Shown: piece by piece, positions 1-64,000 of the stretch
Layout of the letters: the number at the start of each line of letters is the position of its first letter
Numbering within the stretch: position 1 is the stretch's first letter
Translations under genes and position numbers: made by a program
Source of the DNA: a virus
Taxonomy: Duplodnaviria > Heunggongvirae > Uroviricota > Caudoviricetes
Reading direction: 5' to 3' (one strand)
Virus record (IMG/VR): IMGVR_UViG_3300017991_000084
Coordinates: 26,830 to 90,829 of that record
DNA length: 64,000 nt
Notes under the pieces: generated by a model
Databases searched by the model: none
What the model was told of the DNA's origin: nothing
The model's input: only the letters and a program-made list of their open reading frames with translations

Positions 1-33
1 ACCAAAATCTGCGGAACACCCATATCAACCTCC

Positions 34-291
34 TCAGTCAATCAGCTCTTTCAGTTCCATGTAGTAGAAGCGGACTTCCAACAGCCCGTTCGCATGCCCG
101 TATTCCCAAGCCAGATCCCACAGCTTCTGCGCCTTGGAATGGCCCACAGTTCCCTGCTCTTTCTCCAGAGCCTGACGGAAGTCAGCACCATCCCGACGTG
201 TGAACTCGCCACGATTGACACGTGCGTGCAGGGTCTCCTGAACTTCTTCGTACATCTTCCCAGCCAACTGATCTATTAACTTCTTAGGCAT
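34..291 (-). CDS. hypothetical protein (the 34..369 ORF trimmed to an internal ATG that overlaps the upstream stop as ATGCCTAA)
   Basis: Long minus ORF; start MPKKLIDQ overlaps the stop of 284..508, typical of coupled phage genes. Confidence 0.4.
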   Translation of the reverse strand: MPKKLIDQLAGKMYEEVQETLHARVNRGEFTRRDGADFRQALEKEQGTVGHSKAQKLWDLAWEYGHANGLLEVRFYYMELKELID

Positions 292-508
292 TTGCCAAGC
301 TCCAATTGATATCCACCAGCCATGGGAAAGACAGCTTCGACTGCTCGCATGGCTCGAACCCATTCTCATCCAAGTACTGAATCACTCGCTCCCTCTTGAA
401 ACTCTTGGTGATCTTGAAGGTCCGGATAAACTCATTGTCCAGGACCACGCTGATCGAATGACCAGTCATCATCAATCGCACTAGAGTCTTCATCTTTGCT
501 CTCCTCAA
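284..508 (-). CDS. hypothetical protein
   Basis: Minus ORF directly downstream of the TTTGTA-N17-TATACT promoter and CTTTGAGGAG leader. Confidence 0.45.
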   Translation of the reverse strand: MRRAKMKTLVRLMMTGHSISVVLDNEFIRTFKITKSFKRERVIQYLDENGFEPCEQSKLSFPWLVDINWSLANA

Positions 509-516
509 AGGTTTCT

Positions 517-556
517 CGTATACCCAAAGTATACGACAAATCTCTAGGGATACAAA
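517..556 (-). promoter_or_regulatory. sigma70-like promoter: TTTGTA -35 (551-556), 17-bp spacer, TATACT -10 (528-533), then conserved TTTGGGTATACG
   Basis: One of 7 near-identical elements in the window; followed by CCTTTGAGGAG RBS and the ATG at 508. Confidence 0.6.
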
Positions 557-1317
557 TGGTTCAGATGAAAAATCTCACAGCAAACCTGATTGATCCTCTC
601 ACGGTCAGGCTCATCCGGTAGACTGGATCTGATCAGAGCCTCCTCAGCCAGCTTGAACAGCCGATCAGCCTCAGCCTTGACCTTCTCCAGAGACCACGCC
701 CCACGCTTGATAGAGACGATCTCCTCAGCGTCTGGACGATGAACCTGGAGCCTACCCGTAGACAGCAGCTCGATCCCCATCCGCAAGATCCGAATCAGGT
801 GCGCTGCGTTCTTCGTATCGAACCCGAACCTCTCCACCAGCTGTTTCCTCTTCTCACCCATGTAGCCCCTGCATGCAGCGTGCTCCATCTTGTGAAGCTG
901 CCCATGAGCATACCCAACGAAATTGGGATAGCACTTCTTGGTGACGAACAGGTCACGATTCTCAACCAAGAACTCCCCTGCCGCCGACAGCTGCATGTAC
1001 ATGTTGGGCTCCAGGAACAGGCACGAGAGGACATTCGGATTGCCCTTCTCCAGGAGTCTGACGAACTTCTTCAGCTCGTAGAAAACGATGTCCCACTCTT
1101 CATGGATCAGCGTCTTGGTCCCACGTGAACCGTACTCCTCCAGCCCATAGTAATACTCCATGGGAGGGATCACGATACCAATCGCATCTCTGTCATCGAT
1201 GGAATTAGGATCATGGCTGGGCCGGTAGGTCCCATGGGAGATGCTTCCCCGATAGGCCAACAGGATCGCGTGATCAAACGAGAACCTCTCTTTGTCTTGA
1301 ACTTCATTCGGAATCAT
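544..1317 (-). CDS. minimal nucleotidyltransferase, Pol-beta superfamily (RlaP / PF10127-like, RNA-ligase-associated type)
   Basis: hG[GS]-x9-13-DxD motif in YRGSISHGTYRPSHDPNSIDDRDAIGIV; 257 aa. Confidence 0.55.
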   Translation of the reverse strand: MIPNEVQDKERFSFDHAILLAYRGSISHGTYRPSHDPNSIDDRDAIGIVIPPMEYYYGLEEYGSRGTKTLIHEEWDIVFYELKKFVRLLEKGNPNVLSCLFLEPNMYMQLSAAGEFLVENRDLFVTKKCYPNFVGYAHGQLHKMEHAACRGYMGEKRKQLVERFGFDTKNAAHLIRILRMGIELLSTGRLQVHRPDAEEIVSIKRGAWSLEKVKAEADRLFKLAEEALIRSSLPDEPDRERINQVCCEIFHLNHLYP

Positions 1318-1501
1318 TCATCTTCTCCTCGATCTCAGCCAACACCCTCTTGGCTCTGTAGACATGGCAGTCTTCCCTTGATGCCAAATTGTGTGCCTGA
1401 CAAAATCCATGATGATCATGCCGACACTCGCCCTCCAGATATACCAAGTCTTCCAGGATACCCTTCATCTCTGCAATCAGTTCCCAAGTCTCAGCGTCCA
1501 T
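1304..1501 (-). CDS. hypothetical small protein
   Basis: Minus ORF tiled in the gene chain; Cys/His-rich. Confidence 0.3.
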   Translation of the reverse strand: MDAETWELIAEMKGILEDLVYLEGECRHDHHGFCQAHNLASREDCHVYRAKRVLAEIEEKMNDSE

Positions 1502-1766
1502 CAGATTCCCTTTTCAATTCGTCCCACTTCTCTGTGTTGACCGCCTCCATGAACTCCACACACGCTTGTATCTCTTTATCAGGCAATGTTGAAGGCCACT
1601 CCAAATTGTACTTCAGATCCCGGTTGACCGTGAACTTACCCTGTTGCACGATTTTCAACAGGCCGAGCACAATAGAATCCAGGCGCTGCTTCTCCTGGAA
1701 GGCAGACAGTGCCTCTTGGTATTGCTTCACCTTGTCCCAGAAATCATGTGTCTCACTCTCTAACAT
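1491..1766 (-). CDS. hypothetical protein
   Basis: Minus ORF; RBS GAGAGGAGAAAGAG directly follows the tRNA-Ser 3' end. Confidence 0.4.
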   Translation of the reverse strand: MLESETHDFWDKVKQYQEALSAFQEKQRLDSIVLGLLKIVQQGKFTVNRDLKYNLEWPSTLPDKEIQACVEFMEAVNTEKWDELKRESDGR

Positions 1767-1782
1767 CTCTTTCTCCTCTCAA

Positions 1783-1872
1783 AGGAAGGCATGGGGATCG
1801 AACCCACAAGGCCCGTTAGGGCTCGCCTCCGTAGCAGGGAGGTGCCGTCGCCAACCTTCGGCTAGACCTTCC
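1783..1872 (-). tRNA. tRNA-Ser(GCT), type II with long variable arm
   Basis: Acceptor GGAAGGT/GCCTTCC; D stem GCCG/CGGC with long D loop; anticodon stem CCTCC/GGAGG; loop CTGCTAC; variable arm CGAGCCCTAACGGGCCTT; T arm GTGGG-TTCGATC-CCCAT. Confidence 0.7.
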
Positions 1873-2229
1873 GCTATGACACCACGACCAATGAGCAGCA
1901 ACCCTTGTCACTGTCCCAATGCCCACATCGTTCCTCAATGCACTTCTCTCTGTACGAATCAATGGGACCTAAAACACATCCATGTGCCTTGTCCCGCTCC
2001 AAACTCAACCGTGCCATATGTATGCATAGATCTTTCATCCTACTCCTCCCACTCAGGCCCACACTCACTGTAGAAGTCATGAAGCAGATCACCCTTCGTT
2101 GGGTATGCGATGCTCTGCACATCCGGATCGTCCTCAGGACTCACGCGCCAACCTTGCTCATCTTCAAACAACGTGAACGGCTCGACGTCATCCAGCATGA
2201 TTCTTTCCACGTTCTTCATCTCTTCCTCC

Positions 2230-2559
2230 TCAATCAAACACGGAAAACAGGAACACACCCAACGATGAGAACTGATCCTGTCTCTCTTTAGCATGCATCT
2301 CAAGCATGAGATGAATATCAGTCACCCGAAGATGATCCATGTCCACTTGTTGAAGATCGATGCCCAGCTGATCTATCTTAACTAGGATTTGACCAATGCA
2401 GATTGTATCAGCTTCGAACGGATTACAACCTCGCAACATATGAATCTCACCCACATCCGGACAGTCTCCTGTATAGAGATCCTCTTCCAGTTGACACGTC
2501 CACTCCTTGTCCTCTTTCGTGTATGGCTTGTAAGCGCCGTACATGAGATAGATTGTCAT
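2230..2559 (-). CDS. hypothetical protein
   Basis: Minus ORF; leader AAAGGAGAAAGAGATG directly after the tRNA-Ser(TGA) 3' end. Confidence 0.4.
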   Translation of the reverse strand: MTIYLMYGAYKPYTKEDKEWTCQLEEDLYTGDCPDVGEIHMLRGCNPFEADTICIGQILVKIDQLGIDLQQVDMDHLRVTDIHLMLEMHAKERQDQFSSLGVFLFSVFD

Positions 2560-2575
2560 CTCTTTCTCCTTTCAA

Positions 2576-2667
2576 CGGAGGGTGAGGGGATCGAACCCAC
2601 AAGGCCCTTTAAGGGGCTCGCCGGTTTTCAAAACCGGAGCAGTCGCCAGCCTTCTGCTTGACCCTCC
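2576..2667 (-). tRNA. tRNA-Ser(TGA), type II
   Basis: Acceptor GGAGGGT/ACCCTCC with G73; anticodon stem CCGGT/ACCGG; loop TTTGAAA; variable arm CGAGCCCCTTAAAGGGCCTT; T loop TTCGATC; paralog of the tRNA at 1783-1872. Confidence 0.7.
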
Positions 2668-2767
2668 ATACTATTAAAACGCTCCCTTGCCAGTTATATC
2701 CCTGGCTGTTCTGGAACCCAGCAACCACGTCGCTGCGCCCTCACTGAATCCCACATCCCTCAAAGCC

Positions 2768-3109
2768 TTATACTGACTCCGGTACACGCTCTTCAGTATC
2801 GCATTCATCAATCTTCTCATTCTTCCACGCCTCCAAGAAAGCCTCTGCCTCTTCTTTCGTGCCCCAGTAGCCGGGAGCCCAATGCAACGCTTTGAGATCA
2901 TCCTCCAGTGTCACACCAAAACCAGGACTACAGTAGCCAGTGCTCCCATTGATAGTGCCATCCTTCCACAGGTAGACAGCTCGTTCGCCCCAGTTCGTAC
3001 AGATGTACCATCCGACAAGGTCCTTGGTGAAGCTACTCTTGTAGGAGCACACCCGGAAGCCCTTGCCAATCAAAGACAACATTCTCTTCTCGATCTCCAC
3101 CCAGCTCAT
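2768..3109 (-). CDS. hypothetical protein
   Basis: Minus ORF, 113 aa. Confidence 0.35.
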   Translation of the reverse strand: MSWVEIEKRMLSLIGKGFRVCSYKSSFTKDLVGWYICTNWGERAVYLWKDGTINGSTGYCSPGFGVTLEDDLKALHWAPGYWGTKEEAEAFLEAWKNEKIDECDTEERVPESV

Positions 3110-3276
3110 ATCACCTCTCCGAAATGGCCATCAGTTTGTAGTCGCTCGCCCATCGTATGGGAGGCGGCTCAACGTGAACCTCAAACCGCCTGGCGCTCTT
3201 ACAGTAGTACACATACGCCAGCCGCCCAGTTTTGTTCAGGAAATCTTGGGCACGATGGCACGCATTGACGAATCGC

Positions 3277-4020
3277 TTATCCATCGTCTTCCTCGTTTTC
3301 TTCCAGATCAGAGAGGAACGTTTCCTCATCCGGAAGGTCATCCAAACTGTACGTCTTGATCAAACCCACAGGCTTGTAGCCATCCTCGTTAGCCTCATTA
3401 CCAAACCGCCCAGGCTCGCCCCTGTTGAAGCCCTCGTAGACTTCCAGCACATTCTTGTCCAGATCCAGGACATAGGCGAACTCGCAGAACAGGCCGTCTT
3501 TGGCGAATTCCTGACTGTTTTGCACCAGGATCTTACCGCCCATCGCATCGAAGGCGCTCGGCAGATCGTCCTCACCATCCAGCTTCGACGGAGGAGTATA
3601 CCAGCTCTTCTCCTCGTCCTTCTCCACAGCACAGTTCAACGTGTCTGGGAACCCCTGGATGAACTCCAGAATGTCACCGCCCATATCCCGATTCAACTGA
3701 GGGAACCGTCGCCGGAATCGATTCGACACGTCCAGATCCACCAGCTCATCATCACGGTCGTCACCAGCTTCCCGATAGAACTGCATCAGTTGCTTCTCAG
3801 TGATCCCTTCCACCAGCTCCAACTGCTCCAGGAACTTGGCCCGATCAAACCTCTCACGCAGGAAATTCAGGATCTCCACACCCTGGCCGCTGGGATACCC
3901 ATCCCACTGGCAATACTGTGCCACGACACATTCGTCGTTCAGAACCACACATGTCAAATTTCTCGTGCCCATCACATTCTCCCTACACTCGATGCTGGTT
4001 GTGATGACTTCCCTGTGCAT
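3277..4020 (-). CDS. hypothetical acidic protein
   Basis: 247-aa minus ORF with an acidic C-terminus. Confidence 0.45.
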   Translation of the reverse strand: MHREVITTSIECRENVMGTRNLTCVVLNDECVVAQYCQWDGYPSGQGVEILNFLRERFDRAKFLEQLELVEGITEKQLMQFYREAGDDRDDELVDLDVSNRFRRRFPQLNRDMGGDILEFIQGFPDTLNCAVEKDEEKSWYTPPSKLDGEDDLPSAFDAMGGKILVQNSQEFAKDGLFCEFAYVLDLDKNVLEVYEGFNRGEPGRFGNEANEDGYKPVGLIKTYSLDDLPDEETFLSDLEENEEDDG

Positions 4021-4493
4021 GGTTTGCGCCGCGAACCCGCAGCTTACAGTCCGGACAGTACTTCGTGCTCGTGCGCTGAGCCTTACACTTGCCCTTCATC
4101 TCCGGACGACAGTACGTTGCACCCTGAACTTTCTTCTTGTCCTTCGCCATCAAATTCTCCTTGCCAAAGCCTCACGTTCACGCTCAGCCTTCCGTGCCCT
4201 ACGATTCGCATCCAAGCGCACATGCTTGCACCCATACTGACGTCTCGTGTCATCTGGGTAGCTTGACGTTCGATTCTCTCCCTCACCTTCCCACACGATG
4301 CCGGGCAGCACATCATCCGGCAGATCGAACTTAGACAGGTAACGAAACCCATCATAGTTATCGGTCCTGTGTAGAACCTCGTGAAGGACCGCGATCATCC
4401 CACGACGAGTCTCCGGACTGCACGTGCTTGCCGCCAGCATCTCGTTCACGATCTCCACCACGTCATCGACCACAATCGTCTTTCTCGTTGCCA

Positions 4494-4724
4494 TCAGTGG
4501 TTCTCCTCAAGTATAGGCGTTCGACCGTTCCGCTCTGCCAGCACCAGCTCCAGAGCCTCCTCCAGGGTATCCACGAGCTTCTCACGGAGATGCTTGGGTG
4601 TGCCGCCGTTGGTCACGAGAAGCTTCCCGTCCCCACGCTCAAGCACCACAAGCCCCACCTTGTGAGCTACCCGCCGAACATCATGAAGTTGAAGAGTCAT
4701 AACACACTCCTGGAACAGCACCAT
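4494..4724 (-). CDS. hypothetical protein
   Basis: Minus ORF downstream of the promoter at 4726-4763. Confidence 0.4.
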   Translation of the reverse strand: MVLFQECVMTLQLHDVRRVAHKVGLVVLERGDGKLLVTNGGTPKHLREKLVDTLEEALELVLAERNGRTPILEENH

Positions 4725-4725
4725 T

Positions 4726-4763
4726 GCTACCTAAAGTATACCACAGATCTGCTAAGGTACAAG
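4726..4763 (-). promoter_or_regulatory. sigma70-like promoter: CTTGTA -35 (4758-4763), N17, TATACT -10 (4735-4740), TTAGGTAG
   Basis: Member of the repeated promoter family; the TTTTTCTGCAAAAAA motif lies 13 nt upstream at 4776-4790. Confidence 0.55.
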
Positions 4764-5036
4764 GTCGCATTCAGCTTTTTCTGCAAAAAACTTTGCCGCC
4801 TCCAGATAGTCCTCGAACACCAGAACCAGCTGCTCATCACCGCCGATCATGTTGATGCGCCCGTGCTCATCATGCAGGAACACCGAACCCTCCGGATACT
4901 CGACATTCACCTTGCTATCCGTCGCATAGATCTTCAGCTCAGTCAGGAGTCTGTACCACTTCTTCCCAGCTGGCTTGTAGACCTTCGACTTGTCCGGGAC
5001 TTCACTTGCGGGTAGAATCACTTTGATCTTAGCCAT
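4752..5036 (-). CDS. hypothetical protein
   Basis: 94-aa minus ORF. Confidence 0.4.
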   Translation of the reverse strand: MAKIKVILPASEVPDKSKVYKPAGKKWYRLLTELKIYATDSKVNVEYPEGSVFLHDEHGRINMIGGDEQLVLVFEDYLEAAKFFAEKAECDLVP

Positions 5037-5436
5037 GCCTCGCCTCCAAAGTCACACGTGCCACCAAGCACCTCCACCAATTCTGACGGTACTCCTCTGT
5101 CCGAGCATTGGCGAACTCATAGCCCGCTTCCTCGACAGTCCCATCCTCATGTGGCCACAAGAAATCTGCCTTGTACTTCTCCACCCCAGGCACGACACCA
5201 GGAACCACGAACCCAGACAGTTCATCCGCTGTGTGCAGCTCCTTGATATAATGAAAGCTGCCATACCACTCCTGATTTCCAATACCATGGGGCTTGTCCA
5301 CACCAGAGATCTTCTGGATGCGCTTCACAGCTTTCTCCTTGCTGAACCACAAGGACTCCAGCACCATCGGCCCACGCCCCTCTGTCATGTCTATGTTCTT
5401 GTACACACCGTACAGTATCATATGCAACCTCCACAA
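5029..5436 (-). CDS. hypothetical protein
   Basis: 135-aa minus ORF. Confidence 0.4.
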   Translation of the reverse strand: MWRLHMILYGVYKNIDMTEGRGPMVLESLWFSKEKAVKRIQKISGVDKPHGIGNQEWYGSFHYIKELHTADELSGFVVPGVVPGVEKYKADFLWPHEDGTVEEAGYEFANARTEEYRQNWWRCLVARVTLEARHG

Positions 5437-6197
5437 CAGCCCTGTGGTATCTCCTGATTCACCATCTCCTCTACGGCTTCCTTCAGCTCCTCAGGGAAAT
5501 CCTTAGGCCAGTCAGTCACGGTCCAATCACCATACTCCACGTGCTCATCCCATTCATCATCGAACCACACACTCCCACCTGAACTCAGGCAGAAATCAGG
5601 GAACACCCACACCTTCTCCACGAGAGGCAGACCGATGCTGGTCACCACCTTCAGCGTTCCGCTGCACAGGTTTGGATATGCCCCATCGTACTCTATGCTC
5701 TTCACCTTCATCCTTCACCTCATTTCCTCGGCCTCGGCAACTCCAATTCAATACCCTTGTACTTCCGAACCTGCTCAGTTCCATTCTTGTAGTAGAACTT
5801 CACATGGTAGATATAATCGCCTCCCAAGCTCCGGCCCACCTTCATGACCAGACCCTGATCCGTACCAAACCGCATCTCCACAGTCTGCCCCACTTTGAAC
5901 AGGGGCTTGGGCGATGGTTTGCTGTCGATGACCACAAAGAAGCCAGTCACCATGATCATGATCGCCACGACCATGACCACGATCCATTTCAATCTGCGTG
6001 TCATTTCTCGTCCTCCGCAGTATTCCGTGCAATGTCCTTGCCCAACTCATTCTGCCGTCGCCCAAGCAGCTCCAGAAGGTTCTCGGCCTTATCGATAGTG
6101 CCAGGGACCGCCTCCCGGTTTCGCCCATGCAGCCCGATCTCAATGCTAAGCAACAGACGAATCACGATGATCCAACACTGATACTTGATCCAACTAC

Positions 6198-6581
6198 TCA
6201 TTGTTCATCCTCCTGAACCAATTTCAGCTCATATTCCTTGTACCACTGATTCTGGTAGAACGGGAGTATGTCGCTTTCTACGTACACCTTCACCTTGTAC
6301 TTCACACAGTCCTTCTTCGGATACACACCGATGACCATCCCCTCAACCCCAGAGATCTTCACCTGCACCTGCTGGCCCTCCTGGTACTGGGCAGTCTTAT
6401 TCGGTCTGCCATCACAGCCCACCAACACCATCGCCACCAGTAGAACCAGAACACACAGAAATGCCTTAGCTCTCATCTTCGATCTCCTCAATAGTAGCCA
6501 CCGTATGATCAAATCGATCCTGGACCTCATCGGTCCCATCCAAACGCCCGACAAAGAGTGTCCCATTGCACAGATCTGCAA
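6198..6581 (-). CDS. putative secreted protein or lipoprotein
   Basis: N-terminal signal-like segment AFLCVLVLLVAMVLVGC. Confidence 0.35.
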   Translation of the reverse strand: MQICAMGHSLSGVWMGPMRSRIDLIIRWLLLRRSKMRAKAFLCVLVLLVAMVLVGCDGRPNKTAQYQEGQQVQVKISGVEGMVIGVYPKKDCVKYKVKVYVESDILPFYQNQWYKEYELKLVQEDEQ

Positions 6582-7335
6582 TGGCCCTAGTCACCTTCAT
6601 CTGACTGTATGGACACTCCATGATGATCCTGTACTTGGCCATCAGTCCAACACCTCCTCAAGAAGCCACTTCAGCTCCTCTCTGCTCGTCTCCAGGTTCC
6701 GCTGAGAGGCCGCACAGTTCGGATACTCATCAGATGCCCTACGCGCCGCTCCCAGCTCCTCTATGGCCTCAACTATCTTGTCCAACTTGTCCATCGTCAT
6801 CCTCCTCGTAGATCTCATAGCCCATGGACAGCAGGACGAAGCTGCCCTCCATCCGGTCCAGAGCCTCCGCGATCCCGCCCTTCAGCTCATCGAGACTGTC
6901 GCCCACCTTCAGCTCAGAGACAACCGACTCCACACCCTTCATGGAGATCCCGAACATCCCAGCTCCCCGGTCATCGATCTTCTTGGTGATTCCCTCAGGA
7001 ACCATCGCCCAACCACGCGACTTGGCCACCTCAGTGATCAGCTTCTTCATGTTGACGTAAGGCATGACTACCTCCCGATCCCCAGTTCAGTCTTGATGGA
7101 CTCGATCAGCTCCAGCTCTTCCTCGAAGTGCCTGAGGTTCATCAGAGCATTGCGGACGTTCTCTTCCTCCAGGCCCTTGTGAGCAGTCAGCTCGCCCAGA
7201 GTCTTAGCCTCCTCTTCCCTCTGATGATCGATATTGTGGCACGCAGCTCCGTTCAAGAGACTCAGCAACGTAGCCACCTGCATCTTCGACTCTTTGCCGT
7301 TCACCGTGATTGTCGCAATGTCGTTACCAGCCATC

Positions 7336-7665
7336 TTAGCGCACCTCCCCAGTCGCCTGCTTCAACACCTCAGCTGCGTAGTCCAGGTCATCGTCATTCG
7401 GACGACAAGCGAACCAGCCACCATTCTCACGGAACCCACAGTCCAGCAGCTTGCGAACACACTCCAGGAGATTGTCTCGCTCCGAAGCACTATGCCGCTC
7501 AGCCTTCTGGGCCTCATAGAGCCTCGTCCGCTCTTGCTGCTCGTGCCTCTGGCACAGTTGCAGGGCAACGCTGTCTCCAGGCTTGCACAGCTCTGCACCA
7601 CAGATTCGACATTCGGTTGCGGTCTCAGTTGCCATCACACATCTCCTCAAAGGATTAATGTACAC
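7336..7665 (-). CDS. hypothetical Cys-containing protein
   Basis: Minus ORF directly downstream of the promoter at 7659-7698 and the CCTTTGAGGAG leader. Confidence 0.45.
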   Translation of the reverse strand: MYINPLRRCVMATETATECRICGAELCKPGDSVALQLCQRHEQQERTRLYEAQKAERHSASERDNLLECVRKLLDCGFRENGGWFACRPNDDDLDYAAEVLKQATGEVR

Positions 7666-7698
7666 CTAAAGTATACGCCATCCTGGAGAGAATGCAAA
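7659..7698 (-). promoter_or_regulatory. sigma70-like promoter: TTTGCA -35 (7693-7698), N17, TATACT -10 (7670-7675), TTAGGTGTA
   Basis: Exact 17-bp spacer; conserved downstream TTAGGTGTA and CCTTTGAGGAG before the ATG. Confidence 0.65.
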
Positions 7699-9259
7699 TC
7701 AAAAATCAGGAATCGCATCCGGATCATTCACCATCTCCGGATCATGCGCCGATACCGTGCGAGAGATGTACGTACTGTACAGGCCCTCACAGTGCTCGCA
7801 TCTGAGTATGTACAAGTGGCTCCCATAATTCTCCGCATTCCGCATTGGAATGTCAATATCCACCACCTTGTTGCACCTAGGACACTTCATCGTCCGCTCC
7901 CATCACATCTATCGGAATCAGCTCATACACCAGCTGGCCCCACCACTGCTCATCGTCCAAATCAACCCACCGTGGAGCCTCCTCGAAGAGCACCTTCCGG
8001 TTCTCAAAGTCCACCTCGATATTCCGGACCTTGGCCAGGAAGCCGATCTCACGTTGCTCGGTGACGATCCTCTTGACACCCTCGGCATCCTTCGCACACC
8101 GGCCCCGAATCGCACCATCCCAGTAGCCATCTGTTGACACGATCCACACCATCATTTGGAATCCCCCTCAAGACCGTACTCCGCGATAGCTGCCAATCGT
8201 CCAGCCTTCACCGCCTCACGTATCGCAATCCGCAGACAGTTCCCGCATGGCTTCACCGAGATTATATCTCTCACCTTGGTTGCCACCACCGGCGCTCCAC
8301 ATTTCTCACACCATAAATTCTCCATCAGGCATCCCCACATAATGGCAACCGGACCACGGCAGACCCTTTTCCTCCGCTGTCTCCTGGCCCTCTTGTAGAC
8401 ACAGGCTGCGATTCTCTTCCACATCCTCAGGCTCATCGGAATGGTACTCAGCCACACACTCAGAACCTACGTAGATCCGCATCCCATGTTCGTCATACTC
8501 TCCGTGAACGTACATCACTGCCCCTTCTTCATTCGAGCCAGCACGTCAGTCCGCAGCAGCTGCATGATGTGCCAGCCCCGATCAAAGTCCCCAGCATTGC
8601 TTGCGTAGGAGATCAGGTAGCTCACAGCTTCCTCATCCGACAATGCTACGATATTGTCCATGATTGTCTGTCGCTCTTCGGGCTTCAGCATGACTCAGCT
8701 CCTACATCAAAGATCCGAGATCGCCCCACGGCATCCCGCTCGACCACTGCTTGTGTATCCGCAAAACAACTCATCACCTTCCCCTAACAGGACAAATCAC
8801 AGGGAGCATCACCGCAGGTCTTGCACTCGACAGGAGAATAGTTGCAACCCTGCTGCGCCTCACCATCCACGGTAGGACCTCCACACTCAGGACAGATCCC
8901 ATTGACCTCGTCATCTCGATACTTCCAACCATCACAACAGCTCATCGTTCATCCTCCTCTGAGCCCTCTCACGAATTTTCCACTTCACAGACTTGGGAGA
9001 CCGCCCCTCAATGATTCCCTTCTCCAACAAGCTCTTTGCCAGCAAGCCTGAATATGCCATAGCGTAGGAAGGTCCTCGATCCTCGATAGCCTCATCGACC
9101 ATCTGCACATCCCTTGCATCCCAATTCTTCCTACAGTTAGACCAAGCATTGTGGTACAGCCTCATCTCTTACTCCAAGCACGCCTCTATGCATCACGGCG
9201 TAGAATTCCACAAACGCTATGGCAGCTGCAACCAACATGCAGTCTACGATACTCATCGT

Positions 9260-9454
9260 TCAGCCCTCACACCGATATCGATACATCTTCTTAACCAACT
9301 TACTCCACGACTGACCCACCCACGCCACGATCCGGAAGTTGTGCTTGTGCAGCGTCAGATGGACATGATTGCCACCCGCCAGCTTGATCCACACCTGATC
9401 CCTGCCCTGTAGATCCTCTTCTGTGATCGTCAGTGCCAGTCGGTCAAGTTCCAT
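9260..9454 (-). CDS. hypothetical protein
   Basis: Minus ORF downstream of the promoter at 9479-9518. Confidence 0.4.
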   Translation of the reverse strand: MELDRLALTITEEDLQGRDQVWIKLAGGNHVHLTLHKHNFRIVAWVGQSWSKLVKKMYRYRCEG

Positions 9455-9478
9455 ATCTCAGCTCCTCAAAGGGTTTCA

Positions 9479-9518
9479 GCTTACACCTAAAGTATAAGCC
9501 ATATCCCAAAGAATGCAA
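9479..9518 (-). promoter_or_regulatory. sigma70-like promoter: TTTGCA (9513-9518), N17, TATACT (9490-9495), TTAGGTGTA
   Basis: Same architecture as the other six; followed by CCCTTTGAGGAG. Confidence 0.65.
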
Positions 9519-9522
9519 ATGA

Positions 9523-9768
9523 CTAATCGTCCTCTTCGATCATTTCCATGAACGTCCGAATAGCCTCATCGATCTCGTCCACCTCGAACACCGCAGGCCC
9601 TTCGGTGCAGTATCCGTTGTACACGTTGATCTCATCCCCAGACTCAGAGAAGAAGTTGCTGATAGACAGGTCATCACCGTCCACCTCAACCATGTCCGTC
9701 TCCATCAGAGCCCGCTTGATATCCTTGTGCGTATTCGCTACTGCCTTGCCCAAGCAATCGATCAACAT
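9523..9768 (-). CDS. hypothetical acidic protein (start moved to the internal ATG at 9768 behind a GAGGGAG RBS; the track gives a GTG start at 9789)
   Basis: Minus ORF MLIDCLGKAV... Confidence 0.4.
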   Translation of the reverse strand: MLIDCLGKAVANTHKDIKRALMETDMVEVDGDDLSISNFFSESGDEINVYNGYCTEGPAVFEVDEIDEAIRTFMEMIEEDD

Positions 9769-9923
9769 GGTTTCATCTCCCTCGAACACAGCACGTTAGG
9801 GCACCTCAGGCAGGAGTTGCACCTGCTTCCCACGGTCTCTTGCGGAGAACACCTCAAGCCGATCAAGCTTGGCCGACAACTGATCAGGTTATCGGATGGG
9901 GTCGCCCAGTGGTTTAGTAGCAT
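9762..9923 (-). CDS. small Cys-rich protein (53 aa, below the ORF-track cutoff)
   Basis: My minus-strand reading gives ATG at 9923 after GAGGTG, with CxxC-type pairs (CNSCLRC), ending in ATGAAACCATGTTGA across the next start; it sits between the promoter at 10008 and the next gene. Confidence 0.3.
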   Translation of the reverse strand: MLLNHWATPSDNLISCRPSLIGLRCSPQETVGSRCNSCLRCPNVLCSREMKPC

Positions 9924-9996
9924 AGACGCACCTCAACTACGATCAGTCTCTGAGGTATCCTAACATGCTGTATTCAGTTGTTAAAGAAAATGCCGT

Positions 9997-10036
9997 ACAC
10001 TAACCAAAGTATACGGCATCCGTTGCACAATCCAAA
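9997..10036 (-). promoter_or_regulatory. sigma70-like promoter: TTTGGA (10031-10036), N17, TATACT (10008-10013), TTGGTTAG
   Basis: Family member; it drives a 220-nt region holding only the small ORF above. Confidence 0.5.
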
Positions 10037-10390
10037 TTGTTTTTCAGAAAAAATCACTTCCCATCTGCGAAGTGGCTCATCCTCCCTCCGAATCGCTCAA
10101 ACAACTTGTCATGGAACTCATGTCCGCTCTCGGCAATAACACATGGATTGGACGAGCACGCAGTACCCTTCCCATCCAGGCCAAGACCTGCCCACGCTAC
10201 GCCCCACGGAAACGCCTGCTGGTGCGTTACGATGAACGGTCTGCCCACTGAACAGACACACACTTTGCCCACAAGACACTCTCCTGCTTCCGGCATTCTC
10301 ATGATACATCCTCCTTACAACTCGATCCAGATAGTGCGGCATATCACCTGCACCCACAGAGGCACTCCCTCCGTGTTACCCAGATCACCC

Positions 10391-11707
10391 CTACTTCACA
10401 TATTCACTACGACTTCCAGGACTGTCATGTTCTAGATGGAAGTCAAATTCCTTGAAGAATACGTCATTCGCATACGTGTCATCCGCATGCTCCGCATCCC
10501 GGAAAAACCGACACAGCAACATGGCGCTCACCCCAATCGTATTTGCCACCGCTGACATGTCGATATCTGGGAAACTCATCAGGTAATGCTTCCGATCCAC
10601 CAACGTTGTGTCCCCACCAGCCACGACTCCTGTTGTGTAGATGGTGGTCGTATTCCCATACACCTCTCCGATACCTGCCAACGAGTACTCCAGCCCAAAC
10701 CTCGGCATCTGACCTGAACCACCAGCACCATTAGGCGCGAAATGTACGTGCGGATGAAGCGCACTACCCTGCTTCCATGCGTGCAATATTTGTGTCGGAA
10801 AGAATGCCTCATTCCGAATCGTGGGCGAGAACGACAGCGCCAGCACTCCAACGCTCCCAGCACTCCCACCGATCAACCCTGTCGGCCATGTGGGTGAGCC
10901 TGTGAGAGACATATCCTCTCCAGCCCCAATCGTACAATCATTGTCTACCGTTGACCCTGTTCCCTCATCGTAGTGGAACATGGCAATCACATCTGACGCC
11001 TTCGTCACACCTGTCGGCACCGTCTGCGTTCCAGCTCCGCTATTCCATCTCTCTGTAACCTGAGAAGCAGTCAAGGCCACATTGTAAAGCACGGTCTCGT
11101 CTATGATCCCATTGTAGTACTGCGTACCATTTGTTCCTATGAGAAGATCTGTGGTCTGAGTCCCAAACACCGTGCCCACGAATACGAAGCTGTCCACCAC
11201 AACGTTGTCCATGTACACTGTACAGTTTGTATCACTGCCACTCTTCTCCAGCACCACTACTAGATGATGCGTCACGCCAGATAGTGTGACCACACCCGTC
11301 TGTTGGAATCCAGATCCCTCCATCGCAACCCGGATTCTCCCGTTGCGGATCTGAACCTGTACGTAGCCAGAACGGTAAACGATTGGACGGAACCCTGTCA
11401 CGGTATCTGCTGAGAACCATGTCTCCACAGTCAGATGACCATTGGCATCTACATCCAATCCTGCATAGTCTCCCACGGTCCCGTACTGCGTGCTTCCATC
11501 CAGCTGAACAGCATACGATGCGCCTCCAGCCCCATCATTCACCACCTGCTTCCACTCTGGAGGATTCACACCAGCAAGGATCACATCATTCGCAGACACG
11601 CGAAGATCATCCCAGTATGTGTCCAGGTACTCCACCTCGGACATCCGATACTTGCTGGAATTAACCAACTGACTTCTGAACCTACTCACATAATCCGTAA
11701 ACCCCAT
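10391..11707 (-). CDS. LamG/concanavalin-A-like lectin-domain protein (possible structural or adhesin-like)
   Basis: 438 aa, Gly/Thr/Val-rich beta-sandwich-like composition. Confidence 0.35.
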   Translation of the reverse strand: MGFTDYVSRFRSQLVNSSKYRMSEVEYLDTYWDDLRVSANDVILAGVNPPEWKQVVNDGAGGASYAVQLDGSTQYGTVGDYAGLDVDANGHLTVETWFSADTVTGFRPIVYRSGYVQVQIRNGRIRVAMEGSGFQQTGVVTLSGVTHHLVVVLEKSGSDTNCTVYMDNVVVDSFVFVGTVFGTQTTDLLIGTNGTQYYNGIIDETVLYNVALTASQVTERWNSGAGTQTVPTGVTKASDVIAMFHYDEGTGSTVDNDCTIGAGEDMSLTGSPTWPTGLIGGSAGSVGVLALSFSPTIRNEAFFPTQILHAWKQGSALHPHVHFAPNGAGGSGQMPRFGLEYSLAGIGEVYGNTTTIYTTGVVAGGDTTLVDRKHYLMSFPDIDMSAVANTIGVSAMLLCRFFRDAEHADDTYANDVFFKEFDFHLEHDSPGSRSEYVK

Positions 11708-11767
11708 CCTTAGTCTCCTTTACCATCCAACCTACGTCCTGTATTTGGTTCCACCTGAATTCATCAC

Positions 11768-12145
11768 TCACCTCCCATCCACTCGCTCACCAGTGTTGGG
11801 CCTCACCTGAATGCATCGGTCATCCCAGCATTCGATCATTGCATAGTCCTTCGAGTTAGTCACTTCCAGCTCCGGTAGCCCATTCGCCTTGAGCCACTCA
11901 TGCACCACAGAGATATCAAAGTCTGGCGCTGATGCTCTGGCTGTGAAGATCTTGACTATCTTACCTGCCGCTACCCACTTCTTCACACGCTCCAGCATTG
12001 CAGGCACCGGCTCACCAATGTGGTCTGCACCCTTCCACTCATCGTAGTGTGCCAGCGTCCCGTCCAAGTCCACACCTATCCATCCCATATCGCTCTCCTC
12101 TGGTTCCTCTTCCATTTCACGAATCATGTAATCGAACTCATTCAT
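11768..12145 (-). CDS. HAD-superfamily phosphatase (polynucleotide 3'-phosphatase-like)
   Basis: HAD motif I DLDGTL in GVDLDGTLAHY. Confidence 0.5.
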   Translation of the reverse strand: MNEFDYMIREMEEEPEESDMGWIGVDLDGTLAHYDEWKGADHIGEPVPAMLERVKKWVAAGKIVKIFTARASAPDFDISVVHEWLKANGLPELEVTNSKDYAMIECWDDRCIQVRPNTGERVDGR

Positions 12146-12460
12146 AGCGCATCTCCGTCATACCCTGGAAGGTCTCTTCCATCCCATGGATCGCGTTCTT
12201 CCTCATCGTCTACTTCCACTCCCTCAAGAAGCTCATCCCATTCCTCATCCCACACCTCATCCAGACTGTAGCATCTGCCACCTACTGGCCAGTCTCCCTG
12301 AGGCAACGTCCTCTCCGCTCCGCACAGCAGACATCGATACTCTGAGTACCACATGGCCCACTTCGGCACCTCAGTCTCCAGCCCACACGTTGTCCATGTA
12401 GAGAAGTCCCGCACATGGTCCCAGCAATGGAAGCACGGATACCCTACATGCATTGCGTAC

Positions 12461-13132
12461 TCAAGACTCATCTTTCTCGTCTTCCTTTTTCTTCTTGTCC
12501 TTGTCAGAGCCAAACCGTGCCAGCTCCTGTTTGTTCACCTTACCCTCATACGGCTCACTCTCGTGAATCGTAATGTCCTCTGGATTCTCTGGCCTGGAGA
12601 AGTAGGTACATCCATCTTCATCCTCATGCAGCCAGCATGGATCGTTGTTGTCCTCGTATGTCTTACCTCCATCCTTCGAGAAGCACGCCGGGTTTCGCCT
12701 TGACTGCCACAGCTCCTCACTCACTTCCATCCACTCATCCGGATTGTCCGTCAACGGAGACAGTGGCTTCCAGTTCGCTAGGTTATCGAAGATAGCTCTG
12801 ACCATCGCAGCGCTCATCCCGGAATGGTTCTGTGAGTCAAACACATTGACCAGATCCAACACCGCTTCACCTAGCATCCCATCGTAATCACTGTCAGCCT
12901 GCAAGAGTCCAGCCGCCTTGACTTCATTCTCGGCCCATCTCAGGAACTGACTCTTCGCTTCGTTGCAGAACCGTTCGACGTCATCCATGCACTCGTCAGG
13001 AATGTGAACAGTCTCTAGGATCTGATACACTGCCGTTGCCAGCTGACCCCAGGTCATGTCCTTCTGTCCCTTGACATATGCCAACTGCACACCGGCACTA
13101 CCACACTCTACCAAATCCCTGAATTCATCCAT
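12461..13132 (-). CDS. hypothetical protein
   Basis: 223-aa minus ORF with a Lys/Glu-rich tail. Confidence 0.4.
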   Translation of the reverse strand: MDEFRDLVECGSAGVQLAYVKGQKDMTWGQLATAVYQILETVHIPDECMDDVERFCNEAKSQFLRWAENEVKAAGLLQADSDYDGMLGEAVLDLVNVFDSQNHSGMSAAMVRAIFDNLANWKPLSPLTDNPDEWMEVSEELWQSRRNPACFSKDGGKTYEDNNDPCWLHEDEDGCTYFSRPENPEDITIHESEPYEGKVNKQELARFGSDKDKKKKEDEKDES

Positions 13133-13144
13133 CCCTAGTCCTCC

Positions 13145-13636
13145 TTAGTTCCATTCAAGTATCTCAATGTCCTTCGGATCGAATGCCACGAACGCCCAGC
13201 CGGATCTACCCTTACCAGCTTCTGGCTCTACAAATGCGGCTCCATCATATCCATTTTTCTGTAAAAACCTCACGAACTCTTCCCCGTCCTCACCGTCGAA
13301 CAGCTCCCATGTCTCCACGGATGTGAGCCACTTACGGTTGTAGCCAGCTGCCTCCCACTTGTCATCCAGTGTAGTGTCATGCTCCAGATCGATCACCTTG
13401 TCCAGATGCAGCTTGACCTTTGCTACGTTCTTCCCGAAGTCCCTTGCCAACTCCTCGTCTGGCGCAAAGAAGAACCCAGTCCTCTTGACTGCCTCTGTCC
13501 CGAAGACCGTACTCACCTTCCCACCCGTCTGCTTGAACCTATCGAATGGCTTTGAATTCGTACCATGATAGACCACGTCTGGGACCTCCACTGTCTTGGC
13601 CTCTACTATGTCGAGCGCCTTCTCGAACTCGTTCAT
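13145..13636 (-). CDS. ADP-ribosyltransferase-fold protein (H-Y-E clade; resembles the catalytic domain of Tpt1/KptA RNA 2'-phosphotransferase)
   Basis: VVYHGTNSKPF..., GFFFAPDE, KWLTSVETW, to be compared with KptA LYHGT and VWLTST. Confidence 0.4.
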   Translation of the reverse strand: MNEFEKALDIVEAKTVEVPDVVYHGTNSKPFDRFKQTGGKVSTVFGTEAVKRTGFFFAPDEELARDFGKNVAKVKLHLDKVIDLEHDTTLDDKWEAAGYNRKWLTSVETWELFDGEDGEEFVRFLQKNGYDGAAFVEPEAGKGRSGWAFVAFDPKDIEILEWN

Positions 13637-14724
13637 TTCCTATGCTCCCGCAACTCCATTGTTCTTAGAAATGTGTACATATTCTCTGCATCGATCTCCA
13701 AGCCATGCATCATACATCTTGGACATGGACACGCCGTCTTCGTACAGTCACCGCAATGCATCTTCACTTCATCTGAATCCCTGAACCGCTCCCACTCCTC
13801 TATCAGTTTCATACTTCGGATATCCGTGATGTACTGATCCATATGAATGCAGTACGCCAGATAGAGCAGTCGCTGATACAGCTCCTCATCCTCATGCGGT
13901 CCCGGCCTATGGAAGCATTCGCTCATGCCCATCTCCTCAGCCAGCTATTGGTCCATCTGAAATACTTCCCACGACCGTACTTGATCACCCACCATGAAGT
14001 CGAACGCTTCCAGGCTCTGGGAATGTTCAGCCCATAGTGCAGTGGCTCCGCTGTGAGACCTTCCACCTTTGCACAATATGAACATGTACAATCAGCCTCG
14101 TGCTTCTCCACCAACACCCAAAACCATCTTGTCTTCCAGCTCCGCTTCTCCCTCATTTCCTCATTATCTCCTCGTAGCTATCGATGTCTGTCTGACTGTC
14201 ATCTGGATGAGGTTTCACATTGTAGCCACACTTGGTTCCCAACTCTCCACCAGCCTTCTTGTGTCCGATGTTCGCCTCTTCCCAATCCCGATCTGGATCG
14301 AAGTCTACCTCCACATCATGCAGCGCCTGCTTCACCCTCCTCCGGAATGCACTCTCGTTCCACTTCTCCCACTTCTTCGTCAACCACACCCATGCGTGTT
14401 TCCGTCTTGACCTGCTCATCGTTGCTCTTACTCCTAGGCAAATCTTTCCACTCTGATCTCTTGGCCTTCTTGACCTTCACACACCAGACCTGCATATCCC
14501 TGTGACAACACCAGCCTGCACACATCATCAAGCCCTTGGCTGGTGACACCAGATGCAACTGCCCATCCGAGCACTCACCACACCTGCCTGGGATGTAGAA
14601 CTTACACCGATACCACCATGGCCTAGTCAGCTTAGGTGGGTGATACGCCTTGCTCTCCACTGGTAAATGCTTTCGTTGACGACGACGTTTCTCTTTCTGG
14701 CGCTTGTTCCTGTGACCCATCAGG

Positions 14725-15327
14725 TCAGCCCTCCTGGCTTACATACTTCTTGGTCTTTCGTTTGTGGCAAGCCACGCACAATGTCTGAAGGTTCTCAGGC
14801 TCCAGCGTTCCACCCTCTGCGTGCTCCACAATGTGATCCATATGCCACAGCGTAGTCCACCGGCCCCACGTCGGATCGGTGTTGAATCCACACTTCTTCA
14901 TGGCCAGCAGCAGAGTCTCCAGCACATCCTTGTAGTGCCACTTCTCCTTGCTGCACTGCCTGTACGTATGATTCACTAGGCTCCGCAGGATCTTCAGCTC
15001 ATGATCCAGCTCCGTTGTATCCAGCCCACACTCTTGGCAGATTCCATTCTCACGCCTCTCTAAAGCATTACGTGCCCAGTTGGAATATGTTCGCTCCATG
15101 GCATTCTTTGAGCACGCATCACTGCACCAAGCTCTGTACCTATTGCCCTGATTGATCCGCTCCCCACAGTAGCGACATACCCAGTAGCCCTCACTGTCCT
15201 TAGGCAGCTTGGGATAATTCTCTTCCAGCCTCTTTGTTCTGCTCTTCGATTTGCGCTTGGGCATCCTCAGCTGCCTTTCTTTCCTGGATCGTTGGACCGT
15301 AAGCCTGACGCATGTGCCCACACCCAC
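14725..15327 (-). CDS. HNH endonuclease
   Basis: HNH signature LWHMDHIVEHAEGG...CVACHKRKT plus Zn-binding Cys pairs. Confidence 0.7.
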   Translation of the reverse strand: MGVGTCVRLTVQRSRKERQLRMPKRKSKSRTKRLEENYPKLPKDSEGYWVCRYCGERINQGNRYRAWCSDACSKNAMERTYSNWARNALERRENGICQECGLDTTELDHELKILRSLVNHTYRQCSKEKWHYKDVLETLLLAMKKCGFNTDPTWGRWTTLWHMDHIVEHAEGGTLEPENLQTLCVACHKRKTKKYVSQEG

Positions 15328-16089
15328 CGATGCACGAACACGGCTGAGGAGTATTGGCTACCATCCCCAGACGTTCTTCTTCAGTCTGCATGTACCTGAC
15401 ACCGGGCTCCGTCCCGACTGGCCCACCCCAGTAGTGCTTACGATTCATCTTCCTCTTCTGGTACTGCCATCTCCTCCATGCTCTGGTCCTGCGCATCACT
15501 CGACTCCTTAGCTCTCTCCAATGCCGTTTCAATGGCCTCACTAAAACCACATCCACCGTTGTAGTACTTCAAGGTGTATCGGTATGAACCATCCGACTGC
15601 TTCTCTGCCACATAGACGTCATCGTATGGGTCCATGTCATCATCGTCCACCTTGTAGATCACGCCGTTGGCCACCACATACGACATGTAACCCTCATCAC
15701 ACAGCAGCTCTTCGTAGTCACTGTGCCACTTGTCCTTCTCCCATCCATGCTTCTCGCAGATCTCCTTGGCCGTTTCTTCCAGGCCCTTACTCATGTCCAG
15801 TGGATGCAACACACCACTATGATATTCAGTCTCACTCATCCCAAGGCTCCCTTCAGCTCTTTCCACGCCGTCTGACGCTCACACTGTGCGTCCTCACCTC
15901 TCTGCTCCCTCAACGCTACGTACTTCCGTGCCACCTGGATGACCCGCCCAGCACACAACAGGCAATAGCCCTCCAGCAAATCCCACTCACTTCTCGGCTG
16001 CTTACACCGCTTACACTTGATCTTCTTCATCTTTCTCCTCAGACTCACACTCCTCATACAGCTCGTCCATGGTCATCTCATGAAACGGC

Positions 16090-17919
16090 TTATTCGACTT
16101 CCTCGTCCGTGACCTCTCTGATCTGTGTCTCTCCATACAGACGCTCCCATTCTTGCTGGCCATGTTCATAGACAGCCACGACCCTCTCCTCTTCCTTGCC
16201 CTCATCCAGCTTCAGCTCCACTAGCTTATCGCCCACAGCCCATCTAGGTGCAGGACCTGTTTCCCACTGTACTGGTACGAAGCTACTCAGGTCATGGTTC
16301 CGTGAAATTCTACGATTCAGCAATCTTTTCTGGAATGCCTCTTCCAGCGCCAATGCAGCCTTGGCCTTCTCACCTACCATCTTGTCAGGGCTTCTCACGA
16401 AGTCCTCGATGTGGAAGTCTTCCAATCTCAGGATCTTTCTGGACAGATAGTCAAACATCTTCTGCTTGTCCAGCTCACCCTCACCCACAGCATTCTCTGC
16501 CACACTGATGAACTTGTCGATGGTATCCACGCCAGCGTCCAGGCTCTCCCGCATAGCCTCTTCCTCAGCTGTAGATGTCTCACCCATGTGAACCGTGAAC
16601 AATGTAGGATCTGGGTCCAGGTTCATGTAGGCCAGATTGATCTGACACATCCTGTAGATACCCTCGGTCAGTGCTCTCTGCAAACGTCTCGCGTTACGTG
16701 CGAACCGAATGTCCAACGCCTCCAGTGCCTCACTACCCAGAGCACCAGTGGCCTCGTTCACCCATCCACCCAGCAATGACATAGGTGTACGCAAAGATAC
16801 AGCCAGCTGGTTTCTAAGCTGCTCGACATCTACGATCCAACGGATGTCCGCTTCACCACCAACCTTCTCGTATGCCAGATCTCCCACGTCACCCCAGACA
16901 GGAACGAAAATATCCTCCATCACACTGAATGGATTCTGCCGACTGTCGTAGTATGGGTTGTCCGGATCTGTGTCAATGGCTCTGGCTCTCGTGATCATGG
17001 TTGCATACTGATCCACCAGCGCCGCCACTGCCTCAGCACTACTCTGGTTCACCGCCAGCTTCCAGATGTACCGGATGATACCTCTGGTGATACGTGCCAT
17101 CAGCAGGCTGTCCTCTGCCAGTCTCAGTCTCTTGTAGGTCGGAAGTGCATTGATCAACAGGCTCGTGCCATACCTTGTAGTCAGCTGGTATGTACTTTCC
17201 CCTGTGATGATGTTCATGCTGCGTACTTCCTTCTGGTTCTCATACGCACTGAACCGCTTCTTCTTTGCGCCCAACAGACGGAAGTGTACCCAGTCCCACG
17301 GAGGCATCAGCTTGTAGGCATCGTTCTCATGGTAGCCCTGACCCTGTGATACTGAATTCGGTGTGTTCGGAGTCCAGTAGAATCCAATCAGCTGACCCTT
17401 GTAGTCAGCTCGACTAACAGAGATAGGATGCTCATTGTCATTAACTGCAACGATTCCCATCCCAGGCCCAGCCTCTGGACGTACAAACAGATCTCCGAAA
17501 GCACCAAGGTTAAACGCCCAGTCATAGATCCTCTCCTCCATTCCGATTCGGTCGAGCATGTCATTCAGCTCGTTCTCATACTTGTCTGAATCCGCTGTGA
17601 TCCACACTGAGGACTCATGCATCGGGCTCCAGGCGCTGGCCACATCTGCGTACAGCTCCATTGAAGCTCCCACCATCCAGTGGTCCAACGCACGTTGCAG
17701 CTGACCATACAGGCTCAGTCTGTCGTAGTTCACCTGGATGCTCTCTTGGATGGTTGTGGTCAGTGTGCCCTGTGAGATGCCGATCTTCTTCAGCAAGTCG
17801 ATCCCATCCTTGTCCAGCCCGTTGACTACATCCTGTGTTGGAACATAAGGAGGCTTGCTTGTAACGTCCCTCAGTATGTCGAACTCATTCTCCTCAATGC
17901 GAAACGGATTCCTTCTCAT
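16090..17919 (-). CDS. large hypothetical protein (609 aa); portal-like was considered but has no support
   Basis: Longest ORF in this area, GGGAG RBS; no diagnostic motif recognised. Confidence 0.5.
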   Translation of the reverse strand: MRRNPFRIEENEFDILRDVTSKPPYVPTQDVVNGLDKDGIDLLKKIGISQGTLTTTIQESIQVNYDRLSLYGQLQRALDHWMVGASMELYADVASAWSPMHESSVWITADSDKYENELNDMLDRIGMEERIYDWAFNLGAFGDLFVRPEAGPGMGIVAVNDNEHPISVSRADYKGQLIGFYWTPNTPNSVSQGQGYHENDAYKLMPPWDWVHFRLLGAKKKRFSAYENQKEVRSMNIITGESTYQLTTRYGTSLLINALPTYKRLRLAEDSLLMARITRGIIRYIWKLAVNQSSAEAVAALVDQYATMITRARAIDTDPDNPYYDSRQNPFSVMEDIFVPVWGDVGDLAYEKVGGEADIRWIVDVEQLRNQLAVSLRTPMSLLGGWVNEATGALGSEALEALDIRFARNARRLQRALTEGIYRMCQINLAYMNLDPDPTLFTVHMGETSTAEEEAMRESLDAGVDTIDKFISVAENAVGEGELDKQKMFDYLSRKILRLEDFHIEDFVRSPDKMVGEKAKAALALEEAFQKRLLNRRISRNHDLSSFVPVQWETGPAPRWAVGDKLVELKLDEGKEEERVVAVYEHGQQEWERLYGETQIREVTDEEVE

Positions 17920-19374
17920 CCTGATCTCCCTTACTATTCCCTTTTTCTATAAAAAGACAGAAACCTGCGAACAACCTACATCTCTATACGTAGCCGCTCA
18001 CAGTTTGTTCTCTACCAACTATCAGCCCACATGGGATAGTCCTCGTCGTCCTCATCGTAGTACATGTCACCGCCCTCAAATCCGCAGCACCCATACGCCC
18101 TAGCGTACCGATCCTCATCGAACTTGTGCTGGATGAGCATTGCTGCCGCTCCCCTGTCGATGTGCTCCCTCATAGCCTCAGGCAGATGTGGCTCCAGAAT
18201 CTCCCACTGCTTGTCGGTCATTGGCAGGTACTTCCACTCCATCCGGCCCTCGATCTGATGAAGCTCCACTGCCCTCTCCAGGATTTCCTTTGAAAACAAT
18301 CCCATGCTATCCCTCACACATCACATTGTCCACTTCCCAGTCTATCATGTCGATCTCGATCTCATCCACAGCGTGCTCCCACGGATGTTCCTCTGCCTCC
18401 TCAAGTGATTCCGCTTCCACCACCACAGACTTCCTGACAGTAACTGTCATCTCCACTATGAATGTTCGCTTAGCCATCACTCACCTCCACATGCTCAGCT
18501 TCCACCCTGTTAAGATACCTCATGATCATGCCCACCGAAAATCCCTCCACATCAAGAATGAGTCTCCCTCTGCTAAGGCTTAAGACATCTCCGTTGGGCA
18601 TCTTCTTCCTAAGGAGATCATAGGGCATATCGTAGATCCAACCCGCCTCCTGTGCCACCCTCATAACCTGATCGTCACGTTCATGCCATGGGAACCTCAT
18701 TCCTCCTCCTCCTCTGTATCCACCCACCTCTGAGTATGGTTGCTGTAGAACTCCAGGCGCTGCCACTGCCCACAATTGCTACAGTACCTGGACCGGCTTG
18801 CCCATCTCACCCAGCGCCGATGATATCCCATCCTGCATAGCCACAGCTTGAACTTGCTTCTCTTAGTGAACATCAGCCCCAGTTCTCCCCAAAGATTGCC
18901 ACCACCAGACCTACCACTACAGCTATCACCAGCGCCAAGGCACCCAGATACACGTATGGTCCACCTGCCTCATAGATCCTCTGTGCAATGAAAGCCAGCC
19001 CCAGCACTATCTCCTTCGCTCCCCAGAGCACCGCTGGAAGCAGGACCATGGTCAACATTGATATCCCGAACCCCCTCAGGAATCTCCTTACGTATGGCCT
19101 CCACCTATCCCATGTGGTCACCTCCCACATCTCACTGCCTATCACGTCCTCATGCATGGTATCCTCTCGCTCTCATCCAGCATTCCTCACACAGCTTGAT
19201 GTACCCTCCCGGCATAGCGAAGGCACTCACGGTCATCTTCAGCTCCCCGCACCTATCACACTCTCCCATGCCCATACATACGCCCTTCTGGTACGCTTCC
19301 AGTGCCGCCCTCTTGGCCTTCTGTCTCAGCATGCCCTCGACTACCGTCATTTCGGTCAACCCTCATTTCTGGCC

Positions 19375-19430
19375 CAAAAACAAACATAGGGTACGTTCTA
19401 TCCGACAAAACCACCCAGAAAACGTACCCC
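19375..19430 (-). terminator. putative intrinsic terminator (9-bp stem GGGTACGTT/AACGTACCC followed by a U-rich tract on the minus strand)
   Basis: Inverted repeat at 19389-19397 and 19421-19429; minus strand then reads TATGTTTGTTTTT. Confidence 0.4.
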
Positions 19431-19911
19431 TCCACCTCTATATAAATATCTCGACCCCTCTCTGTTCGGAAAAATCTGAGAATTTTGCAATTTTTTTTAC
19501 TGAATCAGTGGTGGACTCACCTCTTTTGCGTTGGGTAATGGGCACCAATCTGGCAGTGTCTTAGTGGCCTCAGCCGACTCCTTTTCACTCACTCCCTCCT
19601 GTGGAATACGGAACCCTTCTGCCTCTGGATGGTGACAATCCCACCCTGAATCATAACTCATTCCGTAGTTGCAATCATACCTACAGAAGGGACAGTCACC
19701 GCATTTTTCTATTAAAAGGTTGAGTCTTTTCCCCATGTCCACTTCGCTCCCAACACCAAGCACACGATCAACAGTACGCCCAGCCCCATCAATGCCGAGC
19801 CCACAGTATCAGCCAATAGACACCCACCAGCCAACAACACAGCCGCCCCTATAGACGCCACGATGAACACCATAGCCACCAGGAAACTCTTCCCTATCCA
19901 CTCAAAGATCT

Positions 19912-20379
19912 TCATCTCACATACCCTTTCGCCTCTTCACTCGTGCAGTCATCATCCTGGCGCTGATGGTTCACCTTGGCTTTTTCTAGAAAAGCCTTCT
20001 CCACATCCTCGGCTGTCATGCCCACCGCCTGCGCCAGACTCATCCAGAAGAACAACAGATCTACCACCTCTTTCCTGGCTCCCTCCTGATCGTGTAGTCG
20101 GAACCTCTTGCCGTCTCGTGCCTCCTTGTACCAGTGCTTCCAGTGGGTACAATCCTTCAGTTCCTCTAGCTCTGAATACGCTCCCGATATGAAGTTGTTC
20201 ACCCAAATCCCGGCCAACTGCTCATCAATCTTCCCATCCTCCAGAAAGATATCCTCGGCCCGGAACCCGCACCTCACGTTCAGCTCCTGCTGCACCTTGA
20301 ACAGCTTACTTAGGTCTACCATGCTTATGCCTCTTCTTTCTCTTCTCCGGGTAGTGGCACCACTGGCATCTCTTGGCAT
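19912..20379 (-). CDS. dimeric dUTPase / MazG-like nucleotide pyrophosphohydrolase
   Basis: all-alpha EL..LKDCTHWKHW motif region. Confidence 0.45.
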   Translation of the reverse strand: MPRDASGATTRRRERRGISMVDLSKLFKVQQELNVRCGFRAEDIFLEDGKIDEQLAGIWVNNFISGAYSELEELKDCTHWKHWYKEARDGKRFRLHDQEGARKEVVDLLFFWMSLAQAVGMTAEDVEKAFLEKAKVNHQRQDDDCTSEEAKGYVR

Positions 20380-20607
20380 CTGCCTGGATCATCAACCCGC
20401 ACTTGGGACATCTTACGGACACGTCTCATCTCCTCCCTCAGCATATCCAGCTTATGGTCTAGGTGGATGAACGTACACATCCACAGCGCCACCGCTCCCA
20501 CCATAATCGATCCCGACGTGAAGATCCCTTCCGGATTCCCAAAGCAGAGCATGCTGAGCATCGCACACAGCAGCAGGAATGAACACTTGTAGAACATGGT
20601 CAGCATC

Positions 20608-21018
20608 TCACTGTTCATAGAAAATCACCCTCACGTCCTTCTGCATCAGTTGCGCCTTCTCTATAGTGTCTGCCGTTCCTCTGGACTCTCCATCCCAGAA
20701 CGCCACGATCAGATCTGCACTCTCCACGATCTGAGTATTCCGTATCATCCCTGCCCGCTTGCCGTATACATCCCAGCACGCTGGTATCTCTGTGAAGTAG
20801 AAGCCCACGTCATTTGCATACCTGCCCGCCAAGCTGTCAGCCCCACGTGCTCCACCAGAGATGACCAAGACACGCTGCCGATCCTCCAGACGATCCCAGT
20901 CCAATCCCCACTTCAGGCCACACTCACCCAGGATACTCCCCATCCACCTGACCATCAACTCATAGTCAGTGAACTCCCTGGACCCAACGATAGCCACAGT
21001 GTATACCTGCATCACCAC
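20608..21018 (-). CDS. SLOG / DUF2493-family Rossmann protein (DprA/YspA-like)
   Basis: VISGGARGADSLAGRYA ... RN ... ADLIVAFWDGESRGT. Confidence 0.55.
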   Translation of the reverse strand: MVMQVYTVAIVGSREFTDYELMVRWMGSILGECGLKWGLDWDRLEDRQRVLVISGGARGADSLAGRYANDVGFYFTEIPACWDVYGKRAGMIRNTQIVESADLIVAFWDGESRGTADTIEKAQLMQKDVRVIFYEQ

Positions 21019-21159
21019 GCTCCCAAGTCACAGATCTGAGCCACCGCGAAGGCTCCAAACCGAGTCTCCACCTTAGCCTCACCACCGCCCAAGAAAGCAA
21101 TCAGCTTCACAGGCTGACCGAACCAATCGTACTCTTTGCCAATCTCTAGCTCTTCCATC

Positions 21160-21792
21160 TCAGCTCATCCTATACTTGGTTTCCCATTGATCTCGCTCTG
21201 CTGTGAGAGTCACAATCTGCTGTTCTAGCTGTTCCACTTGCTCACGCAGCTCATCTCGTTCTTTGCGTAACAACATGAAGTGCTCATCCCTACACTCAGG
21301 ACATACCATGCTCCCATTGTGACCTTGGCATCCAAAGTTGTCACACCCACCAGGAACCTCATACTGGTACTCATAGTCAAGGAGGAGGAAAGCGCCCTCT
21401 GGCACCTCCTCCACATTGAAACTGAAGCCACCATCCGTAGAGATGCGCCCACAGATCTTGCCAGTAACCACACCCTCACTGTCACTTCTGCCCGCCAAGT
21501 TCCACTCATCCTGGAGCACTTCATAGATGCAGATGTTCTCCAGGCACACCAAGTCCTTACCCATGAGATGGCCGCTAATCACCATCTCCTTACCCACATC
21601 GATACGCTCACGCTCCACCACAGCCTTGGCATATCGTTTCGATCTCTGCCCTGGAGGAGCCACATCCGGCTTAGGTGTTGTCGGCTTACTCTTCACCCCA
21701 CCACGCCTAGGTCCAGGACGGACAATCCGCTCATTGCGACATTGCTCCGCTGCCGCATCATGCTCTCTCCAATCTTCACGCCCATGTGCCAT
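21160..21792 (-). CDS. hypothetical protein
   Basis: 210-aa minus ORF with a C-terminal coiled coil. Confidence 0.4.
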   Translation of the reverse strand: MAHGREDWREHDAAAEQCRNERIVRPGPRRGGVKSKPTTPKPDVAPPGQRSKRYAKAVVERERIDVGKEMVISGHLMGKDLVCLENICIYEVLQDEWNLAGRSDSEGVVTGKICGRISTDGGFSFNVEEVPEGAFLLLDYEYQYEVPGGCDNFGCQGHNGSMVCPECRDEHFMLLRKERDELREQVEQLEQQIVTLTAERDQWETKYRMS

Positions 21793-21991
21793 TACCTTCT
21801 CCTCCTTCTACTCCACGCATTGATGCACTCGATCAAATCGACCTTGAGAGGGGAATCCTTCCCCTCCCAGATCTTACGGGGGACCGCAATGACTTGACAA
21901 CACCGAGAGCCGTAGCACCTCAGCACCTTGCTCTGTGCATCCCACTGCATGAACATCTTGTTACAATTCGGACACTTGAACATCCTTCACC

Positions 21992-22561
21992 TCACTCAAA
22001 CGTGGCGTTGTACGCATCCAGCACCTTGGCCGCTTCCGCTCGATCTCTGAATCTCCCTTGGATATGAAACTCAAGCTTCGACGTCACCACACTATCATGC
22101 ACCGTACCATCAGCCCACAGATACTTATCCCCTGTAGTGATGTACGCATATGGATGATCCTGCAACACAGCTTCCTCAATAGTGAAGTTCAGCTTGGGAC
22201 GGTACATGGCAGGTGTGGCCTTCTTAAGTGCCGCACCCCTCTCTTCCCCAGCCAGCCACAACTTGACCTCTTCAGGAAAGTCAGCCCACTGGAATTGCTC
22301 CACGCCCGCGCTCTCCTCATGCACAATCACAGCCACCTTGAAAGGCTCACGCACGTACTCCGCTGGATACAGTGAACGGGGAACACGACGGTAATGAAGC
22401 TGCCCCACATAGACAAGGTATGCATATCGAAGCACATCCTCCACATCCTCACGAAACACCGTGATGATACGATACACATCCTCATAGCCCTCATGGGATC
22501 TGATCCACCCCTCCAACTCACGAAGACGGGAGTCGAATTTATCAACCGCCACCCACATCAC
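21992..22561 (-). CDS. hypothetical protein
   Basis: 189-aa minus ORF. Confidence 0.4.
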   Translation of the reverse strand: MMWVAVDKFDSRLRELEGWIRSHEGYEDVYRIITVFREDVEDVLRYAYLVYVGQLHYRRVPRSLYPAEYVREPFKVAVIVHEESAGVEQFQWADFPEEVKLWLAGEERGAALKKATPAMYRPKLNFTIEEAVLQDHPYAYITTGDKYLWADGTVHDSVVTSKLEFHIQGRFRDRAEAAKVLDAYNATFE

Positions 22562-22826
22562 TCATCCCCCTCAATCAGCTTGATGCCCATCAACAGAGCA
22601 CTCACTTCCTGGTAGGTATCCTTCACGATGATCTGACCACCTGGAAGCATCAACATGCATGCTGGCGTTCCAATTGGCTGACCATCTGGACCCTCGATCT
22701 CACTTGGAACTGTGTGAGGCATGATACCAATGAGCGCATCCAGATTGATCTTGGCCTTCCCCTCGATCACTGCCACCCGCTGCTGGTCCACCTGTCGCAT
22801 CTGAACTGTAACGAACTCATGTAATC

Positions 22827-23642
22827 TCATTTCTCTTCTCCTACAATCACTTCGGTTTCTTCCAAGTGCCTCTTCGTCTGCCAATAGAATGTCTCACAGT
22901 TCCGACAGTCCGCACACTTGGCCCCATCATATGTCCCACAGATTGTCACCAACCTGCCACCAAACTTCTTCATGTGCTGAGTACACTGCCTGATGTACTC
23001 TTGCGTTGGGCACCAGTACGAATTGATCGTGCGCTTCTTCCAGACGTATGCAAGATATCCCCACCTATCATCCAACTCTATGTGGAACCCATCTCCCTCC
23101 TTCTTCAGCCCAGGAGGATCTTGACTATAATACGCCATGAATGTGAGCACCACTGGAATGTCCTTCGCCGTCCAGCACGCCACCGCATGTTCAACCAGAT
23201 TCCAATTCGTAGGTGACACCCGTAGCCGCACGAACATGATCCGATCATAGTGCTGTTCCTTCTTTGGCATGAGCTGCTTTGTCTTGCCCCTCTTGTTGAC
23301 GATGGGACACCAAGCTGGCTCCTCCTCTTTCCCGTTCGCCGTGAACACCACAGGTCCAGGGAAGTCAAACTCAGGAATTGATGTGTTGAAGAACACATGC
23401 TTGTACTGCTTCGCCGTCTCCAGCACCAGCTCCTTCTGCACATTTGAATCATGTCCCGCATTCATACGCACAATCCCACCACCCACCTCTTTAGATGTGG
23501 GAATGTCAGGCTTGTCGATATCTGAATAGAAAGCTCCTGGGCGATTATAAAAACACTCCGGGCACCCATTCGGACACTTCCCAGTCTGCGGACGACATGA
23601 CCACAGCCTACTGCCATCTTGCTTCGGATTCTTCTCAGCCAT
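22827..23642 (-). CDS. hypothetical protein with a Cx3Cx2C radical-SAM-like cysteine motif (start moved to the ATG at 23642 behind GGAGGAAAG)
   Basis: CPNGCPECFY near the N-terminus; further Cys residues at the C-terminus. Confidence 0.4.
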   Translation of the reverse strand: MAEKNPKQDGSRLWSCRPQTGKCPNGCPECFYNRPGAFYSDIDKPDIPTSKEVGGGIVRMNAGHDSNVQKELVLETAKQYKHVFFNTSIPEFDFPGPVVFTANGKEEEPAWCPIVNKRGKTKQLMPKKEQHYDRIMFVRLRVSPTNWNLVEHAVACWTAKDIPVVLTFMAYYSQDPPGLKKEGDGFHIELDDRWGYLAYVWKKRTINSYWCPTQEYIRQCTQHMKKFGGRLVTICGTYDGAKCADCRNCETFYWQTKRHLEETEVIVGEEK

Positions 23643-24552
23643 TCTTCTTTCCTCCAGGAAGGAATGCTTCCGGTATCTCCGCACACACAAACCCACCTGC
23701 GCCCTTGTGACCGCCACCATCAAACTTCTTCGCCACCTCAGACACATCCACTCGCTCATCGGAGTACAGCCGTATTGTCACACCATTCCCATGTGGCACC
23801 ACCATGATGCAGATATCATAGTCCTTGATCCGATCACCAAAGAACAGAGAAGATCTCATCGTGGAGCAGTAAATGATGAAGCACTTGTGCCCTTCCCACT
23901 CCGTCTCAAATCCGAACTCATCACACGCAGTCTTCGCCAAGCTGTTCCGGAACTCCACACAGTTGCGACCAATCTGTATGATATCCTCTGCCACGTAGTC
24001 CGGATTCCGTTCAAAGCCCAGCAGATCCTCCCACACCATACTCGTAGGATCACAGTCAAACAAGTTCAGTCCTGTGGTGAAGTATGTAGAGGCCGGGTAG
24101 ATGGCGTGCGTCCATGTGTCATAATCACGAATGAGCTGCAATGCCTCTGGCATGTCATCAGCCACCTCTGGATACAGATGCTGCCACGTCAGGGAGCAAC
24201 CAGAGTCTGGACCATCACACTTAACCACAGCTGTGTACTCACCCACATACTCCTTCATCTTCCCAGGAGTAGATGCATGGTGATCGATCAAGGTCACGTC
24301 CTTGGTGACACTCAGGATCTTGTTCATGATCTCTGGAGGAAGACTGTAGTCCACGATGAACACAGTCTCATTCGGCAACACATCGCGGAAGTCATGGGTG
24401 TGGTAGTTCAGCTCCACGAAGTCCATCTTCCCTGTGCCATCCTTCACCCACAGTTGGTCCGCAGCCTCGTAACGGATTCGCACGATTGCAGCTGCACATC
24501 TACCATCAGGATCATTGTGATGAAATACAATCATTATCTCGCCCCCAACCAT
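23635..24552 (-). CDS. DHH-family phosphoesterase (NrnA-like nanoRNase / pAp phosphatase)
   Basis: DHH motifs FHHNDPDG and IDHH; DHHA1 GGGHKGAGG. Confidence 0.7.
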   Translation of the reverse strand: MVGGEIMIVFHHNDPDGRCAAAIVRIRYEAADQLWVKDGTGKMDFVELNYHTHDFRDVLPNETVFIVDYSLPPEIMNKILSVTKDVTLIDHHASTPGKMKEYVGEYTAVVKCDGPDSGCSLTWQHLYPEVADDMPEALQLIRDYDTWTHAIYPASTYFTTGLNLFDCDPTSMVWEDLLGFERNPDYVAEDIIQIGRNCVEFRNSLAKTACDEFGFETEWEGHKCFIIYCSTMRSSLFFGDRIKDYDICIMVVPHGNGVTIRLYSDERVDVSEVAKKFDGGGHKGAGGFVCAEIPEAFLPGGKKNG

Positions 24553-25184
24553 TTATCCAAATACGGAAGGAATGTCTCATGCATCCACACTCTCGTATCC
24601 TCCAATGTCTTATCTCGATTGTCCAACATCAAGTCAAACTGTCGCTCGTCTGCCAGAATGGGGAAGTACATCCCATCATCTATGTTCCTCAATCCATTCT
24701 CCACCATGTACGTCTGCACATGATCCAGCGCCGTCTCACTCGCATGCTGATCAACTCCCGCAAACGGAGCCCGCATCAATCGAATCACGAACCCGTCCAT
24801 ATCCTGCACAGCCTTCAACTCATTGGGGAACCGCACATCCGGCACGAAGATCACATCCGCATCCGACTCTGCTACCTGTCGCTTCCACGCATTGATCCAA
24901 CAGTCTTCCCACAAGCCACGGAACCAGTCGGTCCCAATCACCTGAAGCACCTGCCGAATAGTCTGACCACAAGGGAGCATCCGGTTCTTTGTCTCATCTG
25001 ACTCCAGATCTGCAATCGTCAATTCCCACTCCCACGGCGTAAAGCAATCAATGACCGTGCGCTTCAGCTCATCGGCCATTCGGATAACTTGGACGTCACC
25101 CATCTCTGGTCCGAGCATGTCCAAGAATGTACTCTTGCCACCCTGCTTCTTTGCGGAAGCGCCTAACACAAAAGGTCCACTCAT
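24534..25184 (-). CDS. deoxynucleoside monophosphate kinase (T4 gp1-like)
   Basis: P-loop GASAKKQGGKST; RQVLQVIGTDWF and FVPDVRFPNE resemble T4 dNMP kinase. Confidence 0.6.
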   Translation of the reverse strand: MSGPFVLGASAKKQGGKSTFLDMLGPEMGDVQVIRMADELKRTVIDCFTPWEWELTIADLESDETKNRMLPCGQTIRQVLQVIGTDWFRGLWEDCWINAWKRQVAESDADVIFVPDVRFPNELKAVQDMDGFVIRLMRAPFAGVDQHASETALDHVQTYMVENGLRNIDDGMYFPILADERQFDLMLDNRDKTLEDTRVWMHETFLPYLDKWLGAR

Positions 25185-25435
25185 TCTTCTCCTCCTCCAA
25201 CATCCTTCCGAGTTTTCTCTGCCTTCTTCGCCTCTTTGTATCCCTTACTTCGGTAGTCTGTCTGATAGAAGCCAGATCCCTTGAACAGGATACCAGCCCC
25301 AGCTCCGATCAACCGCACCAACTTATGCTTCCGGCAACACGGACACACCTTCTTCGACTTATCCTTTATGCTCTGGAACAACTCAAAGCGAAACTCACAA
25401 TTCGTACACTTGTAATCATAGGTCGGCATTTGCAA
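25181..25435 (-). CDS. FmdB-family zinc-ribbon protein
   Basis: MPTYDYKCTNCEFRFE...CPCC. Confidence 0.6.
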   Translation of the reverse strand: MQMPTYDYKCTNCEFRFELFQSIKDKSKKVCPCCRKHKLVRLIGAGAGILFKGSGFYQTDYRSKGYKEAKKAEKTRKDVGGGEE

Positions 25436-26012
25436 ATCCCCTCACGGCCATGTCCTGACGCAATGTCTTGAGTAGCTTCTCTTCCCAATGCACGATCCCA
25501 TGCAGTGTCTTCCCGTAGTGCTCAGCCAGCTCCCGAACAGAAATCTCATCCACGAACCTATGATACAAGAAGTAGAAGTCTTCACGTGTAATGACACCAG
25601 TACTAATCAGATGGTTAAAAAGCTCACGCACTTCCACCTGACAATGCATGGGAGCATCAGAAACACTCTCCTCACCATATAATATACGACGTTGGGTGGA
25701 GAATCGTCTCCTAGATTCTCGAAATTTTTTGCCAATTTCAGATTTCACATAGGCAACCACCCGCATGCGAATCTCATCATCGTCATAACCCTCAGGGAGA
25801 GTCCCCAATGCTCGAATCAATCCGATAATCCCAATCTGATACAGATCATCAAATTCCAAGTCCACCACTCCTTGGTAGCTCCTCAGCATGTGGTGAACCA
25901 CACCCAACACCACACCATCTAACAGTGTCACCACATCATCCAGCGCCTCAGAAGAATGACTTTCCTGATACACATGCACGGTCTCTTCCAAGTTGTCCAT
26001 CGCCGTTGCCAT
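25416..26012 (-). CDS. phage RNA polymerase sigma factor (sigma-70 family, regions 2 and 4)
   Basis: Region 2-like DLYQIGIIGLIRAL; region 4 HTH ISVRELAEHYG. Confidence 0.55.
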   Translation of the reverse strand: MATAMDNLEETVHVYQESHSSEALDDVVTLLDGVVLGVVHHMLRSYQGVVDLEFDDLYQIGIIGLIRALGTLPEGYDDDEIRMRVVAYVKSEIGKKFRESRRRFSTQRRILYGEESVSDAPMHCQVEVRELFNHLISTGVITREDFYFLYHRFVDEISVRELAEHYGKTLHGIVHWEEKLLKTLRQDMAVRGFANADL

Positions 26013-28021
26013 TAGTACGTCCTCCGATGTAAGCCTTTCATTTTCTGTAACAATTTTTCATATGAACTCATGTCCTCAGGAGACATCGTTGACGGTGCGT
26101 CATCCTTTGGACCATTGAATCGTTTCACATCCAGCAATCCCAAATCATTTTCGATCACTGGAACAATCGGCTTCATCTTCTCAAGGATGGCCGACATTAC
26201 TTCTACGTCCGGAGGCTCCTCTGTGTTCTTGATTGCTGAAATTACTGACCCAGCCACAGCATCTGCACAGTCCTTCGAACCACGTAGCACCACCTGCCTT
26301 TGACTACCATCCTTCAGCGTCTCTATCTCTGGCACCTCTTCTGGGTGATCGATCCGATTCTTGACCTGATCATCTTCCAAGTGCTTCAACTCAAAGAACA
26401 AGTAAGGATGGAATGGTGTATGCCACCGCTGCTCAAACACCATGTTCCGAAACTCACGGTAGTACTGTGGGCTTGTGTCCATAGACAGATGGTCACAGTT
26501 CATGCCTGCACGCTCCAGGATCTGCTTCCCATCCTCAGTGCCCACTCGCAGGTCAAACGTACACAGGTGAATGTTGAACTTGTATATGTCTCTCAAGTCC
26601 AAAATGAACTGACGGATCTTATGCTGAGGAATCCTGTCCCCACCTCGTGCTTTGATCCTCAACACAAAGTCTGTCTCGACAACCGCCAACTTCTCCTTCT
26701 TGAATGTCCCATCGGGCAACTCACGATTACGTTCCGTCCAACCCTTCAGACACGACATGGCAATACCTGTCGCATCACCCTCACCAGAATACGAAAAGTC
26801 CTGGTGAATGAATCGAGGAATGTTGCGGGGAACTGTGATGCTTGTGAAGTCAATGAACTTCGTAAAGTCAATGTCATCATGAAGCCCAACCTTGATGGTA
26901 ATTGCCTTCACCGGATTCCTCACATCCCTGTCCATGCACACTGCGATACTACTCTCAGCTGGAAACAACTTGGTAGATCGGATGTGGGATGTAGAGATGC
27001 CCGCCACGTCTCTCAACGCTGTCACGATATTACGCTGGAACACATCCTTTTCTTCGATAGGAACGATGATCGTCTGGAAACCCTTCTCCCGAACTTCTTT
27101 CAACTGAGCACGAGTCTCAATGATCACCGGAGGATTGTACGGGTCCCCAATGCTGACCATGAATCCCTTACCACAATACTTCCTACCACGTCGCCCAGCC
27201 TGCGCCTCCCACTGTGGCATGTCCACCACACGGATCACAGGAGAACTCTGCATCTTCGCAATGAATGTGTTCAAGAATGACACCCTGTCCTGCTTCGATG
27301 CCACCAAGAAGAACCGCCCGCGACACTTCCCCTGGTAAACGAAACGACTCTTCAGACGCTCGTAGGCTGAGTCGAAGGCTTCAACCACACGCTTCTGGTG
27401 CTTCTCACTAGCCTCTGGATTGTCTACCTCATCCATCAACGCCGCGATGACGTCAAGACCCTGGACACCAAACCCTTTCATCAACGGAGATGCTACACGA
27501 AAATCGATATGTGGCAGACGAATGTATGGATTCTCCTTCGATCCCAACTTTGTTCCGATGTTCAGGAACCATGGAGACGACAGAAGGTACTCCTGCAACA
27601 GGCCGTACCCACGACTGTCTGACATACTCTTCGTCAAATTGAAAAAGACCACCGTCAGTTTACCCAGCTTCTGGGCTCCAAGGGCAGTCTGTGGATCTCG
27701 GTAACACAAGATTCGATAGATGACATAGCACAAGGCTAGGATGGCAGTACGAGTCTTACCAATACCAATGGCTCCAGTCAGAACATGAATGTACTTCTGG
27801 TCCCCATTGAACATCTGGCGCAGTTCCCAGCGCCATCTCGGCCACACCGTACAGTACCCTTCCGCATCATGCGTAATGCTCCCCATGTATCGTGGATCAT
27901 CAATGAACGTATCAATATCCACCGGCACTTCTCGATAGAGTCTGTGCATCAGAGCAGCCTTAGCCGCCTTCCTCTCCCTACGTGTTAGTCTTGTGATTCC
28001 CCTGATCTTCATCCGTATCAT
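26012..28021 (-). CDS. P-loop ATPase, terminase-large-subunit-like (uncertain)
   Basis: Walker A GAIGIGKTRT; Walker B IAALMDEVD; Asp-rich C-terminal nuclease-like domain; 669 aa. Confidence 0.4.
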   Translation of the reverse strand: MIRMKIRGITRLTRRERKAAKAALMHRLYREVPVDIDTFIDDPRYMGSITHDAEGYCTVWPRWRWELRQMFNGDQKYIHVLTGAIGIGKTRTAILALCYVIYRILCYRDPQTALGAQKLGKLTVVFFNLTKSMSDSRGYGLLQEYLLSSPWFLNIGTKLGSKENPYIRLPHIDFRVASPLMKGFGVQGLDVIAALMDEVDNPEASEKHQKRVVEAFDSAYERLKSRFVYQGKCRGRFFLVASKQDRVSFLNTFIAKMQSSPVIRVVDMPQWEAQAGRRGRKYCGKGFMVSIGDPYNPPVIIETRAQLKEVREKGFQTIIVPIEEKDVFQRNIVTALRDVAGISTSHIRSTKLFPAESSIAVCMDRDVRNPVKAITIKVGLHDDIDFTKFIDFTSITVPRNIPRFIHQDFSYSGEGDATGIAMSCLKGWTERNRELPDGTFKKEKLAVVETDFVLRIKARGGDRIPQHKIRQFILDLRDIYKFNIHLCTFDLRVGTEDGKQILERAGMNCDHLSMDTSPQYYREFRNMVFEQRWHTPFHPYLFFELKHLEDDQVKNRIDHPEEVPEIETLKDGSQRQVVLRGSKDCADAVAGSVISAIKNTEEPPDVEVMSAILEKMKPIVPVIENDLGLLDVKRFNGPKDDAPSTMSPEDMSSYEKLLQKMKGLHRRTY

Positions 28022-28700
28022 CCTCGAATTCCACCGTCAGCTCCAGATCACCATCCAACATCATCTGTGCATCACGTGGATCTAATGCGTCCAATTCCTT
28101 TTGTAAGTCTGGATCAATGCCATCTGGCTTCTGCGGAGCCCTAACACCATCCCCAGCTGGCAACGCCACAGGTTCCTGGCCGCTCACCAGCACCCCTTGA
28201 CCACTCCGCTTCTGAAGAAACCCCATACCCTCCAAGAACCGCATCGTTAGGTCCTGCTCTCGCTGAAGCTTATCAATCACCTTCAACTTCAACCGCTCCA
28301 TCTCCTTGTCCATCGTCTCCTTCGTATCACATTGCTGATCACACTTCAGACACAAAGGACGATCACTCTGAGGATGCGTTGTCACTGGTGCGCTGCAACA
28401 AATAGACACCGTCTTGATCGAACGATCATTGTACTCCTGAAGCTGCCTCGACAACTGATGCTGCACCTTTGCAGACTGAGCAATGAACTCCTGAGCAAAA
28501 TGGTAGCTCACCCATCTCAGATTATCCTGACGCACCTCACGTCGAAACTTCCGATAGACACGGATCACATACTGGTCCGACAGTCGCACCCCGAACTCAC
28601 GCTCATAGTCATCAATAGTATCCCGGATGACTCCCCGGTTCCTCAACAGCGCCAGTCGCAGCCGCTGTTCAACCTCAATCTTTTGTAGGTCACTGCCCAT
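27978..28700 (-). CDS. hypothetical protein (possible small terminase / DNA-binding partner)
   Basis: Immediately upstream of the ATPase; Cys cluster CLKCDQQCD. Confidence 0.3.
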   Translation of the reverse strand: MGSDLQKIEVEQRLRLALLRNRGVIRDTIDDYEREFGVRLSDQYVIRVYRKFRREVRQDNLRWVSYHFAQEFIAQSAKVQHQLSRQLQEYNDRSIKTVSICCSAPVTTHPQSDRPLCLKCDQQCDTKETMDKEMERLKLKVIDKLQREQDLTMRFLEGMGFLQKRSGQGVLVSGQEPVALPAGDGVRAPQKPDGIDPDLQKELDALDPRDAQMMLDGDLELTVEFEDDTDEDQGNHKTNT

Positions 28701-29646
28701 GAATCCTCCTTAACATACTATACGCTCTGGAGATAAAGATGTTCACAATGCCAGCCCATGAATGTCACGAAATCCACAGTACACAACCTTATGCATCTCT
28801 CCATCCAGACCCTCCATCAAGACATGCCATGGCACACTATGATCAAAATACACCCGACAGCCCGGAACCAATTCCGTTGGTGATGGGAACCACTTCATCT
28901 TCTTTGTTTTCTTGTCCTTGCCCCAATAGCCAGGACCAATAGACAGCAAGATCCCAGTCCCATCCTGATGCTCCTCACGGAACTGTTCAGGAATGTCCAG
29001 AATCCCCAACTCCCCAAACGTAGTCGGAGGAGGTGTAGGCCAAATGTACGCGATGTGCCTTGTAGCCTGCACGTGAAACTTCAGCTTACCTCTCTTCGTA
29101 TGAAACGGAGATTTGATCTTGGTTGCTGTACTCATAACTTGTCTCTCCATTCGTCTGTTGGCGTTCCGATCAAGGAGATCTTGTACACGGTTTCCTTCGG
29201 AGGCCACTCCAACTCTATGTCACAATTCAGCTTCATTGTCTCTGTGAGATTCACACCCATTGCCTCAGCACACTGGGTAGCCACGCACTCAGGATGACCA
29301 TAATAACCATCGTCATAAAGTGTGTTGAGAAAGCAATCTTCTAAATCCCGGAGCCTGGACCGCACTGTGCCCTGCCAATACAAACAACAATAACACTGAC
29401 GCTCCGACCACTCCGGATGCAATGCTTTCATCCTGCGCGCATGTGACCCAATGTCAAACCTCATCCACACCAAATGGAAAGGTTGATCCATACGAAATGC
29501 CGCTTCCAACTTTGGACACCTCGGAGGACACAGATCCTTCTTCCCATAGTTCGGACACCCTTTAGGATGATTGGGGTAAGGGAGCCTGCATAGTTCTCCA
29601 GGCTCCCGATCCAACATCACCAGTCTCACATCTTCTTTGAACCACA

Positions 29647-30339
29647 TCAGACAGTGGCCCTCACCTTCGCCACCTCTTGCTGTGTGGACGCATCCTGTGC
29701 TCTGCCCAAGCACGTCTTCATCAACTTGAGAATCTCATCCGTCTTCGTGGCTGCATCACCCTCCTTCGTTAGCAACGAAGTGATCTGATCCTTGCCCTTC
29801 ATGATCTTCTCAACCCCCGTCACCACCTGAGCAAACTGCTGATCCTTAATCCCCAACTCACCCTGAACTGACGCCACCGCCTTCTGGAAGTCTTCCTTCG
29901 TCATATCACCAGGACGCTTCCGGAACAATCCCAGTAAGCCTGTAAATGCGCCAAGCCCACTAGCAGTCAATATAGTAGAGAACGCACCTCCATCCGCAAA
30001 GAGAGCCTCCTCACGTTTCTGTGCATCCTCCAAATTCTTAGTGACAATTTCATTGAGATGATTGTAGCTAATGACCAGATTCTCAATCTCCTGCTTCAAC
30101 ACAGTATGCCGCACCTCATAGGCCATGTCCACGTATGAGTCCAACTTCAGTGCCTTGTGCAGATTAGCCCAGCCCTTAAACTCGTTTGGGTCTGCCACCC
30201 CTGACTCGACCACAAACTCCACAGCCTTCTTGTCAATCGATGCCGGTGTGATATACGCACTCATGCTCGCACATCCCACACCCACTGCTGCCGTGAGAGC
30301 TGACAACACCAACACCAATCCAATCAACAGTTTCTTCAT
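29647..30339 (-). CDS. secreted lipoprotein
   Basis: Signal peptide MKKLLIGLVLVLSALTAAVGVGC (lipobox). Confidence 0.5.
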   Translation of the reverse strand: MKKLLIGLVLVLSALTAAVGVGCASMSAYITPASIDKKAVEFVVESGVADPNEFKGWANLHKALKLDSYVDMAYEVRHTVLKQEIENLVISYNHLNEIVTKNLEDAQKREEALFADGGAFSTILTASGLGAFTGLLGLFRKRPGDMTKEDFQKAVASVQGELGIKDQQFAQVVTGVEKIMKGKDQITSLLTKEGDAATKTDEILKLMKTCLGRAQDASTQQEVAKVRATV

Positions 30340-30350
30340 TGCTCTTCCTC

Positions 30351-30992
30351 CTACTTTACCATAGTCACTGTAGCGGTTCCATCCGAACGTGTCACTCTGA
30401 ACGCCCGATCTGCCATCTCAATTATCTTGTTATCGTGTGTCACGATGATGAACTGGATTCCCAACAGCTCATGGAACTTCTTGATCATCTCCACGAACTG
30501 ATCGATCTTGTTCCGATCCAGATTCTTTCCTGGCTCATCCAGCAGCATCACTGGCCTTGTCCGATGCTCATGAATAGACCAGACCACCACACGCAAAACC
30601 ATGGAAATGAGATCCAGCATCCCACCACCGACAGCGTCTTCCTTTGTCGGCAACCGGATGCCATTCTCCACCACGAAGAACCTTGTCTCTGGCTGGTTCC
30701 GCACGATCTCCGTCTGAATCTCAAACACGTAGTCCGCACCGAACACCAACTGCAAAGCCTCCGTCACCATTCCCGCGATGTATCCCTCGAACTCCTCCTG
30801 CGCCAAGGTCCCTGTGATGTTCATAATCTCCTGAGCATCTGTCAAATCAGCCACCAGCTGAATCAGCTCTTCCACGGCCTCAGACTTCTCCTGAATCTTC
30901 CCCCTCAGGTGCTTGATCTCAGCCTTTGTGTCGGACAGTGCTTCCTCATATCGCTTGATCTGGCTCATCACTGCCTCTCGGAATATAGACAC
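30351..30992 (-). CDS. Rad50/SbcC ATPase, C-terminal half (descending coiled coil plus signature, Walker B and H-loop)
   Basis: AVGGGM signature-like, MLLDEPGKNLD Walker B/D-loop, IIVTHD H-loop. Confidence 0.6.
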   Translation of the reverse strand: MSIFREAVMSQIKRYEEALSDTKAEIKHLRGKIQEKSEAVEELIQLVADLTDAQEIMNITGTLAQEEFEGYIAGMVTEALQLVFGADYVFEIQTEIVRNQPETRFFVVENGIRLPTKEDAVGGGMLDLISMVLRVVVWSIHEHRTRPVMLLDEPGKNLDRNKIDQFVEMIKKFHELLGIQFIIVTHDNKIIEMADRAFRVTRSDGTATVTMVK

Positions 30993-31162
30993 GGATCACT
31001 GAATTCAAAGGAAGCTTCTTCGTTGGAAACACAGCTGGCTGTCGCAGAGACAACTTGCACTCATCGTCACCCTCACCATTGTAGGTGTGCCAGTAAGGCT
31101 GTCCCGTACTCTGATCTGTACACAAGATTGCATACCCAGCCAAAGACCAACGACCGTCAATG

Positions 31163-31432
31163 TCACGAACCTTCGCCGCTCTTTGCATCTTCTGCTGCCT
31201 GGAGGATCGCAGCCATCTCCCTATCCAACTCACGCATGGAATCTTCATTTGCATCCAACTCCTCATCAAGCTCATTCAGTTTCGTCTCTGCCTCCGCGAT
31301 GCTCTCCACTTCGAAGTCACTCTTCAAACTATCGAGCAACGCTTTCTTCTCCCCCTCACGACGAGTCTGATCCTTGAGCAGTTCATCAATCTGTGATCTC
31401 TTTCGTTTCAGACTACCAACAATGTCTGCCAT
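31163..31432 (-). CDS. coiled-coil protein
   Basis: 89 aa, heptad-rich; lies between the Mre11 gene and the Rad50 C-terminal half. Confidence 0.35.
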   Translation of the reverse strand: MADIVGSLKRKRSQIDELLKDQTRREGEKKALLDSLKSDFEVESIAEAETKLNELDEELDANEDSMRELDREMAAILQAAEDAKSGEGS

Positions 31433-31433
31433 C

Positions 31434-32345
31434 TCATCTCTCCAACTTCACTGTAGACTCTGCGATTACTCCTCGCACACGGTCCCCTGTCTTCCGTTGC
31501 TCCATTACGCGAAGCATGATGTTCTTCCATCCGATCTGTGTAGCCTTGCCCAATTGGAGCTTGCGAATGAATTCCTCCAACTCAAGAGGCTCATGCTTCT
31601 CCTTACGCTCCAGGTCCATGACCTTCTCGATGGGCTCACATGGGACAGGGATGATCTTGAACTTTCTCTCCTGCGTGTCAAACGAGTAGACCGCAGGCTC
31701 GTGTTCCATGTCTGCCTCCTTCAGTGTCTTTCTCATCATGACACCAGGATTCAGTATGACCCTGTTCCCCACTCCATCATCAAACCTGTAGTGATAGTCG
31801 CCACAGCACACCAGATCAAAGTCTGGATACTTCCGAAGAAACGACCGTGGACCCTGAAGCTCATGGCCTGGATACAACGGACGATCCCCAATCATACGAT
31901 GGGTCACCAAAACCTTGAACCTATCATCATCCACCACCTGCGGAATATCCTGACCAAAAGGAGCACCGTAAAACATCACATCCTCTTCTCCAAACCCAAC
32001 TGGATCAGCGCCCAACAGTCGCACCACACCAGCTGCTCGCAACACCTGTAATGGAGAATTCTGAATGGTGCTCGCCGCATGCGAAGAGAGATCATGCTGC
32101 CCATACACACAGAGAATCTCTCTGCCTGCCCACCGAATAGTATCTATTGCCATGGCCGTGACCCTATTCGACACCGCATACGAATCGAAGAAGTCACCCA
32201 CCTGAATGATCACATCACAATCTTTCAGCAGCTTCAGAGATCTATACAACTTGATGCGACATGTATCTAGATAGTCCGCATCCTGCCTTCGCTCCGGAGC
32301 CTTGCTATGAATATGTAGGTCGCCTAAGATCCCAAGCTTCATTGC
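31434..32345 (-). CDS. Mre11/SbcD-like nuclease (calcineurin-like phosphoesterase)
   Basis: MKLGILGDLHIH and GDFFD motifs; start trimmed to the ATG at 32345. Confidence 0.6.
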   Translation of the reverse strand, partial: AMKLGILGDLHIHSKAPERRQDADYLDTCRIKLYRSLKLLKDCDVIIQVGDFFDSYAVSNRVTAMAIDTIRWAGREILCVYGQHDLSSHAASTIQNSPLQVLRAAGVVRLLGADPVGFGEEDVMFYGAPFGQDIPQVVDDDRFKVLVTHRMIGDRPLYPGHELQGPRSFLRKYPDFDLVCCGDYHYRFDDGVGNRVILNPGVMMRKTLKEADMEHEPAVYSFDTQERKFKIIPVPCEPIEKVMDLERKEKHEPLELEEFIRKLQLGKATQIGWKNIMLRVMEQRKTGDRVRGVIAESTVKLER

Positions 32346-32932
32346 TTCACTCCGATGCGACCCTGAGTCGGCAACAACTGTCCGTGCTTCAATGCTGCTG
32401 CCAGATCCAAAGGCTTGTAAGCTGTATCCTCCAGCGCGAACAGCAAGTGCTTCGGAGTCAACACACGCAACAGTGGTGCTTCCCAATAGTGTGGAGAATT
32501 GTTGTGGAAGTGCCCATGCACATTGAAGTCCACATCACCGAATGAACTCTGCCCAATCTTGATCGGCTTGTGTGACAACAGCACACGGTAGTACCTGTTC
32601 ATCGGCTTCTTGATTCCCTTACGGTAGACTACGTTCACCACCGCACGATCCATGACCGCAATGAATCCATTGTCCAGATACCATGCAACCGGGAACTTAT
32701 CGTGATTCCCACGAATCAGGATCTTCGTCCCAGGCAGTCCCCGAATCAAACCAGAGAACTCACCCTTCTTGTAGAATCCAACATCACCCAGGTGATACAC
32801 CACATCCTCAGGCCCCACCATATTACTCCAGTTCCTCACGATCAGAGCAGTGAAATCCTCAGGACGACCACACAGCTCGGTCATCTTCGTGTGAAACAAG
32901 TGTGTATCTGAAATCACCCACGTCTTCATCAT
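32339..32932 (-). CDS. calcineurin-like metallophosphoesterase
   Basis: ISDTHLFH, HLGDVG and GNHD motifs. Confidence 0.55.
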   Translation of the reverse strand: MMKTWVISDTHLFHTKMTELCGRPEDFTALIVRNWSNMVGPEDVVYHLGDVGFYKKGEFSGLIRGLPGTKILIRGNHDKFPVAWYLDNGFIAVMDRAVVNVVYRKGIKKPMNRYYRVLLSHKPIKIGQSSFGDVDFNVHGHFHNNSPHYWEAPLLRVLTPKHLLFALEDTAYKPLDLAAALKHGQLLPTQGRIGVKQ

Positions 32933-34002
32933 GCATCCTCAATCAATCTCTCACGTGATTCCTCAGTCAAGGCCACACCACAGTGCGGACAGTCCGTCAA
33001 CTGTGACAACAAATCCCGCTCCTCCTCACGCAGCTCTACCAACCTAAACTCATCATGCTTCGCACTCTTGTCCAATGCAATCAGACGCTTGAGGGAACCA
33101 TCCAAATCATCCGATCTACCCATGTTCGTTTGATATGTGGCAATGACCTTCTGCACATCTTCCAGCAGCCCCTCACGAACCTCAACTGCCTCCACATCCA
33201 CCTCATCGATCCGTTCCAGAGCCGTTCGCAACTGGAACCTCTTATCATCTATACGTTCCCCGTCCTCAATTAGTTCGTCCATCCTCTGAAATAGACCCTC
33301 CGCAACCTCCTCCGACACTGTAGGTGCGGCTTCTAGATCCTCTAACCGCTCCACAATGCGGCCCAAAGATTGGTGCTCACTTTGAATCGCAGCATTCCGC
33401 TCTTCCAATTCCTTGTACGCCTGTATGCATTCCTCCAGCCTCTGAATGTCCAACTGCTCTAACTGCTCCAGTTCCTCCTGCATCTCCTCAAGATCCTGCT
33501 TCGTTGTAGTCAGGCATCCTTTGGTAGACCGCAGCCTAGTAGAGATGTCAGAGGCCACAGTTGTCAGATCATCCAGACCTGTCACAGATCGCAGATAGGA
33601 TGCCACGTTCCCTGGTGAATCCTGCAACAAGAAGAACGATCCATGCTGTGTCTGAAAGTTCACATCAGACAAGCGAATCAGATCTGTCACCTTCTCCGGA
33701 ACCCCAGTCCCAAAAGCAGTGAACGGATCGGGCTCACTATCCAACTCGTACTTGCCCGTCTTCGCTGTCTTTGTCCGTGTCACCACACCATCGTCAAACT
33801 GAAGCCGAGCATACGTTCTCTTAGTGCCTTTCTTGATGAAGTCACTACCTAACGGACGATTCATATTGAGCCAATGGAGCAACCTACGAATGGCAGACTT
33901 CCCCACATGAGAGTCACCCACTATCGCATTCACCCCAGGAGACAGATCAAACACACTGTCCTCATGAGACTCAAAGTTCTTCACATGAATCTGCTCAATC
34001 AT
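32929..34002 (-). CDS. Rad50/SbcC ATPase, N-terminal half (Walker A, ascending coiled coil, zinc hook)
   Basis: Walker A GDSHVGKSA; long coiled coil; CPHCG hook motif near the C-terminus. Confidence 0.6.
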   Translation of the reverse strand: MIEQIHVKNFESHEDSVFDLSPGVNAIVGDSHVGKSAIRRLLHWLNMNRPLGSDFIKKGTKRTYARLQFDDGVVTRTKTAKTGKYELDSEPDPFTAFGTGVPEKVTDLIRLSDVNFQTQHGSFFLLQDSPGNVASYLRSVTGLDDLTTVASDISTRLRSTKGCLTTTKQDLEEMQEELEQLEQLDIQRLEECIQAYKELEERNAAIQSEHQSLGRIVERLEDLEAAPTVSEEVAEGLFQRMDELIEDGERIDDKRFQLRTALERIDEVDVEAVEVREGLLEDVQKVIATYQTNMGRSDDLDGSLKRLIALDKSAKHDEFRLVELREEERDLLSQLTDCPHCGVALTEESRERLIEDA

Positions 34003-34759
34003 CCGTTGCCCCTACGAATGGACGCGCCAACACATTCACCGGGAATGCCTTGGTCACACGGTTGAATATCTTGATCTGATTTGGAGGCAGATCTGACATG
34101 AGTAGAATACCAGAGCGCAGCTTCATCTCTGTCACCAGCATCTTCCCCAACCAGTACGCATCAATCACATCTGTGCCAGGACCATCCACATCATCACTCT
34201 TGCCCTTGACCTTCTTTGCCTTGAACAACGTGTCCGGAAGCTCAAACCCATTCTCCGCTGCTGCCTCACGCATCTCCATCTTTGTGGCACGACCGTGACA
34301 CGCAAACATCTTCACCGACATGGGATCGTGGATTCTCATCTTCCCACTACTCGCATAGATCTGGTCCTTTAGTAGACCAGTCAGCTCGGCAATCTGCAAC
34401 AACCGATTCGTACTACTCATTCCCTGATGAATTGCATACCCCTCCACACTGAAGTATGCATCTCGAAGACCATCCGGCACCGCTCGTAAGATGTGCTCTG
34501 CAAACAAGTTACGGTAATTGAACGCACGCCTCACATCATATGCATGTGACGTCTCATCCTTTCCCTTCTTCATTCCTGTGAGCACACCATGATCCGGCTC
34601 AGCCGTCACGTACTTCTTCACGTCATGGAAGAATCTCCATGAACACACCTCTCCCTTGGAATCAAAAAAACAGAACCCTCCATGGTTCAGAGAAACGTCA
34701 CATCCGATGACTACCATTTGCGTTCCTTTCTGGGATCGCTCGCGTACAAATCCTGCCAC
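33995..34759 (-). CDS. RuvC-like Holliday junction resolvase
   Basis: VVIGCDVSLNHGGF N-terminal Asp motif and C-terminal DVIDAYWLG. Confidence 0.5.
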   Translation of the reverse strand: MAGFVRERSQKGTQMVVIGCDVSLNHGGFCFFDSKGEVCSWRFFHDVKKYVTAEPDHGVLTGMKKGKDETSHAYDVRRAFNYRNLFAEHILRAVPDGLRDAYFSVEGYAIHQGMSSTNRLLQIAELTGLLKDQIYASSGKMRIHDPMSVKMFACHGRATKMEMREAAAENGFELPDTLFKAKKVKGKSDDVDGPGTDVIDAYWLGKMLVTEMKLRSGILLMSDLPPNQIKIFNRVTKAFPVNVLARPFVGATDD

Positions 34760-35820
34760 TCTTCCCAGGCTTGCTTACGCAACTCATCTTCCCAACCATT
34801 CTCCTCAATGACCTTGACCCACTTCTTGATCGTATACTCCTCACCCTTGAACTGCACCTTCGTAGTGAGTAGCATCAGCTCTTTATCCGTACACCCTTGG
34901 CACTTAGCCAACAGAACCAGATTCGAAGAGATGTCATCCAGACCATAGTCATACTGAATACGGAACAGCCCACCACGGAACGCAGGGCCGAACCTAGTCT
35001 TGACCACCGTAGAGTCTACCCACGTGCCAATGTTCACCTTCTTCGCATTCTGAATCTTGGCCTTGCCCTTCAGGTAAATACGCACGGACGACCAGAACTC
35101 CAGACCCAATCCACCCACTGTGGTCTCAGACGCAAAGGGAGACTTCACATTCGCACGTGTCTGATCGATCACCAGGATGGTGATGTTTGCATCCAACGCA
35201 CGACGTCCCCATGATCTCAACCCAAGGTGAATCTGCTTGGCGCGATATGCTCCGTACCCCTGCTCATCCATCTTCTTGTCCTGCTCAATCTCCGCAGGCA
35301 ACACAGTGATACTGTCCACCACCACCAGCCGTTTCGGGATCTCTACCGTCTTTCCCTCTTTCTTTGCTTTCGCCTTTACCTTATCCACCTCAGCCACCAA
35401 GCCACCGATGTTCTTGTCGAACAGCTCTTCAATCGTCTCCGAATGCCACAGGTGGAACTTCGGATGCCGCATGTCCATCCCACACATGGTAGTGAATTCC
35501 GGATTAATCGACCGCTCTGTGTCATCGTAGTATGTCTCGTAACCTGAGCGCTGAGCATAGCCCATGGTAGTGTAAGCAAACAAGCTCTTAGCTGTGCTGC
35601 TGCCACCATAGATCTGTGTGATGCGTCCAGCTGGCAGACCTCCAGGAAACCGATTGGCAACCGCCAAGTCCAGCTGAGTACAGCCGGTCTGAATCCAATC
35701 CTCTACTGGAGGCAGATCCAACAAGTCACACTCCTGTGACAGCTCTTCAACCTCATCACAAATGTCTGCGTCTTTCTTCTTTCTCGGCATACTAGTCCTC
35801 GTACACTGTGTCCTCGTCAT
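34711..35820 (-). CDS. RecA/UvsX-like recombinase
   Basis: GGLPAGRITQIYGGSSTAKS RecA-core-like P-loop region; LVVVDSI Walker B-like. Confidence 0.5.
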   Translation of the reverse strand: MTRTQCTRTSMPRKKKDADICDEVEELSQECDLLDLPPVEDWIQTGCTQLDLAVANRFPGGLPAGRITQIYGGSSTAKSLFAYTTMGYAQRSGYETYYDDTERSINPEFTTMCGMDMRHPKFHLWHSETIEELFDKNIGGLVAEVDKVKAKAKKEGKTVEIPKRLVVVDSITVLPAEIEQDKKMDEQGYGAYRAKQIHLGLRSWGRRALDANITILVIDQTRANVKSPFASETTVGGLGLEFWSSVRIYLKGKAKIQNAKKVNIGTWVDSTVVKTRFGPAFRGGLFRIQYDYGLDDISSNLVLLAKCQGCTDKELMLLTTKVQFKGEEYTIKKWVKVIEENGWEDELRKQAWEEWQDLYASDPRKERKW

Positions 35821-36364
35821 CCCGATCTCTCTGACGACGATTACGATTCCGCAGCTCCACGATTGCCTCCATGTTACTCTCGCTCTTGCGTCCCTTCATC
35901 GAACCCACATCACCTGAATTGTAGTACCGATGTACGACCAACTCGACCAAGTTCTTGAGCATAGCTCTACGCTGCTCGGCTGCTGTCTGAAGGATAGACA
36001 ATGCGTCTGCTGCCTTGTTCGCCTCAATGTGATCACGGATTGCTGCCTGCGTGTCAGGATGTGCCTGAACCGCTGCCTCAACTGCCTTGTCCGTGACCTT
36101 ATCCAACCCATATGTCTTGGGATTGGTACGCATGTCACCCTTCAACTTCGCCTTCACGTACTCAACATGCTCTTTCGCCTTCTTCGCGTCAGACCGTGCC
36201 TCAGATGCCAGCTCCCCAATTTGACAGAACAGGAGTGGTTGTTGAACACACTCCTGTTCCAGACCATCAGGATCAATGGAGAGTTGACCACGAAACTCAC
36301 TCAGGTGCGATTTCAACTCTTGCTCAGTCATCCTCATCTCCACTAGGCTCATCCAAAATCTCAT
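35792..36364 (-). CDS. coiled-coil hypothetical protein
   Basis: 190-aa minus ORF. Confidence 0.4.
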   Translation of the reverse strand: MRFWMSLVEMRMTEQELKSHLSEFRGQLSIDPDGLEQECVQQPLLFCQIGELASEARSDAKKAKEHVEYVKAKLKGDMRTNPKTYGLDKVTDKAVEAAVQAHPDTQAAIRDHIEANKAADALSILQTAAEQRRAMLKNLVELVVHRYYNSGDVGSMKGRKSESNMEAIVELRNRNRRQRDRDDEDTVYED

Positions 36365-37307
36365 TCACTCTGGATGCGGTTTCATCGGACGGAGCCTCTG
36401 CATCACTGCTACGTCTGCGCCGTGAACCAGAGTCCTCTTCCGCATCCTGAGACCGACGACGACGGCGACCAGTGCCCTCATCCTGAACTGTTTCCTCAGG
36501 CTGATCCCCCTCATCAGAACGACCACGACGACGACGCTCACCACCCTCTGACGAATCACTGCGAGAACGACGACGACGCTCGCCACCCTCATCCGAACCA
36601 CGACGACGTGAAGATGTGCCATTAACCGCCTGGGCCATCTCCTCATACGGGGTCTTCTTCAGCAGCTCCTCGAAATCCTCAGGCGCATCATCCAGCCAGT
36701 CATCCGGAATCGGCTCATTCTCATAGAACCGGAACCCTTTGTACTTCGTTCCCAATCCGGAACCGGAACGGGTGAACTCAATGTCACGTCCCTTGTCCGG
36801 ATCGCTTGGATCAATGATCCCATGACGACGATCCTGAGACAGCTCCGCGATATTGTCATTGACCACCACTGGAGCATCATACCAACGCAGGCCCTTGGCT
36901 TCCGTATCCTTGGTCTTGATGTCCACCACCAAGAACAGATACCGCAGCTTGGGAGCCAAATCTTTCAGCGCCTCATCATCCGCATTCTGCTCCTTCATCT
37001 GCTCGTACAACTCACAGACAGGGCACGGCTCACCAAACATCTTCCGCAAACAGATGAACGTACTCTCATCTGCCCCAATCTTCGTGTGAATGTACACCTT
37101 CTTACCGAAGTAAGGAAGATCTTTGTATGTCTCAAACTTCGGAGAGATGATACGAATCGCATTCGGCCCATTCTCCGTCTTGTACTGCGAAATGCCCAAA
37201 CGATCCAGCTTCGTTGTGTCCACGTAGAAGAACTTGCTCCCTCCACGGTTGTTAGCCTCACGCTGCTCGTTCTCGATTGCCGCTGTACGATCTCTACCTC
37301 TACCCAT
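36324..37307 (-). CDS. gp32-like single-stranded DNA-binding protein with an Arg/Ser/Asp/Glu-rich repetitive C-terminal tail
   Basis: Zn motif H...C...CPVC in HTKIGADESTFICLRKMFGEPCPVCE; acidic tail carrying SDEGGERRRR repeats. Confidence 0.55.
   Translation of the reverse strand: MGRGRDRTAAIENEQREANNRGGSKFFYVDTTKLDRLGISQYKTENGPNAIRIISPKFETYKDLPYFGKKVYIHTKIGADESTFICLRKMFGEPCPVCELYEQMKEQNADDEALKDLAPKLRYLFLVVDIKTKDTEAKGLRWYDAPVVVNDNIAELSQDRRHGIIDPSDPDKGRDIEFTRSGSGLGTKYKGFRFYENEPIPDDWLDDAPEDFEELLKKTPYEEMAQAVNGTSSRRRGSDEGGERRRRSRSDSSEGGERRRRGRSDEGDQPEETVQDEGTGRRRRRSQDAEEDSGSRRRRSSDAEAPSDETASRVNEILDEPSGDEDD
36430..36615. repeat. three imperfect roughly 45-nt tandem repeats (cgacgacgacgctc.ccaccctc...) encoding the RRRR/SD repeats of the SSB tail
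   Basis: Direct repeats visible at 36441-36475, 36520-36566 and 36567-36614. Confidence 0.6.
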
Positions 37308-37427
37308 AGTAAATCCTCCAATTGTCCTGACAGTTTGACCTAACGTCGCACCATTCGTGTTTTCTTTCTCTCATTCCGTGCCGCACGTCTACGCTTCTTG
37401 TTACCCTTCTTTGGCTGGCCCATCTCA

Positions 37428-38363
37428 CTACTCTCCAAAACACGCCTTCACAATCAATGCTGCCAAGGCACTCTTGCCTCCATAGTACACATTCACGGAG
37501 AAGATTCGAATCACCTTAGCGATATCCTCTGCATCTTCTACGTTCTCACACTTGCGAAGGTTCGTCAAAAAGAATGTCAATAGCGCTTTTCTCAGTCGCT
37601 CTGGATCATCTTCGATGATGTAGTACAGGGTCAGGATCTTCTTCCAGTCCCGCCTACGCTTCTCCGGAACCCGCAACAACATCTTCCCCAACTCGATGAT
37701 GTTCGAATCCTTCTCCGTCCCCTTGACGATCAACCGAATCGCTGTATCCAGATCCTTCTCATCATGAACTTTTTCTAGAGAAACGAGAGCCTCACGAGGA
37801 CACCCCTTGGCAATCATAGCCACGGCCTCAAGGACTTGCTCCTTCACGTCCCACTCCATCGCCTTACATGCCCGCCTCAGGATCTCCATCACCTGAGCAT
37901 AGGACAGCTTCTGTACGACGTAATCCGTACACCGGCTCCGTATCCCCTTGATGATCTCCTTCGGTGCTGTGGTGCAGAAAATGAAGTACGCATCCTCTGG
38001 TGGATTGTCTGTGATATCCAACAGAGCCTCCTGGGCCGCTGGAGTAAGCTGATGACTCTCATCTAGAATGATCGTCTTCGGAGCCCCATCTATCGACGTC
38101 ATGCGGCAGTGTCGAATGATCTCCCGCACTGTGTCAATCCCACGAGTGTTCGCAGCATTATATAGAAAAGTGCTCTGCTCCGTTGACCCAAACATTGTAG
38201 CCAGCACACGAGCAATGGTGGTCTTGCCACAACCATACGGCCCATGCAACAGGTACACGTGAGGACGCACGGTGCCCTTGAGCGCTCTACTCAGGGCACC
38301 GATGGTCTCCTCATTTCCTACTACTTCTTCCAGGGAGGTTGGTCTCACTAGTTGATACAACAT
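37428..38363 (-). CDS. clamp loader ATPase (gp44 / RFC small-subunit-like)
   Basis: LLHGPYGCGKTT Walker A; DESHQLT Walker B; SRC motif in IRSRC. Confidence 0.65.
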   Translation of the reverse strand: MLYQLVRPTSLEEVVGNEETIGALSRALKGTVRPHVYLLHGPYGCGKTTIARVLATMFGSTEQSTFLYNAANTRGIDTVREIIRHCRMTSIDGAPKTIILDESHQLTPAAQEALLDITDNPPEDAYFIFCTTAPKEIIKGIRSRCTDYVVQKLSYAQVMEILRRACKAMEWDVKEQVLEAVAMIAKGCPREALVSLEKVHDEKDLDTAIRLIVKGTEKDSNIIELGKMLLRVPEKRRRDWKKILTLYYIIEDDPERLRKALLTFFLTNLRKCENVEDAEDIAKVIRIFSVNVYYGGKSALAALIVKACFGE

Positions 38364-38375
38364 AGGGAGTCTCCG

Positions 38376-39383
38376 TTACAAAATCACCTGATGACACTTG
38401 TCACACATCGCATAGTCCTTGGTCATCTCACCCGCCACCAGCTGTAAGTCACGTGCGGATTCCTGAGACAACGCTTGGTTGTGTGTACCTACAGCCGTCA
38501 CTGCATTCCACACATCATACATGGTCTGTGCGCCCATGCCATCGTTTTGCTTCGACACTTCATCCCGAATGATACCTTGGGTACGAGTCGGAATCCCGAA
38601 CTTCCGAAAGATACTCTTCAGTGTGCAGTCCAACTGACCCACCACACCGATCTCGGTGAGCTGCTTGATCCGATTGAACTCACAGTCCAGTTCCTTGACA
38701 CTCCGATCCGCTGCTGACTGAGTCCACAAAGCAATGTCATCTGTGTTGTTTGACCGACGTGACCACTTGCTCAGACTCTCTGACGTGATAGCTCCATTCG
38801 AGCACCACTGACGGAAGATGTAAGGTGTGACCTCCAATGCCTTCGACCCAAAGATGCTGTTCTGCACTGAGATCCCTCCGTACAACGGGTCTCCGGTCTT
38901 AGGCTCAAAGGTCTTGTTCAGAACCACACAGAACCGAGAGTAGTTCAGATCAGTGGACACCTGATGATACCCCAACACCTCTGTGTCCTTGACACCGGCC
39001 AGCACATTGTCATGCAACATCATGTTTGAATGGTAGTCCGGTTGATTCTTGTATGCACCCACCACCTTACCATCACGCAGGAAGAACCGCATCTTATTTC
39101 CAGGAACCCCACACCAATAGTTCAAGTGCTCCCGCAACATATGGTACGGACACTTCTTTGTGTAAGACGCTGGGATGCCGATGCACGTTGCTGACTGTGA
39201 TAGTCCTACGTCTGTGAGCTGGTGCTCCTCCCCCAAAATACTCACCCTCGCTGGTTGCCCATTCATCACCTCTTGGAACTCAACTGCCTCCGCTGAGCCA
39301 AGATCTACATCCTTGTGTGACAACCCTTCCGTTGGCTCCAATGTCGCCAACAACTGCTCTCTCGATAACAAGTTCAACTCTGA
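38376..39383 (-). CDS. hypothetical protein (start moved to the ATG at 39383 behind GGAGGAAAG)
   Basis: Long minus ORF between the clamp loader and the polymerase. Confidence 0.45.
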   Translation of the reverse strand, partial: SELNLLSREQLLATLEPTEGLSHKDVDLGSAEAVEFQEVMNGQPARVSILGEEHQLTDVGLSQSATCIGIPASYTKKCPYHMLREHLNYWCGVPGNKMRFFLRDGKVVGAYKNQPDYHSNMMLHDNVLAGVKDTEVLGYHQVSTDLNYSRFCVVLNKTFEPKTGDPLYGGISVQNSIFGSKALEVTPYIFRQWCSNGAITSESLSKWSRRSNNTDDIALWTQSAADRSVKELDCEFNRIKQLTEIGVVGQLDCTLKSIFRKFGIPTRTQGIIRDEVSKQNDGMGAQTMYDVWNAVTAVGTHNQALSQESARDLQLVAGEMTKDYAMCDKCHQVIL

Positions 39384-39454
39384 CATATCTTTCCTCCAAA
39401 TGTCTCCCACCATACTATCTATACTGAACTGCGCTGAAGATGTTCTTAGCTTTC

Positions 39455-42151
39455 TTACACGATTTCCACTTTTTCTATAGAACCGCATTCCATGCAATCA
39501 TAGAGATGGAACTTCGTGCCACCCTCTTTGACCTTCTCATGCGACTGACCTGTCTTATGACAACACGCCGCACACTCCCGGATAGCCAGCTCGTGCATGT
39601 CATACCAGTTTCGTCCCACTTCCCACTCAAAGATCATTGGCACATCACGCTGCCACTCAAACCATGGACGCACCATGATCTCATCCACCATCGGAACAAT
39701 CTTAATGATCTCAGTAGGAACCGCATCGAATGTGACACTGTCATGCACCTCAATGATCGGCAAGGATCTGATACCTTCCTTGACGAATCTCTTCTCCACC
39801 AAATCCTCTTCGATGTGAATGATTCCATTCAACACCAAATGGAACGCAGGACCCTGGATCGGATAGTTCACCAGCTGATTGTAACTCAAGGGACCATGGC
39901 TCCGGAACCCAGATGCACCCTCCAGGTATCCCTTCGAAACATAGTTCTTCCGGTTACGAATCTGCCACTCACGCACCCCAGCAAACTCATCCCAGAACTG
40001 AGCCTGCACCTTGAATACATGCTCCTTACTCACGCCCAATGGGGCCATGTTCTTGGCGATAGAGTCAGCTGTTGACCCAAAGAACGACGCAAAGACAAAC
40101 AGGTTCTTCGCCCAGAATCGCTCCGTAGGTCTGTCGATCTCAGACTCATCCTTCTCGAATAGCCTAGCCGCCCACTTCAGGTGCATGTCCACACCTTCCT
40201 TAAGCTGACGGATCAGCTCCGGGTCATTAGAAGCCATGGCGATAATGCGAACCTCCAACGATCCCTGGTCACCCTCCAAGAACACCCTTCCTTCAGACGG
40301 GACAATACACTTCCGGAACTTCTTCAGCTCCTCATCATGCTTGAACACATTCTGAACATTCGTATCCGATGCAGAAGATCGATACGTTGCAGCCCGATTC
40401 AAGTTGTAGTTTGGGTGCACATAGTGATCAGAACTCATCACCTTCCGATATTGCTCCACCCTCTCCAGCGCCGAACACGTATGTCGGAAACCAAGCACAC
40501 CATTCACAAACCGCCTGACTGATGCGTTCTTTGTCTTAGCTTCGATGGCTCTCAGATTCTTCTCATCTGTACTGCGTGACTTGAATGGAGGCTCAATCCC
40601 ATACTGATCATAGACCACCTTGGCCACCTGTGCAGGAGAATCCGGATTGAATGTCTCACCCTTCTCCAGCTCCACCGCCTTCACTTTCGCATCCGCATAC
40701 AGTGCCTTCAAGTGTACATCCTGCTCCACCTTGTACTTCCTCTCAAACGCACCCAGCTCCTTCATATCAATTCGCACACCACGAGACTTATAGCTGGCCA
40801 ATGCACGAGCCCCAGGCATCATCAACTTATAGAAGAAGTCCCACAGATCCTGATGTCGCTCAAAGAATCTCTTCTGCTTCTTGTATGCCAGCATTGTGTA
40901 CCGCGAGTCCAATGTACTGTATGTCACCTGATCACTCAACGGCGCATCCAAGAAGTTGACCACATCCAAAATCTCCTTGTAGTCATCGCCTCTCATCTGA
41001 AACGCCTGGAACCCCAAGCTGGTGGACTTGCTGTTGCAGTACATCACATGGGCACCAATCATCGTGTCATGCACCGCATTCACTGCCTTAGTCCCAAAGA
41101 ACTTCCTAGTCCAAGAGTCTTCCATGTTCAAATTCTGCACTACCTTAGGCACATCACTCTTGAGCAGCTGCGTCAGGGACTGACAGATGTAAGACAGCTC
41201 CACCTGATTGAAATACGGATTCCCCTCCTTATCCGGCATGTCCAACGGAATCATTACCCCATAGTCAGGAGCTGTAGCAAACGACACACAGTAAATGGTA
41301 GACCCATCCAAATGCGCGTGAAGAGAATTTGTTTCAAAGTCATACCCGAACGGATTCCCCTGATTGATCAGCTCCTCAATGTACGCAATGGCCTCATCCG
41401 GATCAGTGATAATCTCACACCCTTCTCGATCCAACGGACGTGGGAGCTTCTTCCCTAGCTTCGCCACACACCGTGCCAAATCATACAGGAAGAGATTACG
41501 ATCATCCGGATTGAACTTGTCATTCATTCGTGCCAGATGAAACTTCGGACTGTAAGTGCCGCCCACCCAACACCCATACTCATGGTAAGGCAACACCTGC
41601 CCATGCATCAACTGTGAATTGAACTTGACCTTCTTCAGGTACTTTGGCTGAATGACAGCCTTCAGTGACAACGTATCCAGGCAGATGATAAGCTCTGGTC
41701 TCACCTCTTTGATATCAGCCAACAACCTAGACCGACAAGCCTTCACCTGTGTATCTGTTGGGTCCTTCTCCTGCCACTTGTTCTTCATACCAGGGAAACA
41801 ATCCACCACTGTAGTGCGGACACAATCCCGATCCATATCGATATTCAGCTGCTTCAAGGACGATCTCAGCAGATCCCCATCACTACCCATGAATGTCAAT
41901 CCATCCCGATCATCCACACGACTTGGGGCTCCACTCACAATGAGGATACCCTTCTCACCACGCCCGTAGCGCTCCACCTTCGGAGATCCACAGGACTGGT
42001 ACAGCTTGCATGTAGAGCAGTCATAGACCTTCGCTGCCTTAGGTGTAGACTTACGCGCCCCACGCTTCGCTCTTCTCAGCGCCTTCCCTGTGTCCTTCTT
42101 CAAATCCGGATTGATATCATCTGGAAAAAAGAATGCCTTCTGCTTAGCCAC
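39455..42151 (-). CDS. DNA polymerase I family (PolA) with an N-terminal family-4 uracil-DNA-glycosylase-like domain and a 3'-5' exonuclease
   Basis: UDG-like GEKGILIVSGAPS...LTFMGSDGDLL; exonuclease I motif YDFETN; polymerase motif C IIEVHDSVTFDA; motif B-like RFWAKNLFVFASFFG. Confidence 0.7.
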   Translation of the reverse strand: MAKQKAFFFPDDINPDLKKDTGKALRRAKRGARKSTPKAAKVYDCSTCKLYQSCGSPKVERYGRGEKGILIVSGAPSRVDDRDGLTFMGSDGDLLRSSLKQLNIDMDRDCVRTTVVDCFPGMKNKWQEKDPTDTQVKACRSRLLADIKEVRPELIICLDTLSLKAVIQPKYLKKVKFNSQLMHGQVLPYHEYGCWVGGTYSPKFHLARMNDKFNPDDRNLFLYDLARCVAKLGKKLPRPLDREGCEIITDPDEAIAYIEELINQGNPFGYDFETNSLHAHLDGSTIYCVSFATAPDYGVMIPLDMPDKEGNPYFNQVELSYICQSLTQLLKSDVPKVVQNLNMEDSWTRKFFGTKAVNAVHDTMIGAHVMYCNSKSTSLGFQAFQMRGDDYKEILDVVNFLDAPLSDQVTYSTLDSRYTMLAYKKQKRFFERHQDLWDFFYKLMMPGARALASYKSRGVRIDMKELGAFERKYKVEQDVHLKALYADAKVKAVELEKGETFNPDSPAQVAKVVYDQYGIEPPFKSRSTDEKNLRAIEAKTKNASVRRFVNGVLGFRHTCSALERVEQYRKVMSSDHYVHPNYNLNRAATYRSSASDTNVQNVFKHDEELKKFRKCIVPSEGRVFLEGDQGSLEVRIIAMASNDPELIRQLKEGVDMHLKWAARLFEKDESEIDRPTERFWAKNLFVFASFFGSTADSIAKNMAPLGVSKEHVFKVQAQFWDEFAGVREWQIRNRKNYVSKGYLEGASGFRSHGPLSYNQLVNYPIQGPAFHLVLNGIIHIEEDLVEKRFVKEGIRSLPIIEVHDSVTFDAVPTEIIKIVPMVDEIMVRPWFEWQRDVPMIFEWEVGRNWYDMHELAIRECAACCHKTGQSHEKVKEGGTKFHLYDCMECGSIEKVEIV

Positions 42152-42152
42152 G

Positions 42153-43160
42153 CTATTCCTCCCTTGTGCGAATCAAGTACTCCGATTGACCGTAAGTGAA
42201 CATCACCACCCCATCCTCTGAGTAGAAGTCAAACGAAGTACACTCCTTCTCCACTCCATCGAACAGCACCGGATTCGCAAAGAACCCAATCTCCCTGTCC
42301 CCAATATCTGCATCCATCTCCAGCGTTTCCTGAAGCACGCCCAGCTCACTCTCCGACACGATAGTACACTGTGTCCCTGTGAGCATCACCTCAAACTCCT
42401 GTGCCCCAATGTCCACCTTCTTCTGATACTTCCCATGCTTCGCCAACACATCCAAAATCCTGTCACCGTTGAATGAAATTGTCACCGGCTCTGAATCTGG
42501 AAACAACCTACGCAAATCTGGATAGTCATCTGACAGTAGAGATGATGTGATCACCGTCCCATCCGCAGCCTCAAAGTTGATGCGGGTCCCTGCATAGATC
42601 TTCCCACCATTCAGGTCCATCCCACCAATCGCCTTGATGAAAGGTAATGGTACAGACCCATCCAATGTCACCTTCTCCTCCAGCTTATGACGAAAGATAC
42701 GGAATTTGTCACAGGCATATAGGAACTCACCCATCGCCCGGACTCCACACAACGCACGATCCGCTTCATCCTTCGACACGCAAACTGAACTCGCCTTCAA
42801 TCCAGCCACAAACTTCTCCAGGTCCCCAACGTCCACCAACGGATCAGTGATCGGCACCTTGTTCAATGGCATCGCATCCTTGAAAGTCTTGAAGTCCATC
42901 TTCAAACCATCAGATGTGATGTGCAACTTGCCACGCCGCAACACGATCTCCACTTCATCAGCACGCATTGTCTTCAACATATCCAACAGAGGCTTACCGG
43001 AAACCACACATGATAGATCCAGTTCTCCTGGAAGTGGGGTCTCCACTTGAAAACTCAGATGCCCACTACGCACTGTCCGACCATCGAAATACAATGTGTC
43101 ACCAATGATCACACGCTTCAGACAGGCAATCAATTCGTTACGACTTACCTTCATCTTCAT
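42153..43160 (-). CDS. DNA polymerase sliding clamp (beta / DnaN-like)
   Basis: 335 aa; three-domain length and position immediately upstream of the polymerase. Confidence 0.4.
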   Translation of the reverse strand: MKMKVSRNELIACLKRVIIGDTLYFDGRTVRSGHLSFQVETPLPGELDLSCVVSGKPLLDMLKTMRADEVEIVLRRGKLHITSDGLKMDFKTFKDAMPLNKVPITDPLVDVGDLEKFVAGLKASSVCVSKDEADRALCGVRAMGEFLYACDKFRIFRHKLEEKVTLDGSVPLPFIKAIGGMDLNGGKIYAGTRINFEAADGTVITSSLLSDDYPDLRRLFPDSEPVTISFNGDRILDVLAKHGKYQKKVDIGAQEFEVMLTGTQCTIVSESELGVLQETLEMDADIGDREIGFFANPVLFDGVEKECTSFDFYSEDGVVMFTYGQSEYLIRTREE

Positions 43161-43899
43161 CCTCTTTCAAAATGTTAGCGACGTAAGTCTTTGATATCTC
43201 TATACTTATGCTGTTCCGACCCAATCGCTTGCACACCCGATGAACTGTTCCACTACCGGCAAACATATCCACAACCATGTCACCTGGATTCGTACTCATC
43301 AACACCATCCGCTCAATCAGAGCTTCCGGATGCTGATTGGAGATCCACTTACGACGTTCATGGAATGTCCCACACACTCTCGGAAACTCCCACACATCAT
43401 CCGGCACCTTCCCAAGAGGATTCGCCCGCTTGTCCTTGTACTTCAATAGACGCGCTGATGGAACCCGAATGCAATCCGTATTCCACTCCACATCTTTCTT
43501 ACTGAATCGCATCAGTGGACGATACCCATTCCCACAATCTGTCTTCCGATGCTGCCCAAACGTGAACCGCCAAAGTAGGAGGCGGTAATCACAGAGATGG
43601 CTATAGTCTGCTATATAGTCCTGAGCTGAGAACTCAAGCGCAGCTCTATGTGTGTGATATATGCTCCACCAAACAACGTCAGCCCAATTGCTCCGCAAAG
43701 ACATCACCAAGCGTTGCCACAACCACGTTCGATACTCATGCACACTCTTCCATTGCTTGTCATCGAAATCCGCATACTTCATCCCCAAGAAGTCCGGAGG
43801 ATCAGCAAACACCATACGCACATGTGGATGCTCTTTCCGAAGATCACTCGCCACCTCTCGACAGTCACCGCAGATTACCTCATTCATATGATCATCCAC
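43138..43899 (-). CDS. DNA amino-methyltransferase (N6A/N4C, beta class, PF01555-like) with an atypical motif IV DPPDF
   Basis: Motif IV VFADPPDF near the N-terminus; motif I VVDMFAGSGTVHRVCKRLGRNSISIEI near the C-terminus. Confidence 0.6.
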   Translation of the reverse strand: MDDHMNEVICGDCREVASDLRKEHPHVRMVFADPPDFLGMKYADFDDKQWKSVHEYRTWLWQRLVMSLRSNWADVVWWSIYHTHRAALEFSAQDYIADYSHLCDYRLLLWRFTFGQHRKTDCGNGYRPLMRFSKKDVEWNTDCIRVPSARLLKYKDKRANPLGKVPDDVWEFPRVCGTFHERRKWISNQHPEALIERMVLMSTNPGDMVVDMFAGSGTVHRVCKRLGRNSISIEISKTYVANILKEDEDEGKS

Positions 43900-44852
43900 T
43901 CCTCTCCGATTGCCTCACGGATTAGTGTCCACATCTTTCCATGTCCCAAACTGTCCGGATCTTCACCATCTGGAAGCTGGAGCACATACACCTCAGGAAT
44001 GAACGGCCTGAAGTAGTCCGCTGCCTCTCTCGCCTTCCAGTATGCATCTCCATCCCATCCGAACACCAACTGCTGCACCTTACTATCTATGATCCTCGTC
44101 TGCTGCTTCTCTGTGATGGAGGCCCCAAACGTACACACCGCATGCTCATTCACGCGCCACTGATCCATCAGCCCCTCAGTCAACACCATGAGACCGTCTT
44201 CACGTATGTCATCTAGTCCATACAGATAGTCCATGTCATTGTCAGAGTTTTTGTACTTGACCATCGCACGCCCTGTCATATCCGCAGCCTGAAATGCCAC
44301 CAACTCCCTATCCTCATAGACAGGGATGATGAGTCGATTCATATACGGCCCAGTCCGACAGACACCACACTTGCGATCTGTCAAATCCTCAATGTACAGA
44401 TCCCTACGCTCCAGATAATCATCGATCAAAGGAAAGTCCATGTCCGCAGTCACCTCTATGAACTGCCGTGGCAATCCCAAGAACTCATTCTTCTCTTCCT
44501 TGGTAGTGGACAACTCCTCACGTCGCAACATCCGCTGAACCTGTGACACTGGATCATCTTCCAGGAACACACCCATGTCCTGGATCATACGCTCACAGTA
44601 CTCCAGCTTAGAATGCGTCAGAATAGCCACCAAGAAAGCGAATGAGCCCTTCTTGTTGCATCTCCAACAGTTGAACTTCATCGTCTCTTTGAAGATGCCA
44701 CAGTGGTTGCTAGGATCAGGACCTAGAGGCCCACCCATAGCACAGAATGGGCAGTTGACGTTGATCGTATCCGAACTAACGTTCTTACCCTCTGTCCAAT
44801 ACTCAATGCCATGCTCAGACAGCACATCGATTATCACCTGCTCATAGTTCAT
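43884..44852 (-). CDS. DNA primase (zinc-binding domain plus TOPRIM, DnaG-like)
   Basis: CPFC...CWRC zinc site; TOPRIM EGLMD and DGD. Confidence 0.6.
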   Translation of the reverse strand: MNYEQVIIDVLSEHGIEYWTEGKNVSSDTINVNCPFCAMGGPLGPDPSNHCGIFKETMKFNCWRCNKKGSFAFLVAILTHSKLEYCERMIQDMGVFLEDDPVSQVQRMLRREELSTTKEEKNEFLGLPRQFIEVTADMDFPLIDDYLERRDLYIEDLTDRKCGVCRTGPYMNRLIIPVYEDRELVAFQAADMTGRAMVKYKNSDNDMDYLYGLDDIREDGLMVLTEGLMDQWRVNEHAVCTFGASITEKQQTRIIDSKVQQLVFGWDGDAYWKAREAADYFRPFIPEVYVLQLPDGEDPDSLGHGKMWTLIREAIGEEWMII

Positions 44853-45104
44853 GTCACCTCACGATTGGAGGAGGGATGAGCCTCTCATACCGTGTGTTAT
44901 GAGAGGCCCTCATTACCATGTCATGAATCTTGTCCTTGCCCCACCCAAGATCCAGGAGCTGCCGTTTCAGCTTCTCCATTCTTTCCTCAATCCCACCCTC
45001 TATCAAATCGTGAAGATTCAATAGATCACGCATGTACTGCACTATCGCTCGTTCATCCAACAGATCCACCTGCGCAGGATCAGGAAAAGTCATAACACAT
45101 CCTC

Positions 45105-46343
45105 CTATTGATCATCCTCTACGTCACCGATGCCCTTCTCACGCTGCTTGTCCTCCTTGAGTAGGAACTCGTCACTCTTGAGCTTCAGACATGACCAGCG
45201 CCCATATTCATCCTCGAACCAGACCACAATCCCCTCTCGGATCGTGTCCGCATCCAACACGGACTTGCCCTCGGTCAGCTGCTTCAAGTCATTCAATGAC
45301 CACGGCTCAGAATCGAATAGATCCACAATCCAATCATTGATGAAATGACCCTCACCCAACAACGGAGGACACTCCAAGCCCAACTCCACGGCACGATGGT
45401 ATACCATCTCACGTGGCAGATCCACGCAGAAGCCGTCTGGTGTGGTGATGGTGACACGATACAAGATCACTCGATACTCACTCGCCTTGCATCCATATGA
45501 GAACCCAGACTGAATCTCAGCCCCAGTCTTTGAATGCCCGAAGATCTCATAGTACACCTGCTCACCCTTCCGCAGATGTGGAGCCAACTTCTCCTCGATC
45601 TCCTTACGCACACCAGGAATGTGAGCACCAATGTGGTCCACACGACGTGTCCCACTAACCACACGCCACTCCTCTGTCACCTTGGGAGCCCAGAACTTCC
45701 ACCACGGACGCTGTGTCTTGAACAGCATGTTACCCGTCCGAGCTGAAGTCCCATGGATCTTCTCCTCAATGTACAGAGTCCCATTTGGAATCCGATGTGA
45801 CTCACGGAGCAGGTGCTTCGTGTCCCAGTGCTTCCAGAACATCTCTGACACCGGCTCCCGAACTCTCTTCTTCCGAGACCCAGGCGCACCAGGAGTACGA
45901 TGAGGCACCACGTACTTCTCACAGATCTTCACACCATTCACATGGGTAAACTCGTCACCTACCTCCAGGTACTCCGCAACCCCAGTGTTGTTGATAGACT
46001 CCACCAGTGTGTGAATAGAGGCAACTGAAGCCACATACCCATTCGACATCTCACCACGGAATCTCTGCGCCCGAACGCGACCATTCTTACCGAAGTAGCC
46101 CTTCACGCTCGTATCCGCATTCAATTCCGGATTCGAATACAAGTTGTTATGGCTCAGGTACTCCGGAGACAACCGTAGATTGCTGTCGAAGTACACCATC
46201 AAGTCACCGTCTTTCGCATCCAGACCGACAACCACCTGATCACCCACCACAGTAGCCAGCTTCAACCGATCTGCATTCGGATGCGGACGGACATTCTCTA
46301 GCCGCACGACCAACGCATTGTTAGATTCCGCTTTCTTCAACAT
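45105..46343 (-). CDS. RNA ligase, Rnl2-type nucleotidyltransferase, with an N-terminal tRNA-binding (Trbp111/EMAPII/Myf-like, PF01588) OB domain
   Basis: N-terminus VVRLENVRPHPNADRLKLATVVGDQ...RAQRFRGEMSNGYV (tRNA_bind signatures); motif I EEKIHGTSAR (T4 Rnl2 has EKIHGTN); motif III-like YYEIFG; motif IV EGIVVWFED; motif V LKLKSDEF. Confidence 0.6.
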   Translation of the reverse strand: MLKKAESNNALVVRLENVRPHPNADRLKLATVVGDQVVVGLDAKDGDLMVYFDSNLRLSPEYLSHNNLYSNPELNADTSVKGYFGKNGRVRAQRFRGEMSNGYVASVASIHTLVESINNTGVAEYLEVGDEFTHVNGVKICEKYVVPHRTPGAPGSRKKRVREPVSEMFWKHWDTKHLLRESHRIPNGTLYIEEKIHGTSARTGNMLFKTQRPWWKFWAPKVTEEWRVVSGTRRVDHIGAHIPGVRKEIEEKLAPHLRKGEQVYYEIFGHSKTGAEIQSGFSYGCKASEYRVILYRVTITTPDGFCVDLPREMVYHRAVELGLECPPLLGEGHFINDWIVDLFDSEPWSLNDLKQLTEGKSVLDADTIREGIVVWFEDEYGRWSCLKLKSDEFLLKEDKQREKGIGDVEDDQ

Positions 46344-46748
46344 CGCTTCTCTCCTACTTGTTCAGCTTCTCCTGAATGGCAGTGAGACGAGCATCATTGA
46401 ACTCGCAAATCTCCACAAGACCCTCAACTGCCTCCGTCAACTTCATCCACTCCAGAGACGACTTCTCTCGATTGCTCGCCTTCTCCAGCTTCGCCCTGAT
46501 CCCCTTCAGCTTCTGTATCACTTCTGTCGCCATCTTCTTCATCCTCCACTGCCAAACCTTCGATTAGTGCTTCCATATACGCAATGCGCTCCTCACGATC
46601 CGGGAACGCCTTGTTGATCCCGACCACCAGATTCTGGTAGATCTTCATCTCCTCGGCCATCTCTTCCTGAGCCACCTTCTTGGGGAACGTCGCTGCCCGA
46701 TCAAACGCTCGTCTCTTCTTGAACTTCGGTCCACGCTTCTTCTGCTTC

Positions 46749-48215
46749 TTAGCCATTGGTTCCTCCATAGTCACTCATGTATTCGTTGAACTCTTTCTGC
46801 AAGTCAGCACGAGGCCCCTGATTCGCCTTGGTCCGCTCGTCAAAGGTATCACGCATGACCAGCTCAATCACCGTTGTCTCCTTCTCCTGCCCATCTCGAT
46901 GCATCCGACCGATACACTGCTTCCTGGCTGTCGGAGATACCACTATGTCATAGAACACCACGATCTCGGCTGAATAGCCCTCCCAGGACTCCCCACCGCA
47001 CTTCGTATTGCACACGCACACCTGAACCTCCGGGTCCTCCAAAAACGCCTTCTCGGCCATCCTACGCTTCTCTGCGCCCTGCCCGCCCTTGATCGTCACA
47101 TAATTGATCTTGGCCTTATCCAGAGCCTTATGGATGACCTCATCAGCCCCGTCATACTGATAAAATACGATGATCTTTACCGGATGGTCCTCTATTATCT
47201 CCATCAATGTGTCCAATTTCGGGTTTTTCTTCAAATACTTGATGCGTCTCTCCTTACGACCGTCAGGACCGTCAACGTCGTAATAGAAATACCCACCCAG
47301 GACCTGCTTGTACTTGTGCGACTTCTGAGACGGCTCGCTGATATCCACCTTGACCCCATTGACTGTGACATAGGGTTTCTGGATGATCTTTGCTTCCCAC
47401 TTCCGGAACTCGTCACTCGCCTCCACCTGCCATACCACCTCATTGCAATCCGGCAAGTCCGCACACTCCGACCGCTCGAACAACAATGTCACTGGTGACG
47501 CCATGTCAAAGATCTTCATCTCTGCGCCTTCCTTTGGGTCCCACGTGTAGAATCCTTTCTTGAAGAAATTCAACCGATAGCGGAAGAAGTTATCTCCCAA
47601 ACACTGCCCCTGATCAATCGCCTTGTACACATTGAACAGCTCCAGGAGACTCTTATCAAACGGAGTCCCAGACAGCCCAATGACATGCTTCGCTCTTCTA
47701 CTCAGCTCACAGCAAATCTTCGATTGCAACGAATCGTATGACTTGCATCTATGCGCCTCATCAAAGATGATCCCATCGAACCCATCCACGAACTGATTCG
47801 TGTCCATGTACCACTTGCAACCACGTTTGGCCTTCACCTTACGACCATACACGTACTTCAGGCCCTCATAGTTGATGACGTACACATTACGATCCAGAGC
47901 CAGCTTATCAAGGCGCTCTTCCCTCGATCCAGATAGAACGACTCCATTATATGCTGTCCATTTCATGTTGGATTGCCATGCCCCGAATGATGACGTCGGA
48001 CCCACAACCAAGATCCTGGGACACTTCCAGATGTGCTCCATCACATAGTAGGCAGTCGCAGTCTTCCCGCTCCCGATAGGATGCCAGAACGCAACTCTAT
48101 CCTTCCCAACTGCGAACACCATGGACACCTTCTGATGCCATCGCGGAGGCCGCAAGAACTGGCAACAGGACAATGCCCAATCTAGCTTCTCTTCTGGTAT
48201 ACTCTTGTAGTTCAA
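46749..48215 (-). CDS. SF2 helicase (SNF2/DEAH-like)
   Basis: Walker A GSGKTAT; DEAH-box FDEAHRCK; LSGTPF. Confidence 0.6.
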   Translation of the reverse strand: MNYKSIPEEKLDWALSCCQFLRPPRWHQKVSMVFAVGKDRVAFWHPIGSGKTATAYYVMEHIWKCPRILVVGPTSSFGAWQSNMKWTAYNGVVLSGSREERLDKLALDRNVYVINYEGLKYVYGRKVKAKRGCKWYMDTNQFVDGFDGIIFDEAHRCKSYDSLQSKICCELSRRAKHVIGLSGTPFDKSLLELFNVYKAIDQGQCLGDNFFRYRLNFFKKGFYTWDPKEGAEMKIFDMASPVTLLFERSECADLPDCNEVVWQVEASDEFRKWEAKIIQKPYVTVNGVKVDISEPSQKSHKYKQVLGGYFYYDVDGPDGRKERRIKYLKKNPKLDTLMEIIEDHPVKIIVFYQYDGADEVIHKALDKAKINYVTIKGGQGAEKRRMAEKAFLEDPEVQVCVCNTKCGGESWEGYSAEIVVFYDIVVSPTARKQCIGRMHRDGQEKETTVIELVMRDTFDERTKANQGPRADLQKEFNEYMSDYGGTNG

Positions 48216-48429
48216 TCACATGCCCTTAAAATGCGTCGAAACCCACACCAGCTTGTGGTGGGCTCTCCATTGTCTCATGTGATCCACATCGAACGTGTAG
48301 TTCACTTCCTTCCACACAAAGCAGCTCTTCTCCTGAAGGTAGAATATCTCCAACTTTGAATCATACACAATCCTCGTGCTATGATTGAAAGGATCTATTG
48401 CAATCAATTCACGCTTCATGGTAGGTCTC

Positions 48430-49797
48430 CTAGTTCTTCGACTTCATCGGCCAAGTCTTGTACGCAAACTGCCCAATGTCCAGATTCTGGGCGAACAAAC
48501 ATCCTACGAACTGAGGACCGTGTCTGTTCGCCATAACATGGGCGCACATACGATTTCCATTGTCTCCCACCTGAGAGATGCCAAGCGCCAAGTCCACATT
48601 GCCGATCTTCCGAATGTCCTCAGCACTGTCTCCCTGCTTCAACTTCGACCTCTTCAATGCATCACGTGTCACCTGGGACGCAATGATCATCAGGAATTTC
48701 TTCTCGTCCGCGAGACCCTTACATTCCAGGTACATATCATTGATCACATCGTTTCTCTTGTCCGATGACGGCAACTTCATTTTTTCTGGATAATCGTTGA
48801 TCACCACATCTGGGATGAAATCCTCATACATCTCCAGGTACTCCAGATACCGACGCAGCTCTCCCATTGTGCAAGTACCCATCGGATATTTTTTGATGAC
48901 CAGCCGCCCACCGAATCGGGCCGCACGCTTACGCACACTCCTCACCGCCTCCAGGTCATGCGTCGTCTTTGGGTAGATCTTCCGGGTCTGCATCACATTC
49001 CCATCGTCATCGATCTCCTCGAAGTCCACGCCATCGACAGAGGCATGCTGATCATTCGATAAGCTACCGAACCCACGGTCATACCGCTCTTCTGTGTCCT
49101 CCAACGACAGCTCGTGTGAAATGTGCAACACGTTCAGCCCACGCATCAACGCCCTGATCCCGAAGTAGATCAGTGAGAACGACTTCTTGCCCTTGAACCC
49201 ACCGAACACACAAACCAGATCCGTTCTACTCATCGGACGCTTCAGGATATTATCCAGTGTGTCCAGCCCCAACGGCAGGATCGGTTCATTCGCCTTGTCT
49301 GGACGCATGTACGCAGGCAGATCAGCCTTGAAGTACTCACTGCCCACCTCTTCCTTCTCTACGCCCACACGCAACGCTGACTGCATGTTCTCACGTGCCA
49401 TGTCCAGCTTGCCCATCTGCGCCAGCTTCATACTCTTGACCACCGCCAGCTCGAACTCACGTGCCTGGACAAACTGATTGATCCGCGACACCACATACGC
49501 GACATTCGGCTCCTCCATGTCATTCATCCGCTCGACGTAGGTCAGGAAGTGGTGCTTCTTATCCTCATCCTTCGTCTCCAGGAACGACACCAGCTCATCA
49601 TGGAAGTGCTGCCCAGGAGCCTCTTTGAATTGCATGAAGTACGAATAGCACAGCTGAATAAGCTCCTTCGTAATTGACGATGAGAAGTATTCCGGCTTGA
49701 TAGCCGAATGTGCCATTTTGATGAAATCAGTGCTGGTGATACACAGGTACAAAAATGAGTCTTGAATCCTCTGACTCAGAACATCATCCTTCTTCAT
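48430..49797 (-). CDS. replicative DNA helicase (DnaB / gp41 family)
   Basis: Walker A GGFKGKKS; DnaB motif IIASQVTR; N-terminal DnaB-like domain. Confidence 0.6.
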   Translation of the reverse strand: MKKDDVLSQRIQDSFLYLCITSTDFIKMAHSAIKPEYFSSSITKELIQLCYSYFMQFKEAPGQHFHDELVSFLETKDEDKKHHFLTYVERMNDMEEPNVAYVVSRINQFVQAREFELAVVKSMKLAQMGKLDMARENMQSALRVGVEKEEVGSEYFKADLPAYMRPDKANEPILPLGLDTLDNILKRPMSRTDLVCVFGGFKGKKSFSLIYFGIRALMRGLNVLHISHELSLEDTEERYDRGFGSLSNDQHASVDGVDFEEIDDDGNVMQTRKIYPKTTHDLEAVRSVRKRAARFGGRLVIKKYPMGTCTMGELRRYLEYLEMYEDFIPDVVINDYPEKMKLPSSDKRNDVINDMYLECKGLADEKKFLMIIASQVTRDALKRSKLKQGDSAEDIRKIGNVDLALGISQVGDNGNRMCAHVMANRHGPQFVGCLFAQNLDIGQFAYKTWPMKSKN

Positions 49798-51208
49798 CCC
49801 TCTTCTCCTAGACGCACAGTATAAAGACTACCGCAGCTGCAAAGATCGCAAAAAATGTGCCAAACCAAATTGCCAACACCTTATTACTCGGCTCGTAGTT
49901 ATCCATTCCGTCTCCTACGCTTTGAAATTGATCACTGGTGGAACGTCCAGGTGTGTCATCCGACAAGCCTGAATCCACCGACGCACCATGGCCTGATGCT
50001 TGGGAGACTGCATGTGCATGTCCCTAGCATGCTGCCCGTAGAACTTGCATCTACAGGCACTGCACGAGCCCACCCACGGCTCCTTCTCCTGCCCCTCGAT
50101 CTGAACATAGTAGGGCTCGATCCAAGCCTTCGGTATGCGTCTCAATTATCTTCTCCCTCATCTTCCATCTTCGTGAATGTGACTCTCTCCGAATAGTAGC
50201 CGTTCGACTCACCATACCATCGGATCGTCACCGCACCCTTCGCTGTAGCCAGATCGTAGAACGTCCACGTGAAGCTCTCACGCCAGTCCTCTTCACGCTC
50301 ATCCTCACCCTCCGGATCTTCGTTAGAACTGACATTCTCACGTGCCGTCAGGATCGGAGATCCAATCAGATCCTCCAGATCACCACAGATGTCCTCGATA
50401 CGAACAGACTCACAACAGTCCTGTATGTGGAACATCAGGAACCGCTCACCGTCCGTCGTATGGAAGGTCAACGACTCCTCATTCTCGTCTCTCACAATAC
50501 TTGTCAGGGTCTTGCCCACTAGCTCGTTGATACTCATGTTGCGTCCCCAATAAAGGAATTCACCAATGCTCATCTCATATACCTCCTACGCTCCACATGC
50601 ATGAATGTTCGCTAGATAGTCTGCATCTGGCTCAAAATCGTGCAGATGCTCACCAGCGCTCCCGTCATCATTCCAACCAGACTGACGATCATCCCGATCA
50701 ACGCTCCATATGTCAGCCAGTCCTGAAACTTCGAACTCTTCTGCTGCCTCCCACCTGCAATCAGACCGATCACAATAGCCACCACGGATAGTCCCATGAG
50801 AACCATGCTCGGCCCAAAGATCGGATCACTCAATGCTTGTCCCATCGTCATCGTCTCACCTCCCGCTGGCGACGGTCCAGGAGATTTGTGTACGCATTCG
50901 CGTGCCACAACAGGACGTCAATCAACTCATCACGGTCCATGTCACCAATGCGTTTTCTATTTAATGCCCACGTGGCATTCAGCAGCTCTTCTTTTTCCAT
51001 CACACCGATCCTCCTCTCAAAAGCCCAACCGGCACAAAACTTGTCGCCACTGCTCCGGAAGCGTAGCAATCTCTCCAGCTCCTGAATAGGAACCCGCCAG
51101 GAATCCGAACCACGTCAGTCATTGGCATTGTCAGTCCTTTCTCTGGCTTGTAGATGATCTTCCGATCACCCATCTTCATCATGAGAAACTCGAACTCTCC
51201 CATTTCCA

Positions 51209-52300
51209 TCACAGCGCTCCTATCACATTTTCTAGATATTGTGGCAACAACACATCCCACGTATATCCGCTGTTCATATTTCCTGGATGAACCATGTCAC
51301 CCTTCTCTCGGTAGTGCTCCTGGAGACAATTCTTCAGGTAGCCGATCAGTTCATCAGCGCTCAAGCCTCTATCGTTGTGGATATCGATGAACGCTACTAC
51401 GCGCTCTGCTGCCTCGATAAACTTCGGGACCTGATAGCGTGCAGGCTTCCATTTCGAATTGTTGATCAGCCACCCATACGCCTCAATGATCTTCTTCGTG
51501 ATTTCTGGATTCTCATCCGGCAACCCACAGGCTCCTGTGGAGCCTCCATTCATCGCATGCTTCAACGAATCGAAGTGCTTCCGGAAGTTCCCACCAGACA
51601 GTATCTGGCCCTGCCAGAACTCGTCCTTCTGGCACCATTTCAAGACCTTCACAGCCTCATCATATGGAACGGCATCTCGCGTAAGTAGCAAATCGAAATC
51701 CTTTGCCCACCTACGTAGTGAATCCTCCTCTTTTTCTGGAGAAAAGAACCGTGCGATCCTACTGTAGAACTTCTTGTTCCTCCGGATGAAGCCCAGTAGA
51801 GCACTCGCTAGAATGTATCCGTCAGTCTCTACCCGGTCCTCTGATTTCGTGGTCGTCGTCCCCTCTTCAACTTTACCTGTTTCTTTTACCTGTTCTTCCT
51901 CTTTATATGGTACGACATCTGTGTCGTACGCCCCTGACACCTGTGTCGTACCCCGGCACGTCATCTGTGTCGTACCCAAGTAGATCTTTCGGTCTCGTTT
52001 TTCGTCCAGTTCTACCCGGATGTGCCCGGATTTGTCCAGTGACTGCACTATGCGTTGGATCTGGCGCTCACTGACTCCAGTCAACTTGGCTAGGTAGCCA
52101 TTTGTTGCCCAACTGTACCCTTCACGCTTCGCCAATCCGGCAATCACTCCGTAGATGCACTTGTGGGACCATTCCAGTTCCGCATCATGCATGACGCTGG
52201 CTGGGATAATGTAGTACAAAGCTCCACTACCGCTCATTCCCATCTCCCTTCGGGCAGTCCTCAGTTGCAGCCAGATCCACATCCATCGTGTCCCAAACAC
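51209..52300 (-). CDS. putative replication initiator / replisome organiser (N-terminal winged HTH) with iterons inside the ORF
   Basis: wHTH-like segment YLAKLTGVSERQIQRIVQSL; acidic Thr-rich linker encoded by the iteron region. Confidence 0.45.
   Translation of the reverse strand: MFGTRWMWIWLQLRTARREMGMSGSGALYYIIPASVMHDAELEWSHKCIYGVIAGLAKREGYSWATNGYLAKLTGVSERQIQRIVQSLDKSGHIRVELDEKRDRKIYLGTTQMTCRGTTQVSGAYDTDVVPYKEEEQVKETGKVEEGTTTTKSEDRVETDGYILASALLGFIRRNKKFYSRIARFFSPEKEEDSLRRWAKDFDLLLTRDAVPYDEAVKVLKWCQKDEFWQGQILSGGNFRKHFDSLKHAMNGGSTGACGLPDENPEITKKIIEAYGWLINNSKWKPARYQVPKFIEAAERVVAFIDIHNDRGLSADELIGYLKNCLQEHYREKGDMVHPGNMNSGYTWDVLLPQYLENVIGAL
51914..51980. repeat. three direct roughly 22-bp iterons (GACAyCTGTGTCGTACsCC), each with a GTACGAC/GTCGTAC palindromic core; candidate origin of replication
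   Basis: CTGTGTCGTAC found at 51919-51929, 51941-51951 and 51965-51975; extra repeats TTACCTGTT x2 at 51881-51900. Confidence 0.55.
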
Positions 52301-54728
52301 GATTGCATTTCGTGCATCGCAGCTTGCTTGAGTCCTTGCATTTCGTCAACTCATGACTCATTCTTCTCCTCCAATGACAAAGGGCTCATCTATCAGGTCC
52401 GAGATAGCCCTGTAATCTTCGTACTTCTCCCCAGTCCAGACCACCAGGATCATAGCGGTCATTCCGTTAGGCCGATCCTCATACTGATAGTCCAGAAGGC
52501 CCTGCTCATGGAGCTTCAGGAACCTAGACCTCATCTCACCTTCGCCGTATTTGTGGATAGACTCCTGGCACCAAGGCTTAAACTTCTGGAAGTAATCGTC
52601 CGCTGTAGCAGCGCAGATCGCCTGTACGTCACGGCCACACTCGCCGTTGATACCTCTTATGAACGCTGTTGGTAGTGGAGGAGCCTTGCCTTCGAACCCG
52701 ATGAACGCGAAGAAGTGAACAATGTCATCGAACTCAAGCATATTCGACTCATCCGTCATTGAATCGTCCCTTTCATGTAGACCGCTGTGTTCACTGGAAA
52801 TGTCATCAGATCGAGATCCTGTGTCTTGGCCTCTTCAGCCGTCAGGAAGTTCAACAGTTCCTCATTCTCACACAGGAACTGCATCGCATCTGTGAAATCC
52901 AGCACCATGAGACGTGGCTCATCCTCGAACCGATAGATGATCAGATGTTGTTCTTCACCCATTTCTCTGCTCCTCTTTCAGTTGCTTCTTGGATACGAAA
53001 CGTCCACTACTCGTGTCACCGTAGACCTTGCATTTAGGGCATTCGTACATGAGTCTGGTAGTGCCACACTCTTTGCACTCTACACCGCAACAGATGCAAT
53101 ATCTAGGCCACCTAGGCACTCTGGTCGAATTCCCTCTCCAGACGCTGGGCGAACACGCTCCGCTCGACACGGTCGAAGTGGTACAACGTGTCAGGGTAAG
53201 CTGCGATATTGCACAGCTCTTCCATGCAGGCGTCTTCCACATCCGTAGGACTCGTGACCTTGATCATAGCATGCTGAAGTGCAACACGCTTTCCGACCAA
53301 ATGGTTGTATTTGTCCACCGGATTCTGCCGAGCCATACCAGCACTGAACAGCTCCCAGATCGGACGGGTCTTTGTCTCGTCCTTCTCACAGGCTTCTTCG
53401 CCCTTGTACAGGTAGACCTTGCAGATGGTTGTGATTGTGGTACGCCCACCACGGCGCGGCTCCACTTCCTTGATGAACTGAACTCGGAATGTCTGACCGT
53501 TCAACTTGACTATCATCTCATTCTCCTTCTACGTAGAGGTTAGACGTCTTGTTCGCCGTCTTCTTTCATTTTTGCCAACACGCGACCAGAAATTTTCTGG
53601 GAGCATTGGCCACACACTTCCAAGCGATGACATAGTGTGCCACGCTTGACCCACCACAGCCTCTTACAGCCTTGACACAGGATCTGAACCGACTTCTTTT
53701 TCTCTTTAATCACTGCCATCACTCGTCTCCCACACCCATCTAGATTCATCATCAGTAGAAACATATGTGCCGCATCTACTACATTTGACTTTCCCAGCCC
53801 CATAACATGAGGACTTGCACCAAAGCCATAGTATGTGGTTGCAATCACAACGATGCCCACACAAATCTCTATTCGGCATCACTCGTCTCCAAAAACAGTC
53901 AATGTAGCCTCGTGCAAGAAGTTCTTCACTTCCAGATCCCACCACGCATTCAGATCTGTGTATGACGGAGGATCGCTCATCGAACGACCACCCATGCAAT
54001 GCTCACACGTGATGGTCACACCATCGTATGAGAAGTAATCATGCCACCGATGACCACGGAGCACGAGAGTCTTTCCGTCTTTCAGCGCCTGAACAGCTTC
54101 TGCATAGGTCAACATACGAGTACGCTCCTAATATTGTTCACGGCAAATTGTAGTGACGACGAAATTCCTGCCATCTCCACCTCCACAAACTCTACCGGAG
54201 GTTCCTGCGTATGATCTGTCTGCCACCCATTCACCTTCACACCCTCATAGATGTGGTTCTCTTCATCCAAGTGAATCGCCAGATACGGATTGTGCTGAGC
54301 CCGGTTGTCAAAGATATTCCTGAGTACCCTTCGCAGGTACTCACGTGTGCAGAAGCAGACCTTGTTCAGGCCCACAAAGTCATCGATGAAGTCACCACCA
54401 GCTTCCTCGATGATCCTCAACCGGCGCTCGTCTGCTATCTGGTACTTCATTTGGATCTCCCACATTCGTCACACTTTTCTTTCGCAGGGAGGACCCATTG
54501 CGGAGTGTTATGCCCCAGCAACACCTCTCTGGTGTACCCATTTTCTGTAAAATGCTTCGTCCGAGCATTCCAGAAGAGCAGGAACGACAGCACGAGAATC
54601 GTCACACACGTGATCACATGCTTCCACAACTTCAAAGCCGCCATTTCTTTATTGTCCATCATCTGTTCTCCTCAGTTAAAGGCTAGGAGCCCGTTTAAGG
54701 CCCCTAGCAGCCTCTGTAATCCACGATC

Positions 54729-55931
54729 TCACCCCTTGAGTACTGCGACGGGCTCTAACTCCACAATCGCCTTCACAAGGTCCTTCTGGTTCTCCATGAC
54801 CACGTCAATAGGCTTGTACGCTCCAGGAGCCTCATCCAGGTCTCCCCGGTTCCGAACTCCATGCACAATGCCCTTCAGCTTGGTGATCTCCTCACCCAAG
54901 TCCAGCTTCTCCTTCGCTGCTGATCGAGACATCAACCGCCCAGCCCCATGGGAGCACGAACAGAAGCTCTCCGGATTCCCCAAACCTTCCACGATGTATG
55001 ACTTCGTCCCCATAGATCCAGGGATGATCCCGATCTCGCCCTTGTAAGCACGAGTCGCACCCTTACGGTGAACCAGGACGTTCTTCCCAAAATGGTGCTC
55101 CATAGCCGCATAGTTGTGGGCTATATTGATCGGTGCATCAAACTCGATGCCCTCGAAGTTCCCACGGAACGTGTCCATGATCGCATACATCATGTACATT
55201 CTGTTCTTCAGAGCAAAATCCACACACCACTTCATTTCACTCAGGTAGTTCTGGCCCTCATCAGAGTCCAGAGGCAAGAATGCCAGCTGCACGTTCGGAG
55301 GCACAGATGCCTTCCACTTCTCATTCAACTGCTTCGCCAGATCGTTGTAGTACTTCGCCACCTTGTAGCCAACGTTCCGAGATCCTGAGTGAAGCATGAT
55401 CCAGATGTGACCATCGTCACCCTTCTGGATCTCGATGAAGTGGTTACCGCCACCCAACGTCCCCAGCTGGAACCGCGCTGCCTCATGCTGCTCAGCCACA
55501 ATAGACTTCGCCGTTCCGCTAGTCAACTTACCCCAAAGCGGAGGCATGTCCAGCATATCTACCTGGAAGCTGTGATGGTTCCGGCCCATCGGGATACGCT
55601 GTCGGATCTCAGCCAGGATAGGTCTCCACAGGTTCTGAGAAAACGATGCACCAAGATTCCAGTCTTTCGCCAAGAGAGAAGTCTTGACCGCACACATGCC
55701 ACAGCCAATGTCCACACCAACGGCATTCGGGATAACCACACCCAAAGTCGCCATGACACCACCAATGGGCATACCGTACCCACAGTGACAATCAGGCATA
55801 GCTGCAATCCACTTGTACGCGAATGGTAGCTGCGCCAGGTTGTACAACTGCAACATAGCCTGAGGCTCAATGTCCTCGGACCACATCTTGATTGGCAACA
55901 TGTTCTTGTGTGCTTCAACTCTCATGGTCAT
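54729..55931 (-). CDS. rtcB: RtcB RNA 3'-phosphate / 2',3'-cyclic phosphate ligase
   Basis: MPDCHCGYG, GGGNHF, AHNY, HGAGR motifs. Confidence 0.8.
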   Translation of the reverse strand: MTMRVEAHKNMLPIKMWSEDIEPQAMLQLYNLAQLPFAYKWIAAMPDCHCGYGMPIGGVMATLGVVIPNAVGVDIGCGMCAVKTSLLAKDWNLGASFSQNLWRPILAEIRQRIPMGRNHHSFQVDMLDMPPLWGKLTSGTAKSIVAEQHEAARFQLGTLGGGNHFIEIQKGDDGHIWIMLHSGSRNVGYKVAKYYNDLAKQLNEKWKASVPPNVQLAFLPLDSDEGQNYLSEMKWCVDFALKNRMYMMYAIMDTFRGNFEGIEFDAPINIAHNYAAMEHHFGKNVLVHRKGATRAYKGEIGIIPGSMGTKSYIVEGLGNPESFCSCSHGAGRLMSRSAAKEKLDLGEEITKLKGIVHGVRNRGDLDEAPGAYKPIDVVMENQKDLVKAIVELEPVAVLKG

Positions 55932-55993
55932 TCTCCTTACACATGGTGGGTGACCCAGCTAACGGGCCACCCACCGCTCGACGGACCCAATTC

Positions 55994-57016
55994 TTAGTTA
56001 GCCGCAGGAGGAGTCACGAGCACACTCGGAGCCTCACCAGCTCCACCCATGTACCACTGCGGATACTTGCCGTCCCACACGTCCAGCCGCTTCAGCTCGA
56101 CTTCCAGCTTCTTCAGCTCCAGGAAGAACGGATTCTCATTCGCCTCTTTCGCAGCATCATTGACCAGACGCAGCGCCTGGGCTTCACCCTCAGCAATCTT
56201 GATCGCCTTCTTGGCCTCACCCGCACCCTCTTGCTCCAGTCGCAGGTTCTTGTCGGCCTGAGCATCAAGCAACGCCTTGGCGACGGTCTTTTCCTGCTGG
56301 GCAATGAAGACGTCATCGATGGCCTTCTGGATTTCCTCGTTCTCATATAGGAAGCCACCAAACATCGACACGGTACGAATCGTCACACCGACCTTCGCGT
56401 AGAACGATACGACGTCGTCCTCAACGGCCTTCTGGATGGTGTTCTTCTTGTCACGCAAGGTATCCAGTTCGTCCTTGGCACATTCGATTGCCGCGACCTT
56501 CTGAATACGTTCACGGATCTCAGTGTCCATGACGCGAGCCAGCGAACCAGACGGATAGTAGTAGAGGAACGTTGCCGTATTGGACTCCTCGACCATTGCA
56601 GTACAACCGAACCCAACGCTGAAGCCTACGGAGTCAGCCGACTCGACCTGGATGGATTCGTTGTTCTGTGTGGTTCCGGTATTCTCATCTGGAGTCCACT
56701 GGCGAGTAACAGGAGTACGGTCCACGGTGATGACCTTCATCGTGGGAATCCACTCACCCTGCCATCCGAAGCGCCCAGTCTTGCGCCAACGCTGGGGAAT
56801 CGTGATCCGCTTAGTGGCGACCTTGGCCTGCTCCAGATACTCGATGGAACCAAACTGAGCCTGCCCAGTCTTGTTCGCACCTTCCAGGGGCACGACGAAC
56901 GCCGTCTCGTTGTTCTTGATTTCCTTGATCGGATCAACGCGCACCTTCTTGATACATCCGACCCCACACGTCGCCAGCATCACCAGTGCCAGCACCAACA
57001 GAATGCTTCTCTTCAT
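55994..57016 (-). CDS. SPFH (band-7 / HflKC / prohibitin-like) domain lipoprotein
   Basis: Signal MKRSILLVLALVMLATCGVGC; C-terminal QQEKTVAKALLDAQADKNL...EGEAQA coiled coil typical of SPFH. Confidence 0.5.
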   Translation of the reverse strand: MKRSILLVLALVMLATCGVGCIKKVRVDPIKEIKNNETAFVVPLEGANKTGQAQFGSIEYLEQAKVATKRITIPQRWRKTGRFGWQGEWIPTMKVITVDRTPVTRQWTPDENTGTTQNNESIQVESADSVGFSVGFGCTAMVEESNTATFLYYYPSGSLARVMDTEIRERIQKVAAIECAKDELDTLRDKKNTIQKAVEDDVVSFYAKVGVTIRTVSMFGGFLYENEEIQKAIDDVFIAQQEKTVAKALLDAQADKNLRLEQEGAGEAKKAIKIAEGEAQALRLVNDAAKEANENPFFLELKKLEVELKRLDVWDGKYPQWYMGGAGEAPSVLVTPPAAN

Positions 57017-57076
57017 GTTCTTACCCTTTCCAAATGCACACAGTTTGTCTTTGACACGACCACACAGCCGCATCAC

Positions 57077-57316
57077 CTATTTCTTCGACTTGCCTGCGAC
57101 CAACACAGTCACGCCTGTAGCAGGCAACGCCACACCGACGCACGCCACCAACTTCAACAGCTCCAGGTTCCGGGTAGCATGGTACGGCACTTCAGAATCT
57201 TCGACCTGCTGCACCGCGATCTCTCTAGAGACCTGCTCACCTGCGGAGCCTTGGATGAGCCCAATGACTCCAAAGGTCACGAGCCACAGGAACAACAAAA
57301 ACACCAACTTCTTCAT
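57077..57316 (-). CDS. small membrane protein (possible NfeD-like partner of the SPFH protein)
   Basis: Two hydrophobic helices; sits immediately upstream of the SPFH gene. Confidence 0.3.
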   Translation of the reverse strand: MKKLVFLLFLWLVTFGVIGLIQGSAGEQVSREIAVQQVEDSEVPYHATRNLELLKLVACVGVALPATGVTVLVAGKSKK

Positions 57317-58087
57317 GCTCTCTCCTCTCAATTGACGCCCAGAACCCACCTGAGCAACTCGATTGACGTCTCTACCCTACGCAAGGCAGACATGTTGGTT
57401 TTCAACTCACCATCTTTCGCACGAATCTTCTTCTTCAATGCAACGGACTTGATGTACAAGTCACGCAACGTCTTCTGGATCTCCTTCTCGGTTCTCATGG
57501 TAGTTTCTCCCTTTCACACAGTAGATGCTCTCGATCCCTCGCATGGTGAACAGCAAGTCCAACAACTCCTCAAGCATGGTGGTTGCCGTCAGCAGCAGCT
57601 GCTTGTAGAATGTAGCTGGCGTGAATCGGAATGCGTCCCGATACGGCAACACCATCTCTTGTTCCAGCTCCGGATACCGCTCCATGAAGTGCAAAACCAG
57701 CACCTCGGCCTCATCCGAATACAGAGTCTGAAGCTGGTATTTCAGGAGCACCCTATTGACCACCTTCACCATGTTGTGATCTTTAATTCTCACGTCTCTG
57801 TCTCCACACACCGCAAACACAGACATAGTTGCGAGCACGTAACTCGGCACGCATATTCCGCAGACCAGCCGGATTGTTTGTCACCAGTATGAACGCCGAT
57901 GGATAGATGAATCGGTCAAACATCCACCGCAACAGGTCCATCCCACTCTCACCTGGACCCAAATCATGATCCATGTAGACAAGGTCGAAGTGGTGAGGAC
58001 CATTCAGGATACATTTCGCCATCTCAGCAGTTCGTGCTATGGCATCCACACCCTTCAAGTCACGAAGATCATCGATCAGTAACTTTC

Positions 58088-58375
58088 TCAGTCCCATGAT
58101 CCCATCGCCCTCAGTGCTCGTTCCATTTTCGCTTCGAACAGCTCGCGGAACTTCGGATGATCGATGCTGAACCACAGCGTCTGTATCACAATGACGCCGA
58201 CCAGCGCCCGCAAGCGCACATCCACATGTCCACTCTGAGTCCACTTTACTCGTGCTGTCAACAATGGATGATCGGCATGAGTGAAGATCAGCCTCGTGTT
58301 CACCCCCTCCACCTGTCTTGCATACAGGAAGTAATCACGTGTCATCATCAGATCTATCACTTGCTTCTCATCCAT
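58088..58375 (-). CDS. hypothetical protein, probably leaderless
   Basis: ATG lies 6 nt downstream of the -10 TATACT of the promoter at 58373-58410. Confidence 0.35.
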   Translation of the reverse strand: MDEKQVIDLMMTRDYFLYARQVEGVNTRLIFTHADHPLLTARVKWTQSGHVDVRLRALVGVIVIQTLWFSIDHPKFRELFEAKMERALRAMGSWD

Positions 58376-58410
58376 ACCTAAAGTATACCTCAGAAAAGCC
58401 CACGTGCAAA
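58373..58410 (-). promoter_or_regulatory. sigma70-like promoter: TTTGCA (58405-58410), N17, TATACT (58382-58387), TTAGGT then ATG
   Basis: Exact family architecture; no room for an RBS. Confidence 0.55.
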
Positions 58411-59093
58411 TGAAATTCCAGTTTCAATCGCAGAACTCACCGGCCCCCAACCAATATAGGCCAGGAGAATCCCGCACAACACCCCTTCCAGGAACCTTAA
58501 CATTGTCTCACCCTTCTCGACCTCGGAATCGTAGCTCTTGCCACAGCGTTTCAGTGCCGACGATGGCTGCATTGATATGCTCGTGCTTCTTGCCCTTCGC
58601 CGTCGCCTCCTCCGCTGCATCGATAGCCTTGCCCACCACCTTCAGAATGTGACGGGCCTTGTCAAACGGAGACGCCTCTTTCTTCTTGCGTTTAGCCATT
58701 CTTGCCCATCCTCTTTGCTCTCAGTTTCTTCTCCAGCTCCTGGAGAAGCTTGTCACGGTTCCACTGGCCATATCGACACAGCCAATCATGCTCAAGCTTC
58801 TCCAGGAGGGAATTCAGTACGCTACCTCGTTGCCCAGGAGACATTCGCTTCATCAGTCCCATCCTCGACAGCCACAGTAATATCGATCCTTGTCACGGTC
58901 ACCTACCAGCTCGAAGAAGGGCAACTTCTCAGGATCAGACGGAGCCTCTTTCCGGCAGTAGGTGCAGATTGCCATGCGTCCAGACAGATCAGGCACCTCT
59001 TCCATGGGCTCCCAGCAATTGTGAATGCCGCAACCCCACTTATCACCCTTCATGGCATGCGCCGCACAACCACACCTCATGAGCTGCCCGGAT

Positions 59094-59501
59094 TTAGTCA
59101 TTGCTCTTGACCTTTCGAATTGAGATACTCGGATCACCTAAATCCCTCATCTCAAGGATCTTTTTGTGGACCTTGGCGAAACCAAGCAACTGATCTGTGT
59201 TCCACGACGTCTTGCCTTTGGACCAAACAGCCTGAAGCCTTTCACCCTTGACGGTCTCACCCAACACGAGCACAGCGTCCTTGACGTCCACAGTCGCATC
59301 TTCGATCATCTCGGCATTGGACTCGATCTGAACCTGGAGAATGTCATACTTCTTCTGGGCCTTCGGATTCTCGGCCAGCAGCTTGGCAATCAACTTTCGC
59401 TGCTTGTCCTGTACCAGAGCCTGGGCTTCCTTCAGCTCACTCAGAGCTGCCAGCTTTGCCTCAATGGCTCTCACTTTGGCATTTCTCTTCTGTGCTGTCA
59501 T
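59094..59501 (-). CDS. hypothetical coiled-coil protein
   Basis: Minus ORF downstream of the promoter at 59521-59560 with a TTTGAGGAG leader. Confidence 0.45.
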   Translation of the reverse strand: MTAQKRNAKVRAIEAKLAALSELKEAQALVQDKQRKLIAKLLAENPKAQKKYDILQVQIESNAEMIEDATVDVKDAVLVLGETVKGERLQAVWSKGKTSWNTDQLLGFAKVHKKILEMRDLGDPSISIRKVKSND

Positions 59502-59520
59502 GTGTTTCTCCTCAAATTGA

Positions 59521-59560
59521 ACAATATGTGCCTACACCTATAGTATACGACATATTTGGA
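59521..59560 (-). promoter_or_regulatory. sigma70-like promoter: TTTGCA (59555-59560), N17, TATACT (59532-59537), ATAGGTGTAGG
   Basis: Exact 17-bp spacer; family member. Confidence 0.6.
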
Positions 59561-59590
59561 AATGTGCAAATTCTTTCCGGAAAATTTGAA

Positions 59591-59663
59591 CGGGACCGGA
59601 AGGATTCGAACCTTCAACTTACGGCTTAGAAGGCCGGTACTCTATCCGTTGAGTTACGATCCC
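59591..59663 (-). tRNA. tRNA-Arg(TCT)
   Basis: Acceptor GGGATCG/CGGTCCC; anticodon loop CTTCTAA; T arm GAAGG-TTCGAAT-CCTTC. Confidence 0.65.
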
Positions 59664-59809
59664 TATTTCAATAGTCCATATCCATCAGGCACCCAAAATG
59701 GACTTGGACCTCTTTGGTCTTGCATGGCTTACCACCAGGAGTCTCACACCCGACCTTGATAGTCTCGTTGGGCTCCTTCCCACCACACAACCAACAGACC
59801 TCTTTCTTC

Positions 59810-60610
59810 TTACTCATAGTCCCGAACCTCCACACCAATTGGAAATCTCGGAATCCCTTCATCAGTCAGTTCCTGGTACTTCACTGTGAGCATCTTGCCA
59901 TAGTAAGACACACGATTCTTCCACGCTTCTCTGCGCCACTCGTAAGTTCCCATCGGACGGGCCTTGAACGTTCTCTCATCCGTAGCCGACACACGGCACA
60001 CCCAGATCGGTGTTCCTATGTCTTTGCCCTTGCCCTCAATCGCACCCACGATCTGATACTCCGCATCATGGAACTTCTTCAGCTTGAGCAAGTCACGACC
60101 ACTGCGCCCATGCTTGTAGATACCATTTGGGTTCCGATAGATCAGGCCCTCGTATCCTTGGTCGATCCACTCATCTAATTGATTCCACACCTCTTCCACC
60201 AAATACAGCTTGGGAGTGACCACCCAATAATCTCTCACCACCTCTCTCACAATTTGTATCCTCTTGTGGAACGGGAGATCCGGAAGGTCCTTCATCCAAC
60301 AGTCATACACGTGGTACTGCAACGTGGCAGAGATCTCATACTTCTTCTTGACCGCTGACACTGTTTCCTGAAATGTGGCATTCGGAAGCATCAACTCACC
60401 ATCCAGCACCAGCCCCCTAGGCCACTGCATTAGAGGATACCGCTCCTGAAGCATGCGTGTTATATGGGGCTTGTGTTCTTTCAGATTTCGTGTCCACGCC
60501 AGTGTCCCATCAAACAAGCACCGCACCCCATCCAGCTTCGGCTGAACATAACAGGGGAACGTAGCCTTCTTGTCTTCGAACTTGTTCGCCAACATCGGCT
60601 TATCCATCAA
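59810..60610 (-). CDS. ATP-dependent DNA ligase (compact, T7-like)
   Basis: Motif I QPKLDGVR; motif III LDGEL; motif IV EGLIYRNP; motif V LLKLKKF. Confidence 0.7.
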   Translation of the reverse strand: MMDKPMLANKFEDKKATFPCYVQPKLDGVRCLFDGTLAWTRNLKEHKPHITRMLQERYPLMQWPRGLVLDGELMLPNATFQETVSAVKKKYEISATLQYHVYDCWMKDLPDLPFHKRIQIVREVVRDYWVVTPKLYLVEEVWNQLDEWIDQGYEGLIYRNPNGIYKHGRSGRDLLKLKKFHDAEYQIVGAIEGKGKDIGTPIWVCRVSATDERTFKARPMGTYEWRREAWKNRVSYYGKMLTVKYQELTDEGIPRFPIGVEVRDYE

Positions 60611-60940
60611 TTGCTCTCCTCAAAAGTGAACTTCGCTCCACACACTCTACACTGACGTGTGTCCGTCCATGTCTCCTGCCCATTTGGATGATAGTGTATC
60701 TCTGTGGAATGAAGGATGGGCAGGTTCCCATCAGGGTCATCCATGTCCTCATACTCATTGTATCCCACACCGCAATCACAATGGAAGTCTGGGAAACTCC
60801 AGTCTCCAGTCTTCGCCATCTCTAGATCAATCTGTGTGCGCACGCTTACGGAGAAAGTAAAGCATGTCACTTCACCCTCATCGATACATCGTTGCAAGAA
60901 CTCAATCCGGTCTTTGTCTGTAATCATCTGCTTCTCCTAA

Positions 60941-61012
60941 CGAGCCTGCCAGAATTCGAATCTGGGCTTGGAGGATCAAAGCCTCCGGTGCTGACCACTA
61001 CACTACAGGCCC
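60941..61012 (-). tRNA. tRNA-Gln(TTG)
   Basis: Anticodon stem GGAGG/CCTCC; loop CTTTGAT; T loop TTCGAAT. Confidence 0.6.
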
Positions 61013-61014
61013 AA

Positions 61015-61086
61015 TAGACCTGCTACGATTCGAACGTAGATCTTGGGAGTCAGAGTCCCAGGTGCTAACCATTACACCACAGGTCT
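61015..61086 (-). tRNA. tRNA-Gln(CTG)
   Basis: Anticodon stem TGGGA/TCCCA; loop CTCTGAC; T arm CTACG-TTCGAAT-CGTAG. Confidence 0.6.
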
Positions 61087-61366
61087 AATTACATGCCCGG
61101 CCAATCACGATACCATGGGCAATCATTATTTGGATTCAACTCACTCGGATGCTTGATCGGAATCTTATCACATTCCGCATACGATCTGGCCAACTCCACA
61201 TTGTTGGAATGGTAACATGCTTTGTCCGATCCAAACTTACACCCGTTACAGTATCTCTTTCCCTTCGGTTGCCAGCCCGTAATAGCCTTTGCCACCCTCA
61301 ACACCACCACAGTGGCCACCAAAACAACTGGGATTATCAGTATATCAGACATAATGCTCCTTTCAA

Positions 61367-61440
61367 AGCCGGTGGAGGGATTCGAACCCACAACCCCTCG
61401 CTTACAAGGCGAGCGCTCTTGTCCATTGAGCTACACCGGC
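61367..61440 (-). tRNA. tRNA-Thr(TGT)
   Basis: Acceptor GCCGGTG/CACCGGC; loop CTTGTAA. Confidence 0.65.
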
Positions 61441-61444
61441 ACAG

Positions 61445-61518
61445 TGGGAGTAGCAGGACTCGAACCTGCGACTTACCGGGTAAAAGCCGGTTGCTCTATC
61501 CAACTGAGCTACACTCCC
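61445..61518 (-). tRNA. tRNA-Lys(TTT)
   Basis: D arm TAGCTCAGTTGGATAGAGC; anticodon stem ACCGG/CCGGT; loop CTTTTAC. Confidence 0.65.
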
Positions 61519-62158
61519 AGGTGCTCACCATTACACCACAACTGATCATCCATAGCCTGATCAATCGCCGTTCGCACATCATTCACCGCACCTTCCATAC
61601 TCGTCTCATGAAGCCGAAAACCTCGGCCCGTCGTAGACCCACGGAGGATGCACTTTCCAGTATACTTTTTCTTCTCCAGCTGCTTTTGCAGCCAATCTAA
61701 TCGTTGTTTGTCTGTGAACATGTCACTCCTCACGCAAACATTGCCAGCCCTTCACCATAATCATCGGTGTGAACGCCACACCGAATCAAATCCTTCACTT
61801 GATCCTCAGTGATCAATGGGGCCAAATCTTCCAGAGACACATCCAAGAAGATCTGATCGTGCTCAGCCGCACTCACCATGTCCGTTGTTCCCTCTCCACC
61901 CAAGATATCATGCAGCATCAAGAACGCACAGATATCCGGTCTCGGATGACGAGGATTCTCGATATCCTCGAACTTGAGGTATATACTGTCATCAGCATCA
62001 AACAGTTCGCACATTTCTTCCACGGTCATGTCATTCCTCCTCAATAGGACGACGGCAACGTTTTTTGTTCTCCTCCTTCTTCCGATCCTTATGGACTCGT
62101 GAAGGTGGAGGCATCTTGCCTCTTGGCAATCTCGGTTTTCTCTTTGGCTTCTTCATAA

Positions 62159-62229
62159 GGTGTTCGACGGGATTCGAACCCGCCCCCTCAGCGTCACAGG
62201 CTAATATGCTACCACTACACCACGAACAC
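62159..62229 (-). tRNA. tRNA with anticodon GTG (His-like), no encoded G-1, shifted D stem
   Basis: Acceptor GTGTTCG/CGAACAC with C73; anticodon stem TTAGC/GCTGA; loop CTGTGAC; T arm GCGGG-TTCGAAT-CCCGT. Confidence 0.45.
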
Positions 62230-62231
62230 AA

Positions 62232-62305
62232 CTCCCCCGGAAGGACTCGAACCTTCGCATACTCGGATTAACAGTCCGAAGCTCTACCAACTGAGCTACA
62301 GGGGA
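62232..62305 (-). tRNA. tRNA-Asn(GTT)
   Basis: D arm TAGCTCAGTTGGTAGAGC; anticodon stem TCGGA/TCCGA; loop CTGTTAA. Confidence 0.65.
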
Positions 62306-62309
62306 CTCA

Positions 62310-62382
62310 AGACCAAGGTGGGATTCGAACCCACATAAGCCGGGTTGCAACCGGCTACCTAAGGCCATTCGGACACTTGGTC
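62310..62382 (-). tRNA. tRNA-Cys(GCA)
   Basis: Acceptor GACCAAG/CTTGGTC with U73; anticodon stem GCCGG/CCGGC; loop TTGCAAC; weak D stem. Confidence 0.5.
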
Positions 62383-62590
62383 ATCGCTTACTAGTCCACT
62401 CTTGGAAGACTGCTTCAATTTGATCCCTTGTCATTGCATGTCCATACTCAAGGACCAACAACTCCACAGCTCCAGGAAACATCACATCCACACTGTGGAC
62501 GTCACCAAAGTCAACTTCATTTGAACCGTACCAGTAATCTAAATCACTTTCCATTGCCCTTTGAAGCTCACTCATATCAATCTCCCCTCA

Positions 62591-62664
62591 TTGCACCGGA
62601 GTGGATTCGAACCACCACTGAACCGGGCTTAAACCGGATGCCTCTGCCGTTGGGCTACCGGCGC
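62591..62664 (-). tRNA. type-I (short variable arm) tRNA with anticodon TAA (a Leu UUA/UUG anticodon), A73
   Basis: Acceptor GCGCCGG/CCGGTGC; D arm TAGCCCAACGGCAGAGGC; anticodon stem CCGG/CCGG; loop TTTAAGC; variable TCAGT; T arm GGTGG-TTCGAAT-CCACT. Confidence 0.45.
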
Positions 62665-62746
62665 TTAATCAGATCACCAAAAAACCAACCAAAAAGAAAG
62701 CAACAACACAAAGCTATAATCTGCCCCATATCAATTCTCCTTTCAA

Positions 62747-62833
62747 TGCCAGCTGAGGGTATCGAACCCACTCGGCCTCTTTACGAGGATCAGGGTTACA
62801 GCCTGAGCCGCCTCCTTAGCAGTCTACGCTGGC
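62747..62833 (-). tRNA. tRNA-Tyr(GTA), type II
   Basis: Anticodon stem TCAGG/CCTGA; loop CTGTAAC; long variable arm TCCTCGTAAAGAGGCCGA; T loop TTCGATA; one acceptor mismatch. Confidence 0.5.
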
Positions 62834-62996
62834 GTTTGCTTCTGGACTTGGCTTGCCACACCTTAGAGTACTCTCCAGTGTGACCTGCTATGTGCTCTGT
62901 CCTAGGGCTTCACTACCGCTACCCATTCGCAACCGTAAGCTCGTCAGCTTTCGTGGACTGCCAGAATTCACCACTTCAAACGGTTTCCAGAAGCAA

Positions 62997-63070
62997 TGAC
63001 CCCAGTGGGAGTCGAACCCACACTAGACTGGTTCTAAGCCAGCCGCCTCTGCCAATTGGGCTACAGGGCC
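62997..63070 (-). tRNA. type-I tRNA with anticodon TAG (a Leu CUA anticodon), A73; paralog of the tRNA at 62591-62664
   Basis: D arm TAGCCCAATTGGCAGAGGC; anticodon stem GCTGG/CCAGT; loop CTTAGAA; variable CTAG; T arm GTGGG-TTCGACT-CCCAC. Confidence 0.45.
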
Positions 63071-63075
63071 TTCAA

Positions 63076-63148
63076 TGGGAATGGGAGGACTCGAACCTCC
63101 GACGCTTGGTACTTCACACCAACGCTCTTCCAACTGAGCTACATTCCC
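63076..63148 (-). tRNA. tRNA-Phe(GAA)
   Basis: Acceptor GGGAATG/CATTCCC; anticodon stem TTGGT/ACCAA; loop GTGAAGT; T arm GGAGG-TTCGAGT-CCTCC. Confidence 0.65.
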
Positions 63149-63153
63149 CTAAT

Positions 63154-63226
63154 GGACCGCGATGGGACTCGAACCCACAACCCCCTGCGTGCAAAGCAGG
63201 TGCTCTCCCAATTGAGCTACGCGCCC
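63154..63226 (-). tRNA. tRNA-Ala(TGC)
   Basis: Anticodon stem CCTGC/GCAGG; loop TTTGCAC; G2-U71 wobble and a 3-70 mismatch in the acceptor. Confidence 0.55.
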
Positions 63227-63308
63227 ATATGTGACTAAGCTGTCTGGGGTTCATCCTTTCGGGTAGCATACCAGACGATTCTCATCCCTTTACGGTGCTC
63301 AATCACAA

Positions 63309-63381
63309 CAGGACTAGCAGGACTCGAACCCACAACGCGCGGTTCGTAGCCGCGCATGATATCCATTTTCACCATAGTCCT
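63309..63381 (-). tRNA. tRNA-Arg(ACG)
   Basis: Anticodon stem CGCGG/CCGCG; loop CTACGAA; T arm GTGGG-TTCGAGT-CCTGC; A1-U72. Confidence 0.55.
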
Positions 63382-63387
63382 ATTCAA

Positions 63388-63461
63388 TCACCGACCTTGG
63401 ACTCGAACCAAGAACCACCTGTGTGTAAGACAGGCACTCTACGCAATTGAGCTAGTCGGCG
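63388..63461 (-). tRNA. tRNA-Val(TAC)
   Basis: Anticodon stem CCTGT/ACAGG; loop CTTACAC; T arm CTTGG-TTCGAGT-CCAAG. Confidence 0.65.
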
Positions 63462-63464
63462 TAA

Positions 63465-63538
63465 TCACGCTGGGGAGACTCGAACTCCCAACCTTCGGAT
63501 CGACAATCCGGTGCTCTAACCAGTTGAGCTACAGCGCG
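63465..63538 (-). tRNA. tRNA-Asp(GTC)
   Basis: D arm TAGCTCAACTGGTTAGAGC; loop TTGTCGA; T arm GGGAG-TTCGAGT-CTCCC. Confidence 0.6.
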
Positions 63539-63765
63539 TCACTACATAGACAGTGACTCCCACCTAGTCTACACACTTACACTCATCGAGCCCCATCGAC
63601 GCCGATGGCTGCATGCATGGCTCTCCTGCAAGGGGTGGTTTTTCAGTGACGTCACCTGATCATCTCAGTCGCGTTGCGTCGCGCTGGAGGTTTGGCCCTT
63701 ACGTAAGCAGGCGACCTCCCCTGAGATTCTCAGACTCTTACTGCCTATGCTTATTCACTTTTCAT

Positions 63766-63837
63766 TAGCCCAGGAGAGGATCGAACTCTCGGCTGATGGC
63801 TGAGAACCATCAATGTTAGCCACTACACCACTGGGCC
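63766..63837 (-). tRNA. tRNA-Glu(CTC)
   Basis: Acceptor GGCCCAG/CTGGGCT; anticodon stem GATGG/CCATC; loop TTCTCAG; T arm GAGAG-TTCGATC-CTCTC. Confidence 0.6.
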
Positions 63838-63842
63838 GCTAA

Positions 63843-63925
63843 TGGCTTAGGAGGGAATCGAACCCTCACGCCCGAAGGCACTGGTGTTTGAAACCAGCGT
63901 GTCTGCCTAATTCCACCACCAAGCC
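63843..63925 (-). tRNA. tRNA-Leu(CAA), type II
   Basis: Acceptor GGCTTGG/CTAAGCC with A73; anticodon stem CTGGT/ACCAG; loop TTCAAAC; long variable arm TGCCTTCGGGCGT. Confidence 0.65.
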
Positions 63926-63928
63926 GAA

Positions 63929-64000
63929 TAGCCCAGGAGAGGATCGAACTCTCGTCTCAGGATCGAAAGTCCTGAATGATAACCACTACACCACTGGGCC
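63929..64000 (-). tRNA. tRNA-Arg(TCG); shares acceptor and T arms with the tRNA-Glu at 63766-63837
   Basis: Anticodon stem CAGGA/TCCTG; loop CTTTCGA; same acceptor (GGCCCAG) and T arm as the Glu tRNA; ends at the window edge. Confidence 0.55.

Follow-up and report, generated by a model that had tools for sequence, protein, structure and literature searches.

The window analyzed here, a 64-kb stretch of DNA from a large uncultured phage, taken as a whole, comprises a 48-kb replication and packaging block with replication genes, the terminase, a sigma factor and the portal, and two flanking regions of small ORFs that hold ORFans, tRNAs, RtcB, a ligase, Tad3 and ART-like genes. A promoter family of exactly seven sites, all on the minus (coding) strand, is confined to these two small-ORF regions, with zero sites between 10.1 and 58.3 kb, and every site faces downstream ORFs. 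A sequence-only reading had placed seven minus-strand sites; all of them exist, although the seventh lies at 59533–59570 rather than 59521–59560 and the fourth extends to 9519. The 17-bp spacer and TATACT -10 that it described are exact in 7/7 sites. The sites (P1–P7) and associated features are as follows, with predicted transcription starts and matrix scores in bits.

519..556, minus strand: P1 promoter, TTTGTA (551–556), TG (537–538), TATACT (528–533), TTGGG + TAT, predicted start A at 521; 40.2 bits
491..511, minus strand: P1 leader, CCTTTGAGGAG RBS (501–511), ATG (491–493) of a 69-aa ORF (284–493)
4726..4763, minus strand: P2 promoter, CTTGTA, TATACT (4735–4740), TTAGG + TAG, predicted start 4728; 31.7 bits
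7661..7698, minus strand: P3 promoter, TTTGCA-N17-TATACT (7670–7675), TTAGG + TGT, predicted start 7663; 47.7 bits
7633..7653, minus strand: P3 leader, CCTTTGAGGAG, ATG of a 99-aa ORF (7336–7635)
9482..9519, minus strand: P4 promoter, TTTGCA-N17-TATACT (9491–9496), TTAGG + TGT, predicted start 9484; 49.6 bits
9452..9473, minus strand: P4 leader, CCCTTTGAGGAG, ATG of a 64-aa ORF (9260–9454)
9999..10036, minus strand: P5 promoter, TTTGGA-N17-TATACT (10008–10013), predicted start near 10001; 39.5 bits
9983..10021, minus strand: 14-bp hairpin followed by UUUUCUUU, its 5' arm holding the P5 -10; -19.9 kcal/mol, z -6.9
10055..10074, minus strand: second terminator-like hairpin and T-run, immediately upstream of P5 where ORF 10054–10302 ends
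9976..9988, minus strand: boxA-like element TTCTTTAACAACT, roughly +14 to +26 of the P5 transcript
9765..10001, minus strand: structured RNA of ~230 nt from P5, a long terminal stem round several hairpins; z -4.3
25416..26012, minus strand: diverged 198-aa member of the sigma-70 family, immediately following the large terminase
58373..58410, minus strand: P6 promoter, TTTGCA-N17-TATACT (58382–58387), TTAGGT; 29.6 bits
59533..59570, minus strand: P7 promoter, TTTGCA-N17-TATACT (59542–59547), ATAGG + TGT, predicted start 59535; 45.3 bits
59499..59516, minus strand: P7 leader, TTTGAGGAG, ATG of a 135-aa ORF (59094–59501)

The family is a repeat far beyond chance. The exact pattern TTTGYA-N17-TATACT has 5 matches in the window versus 0.01 expected, and TATACTTTAGGTGTA, allowing up to two mismatches, has 5 versus 0 expected. 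With a scoring matrix built from 12 sites of related contigs alone, the window sites being left out, the seven sites score 29.6–49.6 bits, compared with 6.5 for the next-best window position and a shuffle maximum of 7.9. Scanning the window with this matrix found no eighth site and no site before the terminase, portal or other central genes; a further family site lies 2.1 kb past the left window end (L146:11863). Throughout the window, generic TTGACA/TATAAT sites occur no more often than expected by chance, and the family is its only sigma-70-like promoter class. A candidate on the minus strand upstream of dnaB (TTTGCA-N14-TATACT, 49818..49843), earlier taken for a weaker variant, was rejected as a member based on its 14-bp spacer, the absence of the invariant TG described below and a sub-threshold score; it is also not conserved before dnaB in three relatives.

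The previously proposed sigma-70-type core is supported, with sites facing the genes they precede. The -35 had been given as TTTG(C/T)A, which fits five sites (TTTGCA, n = 4; TTTGTA, n = 1) and not the other two (CTTGTA and TTTGGA, one each); its extended form is (A)TTTGCA(T). The sequence-only reading missed a TG located 3 bp upstream of TATACT (-17/-16), present in 23/23 nonredundant sites from the window and its relatives and accompanied at each of the seven window sites by a G at -13. Across these 23 sites, the columns that are invariant without being fixed by the selection pattern are this TG and the T at the second and sixth bases after the hexamer, and the seventh base past the hexamer is always a purine (23/23). 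The -10 retains the essential A(-11) and T(-7), and the AT content of the upstream zone is weakly raised (59% versus 51%).

Downstream of the -10, the supposedly invariant TTAGGTGTA is exact in 2 sites only, with one mismatch in 1, two or three in 3 and five in 1, and the sole pattern common to all seven sites is n-T-R-G-n-T-R. The block is better explained as core-promoter grammar than as the operator first suggested: a 5-bp discriminator, TTAGG, then a Y-R-Y start triplet with its centre 7 bp past the -10, consistent with the purine at that distance and with its sharing by an unrelated phage lineage. Such a triplet has been reported across bacteria as a 'start' element (PMC12641261). The T-R-T/G triplet would make transcription begin 7 bp past the -10, giving the start positions predicted above.

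Several sites carry inverted repeats in this region, and the block could instead be half of a dyad, GTATAC-N5-GTRTAC, serving as operator for a dimeric phage or host regulator that switches the whole family. P1 has a perfect 8-bp dyad within an 8–9 bp inverted repeat across the -10 and +1 (TCGTATAC/GTATACGA; hairpin -9.4 kcal/mol, z -4.2), dyads of 5–10 bp span the -10 and +1 in P3, P4 and P7 (in P4 a 10-bp repeat across the -10; -10.3 kcal/mol, z -4.0), and palindromes of this type can act as operators, as an unrelated antitoxin promoter encountered by chance (L141) illustrates. P2 has no hairpin. We nevertheless regard this role as improbable: the block is extended into a dyad in a subset of sites only, the dyad is bimodal across the 23 sites, nine of which have TAC/GTA only, and the only portion downstream of the -10 common to the window family and the unrelated lineage is TTAGGTA. 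Moreover, the flanks of the long dyads vary yet stay complementary (CG/CG, GGCT/AGCT, GATGCCG/CGGCAT), and such covariation is the mark of a hairpin in nucleic acid rather than of a site bound by protein.

Five sites are followed by leaders of 28–34 nt ending at a strong RBS and then ATG, at TATACT-to-ATG distances of 34, 34, 34, 36 and 40 nt. The RBS is AAACCTTTGAGGAG in three, ATTTGAGGAG in one and CCAGGAG in P2. A common RBS leader had been claimed for four sites; CCTTTGAGGAG is exact in three of these (sites 533, 7675 and 9496), whereas the site at 59547 has ATTTGAGGAG. P2 contains the stop codon of the upstream ORF and has an orthologue ahead of the same gene (L120:17927), P3 abuts the stop codon that ends ORF 7699–7890, and P7 lies directly downstream of a tRNA-Arg (59591–59663), with orthologues occupying the equivalent position in L128/L148 and L150. 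These five promoter, leader, RBS and ATG units would constitute compact expression cassettes. At P6, the ATG (58373–58375) of a 95-aa ORF is located exactly at the predicted +1, suggesting that this promoter would produce a leaderless mRNA. The start codon is confirmed by homologues in L148, L149 and L150 that begin at the same residues; unlike P6, these use a normal RBS.

P5 is embedded in the hairpin at 9983..10021, which is conserved in two relatives (L120 and L122) whose P5 orthologues are near base-for-base identical. This hairpin looks like an intrinsic terminator for incoming upstream transcripts; RNAs initiated at P5 itself would lack its 5' arm. The boxA-like element matches 10 of 11 positions of GYTCTTTAANA, the boxA consensus (PMC5725501), which is gammaproteobacterial and may not be the host's; its U-rich run doubles as the terminator tail and pairs with the RBS of the next gene in the predicted fold. 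The RNA beyond it includes a hairpin with a T-loop-like CAGG-UGCAACU-CCUG, has 16 compensatory pairs out of 68 between the window and L120, and matched no Rfam family; the annotated 53-aa ORF within it (9762–9923) is probably spurious. Antitermination leaders of the rRNA type (boxA/Nus factors), also found in CRISPR arrays and lambda nut sites (PMC5725501, PMC7665894), are similar in that the boxA-like sequence at P5 precedes an untranslated RNA, and differ from P5 in its match to a possibly foreign consensus and the double use of its U-run. The hairpin round P5 would halt incoming transcription, and P5 would launch an untranslated structured RNA led by the boxA-like element.

The window copies are identical at only 31–53 of 95 positions, and orthologous sites are retained in relatives at 77–81% protein identity, which together argue for selection on function rather than recent duplication. 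It is conceivable that the repeats are mainly recombination linkers, mobile promoter/stem-loop cassettes that shuffle ORFans, with promoter activity secondary. Cassettes persist beside ORFans where gene content varies between relatives, the structured RNA is missing after the P5 orthologue in L122, two cassettes of L121 with an identical 53-nt core flank one 71-aa ORF, and some copies have a stem-loop lying over the -10, a trait of one subclass of T4-type PeSLs. However, identities limited to functional positions leave too few unbroken matching stretches for homologous exchange to be efficient, and a linker role would supplement promoter function, not replace it; we consider this explanation highly improbable.

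On balance, we predict from these features that the seven sites are strong primary-sigma (sigma-70/sigma-A) promoters, most likely read by host RNA polymerase unaided. The same extended motif, nonforced positions included, recurs in a lineage of phages of about 40–50 kb and 35–40% GC, with no convincing homologue common to it and the window phage (two short matches only), and its presence there favors host polymerase with the primary sigma over a phage sigma. BoxA-like sequences at about +15 follow P5, one promoter of the relative L124 and several in the low-GC lineage; as such leaders act on host polymerase via Nus factors, their occurrence in both lineages likewise favors a host determinant. 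A scan of one genome per species gave 14 motif matches, a chance-level number (about 17 by a rough, uncomputed estimate) from which no host consensus emerges; one match, in a Phycisphaerae MAG, has the full grammar, and eight of the 14 are in Bacteroidota and lack the TG and other family positions. Bacteroidota promoters have -33/-7 elements of the form TTTG ... TAnnTTTG. The window family resembles them in its invariant TTTG (about -36 to -33) and the T-run following its -10, but has TATACTTTAG and no TAnnTTTG, and window-phage genes, in contrast to those of Bacteroidota, have strong Shine-Dalgarno sites.

The main rival reader is the phage's own sigma on RNA polymerase, which would make these middle or late phage-specific promoters comparable to those of SPO1 gp28/gp34 and phiEco32 gp36. 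As had been proposed, 25416–26012 encodes a sigma factor, a diverged member of the sigma-70 family: profiles match SigF, FliA and RpoH at E 4e-4 to 0.05, all top Foldseek matches are sigma factors, and region 2 and, weakly, region 4 are matched. The -35 TTTGCA agrees with TTGACA at only 4/6 positions and the TG at -17/-16, not -15/-14, is noncanonical, making a specialized sigma conceivable, and the high self-similarity of the family renders a dedicated reader plausible. Set against this are the use of the motif by the unrelated small-phage lineage, in which no sigma homologue was found in about 60 kb of partial contigs, and its position there at the head of an operon beside a divergent control region, which must fire first. 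A phage-sigma reading would also leave the window without any recognizable host-type promoter; the terminase, portal and other central genes have no family site ahead of them, and the 17-bp spacer, TAnnnT, AG-rich discriminator and Y-R-Y at +1 are primary-sigma grammar. We therefore consider it unlikely; this sigma is a candidate for reading promoters of another class.

A promoter family of this kind is an ordinary type of phage feature, with T4-type early promoters and their PeSL cassettes and the SPO1 host-takeover promoters as the closest analogues. In the SPO1 host-takeover module, small early genes lie in a cluster, a strong sigma-A promoter and a strong RBS precede each of them, and the phage encodes its own sigma factors. 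The window phage is similarly large, has nearest cultured relatives that infect Bacillus or Listeria, and carries its own sigma gene and small genes each re-promoted with a strong GGAG-type RBS; SPO1 early promoters are, however, canonical TTGACA/TATAAT, and in the window phage the module is split into two regions. As in the early promoters and PeSL (promoter-early stem-loop) cassettes of RB49/phi1 (PMC2839356), many strong sigma-70-like copies with extra conserved positions end in an RBS and ATG, cluster in variable regions of small orphan ORFs, are absent from core replication and virion modules and in some cases have a stem-loop over the -10; the portal is also T4-like. By contrast, the hexamers of the window family depart from the E. 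coli consensus, about 40% of copies lack a stem-loop, a U-tract is found at P5 only, and the AT-rich upstream zone is weak. The polymerase, terminase and portal are 23–34% identical to those of any cultured phage, and the window phage is otherwise not T4-like. Read by the host polymerase, the cassettes would re-start and boost expression along the co-directional arrays of small accessory ORFs flanking the replication and packaging block, and gene content alone suggests that this expression may be early.

The promoter family is real and well defined. All seven minus-strand sites claimed for the window by the sequence-only reading (P1 to P7) were found, each with a spacer of exactly 17 bp and a perfect TATACT –10, the last of them lying at 59533–59570 rather than where it had been placed. 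The –35, described as TTTG(C/T)A, is TTTGCA at four sites and TTTGTA at one; the other two have CTTGTA and TTTGGA. The strict pattern TTTGYA-N17-TATACT matches the window five times against 0.01 expected, and TATACTTTAGGTGTA with at most two mismatches five times against 0 expected. As an independent test, the window was scanned with a weight matrix trained on 12 sites, all from related contigs only. P1–P7 scored 29.6–49.6 bits, far above both the best non-member position on either strand (6.5 bits) and the shuffle maximum (7.9), so the window contains exactly seven members. An eighth family site lies 2.1 kb past the left end, where the flank was examined to 2.4 kb; the right end of the window is the end of the contig in the ENA assembly. 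The proposal of a weaker variant ahead of dnaB (49818–49843) as a further site is unsupported: it has a 14-bp spacer, lacks the TG described below, fails at the invariant positions, scores low with the matrix and is missing upstream of dnaB in three related phage contigs (L148–L150). It is not a family member. A scan of viral contigs with an exact 15-mer gave mostly chance matches, together with an unrelated hairpin family in contigs of 30% GC.

The core promoter was characterized from 23 non-redundant sites of the window and its relatives, with columns fixed by the selection pattern excluded from claims of invariance. A TG 3 bp 5′ of TATACT (–17/–16) is invariant, as are T at the second and sixth bases after the hexamer, and base 7 after it is a purine every time; G at –13, A at –20, and an A and a T bordering TTTGCA are strongly preferred. 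The second-position A and sixth-position T of a TAnnnT –10 are present throughout the window, where TATACT is exact in 7/7 sites, as it is in the relatives save for one TACACT (L154, a contig of a second phage lineage considered below). TTTGCA agrees with TTGACA at 4/6 positions with the G shifted by one, and the spacer is exactly 17 bp throughout. In Firmicutes the extended –10 reads TRTG; the window sites do not have TG at –15/–14, an optional element, their TG being at –17/–16. T-R-T or T-R-G occurs about 7 bp after the –10, at the predicted start, in 7/7 window sites. A Y-R-Y or Y-R-R "start" element around +1 was found in a cross-bacterial study to fix the start site and raise promoter strength (PMC12641261). 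The downstream TTAGGTGTA, reported as invariant, is exact in just two of the seven sites, and we read this "downstream element" as a putative 5-bp discriminator, TTAGG, and behind it a Y-R-Y (or Y-R-R) whose centre lies 7 bp past the –10. This grammar predicts the following starts.

Family promoters of the window and their predicted transcription starts
519–556, minus: P1, predicted start 521
4726–4763, minus: P2, predicted start 4728
7661–7698, minus: P3, predicted start 7663
9482–9519, minus: P4, predicted start 9484
9999–10036, minus: P5, predicted start about 10001
58373–58410, minus: P6, predicted start 58375
59533–59570, minus: P7, predicted start 59535

At five sites a start codon follows TATACT by 34–40 nt, each preceded by a strong GGAG-type ribosome-binding site. 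The (C)CCTTTGAGGAG-type leader attributed to four sites is exact in three, the fourth having ATTTGAGGAG. The consensus AAACCTTTGAGGAG is kept in relatives, and the window copies are identical at just 31–53/95 positions, indicating that their similarity comes from position-specific selection and not from recent duplication. At P6 the ATG coincides exactly with the predicted +1. Homologues of the P6 gene in three relatives have an ordinary ribosome-binding site without the promoter, and begin with the same residues (MD-K/R-Q-Q); these shared residues mark the P6 ATG as the real start codon, and the transcript must then be leaderless. Its position at +1 provides indirect support for the predicted start.

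The –10 and the bases after it form an inverted repeat, TATAC-N5-GTRTA, and hairpins of –5.8 to –10.3 kcal/mol are possible at P1, P3, P4 and P7. With P5 included, 5/7 window sites have hairpins, of –5.8 to –19.9 kcal/mol; the other two lack them, and a U-tract is present at P5 alone. The downstream element had been suggested as an operator, and a protein bound at the dyad would be one way to account for it. Stem length over the 23 sites is bimodal, however, being only 3 bp in nine and 5–14 bp in the others, and the flanks of the long stems vary from site to site yet remain complementary, which argues for a nucleic-acid hairpin rather than a protein operator. We have downgraded the operator accordingly. 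An attenuator role for the hairpins outside P5 is speculative, as these have no U-tract.

Five of the sites lie at 0.5–10 kb and two at 58.4 and 59.5 kb. The matrix scan found zero family sites in the 48-kb block between these clusters, which encodes replication, nucleotide metabolism, terminase, sigma and portal functions. The minus strand has more G than C by about 25% throughout and carries all plausible genes.

Recognised genes of the window
1783-2668, minus: two tRNA-Ser genes, at 1.8 and 2.6 kb (of 21 tRNA genes on the coding strand)
10391–11707: Laminin_G_3 protein
12461-13636 and 14725-15327: Tad3- and ART-like genes downstream of the portal, located via the contig L145 from the Pfam families listed for the source contig
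16090–17919: T4-like portal
26012–28021: large terminase
59591-64000, minus: the other 19 tRNA genes, running off the right end
Also recognised: RtcB ligase, DNA ligase, DnaB-like helicase, SNF2 helicase and family-A DNA polymerase

P1–P4 start at the stop codon of the ORF before them or overlap it, suggesting that each restarts transcription within a co-directional array. P7 comes after a tRNA, as do its orthologues in two relatives, and the promoter of the 19-tRNA array is outside the window. The first ORFs downstream of the sites have no family matches. Between portal and P5 are genes for which the Pfam families listed for the source contig are Tad3 (anti-Thoeris-like), ART-PolyVal (ADP-ribosyltransferase) and HNH. 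Gene content between cassettes varies among relatives and the cassettes persist. In one relative (L121:13040-13400), a single 71-aa ORF stands between two tandem cassettes whose 53-nt cores, reaching from the –35 to 15 nt beyond the start, are identical; the similarity of the cassettes is confined to these cores, which suggests cassette duplication or gene conversion. The portal, terminase and helicase of related IMG/VR contigs are 77–86% identical to those of the window phage, and two of the IMG samples holding such contigs are from Ace Lake, Antarctica. Polymerase, terminase and portal have 23–34% identity to any cultured phage, too distant to give a hint of the host.

Several other regulatory features of the window were noted. 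A conserved leader with a GGTGGGTG...CACCCACC hairpin stands directly before the rtcB ribosome-binding site (window 55932-55993, minus; L149:~1920 and L150:~3600 in relatives); two relatives have a family promoter immediately 5′ of this leader, where the window has an SPFH-domain gene instead. The long intergenic region at 19360-19496 (minus) includes a stretch rich in A/T and a strong hairpin, GGGGTACGTTTTCT...AGAACGTACCC, with a T-run behind it, and looks like a terminator between late-region operons. A second, late promoter motif was sought, and the upstream regions of portal and terminase proved not to be conserved between relatives. (G)TATAGA/TATAGT occurs at 17951, 17988, 19442, 28722, 39423 and 43204 (minus), within 100 nt upstream of the portal, the gene before the terminase and several central genes. 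It has no overall strand bias and is not conserved upstream of the relatives' portal; as a candidate for a second promoter class it is weak at best.

A scan of viral contigs with an 18-base pattern returned eight loci, all of which carry extra family positions beyond the pattern. Four of the eight belong to one phage lineage of 35–40% GC and about 40–50 kb (L129:5560-6400; other members are L123, L125/L152, L127, L154 and L155), whose large proteins are almost without matches in Pfam or PHROG. Comparison of this low-GC lineage with the window phage gave no convincing homologue in common, only two short matches. A matrix built from the low-GC lineage alone recovers the same seven window sites at 14–32 bits, the best shuffle score being 9.3. 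Its promoters have the full TGTG-n-TATACT, and the motif heads a small-gene operon beside a divergent control region that is AT-rich and contains repeats, TTGTTAGATAACCA among them. A boxA-like sequence follows 5/13 of these promoters, where chance would give about 0.005 per 41-nt search window (about 0.07 for all 13).

The main rival to a host enzyme as reader of the family is the phage's own sigma factor. The minus-strand ORF at 25416–26012 encodes a diverged sigma-70-family protein with homology to regions 2 and 4. Pfam Sigma70_r2 matches it at E 0.0027, with a score that falls short of the curated cut-off, and a 12-sequence profile finds SigF, an S. aureus sigma factor (8x6g), FliA and RpoH at E 4e-4 to 0.05, the matches including a weak region 4 stretch. 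Foldseek's top matches are all sigma factors, which is supportive only given the weak structure model (pLDDT 63). An identical protein is encoded on a 139-kb contig. The gene overlaps the terminase stop codon and is followed by a Zn-ribbon protein (PF09723) and a dNMP kinase (window 25181-26012), all three being conserved in three relatives. Recognition by this protein would fit the non-canonical –35 and TG position, but the unrelated low-GC lineage uses the same motif and has no sigma homologue in about 60 kb of incomplete contigs fetched. The window as a whole has no more generic TTGACA/TATAAT matches than chance predicts, so dependence of the family on the phage sigma would leave the host enzyme nothing to read. 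The grammar is itself that of a primary-sigma promoter, and boxA-like leaders follow the motif in both lineages. boxA is a Nus-factor antitermination site, and boxA leaders act on the host polymerase through Nus factors. We therefore favour the host primary sigma as reader, and the original interpretation of a sigma70-like core used by host RNA polymerase appears right.

P5 differs from the other sites in what it is predicted to transcribe. A 14-bp hairpin (–19.9 kcal/mol, z –6.9) has the P5 –10 in its 5′ arm and UUUUCUUU after it, and a further terminator-like hairpin is found just 5′ of the promoter. Incoming transcripts would form the P5 hairpin and stop, and transcripts initiated at P5 would not. 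The predicted P5 transcript opens with TTCTTTAACAACT; TTTCTTTAACA matches the boxA consensus GYTCTTTAANA at 10/11 positions, in the window after P5 only, and this consensus is gammaproteobacterial and may not be that of the host. Downstream, a region of about 230 nt (9765-10001, minus) folds far better than shuffles (z –4.3) into a long terminal stem around several hairpins. One loop (GCUACUAAACCA) is fully conserved, three contain GAUC, and one hairpin is T-loop-like. In this fold the U-run at the 5′ end of the RNA is also paired with the next gene's ribosome-binding site (gene at 9523–9768). Comparison with the sole divergent homologue, in the related contig L120, shows 16/68 predicted pairs to be compensatory with both sides changed. 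The scan of viral contigs and one metagenome scan gave just this L120-type copy, so the covariation rests on two sequences. Another contig, L122, retains the P5 promoter and hairpin without the RNA. No Rfam family matches the P5 RNA, and YrlA/bacterial Y RNA (RF02553) has no match at E up to 5 in 9450–10100.

A comparable arrangement is seen in the related contig L124 (300-1250, minus), where a family-like promoter and a boxA-like CTTTGACAACT precede tRNA-like units each ending in TTTTCTGTAGG, one of which is a tRNA by Rfam (45 bits). The unit in the position analogous to the P5 RNA is a weak YrlA match (20.9 bits against a gathering score of 69, E 0.12) and has a GGUGCAAC motif in common with the window RNA. 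The window phage encodes RtcB; in bacteria, RtcB accompanies Y RNAs.

A scan of one genome per species with the 18-base pattern yielded 14 matches, judged to be chance level against our rough estimate of about 17, and gave no host assignment. One (L141) is an antitoxin-operator palindrome, and two others (L135, L137; Aureispira) lack the family positions. The sole match with the full family grammar is on a Phycisphaerae MAG contig of 61% GC (L142:2860-2970), where an AT-rich upstream tract leads to TTTGCAT-N-ATGGTG-TATACT-TTAGGTGG, a hairpin, TCTTTGACGAG and then a GC-rich ORF. The ORFs adjoining it have no Pfam matches, and we regard it as a weak lead to the host clade. The –33/–7 promoter of Bacteroidota was also considered and rejected, as no register of TATACTTTAGG gives TAnnTTTG and the genes have strong Shine-Dalgarno sites.

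The closest known systems, in logic and layout, are the early promoters and promoter-early stem-loop (PeSL) cassettes of T4-type phages and the host-takeover module of SPO1. SPO1 likewise encodes sigma factors of its own, and its module consists of re-promoted small genes. As in PeSL cassettes, a strong promoter, ribosome-binding site and ATG flank ORFans in variable regions, and the –10-overlapping dyad hairpins of the window resemble one PeSL subclass, whose stem-loop likewise lies across the –10 (PMC2839356). For the recombination of cassettes that characterizes PeSLs, the evidence is indirect, namely the one L121 ORF that lies between identical 53-nt cores. The window family differs from both systems in its hexamers, its –17/–16 TG and its optional hairpin, and in having a leaderless member (P6) and an RNA-only member (P5).

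The family leaves the understanding of phage transcription unchanged. It maps the predicted transcription of a large uncultured phage lineage, with seven starts, one leaderless gene and one non-coding RNA unit, and flags small ORFs that are likely to be expressed strongly and independently as candidates for host takeover or anti-defence. The parts worth following are the P5 RNA and the non-canonical grammar, which in its extended form is common to unrelated phages of 35–55% GC. A bolder reading, which we consider unlikely, is that this grammar (ATTTGCAT, TG at –17/–16, TATACT, TTAGG, Y-R-Y) is the optimal primary-sigma promoter of an uncultured host clade with differing –35/spacer contacts, and that P5, with its boxA-like leader, expresses a new Y-RNA-like or tRNA-like RNA in an RtcB-carrying phage. 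If the host-clade reading is true, the grammar could be usable as a signature for host assignment. The non-canonical details recur in unrelated phages, and for that reason the motif may reflect which promoters a host group prefers, and could help to link phages to their hosts.

Follow-up and report, generated by a model that had tools for sequence, protein, structure and literature searches.

Phage Rad50 encoded in separate chains divided at the zinc hook, with the gene of the Mre11/SbcD-like nuclease between them

We describe a viral locus in which Rad50 is encoded in separate halves, divided shortly past the zinc hook, with the gene of an Mre11/SbcD-like nuclease located between them. The locus lies in a window of 64,000 nucleotides (the whole stretch of DNA analysed here). 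We consider it probable, at roughly 80%, that it encodes a working multi-chain Mre11-Rad50 complex of the SbcCD or T4 gp46-gp47 type with a role in recombination-dependent replication. The machine itself is known; a Rad50 split at the hook is a new form of it. We found no published description of this layout in the literature; the family is present in database annotation, and in the cultured phages that carry a split Rad50 its genes are annotated piecemeal.

The initial annotation reported Rad50 as two open reading frames (ORFs) split at the zinc hook with the Mre11 gene between them. An ORF check of the window found these ORFs as described, on the minus strand, within a tightly packed run of six genes. 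Each piece of the cassette occurs as a single copy within the window. The genes of the cassette and those upstream of it are as follows.

32929 to 34002, minus strand: Rad50 N-chain, 357 aa, with ABC-ATPase lobe I, four arm helices and the CPHC hook
32339 to 32932, minus strand: accessory metallophosphoesterase (MPE), 197 aa, with Pfam and PHROG matches
31434 to 32342, minus strand: Mre11/SbcD-like nuclease, 302 aa, matching phrog_100 (SbcD-like)
31163 to 31432, minus strand: two-helix "CC" protein, 89 aa, kept between the N- and C-chain genes
30946 to 31188, minus strand: conserved 80-aa protein, a kept ORF with no function assigned by profile
30351 to 30968, minus strand: Rad50 C-chain, 205 aa, with the arm-base helix and ABC-ATPase lobe II
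33995 to 34759, minus strand: RuvC-like resolvase (PHROG match), upstream recombination gene
34711 to 35820, minus strand: UvsX-like recombinase (PHROG match), upstream recombination gene
35792 to 36364, minus strand: unknown gene between the UvsX-like and gp32-like SSB genes
36324 to 37307, minus strand: gp32-like SSB (PHROG match), upstream recombination gene
33995 to 37307, minus strand: the upstream recombination block of four genes, in the order RuvC-like, UvsX-like, unknown, SSB

Some of the earlier boundaries needed revision. The Mre11 gene does lie between the halves; its start, given before as 32345, is the ATG at 32342. The ORF from 30351 to 30992 assigned to the C-half exists and opens with GTG, but translation almost certainly begins at the ATG at 30968 and yields a protein of 205 aa beginning MSQIKRY; the identical protein is likewise 205 aa long in public gene calls. 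The earlier list of intervening genes was incomplete: the 170-nt "gap" before the C-half holds the 80-aa ORF, which is conserved and under purifying selection and shares 26 nt with the CC gene and 23 nt with the C-chain gene. The N-chain/MPE and MPE/Mre11 junctions are ATGA start/stop overlaps. According to PHROG matches, genes of a clamp loader, a family-B DNA polymerase and a sliding clamp lie farther upstream of the SSB gene; as a whole, the surroundings of the locus form a T4-like module for recombination and replication. In most related IMG/VR loci, UvsX and RuvC are again the neighbours.

The N-chain has the features of Rad50 lobe I and of the ascending arm. Walker A (GDSHVGKS) occupies residues 29-36 (positions 33895-33918), and Gln119 is the Q-loop glutamine. 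The arm helices span residues 143-182, 186-225, 231-267 and 279-334, and a CxxC motif stands at the end of the arm: the CPHC hook is at 32980-32991, followed only by a 15-residue tail, GVALTEESRERLIEDA, before the stop. Residues G29, G34, K35, Q119, C338 and C341 are invariant among 95 N-chain homologues, and P339 is nearly invariant in the homologue alignments. The chain matches Pfam AAA_23 (1e-10), phrog_16465 (2e-27) and NCBIfam Rad50 (1e-12). Its best PDB sequence matches are the N-chains of P. furiosus Rad50 (1e-6), and Rad50 N-chains also head the Foldseek list for its AlphaFold model (pLDDT 85.6). Pfam Rad50_zn_hook matches the single N-chain sequence weakly (0.044). For a profile of the last 75 residues, the top PDB match is the P. 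furiosus Rad50 zinc hook 1L8D (E = 3.8e-4), followed by 6ZFF (2e-3). In this alignment CPxCGxxLT of the N-chain lies over CPVCGRELT. The hook motif at the end of the helical arm resembles the one in P. furiosus Rad50. The possibility, named earlier as one that would overturn the annotation, that the N-terminal ORF is an unrelated AAA protein without a hook is contradicted by the Rad50 profiles, the Foldseek result, the invariant CxxC and the 1L8D match.

The first 65-75 or so residues of the C-chain form a helix, which is the descending arm's base, and lobe II follows. The latter contains a signature-like VGGGMLD (30612-30632), Walker B VMLLDE (30534-30551), the D-loop PGKNLD (30516-30533) and the H-loop IIVTHD (30432-30449). 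The signature reads GGG instead of SGG, VGGGMLD being aligned over lsGGe of M. jannaschii Rad50. Thus all the motifs claimed before (Walker A and a CPHCG end in one ORF; signature, Walker B and H-loop in the other) were located in their ORFs. The C-chain matches Pfam SMC_N (2e-11, positions 135-216 of 220), phrog_15167 over its full length (1e-26) and NCBIfam Rad50 (8e-11). The best PDB match of its profile is M. jannaschii Rad50 3AUX (4.5e-8, residues 4-203), and the next matches are separately expressed C-chains of P. furiosus Rad50. The gene evolves with a dN/dS of 0.14.

Walker A and the Q-loop are found only in the N-chain, and the signature, Walker B, D-loop and H-loop only in the C-chain. 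This is the same division of head motifs between two lobes as in Mre11-Rad50, SbcCD and T4 gp46-gp47, and because of it neither chain can be an ATPase alone. The partner is likewise a phosphoesterase nuclease of the Mre11/SbcD family, and, as with gp46-gp47 in T4, the genes stand among phage recombination and replication genes that include UvsX and a gp32-like SSB. The differences from Mre11-Rad50/SbcCD are structural. Rad50 here consists of two ATPase-bearing chains, and probably of three pieces, rather than one. The break falls 2-29 residues past the CxxC, which places the hook at a free C-terminus and not at the tip of a hairpin. The interruption itself contains the nuclease gene, a conserved two-helix protein of 77-97 aa is an extra component, and motifs III and V of Mre11 are GQHD and GDYH in the clade of the window. 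The single polypeptide with an intramolecular hairpin that is characteristic of Rad50/SbcC is absent, the C-lobe gene being located about 2 kb downstream. Given the chain break after the hook and the separate C-lobe gene, we classify the locus as a Rad50 variant.

A split gene could also arise by a frameshift, by mis-assembly or by a recent disruption of sbcC by inserted genes. Nothing speaks positively for such an origin; its basis is that Rad50 is normally a single chain. The identical genes recur in assemblies made independently, from ENA, Logan and JGI. The same split order is present in 11 distinct IMG/VR contigs with the complete cassette, at 35-85% C-chain identity, while several truncated contigs carry compatible parts of it. 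Separately encoded halves were also found in five cultured phages: the Bacillus phages phBC6A51, 0305phi8-36 and vB_BboS-125, Microcystis phage Mvi-JY20 and Microbacterium phage Magritte. In Mvi-JY20 the order N-chain, Mre11, CC, (small), C-chain is repeated. The contiguous sbcC in related genomes that the initial annotation proposed to look for was not found there. All six cassette genes are under purifying selection (dN/dS 0.08-0.24), and the catalytic motifs are invariant. Hundreds of homologues stand alone, and a fused one was not found among them. The comparative data therefore already refute an artefact or a decaying gene, to which we assign practically no probability. The split is real and old.

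The layout, noted before as differing from the usual sbcC-sbcD or gp46-gp47 arrangement, does differ from it and belongs to a large family rather than to one phage. Many phages and prophages share it, and it is conserved among phages whose hosts belong to several bacterial phyla. We collected 285 homologous proteins, and both halves were joined in one protein in none of the 122 N-chain and none of the 163 C-chain homologues. The C-chain search gave 2225 representatives of 50%-identity clusters with E <= 1e-10, and all of the best 150 are stand-alone proteins of about 200 aa. The distance from the CxxC to the C-terminus is below 30 residues in 120 of the 122 N-chain homologues. N-chain sizes fall into steps of about 50 residues (357-368, 405-417, 454-471 and 518 aa), and the sizes of the CC protein (77-94 aa) and of the C-chain (about 205 aa) are constant across members. 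The Magritte N-chain has no CxxC at all, so that not every member of the wider family has the hook. The cognate Mre11/SbcD gene lies between the halves in the clade of the window and adjoins them in the Bacillus phages.

Phage 0305phi8-36 links this family to the Mre11::Rad50 fusions of the Mimivirus R555 group. Its gp8 belongs to the split family: its Rad50 portion is an N-chain that closes with CPTC at residue 749 of 769, and Mre11 is fused to this N-chain, whereas in the window it is encoded between the halves. One P-loop NTPase segment of this phage "was not observed" (Yoshida, Claverie & Ogata 2011, PMC3175470). The present comparison locates the missing segment in a separate gene, gp5, encoding a C-chain of 236 aa; after gp8 come gp7, a helical protein of 92 aa, and this gp5.

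Phage replication genes do use ribosomal bypassing and inteins. This favours a scheme in which the halves are joined during or after translation by a split intein, by trans-splicing or by bypass as in T4 gene 60. Such joining is, however, very improbable here. The halves lie about 2 kb apart, with three to four conserved protein genes under selection between them, and in Magritte the distance is about 39 kb. The N-chain stops 15 residues past the hook, too short a tail to contain an N-intein of about 100 aa, and the C-chain opens directly with the conserved arm helix, with no C-intein block. Pfam scans of the chains found no intein families.

Two-chain function has a precedent in crystal entries. 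In the engineered P. furiosus Rad50cd (1F2T/1F2U, 1II8, 3QKR, 1US8), separate N and C segments form an ATP-binding head, and these same entries are the best matches of the natural halves. The constructs differ in having no arm and no hook; the phage N-chain keeps both, and the C-chain keeps a short arm. An essential multi-domain enzyme made from reassembling separate polypeptides is also known in T4, whose topoisomerase consists of gp39, gp60 and gp52, and in phiKZ-like phages, which have split DNA polymerase and RNA polymerase subunits (PMC5105663). The present case concerns another enzyme, and the cut is inside a long coiled-coil arm by a putative site of metal-mediated dimerisation.

On these grounds we propose that the Rad50 subunit would be assembled from separately translated polypeptides. 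The N-chain would bring lobe I, the whole ascending arm and the CxxC hook at its extreme C-terminus, and the C-chain lobe II with a short descending helix. Together the lobes would re-form the ABC-ATPase head non-covalently, as in the engineered two-chain domains, and a shared zinc ion would join two N-chains at their tips. Mre11, encoded between the halves and translationally coupled by the ATGA overlaps, would bind the arm base. The complex may resect or process DNA ends for UvsX-dependent, recombination-dependent replication and for repair of phage DNA. A structure prediction from a single-sequence concatenation, the only one to resemble a complex, proved uninformative (pLDDT 44.6).

The Mre11 protein matches phrog_100 (SbcD-like, 4e-12) and Pfam Metallophos_2 (2e-9). 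Among 50,697 phage records its sole matches are SbcD genes, all from the Bacillus phages with a split Rad50. Motifs I (GDLH), II (GDFFD) and IV (THR) are canonical. Motifs III (GQHD) and V (GDYH) are variant, and the family alignment shows both kept across the clade of the window; the members from Tunturi_5 and from the Bacillus phages read GNHD and GHDH at these places. The residues of the variant motifs appear to remain capable of metal binding. Since these motifs are non-canonical, the nuclease activity is putative. Two conserved amphipathic helical segments in the C-terminal alignment (LxxFIxxL ... WKxxLxxV ...) are a candidate Rad50-binding helix-loop-helix. The dN/dS of the gene is 0.08, as is that of the MPE gene.

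The MPE, annotated before as a second metallophosphoesterase, is one: it has all five phosphoesterase motifs and matches Pfam Metallophos (8e-8) and phrog_547 "phosphoesterase" (6e-36). Its presence is variable, about half of the related loci having none. It is found in IMG/VR loci L011, L012/14 and L022-L026 and missing from L015-L019, L027, L029 and L030 and from Mvi-JY20. The MPE gene is thus an optional insert between the N-chain and Mre11 genes, and its product may be a passenger of the complex.

The 89-aa coiled-coil ORF reported between the halves is not a bystander; it encodes a conserved core component. The CC protein (dN/dS 0.24) has the pattern helix, F(G/E)VxSIxEA, helix. Its gene sits between the N- and C-chain genes in 16 loci, and proteins of the same size and pattern take this position in the Bacillus phages, Tunturi_5 and Mvi-JY20 (cc HMM 4e-4 for the last). 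Homology of the window protein to the Bacillus phage, Tunturi_5 and P0073 counterparts is weak (hhalign P = 0.02-0.06). It gave no specific Pfam or PDB match, only generic coiled coils. We suggest that it probably supplies part of the descending arm, most likely the hook-proximal one, which would make a three-piece Rad50. On the 611-position model of LmuB, a CxxC-SMC, the N-chain aligns with positions 5-347 and the C-chain with 424-587; the 76 positions left between them come close to the size of CC. In the short-arm class the two sides are roughly matched in helix length: 173 ascending helical residues versus about 9 + 76 + 65-75 descending ones.

It is possible, if rather doubtful, that Rad50 is two-chain as proposed while the 89-aa protein stands apart from the arm as a regulator or adaptor of the kleisin, Nbs1 or gp46.1 kind. 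The long arms of the N-chains would in that case pair with one another in a parallel dimer held together at the terminal zinc site, or each would fold back. The generic coiled-coil matches agree with this, as do the four helices, instead of one continuous helix, of the N-chain arm in the AlphaFold model. So does the stepwise variation of that arm at constant CC and C-chain size: N-chains of 405-520 aa pair with CC and C-chains of unchanged size, and because arm lengths do not co-vary, CC cannot pair with the whole ascending arm in these members. Against an adaptor stand the fit of CC to the 76-position gap, the collinear order N-chain, CC, C-chain, constant in every lineage, and locus P0073/L035, whose C-chain, encoded immediately after Mre11, carries a CC-like helix-loop-helix of similar pattern as an N-terminal extension.

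The PADLOC profiles raise another function, that of a Rad50-derived SMC-like sensor in defence or counter-defence (Lamassu/LmuB-like or of the OLD/Gabija/PARIS type), not repair. LmuB matches at 6e-12 over the hook region, the N- and C-chains jointly cover its model PDLC03859, mad3 matches at 5e-14, and Pfam gives secondary matches to AAA_15 and AAA_21. LmuB, too, derives from Rad50 and is a short SMC-like ATPase with a hook of the CxxC type; matches to it are expected, because it is a CxxC-SMC that evolved from SbcCD (PMC12663957). In Lamassu, however, LmuB is single-chain and accompanied by the LmuA effector and usually LmuC. No LmuA- or LmuC-like protein is present at the locus, and the neighbouring genes have no PADLOC match. 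The partner here is an Mre11-family nuclease in a phage replication context, and synteny with the UvsX, RuvC-like, SSB and polymerase genes is kept across phages, which indicates a core replication function. We therefore regard a defence role as quite unlikely.

The 80-aa protein may be a clade-specific accessory of the proposed complex. It has no match in Pfam, PHROGs, NCBIfam or PADLOC and is not helical by composition. Its ORF is called as a gene by independent gene callers and kept in 12 related loci, with a dN/dS of 0.13 and the core motif GYAIL..D..tG..W.T..G...L...P.vfP.

Two separate genes of the window encode the halves of a Rad50-like ATPase, and the gene of an Mre11/SbcD-like nuclease lies between them. 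We designate the half with Walker A and the zinc-hook motif the N-chain and the half with a signature-like motif, Walker B and H-loop the C-chain. Both belong to a run of six closely packed genes that is read 5' to 3' from 34002 to 30351 along the minus strand, where every long ORF of the window is located:

32929-34002, minus strand: Rad50 N-chain, 357 aa
32339-32932, minus strand: metallophosphoesterase (MPE), 197 aa
31434-32342, minus strand: Mre11/SbcD-like nuclease, 302 aa
31163-31432, minus strand: helical protein CC, 89 aa
30946-31188, minus strand: small protein, 80 aa
30351-30968, minus strand: Rad50 C-chain, 205 aa

The initial annotation described a Rad50 split at the hook with the Mre11 gene inside the interruption, and both the observation and its interpretation are borne out. 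Five of the six genes were in its list; the 80-aa gene (30946-31188) had been overlooked. For the C-chain, the ATG at 30968 is the most likely start and the GTG at 30992 an alternative; the ATG is preferred because public gene calls for the identical protein give 205 aa. The N-chain/MPE and MPE/Mre11 junctions are ATGA overlaps, Mre11 and CC are spaced by 1 nt, CC and the small gene overlap by 26 nt, and the small gene and the C-chain by 23 nt. No terminator-like sites were found inside the run, and the whole promoter/terminator scan was no better than chance. The GC skew is strongly negative across the window (-0.19 to -0.36, 1-64000). A 230-aa protein is encoded downstream of the C-chain (29647-30339, minus strand), and its N-terminus resembles a lipoprotein signal with a lipobox (MKKLLIGLVLVLSALTAAVGVGC). 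Many related loci conserve it downstream of the C-chain, and no family match was found for it.

The N-chain contains Walker A (GDSHVGKS) and the conserved glutamine of the Q-loop. Its family matches are Pfam AAA_23 (1e-10), phrog_16465 (2e-27) and NCBIfam Rad50 models (1e-12), and the PDB sequences that it matches best belong to N-terminal chains of P. furiosus Rad50. An AlphaFold2 model built from 95 homologues (mean pLDDT 85.6) consists of an α/β lobe (residues 1-141), helices 143-182, 186-225, 231-267 and 279-334, the CxxC and a short final helix; Foldseek searches with this model rank Rad50 N-chains first (9A9J, 1F2U, 1II8, 3QKR; 4e-8 to 1e-6). The C-chain matches positions 135-216 of 220 of Pfam SMC_N (2e-11) and is matched end to end by phrog_15167 (211 positions, 1e-26). 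The top PDB match of its family profile is M. jannaschii Rad50 (3AUX, residues 4-203, 4.5e-8); C-chains of P. furiosus Rad50 that were expressed separately rank next. Its motifs are the signature-like VGGGMLD, Walker B VMLLDE, D-loop PGKNLD and H-loop IIVTHD. Thus the catalytic motifs are divided exactly like the two ends of Rad50. Each chain is present in a single copy in the window, and neither, judging from its motifs, could hydrolyse ATP by itself.

The hook is found near the end of the N-chain. C338 and C341 are invariant and P339 is nearly invariant in alignments of 13, 19 and 95 N-chains with identity down to about 20%. For a profile of the final 75 residues of 13 N-chains, the top two PDB matches are zinc-hook structures of P. 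furiosus Rad50 (1L8D, E = 3.8e-4; 6ZFF, 2e-3), with the consensus CPsCgseLtektKkkLlgn aligned to CPVCGRELTDEHREELLSK. Together with the top PDB and Foldseek ranks of Rad50 N-chains, the 1L8D match answers the earlier concern that the N-terminal ORF could be an unrelated AAA protein. The N-chain ends 15 residues past the CxxC; therefore the cut is placed at the very start of the would-be descending helix.

The split is real, selected and old. Its reading as a sequencing or assembly artefact, raised in the initial annotation, is ruled out by independent assemblies, synteny and purifying selection. Five contigs, drawn from ENA, Logan and JGI assemblies, encode an identical C-chain (a contig carrying it is 139 kb long), and independent gene callers predict genes of 357, 196, 302, 89, 80 and 205 aa. 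Scans of IMG/VR returned 20 loci with C-chain identity of 35-85%. The HMM-based synteny of related loci gives the order UvsX, RuvC-like, N-chain, [MPE], Mre11, CC, small, C-chain; the complete N-chain/Mre11/CC/C-chain cassette is kept in this split order in eleven distinct IMG/VR loci, and truncated contigs hold compatible parts. Since the MPE occurs in about half of the loci, we regard it as an optional insert. Compared with L011, a locus that is 76-89% identical, dN/dS is 0.17 for the N-chain, 0.08 for MPE, 0.08 for Mre11, 0.24 for CC, 0.13 for the small protein and 0.14 for the C-chain. Joining of the halves by an intein or by bypass was considered and rejected. A multi-chain Mre11-Rad50 complex is our core explanation of the locus, and we assign it a probability of about 0.8.

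The nuclease contains the motifs GDLH, GDFFD, GQHD, THR and GDYH, while motifs III and V of usual Mre11/SbcD proteins are GNHD and GHxH. The glutamine of motif III and the aspartate of motif V are conserved across the window clade and Microcystis phage Mvi-JY20; the motifs are canonical in Bacillus phages and Tunturiibacter phage Tunturi_5. The only cultured-phage relatives of this Mre11 are the SbcD genes of Bacillus phages with a split Rad50, which suggests that nuclease and split ATPase evolve together. Twelve related loci conserve the 80-aa protein, whose core motif is GYAIL..D..tG..W.T..G...L...P.vfP; none of the libraries searched contains a matching family.

The split found in one phage is part of a large conserved family of multi-chain Rad50 proteins. 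Among 1.84 billion cluster representatives, the C-chain profile matches 4517 at E ≤ 1e-3, 2225 at E ≤ 1e-10 and 131 at E ≤ 1e-30; the best 150 are all stand-alone proteins of 137-295 aa, mostly 197-230 aa. The N-chain profile matches 182 proteins of 177-520 aa at E ≤ 1e-5. Many of them are encoded in Bacillus, Brevibacillus, Cytobacillus and Lysinibacillus chromosomes, presumably in prophages, and are labelled “AAA family ATPase” or “Nuclease SbcCD subunit C”. The CxxC is present in 120 of 122 N-chain homologues, all of which end fewer than 30 residues after it, and none of the 285 collected proteins contains both halves. No DNA-level similarity of the locus to 50,697 phage records was found, and the DNA polymerase of the window phage shares no more than 25% identity with those in these records; the phage has no close cultured relative. 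A close-clade profile had no match in species-representative bacterial and archaeal genomes.

Several members are found in cultured phages. In Bacillus prophage phBC6A51 (L001), BC1852 is a 518-aa N-chain with CPLC at residue 505, followed by BC1853, the 77-aa helical BC1854, the 211-aa C-chain BC1855, BC1856 and the SbcD gene BC1857. Bacillus phage vB_BboS-125 (L003, NC_048735 22426-23106) encodes a 471-aa N-chain (gp32, CPLC at residue 459), an AP2-domain gene, the 78-aa gp34 and the C-chain gp35. The AP2-domain gene lies between the N-chain and CC genes; genes of this type are often associated with homing endonucleases. An Mre11/SbcD-like ORF of 326 aa after the C-chain is unannotated in the record. 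In Bacillus phage 0305phi8-36 (L002, NC_009760 146905-150941), gp8 is Mre11 fused to an N-chain that stops at the hook (CPTC at residue 749 of 769), and gp7 (92 aa, helical), gp6 and the C-chain gp5 follow. The cultured cyanophage Mvi-JY20 (L036, PP438412 87229-90056) has the gene order of the window: N-chain (332 aa, CSQC at residue 315), Mre11 (319 aa, GQHD), CC (94 aa, HMM 4e-4) and C-chain (205 aa), four consecutive genes that are all annotated as hypothetical. Tunturi_5 (L032, PP885688 123966-128406), a jumbo phage of an acidobacterial host, encodes an N-chain (gp181, 485 aa, CGKC at residue 473), the 97-aa helical gp180 and the SbcD-like gp177; its C-chain was not located, and gp179, in the expected position, is an unrelated secreted-type protein. 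In Microbacterium phage Magritte (L004/L031, OR553905) the C-chain (gene 2, 284-934, annotated as “exonuclease”) is about 39 kb from the N-chain (gene 155, 93838-94890, “hypothetical”), which has no CxxC at all.

The arm architecture is the most interesting part of the finding. The transfer of information between the hook and the ATPase/nuclease head via the long Rad50 coiled coils is a persistent question in DNA-break repair. The family pattern of CC is a helix, F(G/E)VxSIxEA and a second helix, and all lineages examined have a protein of this size and pattern between the two chains; in one intact locus, L027, the CC gene was undetectable. We propose that Rad50 may be assembled from three polypeptides: the zinc hook would be at the free end of one chain, and CC together with the C-chain would supply the descending arm in trans. 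We hold this three-piece Rad50 of a widespread phage lineage tentatively, at slightly under even odds.

Four observations argue for CC as a piece of the descending arm. The gene order is always N, CC, C, which is collinear with single-chain Rad50. When both chains are matched to the 611-position LmuB model PDLC03859, the N-chain accounts for positions 5-347 and the C-chain for 424-587, leaving 76 positions unfilled. In locus L035 (Logan SRR490150 contig, 1070-1957), a 295-aa protein directly after Mre11 combines a helix-loop-helix with a CC-like pattern (residues 1-90) and a C-chain (residues 98-291), and the upstream N-chain ends in ...ECPACG...*; this locus is a two-piece version of the split. 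Finally, a rough count of helix in short-arm members sets about 173 ascending residues against about 9 (N-chain tail), 76 (CC) and 65-75 (C-chain).

It is also conceivable that CC is an accessory subunit and the arms pair in some other way. Four length classes, about 50 residues apart, are seen among N-chains (window, L015-L030, L001, L003): 357-368, 405-417, 454-471 and 518 aa. CC and C-chain sizes are constant; therefore much of the ascending arm of long-arm members has no identified partner. The similarity of CC to its counterparts in Bacillus, Tunturi_5 and the fused L035 protein (P0073) is weak (hhalign P = 0.02-0.06). Both points argue against CC as an arm piece; the collinear order, the fusion in L035 and the LmuB gap speak against an accessory role, which we regard as less likely than the three-piece reading. 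The CC profile has only generic coiled-coil matches in PDB and Pfam, and a single-sequence AlphaFold model of concatenated N-chain, CC and C-chain reaches pLDDT 44.6, too low to use. Recurring h-x-h-P(E/D) breaks punctuate the N-chain arm. Its description as sequence-homologous 46-aa repeats was rejected (weak internal HMM matches, E = 0.003-0.2), and only the length classes were retained.

If the three-piece architecture is true, Mre11-Rad50 can function without a covalently continuous coiled coil and without a hairpin apex. The Rad50 arm need not be one continuous hairpin, small proteins would supply the return strand, and the arm could lengthen modularly, by about 50 residues, on one strand alone. 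Such an arm would be unlike any solved SMC or Rad50. Head, arm and hook would be separate proteins, each open to expression, mutation and exchange, in a natural modular system for biochemistry and cryo-EM for which cultured hosts exist (Bacillus and Microcystis phages).

The Mre11-Rad50 machine is known; what appears to be new is the multi-chain Rad50 family. Searches of the full-text literature found no account of a Rad50 or SbcC that is split by nature, although subscription journals may contain a prior mention. PHROGs has separate families for each half, and GenBank annotation is piecemeal: the present names of the halves are “AAA family ATPase”, “chromosome segregation ATPase”, “exonuclease” or “hypothetical protein”. 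A 2011 survey noted a “missing” P-loop NTPase segment in 0305phi8-36 (PMC3175470). By our comparison, this segment is the separate gene gp5, three genes downstream of gp8. Since the halves are mislabelled and one survey scored a phage as lacking half of the ATPase, repair inventories of phages and prophages are under-called.

Upstream of the cassette are genes of a RuvC-like resolvase, a UvsX-like recombinase and a gp32-like SSB, and further upstream those of the clamp loader, family-B DNA polymerase and sliding clamp; most related loci conserve the UvsX and RuvC neighbours. T4 gp46/gp47 process DNA ends for recombination-dependent replication, and by analogy the complex most likely has the same role. 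The LmuB matches could be taken for a sign of a Lamassu-like or other defence role, but they are expected because LmuB derives from SbcCD (PMC12663957), neither LmuA nor LmuC is present, and the partner nuclease is Mre11. On these grounds a Lamassu-type system was rejected, and a defence role is unlikely. The gp32-like SSB (36324-37307, minus strand) has a long low-complexity charged tail of Arg/Ser/Gly/Glu/Asp repeats (…GGERRRRSRSDSSEGGERRRRGRSDEG…).

Follow-up and report, generated by a model that had tools for sequence, protein, structure and literature searches.

An array of three short direct repeats (iterons) lies within the replication initiator gene of a tailed phage, and its sequence, together with the analogy to the phages lambda and SPP1, indicates that it is probably an initiator-dependent origin of replication situated inside the gene of its own initiator. 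The array was found in a stretch of 64,000 nt of viral DNA, which we refer to as the window. The layout corresponds to that of lambda ori inside gene O in every respect that can be tested computationally, and this interpretation is supported. By analogy with lambda and SPP1 we infer that the initiator would bind the repeats, that the DNA next to them would be unwound, that the helicase would be recruited and that the site would act as an origin. The coordinates of all features are given in Table 1.

Table 1. Positions of the initiator gene, its domains, the repeat array and neighboring genes in the window
Feature	Position	Strand	Details
Replication initiator gene	51209-52237	-	342 aa, ATG start at 52237
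N-terminal winged-helix DNA-binding domain (predicted), residues about 13-87	51977-52201	-	HTH_36, AlphaFold
Iteron 1 (gene order)	51955-51976	-	GGTACGACACAGATGACGTGCC; gene nt 262-283, frame 0
Iteron 2	51931-51952	-	GGTACGACACAGGTGTCAGGGG; gene nt 286-307, frame 0; right arm degenerate
Iteron 3	51909-51930	-	CGTACGACACAGATGTCGTACC; gene nt 308-329, other frame; near-perfect dyad
Candidate DNA unwinding element	51860-51908	-	49 nt, ATATAAAGAGGAAGAACAGGTAAAAGAAACAGGTAAAGTTGAAGAGGGG; directly 3' of iteron 3 (coding direction)
TTTACCTGTT, two copies	51872-51881 and 51885-51894	+	spacing 13; inside the A/T-rich tract; significance uncertain
GTCGTCGTCCCCT	51852-51864	+	possibly a degenerate half-iteron, located beyond the A/T-rich tract; without statistical support
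Helical middle domain, residues about 139-235	51533-51823	-	BLASTP with lambda O; PHROG 391/4880/2514
Extra conserved C-terminal helical domain, residues about 240-342	51212-51520	-	not in lambda O
DUF7448 gene	50142-50573	-	between initiator and helicase in relatives too; candidate partner only
DnaB-like replicative helicase gene	48430-49797	-	presumed origin cargo; PHROG 19, E 5.8e-47; weak DnaB_C match

The iterons and the adjacent A/T-rich tract

The exact 11-mer CTGTGTCGTAC is present three times within the initiator gene (51919-51929, 51941-51951 and 51965-51975); no further copy was found in the 64 kb when one mismatch was allowed. A preliminary description of this DNA had listed three direct repeats of about 22 bp at 51919, 51941 and 51965, and the statistics bear this out. 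In 200 shuffled versions of the window with preserved dinucleotide composition, no 11-mer occurred three times inside 100 nt, while the real window contained a single case, which was CTGTGTCGTAC. The repeat finder extended the repeats to units of 21 nt (51909-51929, 51931-51951 and 51955-51975) with a spacing of 22 and 24 nt, and the repeat type can be written as GTACGACACAG[A/G]TG in three copies. Tandem Repeats Finder (TRF) reported the array with a period of 22, 2.9 copies and a score of 79, which was the highest score in the 64-kb window. A search for further, oriR-like iteron copies in the window found none, even at three mismatches.

The consensus of the array is a dyad unit of the form GGTACGACA-N4-TGTCGTACC. 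A palindrome GTACGAC/GTCGTAC had been ascribed to each of the three repeats, and this applied to one of them only. Iteron 3 carries the clean dyad, with a stem of 8 bp and a DNA hairpin energy of -7.8 kcal/mol (z = -4.8). The left arms of the other two copies are degenerate, and their hairpins reached z-scores of -1.5 and -1.1. The sole polymorphism between the initiator gene of the window and its copies on the near-identical contigs L013 and L014, which stem from two other samples, is located at 51930, the first base of iteron 3. With the base found on L013 and L014 the dyad of iteron 3 is perfect.

Iterons 1 and 2 are both translated as G-T-T-Q, while iteron 3 is shifted by one base and translated as Y-D-T-D. 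Since the frame of iteron 3 differs from that of the other two copies, we concluded that the DNA of the repeat is conserved, not the peptide that it encodes.

The tract that follows iteron 3 in the coding direction encodes residues 110-126 and has an A+T content of 63%, compared to 49% for the entire gene; 84% of its bases on the coding strand are purines. The windows of 40 nt with the highest A/T content (68%) and the highest purine content (82%) of the gene both fall into this tract, and in most relatives of the gene the top 40-nt windows for A/T and for purines are likewise located directly after the last repeat. On the scale of the 64 kb the tract is only moderately A/T-rich: its best 60-nt window belongs to the top 0.3% for A+T but is not the richest. 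The tract starts with CATATAAAG, a motif that is found 84-96 nt ahead of the conserved DGY codons in all relatives. A variant of CATATAAAGGA is present after the last repeat in every gene, again 84-96 nt 5' of the DGY codons. The frame in which the CATATAAAGGA motif is read in the window is unlike that in the other genes, which weakly suggests that the motif may be conserved as DNA.

Two further elements had been reported next to the array. The two copies of TTTACCTGTT were confirmed inside the tract, but this two-copy 10-mer is not conserved in the relatives. For the copies resembling GTCGTCGTCCCCT, one exact occurrence was found. The only other local look-alike (51923-51935) has three mismatches and consists of the end of iteron 3 and the adjoining spacer; with 19 such copies in the window and 17.8 expected, their number is at chance level, and we rejected them as an element of the array.

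Other signals of replication origins were also inspected. GC skew and cumulative GC skew showed no inflection in the window; the skew was uniformly between -0.16 and -0.36. One strand carries the large, annotated genes as well as all tRNA genes. The skew follows this single direction of transcription and cannot locate an origin here. Counts of DnaA boxes were at chance level, with no cluster near the array, and a scan for promoters and terminators between 50500 and 53500 gave nothing above chance. Other repeat arrays of the window were considered as rival origins and rejected; they comprised tRNA genes, a coding duplication of 42 nt (36513-36596) and weak two-copy matches only.

The initiator protein and the replication module

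The length of 342 aa assigned to the initiator is also that of the gene call on contigs L013 and L014. The protein differs by one residue from the database protein P0001, and the near-identical protein is encoded on a contig of 139 kb. The phage genome has a size of at least 139 kb, of which 64 kb were examined.

Pfam identified an HTH_36 domain at residues 21-74 (E 2.5e-9); apart from this, only weaker matches to generic HTH families were obtained with E-values up to 0.1. The matches to PHROGs were annotated as "DnaD-like helicase loader", "replication initiation O-like", "replication initiation protein" and "replisome organizer" (E 1e-12 to 1e-16) and fell either into the N-terminal part or into the region of residues about 150-240. 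They included PHROG 391 ("O-like", E 4e-15), PHROG 4880 ("replisome organizer", E 4.5e-12, residues 152-231) and PHROG 2514 ("DnaD-like helicase loader", E 1.8e-16); for the latter assignment there was no match to DnaB_2 in Pfam and no sequence match in the PDB. Searches of NCBIfam and of PDB sequences with the initiator gave no useful match. In BLASTP, residues 161-235 aligned to residues 204-278 of lambda O (E 2e-8, 24% identity over 75 aa), and the two proteins share the motif W..QD.FW.G..LS. This match indicates that the middle domain is homologous to the C-terminal domain of lambda O. The middle domain is 64-87% identical among the relatives. The last domain of the protein is missing from many shorter members of the superfamily defined by HTH_36 and the O-like domain, which comprises 17,932 clusters at E <= 1e-3.

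AlphaFold modeling with nine family members (mean pLDDT 58) predicted a winged helix of three helices and a beta hairpin for residues 13-87 (pLDDT 70-86). Residues 90-137 were predicted to be disordered (pLDDT 24-39), and the remainder of the protein was all-helical with a pLDDT of about 60. A Foldseek search with this low-confidence model returned only generic winged-helix matches with E-values of 0.02 or higher. The iterons span the codons for residues 88-110 and are therefore located in, or at the start of, the predicted disordered linker that follows HTH_36. This agrees with the preliminary description, which had placed the repeats in the linker of a winged-helix initiator-like open reading frame.

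The initiator gene is part of a replication module that is entirely encoded on the minus strand. Upstream of it are genes for a DNA ligase and RtcB. Downstream there are, in this order, three small open reading frames, the DUF7448 gene, the DnaB-like helicase gene and genes for an SNF2-type helicase, an RNA ligase and a methyltransferase, followed by genes for a processivity-factor-like protein, PolA with a UDG-like N-terminal domain, an SSB-like protein, a UvsX-like recombinase and an SbcC-like exonuclease. Compared to the PolA proteins of cultured phages, this PolA reaches an identity of only 23-25%. Precomputed Pfam assignments for all neighboring genes included no loader family of the lambda P or DnaC type, and no G39P-like loader was recognized. 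The window also contains 21 tRNA genes. Given the UvsX-like recombinase, bulk or later replication of this phage may depend on recombination.

Repeat types and N-terminal domain types in related genes

A protein search revealed nine relatives with 49-74% identity, all of metagenomic origin, and the viral-contig locus L002, which was found together with L001, was added. Additional searches yielded no new members. A word-indexed search with the C-terminal 204 aa returned only three relatives, which were all known already; scans of genome contigs and metagenome contigs gave no new relatives; no relative was found among one genome each of 185,579 species; and a second scan of viral contigs returned only a frameshifted variant of P0009.

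In the alignment, the N-terminal domain and the linker are variable and are followed by a strongly conserved C-terminal part of 200 aa. By their N-terminal domains the genes form four groups, namely the window gene with L005 and L002, L006 by itself, L008 with L011, and L009 with L001, L010 and L012. The N-terminal domains are 59-85% identical within the groups and 19-42% identical between them, while in two C-terminal segments the identity among all genes amounts to 57-89%. The grouping changes when the C-terminal parts are compared: L002, for example, resembles the window gene in its N-terminal part and P0008 and P0009 in its C-terminal part. This discordance indicates that recombination has occurred near the linker.

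Local repeats, direct or inverted and at least 9 nt long, cluster in all genes just 5' of the conserved part. They cover 24-44% of the 190 nt in front of the DGY codons in nine of the ten genes, compared to 1-5% elsewhere in the gene; L002 has imperfect repeats only. The sequences of these repeats fall into four types, which coincide with the four groups of N-terminal domains. In L005, whose protein is 74% identical to that of the window, the repeat is GTACGACCTGTATG in two copies with GCACGACCTGGATG as the third. Compared to the window, the half-site is retained in L005, and the central ACAG is changed in all three copies, to CTGT in two and to CTGG in the third. The gene of L006 has TGGAA[G/C][C/T]ACAGTTCCGGGC three times with a spacing of 23 and in all three frames, and contains the repeat fragment GGAAGCACAGTTCC. 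Units of the type G[A/G]CCCCAAC, three to four copies with a spacing of 22-23 (33 for one gap), are present in L008 and L011. In L009, L001, L010 and L012 the units are built around CTTAGGCTATAG or TTTACCTATAG and occur in both orientations. A short dyad, its arms separated by about 4 nt, is present in most units.

The ten genes also suggest a more far-reaching and rather tentative reading of the gene structure. The winged helix and the iterons might together form a swappable specificity cassette, with at least four versions among the ten genes, that has been recombined onto a constant recruitment module; the extra C-terminal domain of this module, perhaps together with the DUF7448 protein, might replace a loader of the lambda P, DnaC or G39P type. 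We regard this combined proposal as possible but doubtful.

Comparison with known origins and alternative explanations

The origin of lambda, consisting of iterons and an A/T-rich tract in the middle of gene O, is experimentally established (PMC7466680). We used lambda gene O (NC_001416) as a positive control and analyzed it with the same scripts. The control returned the four annotated iterons at 39-46% of the gene, with a spacing of 20/24/23 and in three frames, followed by a tract of 45 nt with 76% A+T and 69% purine, and it showed a single peak of repeat density in mid-gene. The array in the window resembles this origin in its dyad iterons, their spacing of 20-24 bp and their location inside the initiator gene between N-terminal and C-terminal domain. 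Iteron copies are in different frames in both cases, and an A/T- and purine-rich tract lies directly 3'. The homology of the middle domain to the C-terminal domain of lambda O (E 2e-8) adds to the likeness. The comparison with lambda ori in gene O, which had been drawn earlier from the sequence, is thus upheld by the O-like protein, the iterons between its domains, their frames, the A/T-rich tract, the lambda control and the relatives.

There are also differences to lambda. The N-terminal domain is HTH_36 and not Phage_rep_O, and the N-terminal domain of lambda O gave no significant BLASTP alignment. The array has three iterons, compared to four to six in lambdoid phages including Stx phages, and the tract has 63% A+T, compared to 76% in lambda. 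At its C-terminus, the initiator has a further conserved domain of about 100 aa. No P-like loader gene was seen among the neighboring genes, and the phage has its own DnaB-like helicase and PolA. Finally, its genome has at least 139 kb with at least 21 tRNA genes.

In SPP1, oriL with its AB boxes and A/T-rich unwinding element is located inside gene 38, as established by experiment (PMC5737612). SPP1 encodes the initiator G38P, the loader G39P and the helicase G40P. The window shares with this system the repeats and the A/T-rich candidate unwinding element in the initiator gene, an initiator that lacks an AAA+ domain and a phage-encoded replicative helicase. By analogy, theta initiation followed by recombination-driven replication, as in SPP1 (PMC5737612, PMC3485210), may also apply here. 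In contrast to SPP1, the initiator had no Pfam match to the G38P family and was linked to it only at the PHROG level ("replisome organizer", E 4.5e-12). No G39P-like loader was recognized, and no second, oriR-like copy of the repeats was found in the 64 kb.

Many RepA_N origins are located inside repA. In the RepA_N initiators of the Firmicutes plasmids pSK41 and pTZ2162 and in PLE RepA, the winged-helix N-terminal domain binds semi-palindromic direct repeats, and the C-terminal domain is specific for the host or a partner (PMC7145576). The structures 4pql, 4pt7 and 5kbj were among the best Foldseek matches of the initiator, although these matches were weak (E 0.1-0.3, TM 0.2/0.5, with a model pLDDT of 58). 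In contrast to RepA_N initiators, the protein had no Pfam match to RepA_N (PF06970), and it is encoded by a phage and not by a plasmid.

We considered four other explanations for the repeats. The first one also takes them as binding sites of the initiator and assigns them a regulatory role, while replication would start at another site of the genome, which has at least 139 kb. Such sites could serve in autorepression by roadblock, in copy control by handcuffing or in fork arrest as at oriR of SPP1. That only 64 kb of the genome were examined and that the GC skew has no inflection at the array is compatible with this explanation, as is the second, non-initiating site to which G38P of SPP1 binds (PMC3485210). 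However, the window has no further iteron copies, even with three mismatches, the layout is that of lambda ori, and an A/T-rich, purine-skewed tract at a position that is conserved in the relatives fits an unwinding element and not a mere operator. We therefore consider a purely regulatory function unlikely. Since 64 kb of at least 139 kb were covered, there may be other or additional origins.

Alternatively, the repeats could form a structure in the mRNA of the initiator, with a role in ribosome pausing, translational coupling or RNA stability. The RNA of 51845-51995 (minus strand) indeed folds with -38.7 kcal/mol (z = -3.46 against shuffles), but this value follows automatically from the presence of dyad repeats. 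A hairpin does not need tandem direct repetition at 22-24 nt, and the relatives retain repetition and dyads in unrelated sequences with different pairing possibilities. An RNA-based function is therefore very improbable.

It is also very improbable that the repeats mark a hot spot of recombination or homing at the boundary of an exchangeable module instead of an origin. The N-terminal and C-terminal parts do differ in their phylogeny, with a junction near the linker, and in L011 and L012 genes for T5orf172/MUG113 nuclease-like proteins are located directly upstream of the initiator gene. Mosaicism at this site is, however, equally expected from the exchange of an origin-specificity cassette, so that the two readings do not exclude each other, and the initiator gene of the window has no adjoining nuclease gene. 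Homing sites are not known to contain tandem dyad repeats that match a DNA-binding domain.

A low-complexity peptide linker, arising from duplication of a coding unit for G-T-T-Q and without function at the DNA level, would fit the common frame and peptide of copies 1 and 2 and the predicted disorder of the segment, but it is very improbable and largely refuted by the reading frames, because copy 3 is in another frame, the three copies of L006 occupy three frames and the four iterons of lambda also occupy three, and because repetition is conserved among the relatives and the peptide sequences are not.

For the array as an origin of replication, the following course of events can be proposed. 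Dimers of the N-terminal winged helix would bind the three dyad units of about 22 bp, each with the half-site GGTACGACA and a 4-nt spacer. At a spacing of 22-24 bp, which is about two helical turns, the bound units could assemble into a nucleoprotein complex resembling the "O-some" of lambda. This complex, together with negative supercoiling and transcription through the gene, would then melt the A/T-rich, purine-skewed tract of 49 nt. The lambda-O-like domain, possibly with the extra C-terminal domain, would recruit the DnaB-like helicase encoded 1.4 kb downstream, either directly or via a loader, and the polymerase module of the phage would take over. The disordered linker would tolerate any peptide that the repeats happen to encode.

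Origins inside initiator genes are already familiar, and our analysis does not change the knowledge of how such origins work. It does provide a precise candidate origin, together with the cognate domain of its initiator, for a lineage of phages without cultured relatives. The ten genes combine a nearly constant recruitment domain with matched specificities of initiator and iterons, and they form a natural series. This series would be useful for studies on the evolution and exchange of origin specificity and for orthogonal phage-derived replicons.

A single difference in the third iteron

Across the initiator gene, the window and the near-identical contigs L013 and L014 from two other samples differed at only one nucleotide. 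This difference lies at window position 51930 (gene nt 308), where iteron 3 starts; this iteron is one of the repeats proposed as the replication origin. At this position, both contigs have the nucleotide needed for a complete dyad. The difference is non-synonymous (A103G).

Genes next to the initiator gene

The gene for a DUF7448 / PHROG 2650 protein keeps its position in the initiator-helicase interval in the relatives L005, L006, L007 and L013 (see table). The encoded protein may serve as a helicase loader or as a helicase partner. On the other side, a short ORF shares 11 nt with the start of the initiator gene, and it is also a called gene on the near-identical contigs. In the metagenomic loci L011 and L012, a T5orf172/MUG113 gene was located immediately upstream of the initiator gene, adjoining the mosaic junction near the linker of the initiator.

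Features of the window and of two related loci (window positions unless a locus is named)
Feature	Position	Remarks
DUF7448 / PHROG 2650 gene	50142-50573	between initiator and DnaB-like helicase
44-aa ORF	52227-52361	weak zinc-ribbon similarity
T5orf172/MUG113 genes	L011 1456-2142; L012 224-577	GIY-YIG-like nuclease
tRNA genes	1783-2668 and 59591-64000	minus strand, n=21
RtcB RNA ligase gene	54729-55931	
Second RNA-ligase-family gene	45105-46343	PHROG 968
42-nt tandem duplication	36513-36596	copies 79% identical, ACG/GAC-rich; within SSB-like gene (36324-37307)
Perfect 16-nt inverted repeat	58737-58808	CTCCTGGAGAAGCTTG / CAAGCTTCTCCAGGAG, spacer 40 nt
Family-A DNA polymerase gene	39455-42151	898 aa, N-terminal UDG-like domain

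Strand bias, tRNA genes and repeats

The GC skew was very strong and uniform over positions 1-64000 (-0.16 to -0.36), and the minus strand encodes every large, annotated gene and the complete set of 21 tRNA genes. No switch of strand or skew was found anywhere across the 64 kb window. Of the tRNA genes, 19 are packed closely together at the right end, in a cluster that represents at least 16 amino acids. The two RNA ligase genes form one module with this cluster and look like a tRNA-repair set of the type used by phages against anticodon nucleases. The tandem duplication in the SSB-like gene probably represents a repeated peptide segment. The inverted repeat is the only long one within the window.

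DNA polymerase and lineage

Compared with the polymerases of cultured phages, the family-A enzyme showed at most 25% identity. As judged from the sequence, this low identity indicates that the phage belongs to a deeply divergent lineage.

Follow-up and report, generated by a model that had tools for sequence, protein, structure and literature searches.

The locus examined here raises a question of tRNA identity: are two phage-borne tRNA genes that combine the Leu anticodons UAA and UAG with short variable arms structurally reduced leucine tRNAs, or are they tRNAs whose identity has been retargeted? The two genes (called tRNA A and tRNA B, respectively) lie in the window, the whole stretch of 64,000 nucleotides that was analyzed, which has a G+C content of 51.6% and contains 21 tRNA genes as called by ARAGORN, 19 of them in one minus-strand cluster (Table 1). 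tRNA A and tRNA B are very probably functional type I leucine tRNAs, members of a large and old family that supplies Actinomycetota with their ordinary chromosomal tRNALeu(UAA/CAA/UAG) and that has spread widely among the tRNA clusters of phages and the tRNA arrays of bacteria.

Table 1. Features of the window discussed in the text, with positions counted from its first nucleotide.
Feature	Position	Strand	Remarks
tRNA A, type I tRNA-Leu(UAA)	62592..62664	minus	73 nt; ARAGORN and Rfam RF00005
tRNA B, type I tRNA-Leu(UAG)	62997..63070	minus	74 nt; ARAGORN and Rfam RF00005
Canonical type II tRNA-Leu(CAA)	63843..63925	minus	83 nt, long variable arm; ARAGORN and RF00005
tRNA gene cluster, including tRNA A and tRNA B	59591..64000	minus	19 tRNA genes; the end of the window cuts the cluster
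tRNA-His(GUG)	62159-62229	minus	C73
ORF of 64 aa	62381-62575	minus	fills the space between tRNA-Cys and tRNA A
Gap inside the cluster	62834-62996		163 nt; holds no tRNA
tRNA-Ala(UGC)	63153-63226	minus	irregular acceptor stem
Gap inside the cluster	63539-63765		227 nt; holds no tRNA
Two tRNA-Ser genes	1783-2668		
PHA02142 protein with RNA-ligase OB fold	45105-46343	minus	
RtcB tRNA-splicing/repair ligase	54729-55931	minus	E = 1e-114

Both genes encode intact type I cloverleaves with Leu anticodons, as the original prediction had it, although they are read from the minus strand and tRNA A begins at 62592 rather than 62591. Neither ARAGORN nor Rfam rejects them as tRNAs: full-length matches to RF00005 score 49.5 bits (tRNA A) and 54.1 bits (tRNA B), the curated gathering score of 29 bits being the cut-off used for tRNA membership, and on this general model the two rank lowest in the cluster. 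Each has a 7-bp acceptor stem, U8, A9, a 5-bp anticodon stem with a standard 7-nt loop that includes U33, and a normal T arm. The acceptor stem of tRNA A is GCGCCGG/CCGGUGC, with G3·U70 and the discriminator A73, and its anticodon loop is UUUAAGC (G37), above which a U27·U43 mismatch interrupts the anticodon stem; the acceptor stem of tRNA B is GGCCCUG/UGGGGUC (G2·U71, C3-G70, U6·G67, and G7·U66, with A73), and its anticodon loop is CUUAGAA (A37). The variable loop (UCAGU in tRNA A, CUAGU in tRNA B) is short, as expected from the predicted range of 4–5 nt, and measures 5 nt in both, ending in U48. Full cloverleaves within a run of 19 tRNA genes exclude the possibility that tRNA A and tRNA B are chance matches.

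The common D arm and the common A73 reported for the pair were borne out by an exact motif match, UAGCCCAA(C or UU)GGCAGAGGC, and by an A73 in each gene. The D stem has 3 bp (G10-C25, C11-G24, and C12-G23), with C13 opposite A22, and the D loop reads A14 A15 (C or UU) G18 G19 C A G, where the partner of A15 is U48. The canonical type II tRNA-Leu(CAA), found where it had been predicted and matching RF00005 with 52.1 bits, has a D loop (GAAUUAGGCAGA) laid out as in tRNA A and tRNA B. CCA is encoded by 0 of the 20 tRNA genes inspected (18 in the cluster and the two Ser genes), and the 3′ trailers of most of these begin with UUG, UUA, or UUC. Since CCA is not encoded, maturation would need a 3′ endonuclease and a CCA-adding enzyme, which, judged from the gene ends, implies RNase Z-type 3′ processing and CCA addition in the host.

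Several other features of the cluster were recorded. Rfam at a permissive threshold gave no match in its non-tRNA gaps. tRNA-His(GUG) has U at position −1, hence no G−1 is encoded. tRNA-Ala(UGC) is drawn by ARAGORN with G2·U71, a G3·G70 mismatch, and C73; in its minimum-free-energy fold, one G is bulged in the 3′ strand and the acceptor becomes G1-C72, G2-C71, G3·U70, C4-G69, and A73, the canonical Ala set, so that the gene is either a real bulged tRNA-Ala or the product of a one-base insertion error in the assembly.

To survey the distribution of the D arm, IMG/VR and a set of GTDB genomes, one for each species, were scanned for exact matches to TAGCCCAA(N1-2)GGCAGAGGC, which yielded at least 120 loci in IMG/VR and at least 120 in GTDB genomes. 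Among the matches listed, ARAGORN assigned Leu anticodons to 116 of 118 motif-bearing tRNAs in IMG/VR (UAA 63, UAG 27, CAA 21, GAG 2, CAG 2, AAG 1) and to 116 of 116 in GTDB (UAA 70, CAA 20, UAG 15, CAG 8, GAG 3); for the two databases together, again among the matches listed, the figure is 232 of 234, with all six kinds of Leu anticodon represented. The motif-bearing tRNAs among the matches listed are all 73–79 nt long by ARAGORN (CCA included in some) and therefore type I. LeuRS does not read the anticodon; if this tRNA body specifies leucine for such an enzyme, it can be expected to occur, as it does here, with all six Leu anticodons, which belong to two codon boxes, and with hardly any other. 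Retrieval by the D-arm motif makes the conservation of the D arm within this family partly circular, but the association with Leu anticodons and the model scores given below are not circular. Among the matches listed, the discriminator is A73 in 229 of 230 family members, and the commonest variable loops are ACAGU, UCAGU, CAAGU, and CCAGU.

Most of the GTDB matches listed are lone chromosomal tRNA genes of Actinomycetota, the taxa among the matches listed including Mycobacterium, Nocardia, Gordonia, Corynebacterium, Arthrobacter, Rhodococcus, Amycolatopsis, Acidimicrobiales, and acI; a minority among the matches listed come from Planctomycetota or other phyla, or from tRNA arrays of 9–27 genes. 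To regard type II as the norm for the Leu isoacceptors of bacteria and phages is thus too broad, type I being routine in actinomycetotal chromosomes and common in phages. The first of the two readings offered for the pair, that of a structurally reduced (type I) leucine tRNA, is supported by family membership and by the association with Leu anticodons. The accompanying statement, which names A73 as the main basis of Leu identity, is incomplete, as the whole D arm and the tertiary core are conserved besides A73.

The survey also returned variants of the family that are recorded here in their own right. The only two motif-bearing tRNAs among the matches listed that lack a Leu anticodon, both from IMG/VR, are a Leu-type body with the Phe anticodon GAA and C33 (L112) and an aberrant 78-nt call with the Gly anticodon GCC (L066); these are possible mistranslators or pseudogenes. 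The acceptor stem is closed by G1·U72 in 66 of 115 viral vs. 17 of 115 chromosomal family members among the matches listed, and by G1-C72 in both tRNA A and tRNA B. Three loci (L130, from Virgisporangium; L133, from Streptomyces sp. NPDC060205; and L216) contain the acceptor strand and D arm from the 5′ portion of a type I tRNALeu, followed by unrelated sequence, and look like partial tRNA duplications left at the attachment sites of integrated elements. In another contig (L244, IMGVR_UViG_3300025312_000222, positions 2500-3290, minus strand), four Leu tRNAs stand in a row: type I tRNAs with anticodons UAG, UAA, and GAG, and a CAA tRNA with an intermediate variable region of ~13 nt; their D stems co-vary (GCC/GGC, UCC/GGA, UUC/GAA). 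The same contig encodes a tRNA of 72 nt that is type I and carries the Tyr anticodon GUA, whereas the tRNATyr of bacteria usually belongs to type II.

Since the D arm shared by tRNA A and tRNA B is a signature of the whole family, it is not evidence for a recent duplication. Over their whole length the two genes share 66% identity, and 58% when the D arm and anticodon are left out; tRNA B ranks 27th of 113 among the nearest relatives of tRNA A, and tRNA A ranks 68th of 113 among those of tRNA B. The closest relative of tRNA A is a tRNA in the IMG/VR contig L243, with 92% identity when the D arm and anticodon are disregarded, and this contig keeps the gene order of the window, Leu(UAA)-Cys-Asn-His. 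An exact search of IMG/VR with the anticodon arm of tRNA A found two contigs, one of which is the syntenic L243; the same search with the anticodon arm of tRNA B found no contig in IMG/VR, and no ortholog of tRNA B was obtained. Judged by these similarities, the pair is better viewed as two representatives of a single old family than as a recent duplication within the phage; they are paralogous, as first described, in belonging to that family, but each has many closer relatives elsewhere.

Family membership was also assessed with a covariance model (R1) built, with the cloverleaf imposed, from 50 distinct chromosomal type I tRNALeu genes at single-tRNA loci, source genes that share no ancestry with the phage contig of the window. 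In a search of the whole window, R1 gave 84.3 bits for tRNA B and 79.9 bits for tRNA A; the best of the 19 other tRNAs of the window was a tRNA-Thr at 58.5 bits, and the type II tRNA-Leu(CAA) scored 42.6 bits. The two tRNAs that are lowest on the generic model are therefore highest on R1, by more than 21 bits. Applied to 100 sources, R1 found 114 family members at E ≤ 1e-15, and its scores for tRNAs of two isolated phages were 79.3 bits (Escherichia phage mistaenkt) and 69.0 bits (Enterococcus phage EFGrNG). In an alignment of 111 distinct members (A2), 98.2% of cells are standard pairs vs. 65.0% in shuffles, 19 of 20 pairs show both-side (compensatory) changes, and the covariation score is 0.881 vs. 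0.205 when shuffled and ≤0.163 with slid partners; A2 was fitted to the model structure and its sequences are related, so these figures lean towards the structure, but the effect is still very large. Single-sequence folding gave thermodynamic z-scores of −1.08 and −0.60 for the pair, which are unremarkable, as is usual for tRNAs.

These results also bear on the idea that tRNA A and tRNA B are decaying or non-functional, whether as pseudogenes or as att-site or processing signals. Such a reading would accommodate the lowest general tRNA scores of the cluster, the U27·U43 mismatch in tRNA A, the three G·U acceptor pairs in tRNA B, and the unremarkable z-scores, but it is barely credible: the low RF00005 scores stem from a D arm peculiar to the family, and the same genes reach 80–84 bits on the family model; all invariant residues of the tRNA core are present in both; the compensatory covariation across the family reveals selection on the fold; and an ortholog of tRNA A is conserved in syntenic position in L243.

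The family is also present in isolated phages. BLAST of tRNA B against GenBank phages matched 167 records, among them phages of Mycobacterium (60), Erwinia (28), Streptomyces (18), Salmonella (11), Escherichia (10), Shigella (8), Citrobacter (6), Vibrio (6), and Gordonia (5). tRNA A matched phages of Streptomyces, Thermobifida, and Mycobacterium, as well as the Enterococcus phages PEf771 and TJE2 (93.5% identity over 61 nt) and EFGrNG (93.1% over 57 nt). Escherichia phage mistaenkt (Ounavirinae) encodes a type I tRNA-Leu(UAG) and a type I tRNA-Leu(CAA), with slightly variant D arms, and in Enterococcus phage EFGrNG a type I tRNA-Leu(UAA) adjoins a type II tRNA-Leu(UAG). The tRNA-Leu genes of isolated phages (of Mycobacterium, Streptomyces, and Gordonia, mistaenkt and other Ounavirinae, and Enterococcus Schiekvirus) thus belong to the same family and lie in tRNA clusters, often beside a type II tRNALeu, but their acceptor stems are unlike those of tRNA A and tRNA B. 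Because the family occurs in phages of such varied hosts, the architecture is not confined to actinobacterial phages and does not reveal which host the window phage infects. The EFGrNG locus (L242, positions 2013-2360) additionally contains a tmRNA predicted by ARAGORN, with the tag peptide AKNEELLAVA, which the record does not annotate.

In the comparison of the window with isolated phages, no close DNA relative was found, and its DNA polymerase shows only ~25% amino-acid identity; the relationship to isolated phages is a distant one. The proteins of the window phage include a T4-like portal, which traces to an ENA metagenome assembly (ERZ27256773), and a polymerase of family A that is fused with a UDG domain. 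An RtcB tRNA-splicing/repair ligase and a protein with a PHA02142 RNA-ligase OB fold are encoded a few kb from the tRNA cluster (Table 1); together, they suggest tRNA damage and repair during infection. These two proteins have a place in a further reading, in which the type I form is an adaptation that would let the tRNAs, still charged with leucine, escape a nuclease or toxin of host or phage, or a depletion mechanism, that strikes the type II tRNALeu of the host. The hosts of mistaenkt, of the Salmonella, Citrobacter, and Erwinia phages, and of EFGrNG are not known to have tRNALeu other than type II, and the presence of the family in these phages would suit such an adaptation, as would the encoding of RtcB and the RNA-ligase-like protein near the cluster. 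The type I form is, however, ordinary in actinomycetotal chromosomes, so that simple descent and horizontal transfer explain its presence, and the phage keeps a type II tRNALeu(CAA) as well; we regard the adaptive reading as improbable.

The second reading offered originally, retargeted identity, is not supported as a general account of the pair; all that remains of it is the combination of G3·U70 and A73 in tRNA A. G3·U70 is the principal determinant for AlaRS. Hou & Schimmel (1988) and McClain & Foss (1988) reportedly found that tRNAs of other identities accept Ala once G3·U70 is transplanted into them, and McClain et al. (1991) reportedly identified, in E. coli, A73, G2-C71, G4-C69, and G20 as supporting Ala determinants. 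G3·U70 with A73 is found in 0 of 230 other family members among the matches listed, and in the A2 alignment G·U at 3:70 occurs in 1 of 111 members, namely in tRNA A; its ortholog in L243 has A3-U70 instead. Among the matches listed from IMG/VR loci, as classified by a heuristic parse, G3·U70 is present in 22 of 22 Ala tRNAs vs. 8 of 801 non-Ala tRNAs, and only 2 of these 8, among the matches listed, also have A73. Wobble pairs at 2:71, 3:70, and 4:69 number 1, 0, and 2, respectively, of 230 family members among the matches listed.

In its specific form, retargeting would mean that AlaRS charges tRNA A wholly or partly, with UUA/UUG partly read as Ala, while tRNA B stays a leucine tRNA. What speaks for this is the solitary position of tRNA A within the family (among the matches listed), the near-restriction of G3·U70 to Ala tRNAs of the same phage loci (likewise among the matches listed), and the Ala acceptance that reportedly follows the transplanted pair. 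It is nonetheless quite unlikely. The A3-U70 of the syntenic ortholog places the G·U one transition away, neither conserved nor designed; tRNA A has A73 but otherwise lacks the supporting Ala determinants, with C2-G71, C4-G69, and C20 in their positions; it retains the complete LeuRS-type body, which should make LeuRS a strong competitor; wobbles are rare at 2:71 and 4:69 too, which means that the family data alone do not prove a specific avoidance of G·U at 3:70; and tRNA B has no G3·U70. The G3·U70 of tRNA A is probably a recent transition, possibly a slightly deleterious one, which could lead to some mischarging with Ala. A bolder proposal, still unlikely, is that tRNA A is a natural dual-identity tRNA (Leu and Ala) or, more broadly, that phage type I tRNALeu works in hosts that have type II tRNALeu only (E. 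coli, Enterococcus). If the former were true, some Ala would appear at UUA/UUG in phage and host proteins; if the latter were, bacterial LeuRS enzymes would accept armless tRNALeu far more generally than a single in vitro study suggests.

For leucine tRNAs of the type I family, as we take tRNA A and tRNA B to be, we infer leucylation, processing, and decoding range as follows. The two genes would be transcribed together with the rest of the minus-strand cluster, trimmed by host RNase P and a 3′ endonuclease, and completed by the host CCA-adding enzyme. Both are most probably leucylated by the LeuRS of the host, which would do so without reading the anticodon and would recognize U8:A14, A15:U48, the position of G18G19, the 3-bp D stem (C13/A22), the 5-nt variable loop, and A73. 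With U34, tRNA A would then read UUA/UUG and tRNA B would read CUA/CUG, possibly CUU; in combination with the type II CAA tRNA, they would give the phage a near-complete Leu decoding set of its own.

The need for such a set is less plain. Leu codons in the minus-strand ORFs are CTG (42%), TTG (33%), CTT (8%), CTA (7%), CTC (7%), and TTA (3%), so that the rarest Leu codons of the phage are matched exactly by tRNA A and tRNA B, and a demand for both tRNAs is not obvious. These frequencies leave codon compensation for the phage's own genes unsupported. As U34 tRNAs, both would in addition decode the abundant codons that end in G. The tRNAs of the cluster are mostly U34 species, and a compact, near-complete decoding set fits the cluster better than specific codon compensation does. 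A role as stop-codon suppressor or recoding tRNAs was also rejected: the anticodons 5′-UAA-3′ and 5′-UAG-3′ pair with UUA and CUA, not with stop codons.

For the window itself these results have little significance: the two genes are ordinary members of their family, to be annotated as tRNA-Leu. The wider point is that armless tRNALeu forms a large and strongly conserved family that extends beyond Streptomyces to actinomycetotal chromosomes, to tRNA arrays, and to phages whose hosts differ greatly; in the searchable literature it is covered by a biochemical study of just one member and by a remark made in passing. The question that follows is whether the LeuRS enzymes of Proteobacteria and Firmicutes can charge type I tRNALeu, given that E. 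coli phages carry the family despite the negative outcome of the only published E. coli test, made on the Streptomyces tRNA. The G3·U70 of tRNA A offers a natural test case for competition between Leu and Ala identity.

The biochemical precedent is Streptomyces coelicolor, which has one type I tRNALeu(CAA), with the variable loop A44 C45 A46 G47 C48, in addition to four type II isoacceptors (Fan, Huang, Ji & Wang 2019, NAR 47:6369; PMC6614811). Its single LeuRS leucylates tRNALeu of both types, charging of the type I tRNA requires U8:A14 and the 5-nt variable loop and is made possible by the leucine-specific domain of the enzyme, A73 is reported not to be the determinant, and attempts to delete the type I gene failed (PMC6614811). 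In vitro, this tRNA is charged by human mitochondrial LeuRS but not by E. coli LeuRS, and S. coelicolor LeuRS does not charge human mt-tRNALeu(UUR) (PMC6614811); the failure of the E. coli enzyme indicates that charging depends on the host. A short variable loop was also noted in passing for a tRNALeu(UAG) of a mycobacterial tRNA cluster, in a comparative genomics study of 2019 (PMC6582537). In the searchable literature, these two papers were all that was found; none that deals with the type I tRNALeu of phages as a group came up, nor any aminoacylation data on it, and a 2023 review of tRNA identity does not mention the Streptomyces case.

Set beside these and other known systems, tRNA A and tRNA B are of a known, under-described kind and not a new invention. 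They share with the S. coelicolor tRNA a 5-nt variable loop (ACAGC in the latter), U8:A14, G18G19, A73, and the presence of type II tRNALeu alongside, but differ in having A15:U48 where C48 of the S. coelicolor tRNA suggests G15, and in being phage-borne with UAA and UAG anticodons rather than chromosomal with CAA. The resemblance to animal mitochondrial type I tRNALeu is limited to the type I architecture and A73: the sequences are unrelated, the D and T loops are different, and so is the synthetase that serves as partner. Bacterial type II tRNALeu (of E. coli, and the CAA gene of the window) has in common with the pair A73, A14, A15:U48, the 3-bp D stem, the 13:22 mismatch, the length of the D loop, and the position of G18G19, but carries a stem-loop of at least 13 nt where tRNA A and tRNA B have 5 nt. 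In E. coli, Leu identity is reported to be defined by A73, A14, A15:U48, the D stem, and the D loop with G18G19, and the D arm of E. coli tRNALeu, GCG-GAAUUGGUAGA-CGC, has the same layout as that of the pair. The closest likeness is to the chromosomal type I tRNALeu(UAA/CAA/UAG) of Actinomycetota, which has the identical D-arm motif, a 5-nt variable loop (consensus NCAGU), A73, and the same cloverleaf; the chromosomal genes mostly have the acceptor GCCCCNG/CNGGGGC, with G1-C72, whereas tRNA A and tRNA B have other acceptor, anticodon, and T stems, and none of the chromosomal genes among the matches listed has the G3·U70 of tRNA A.
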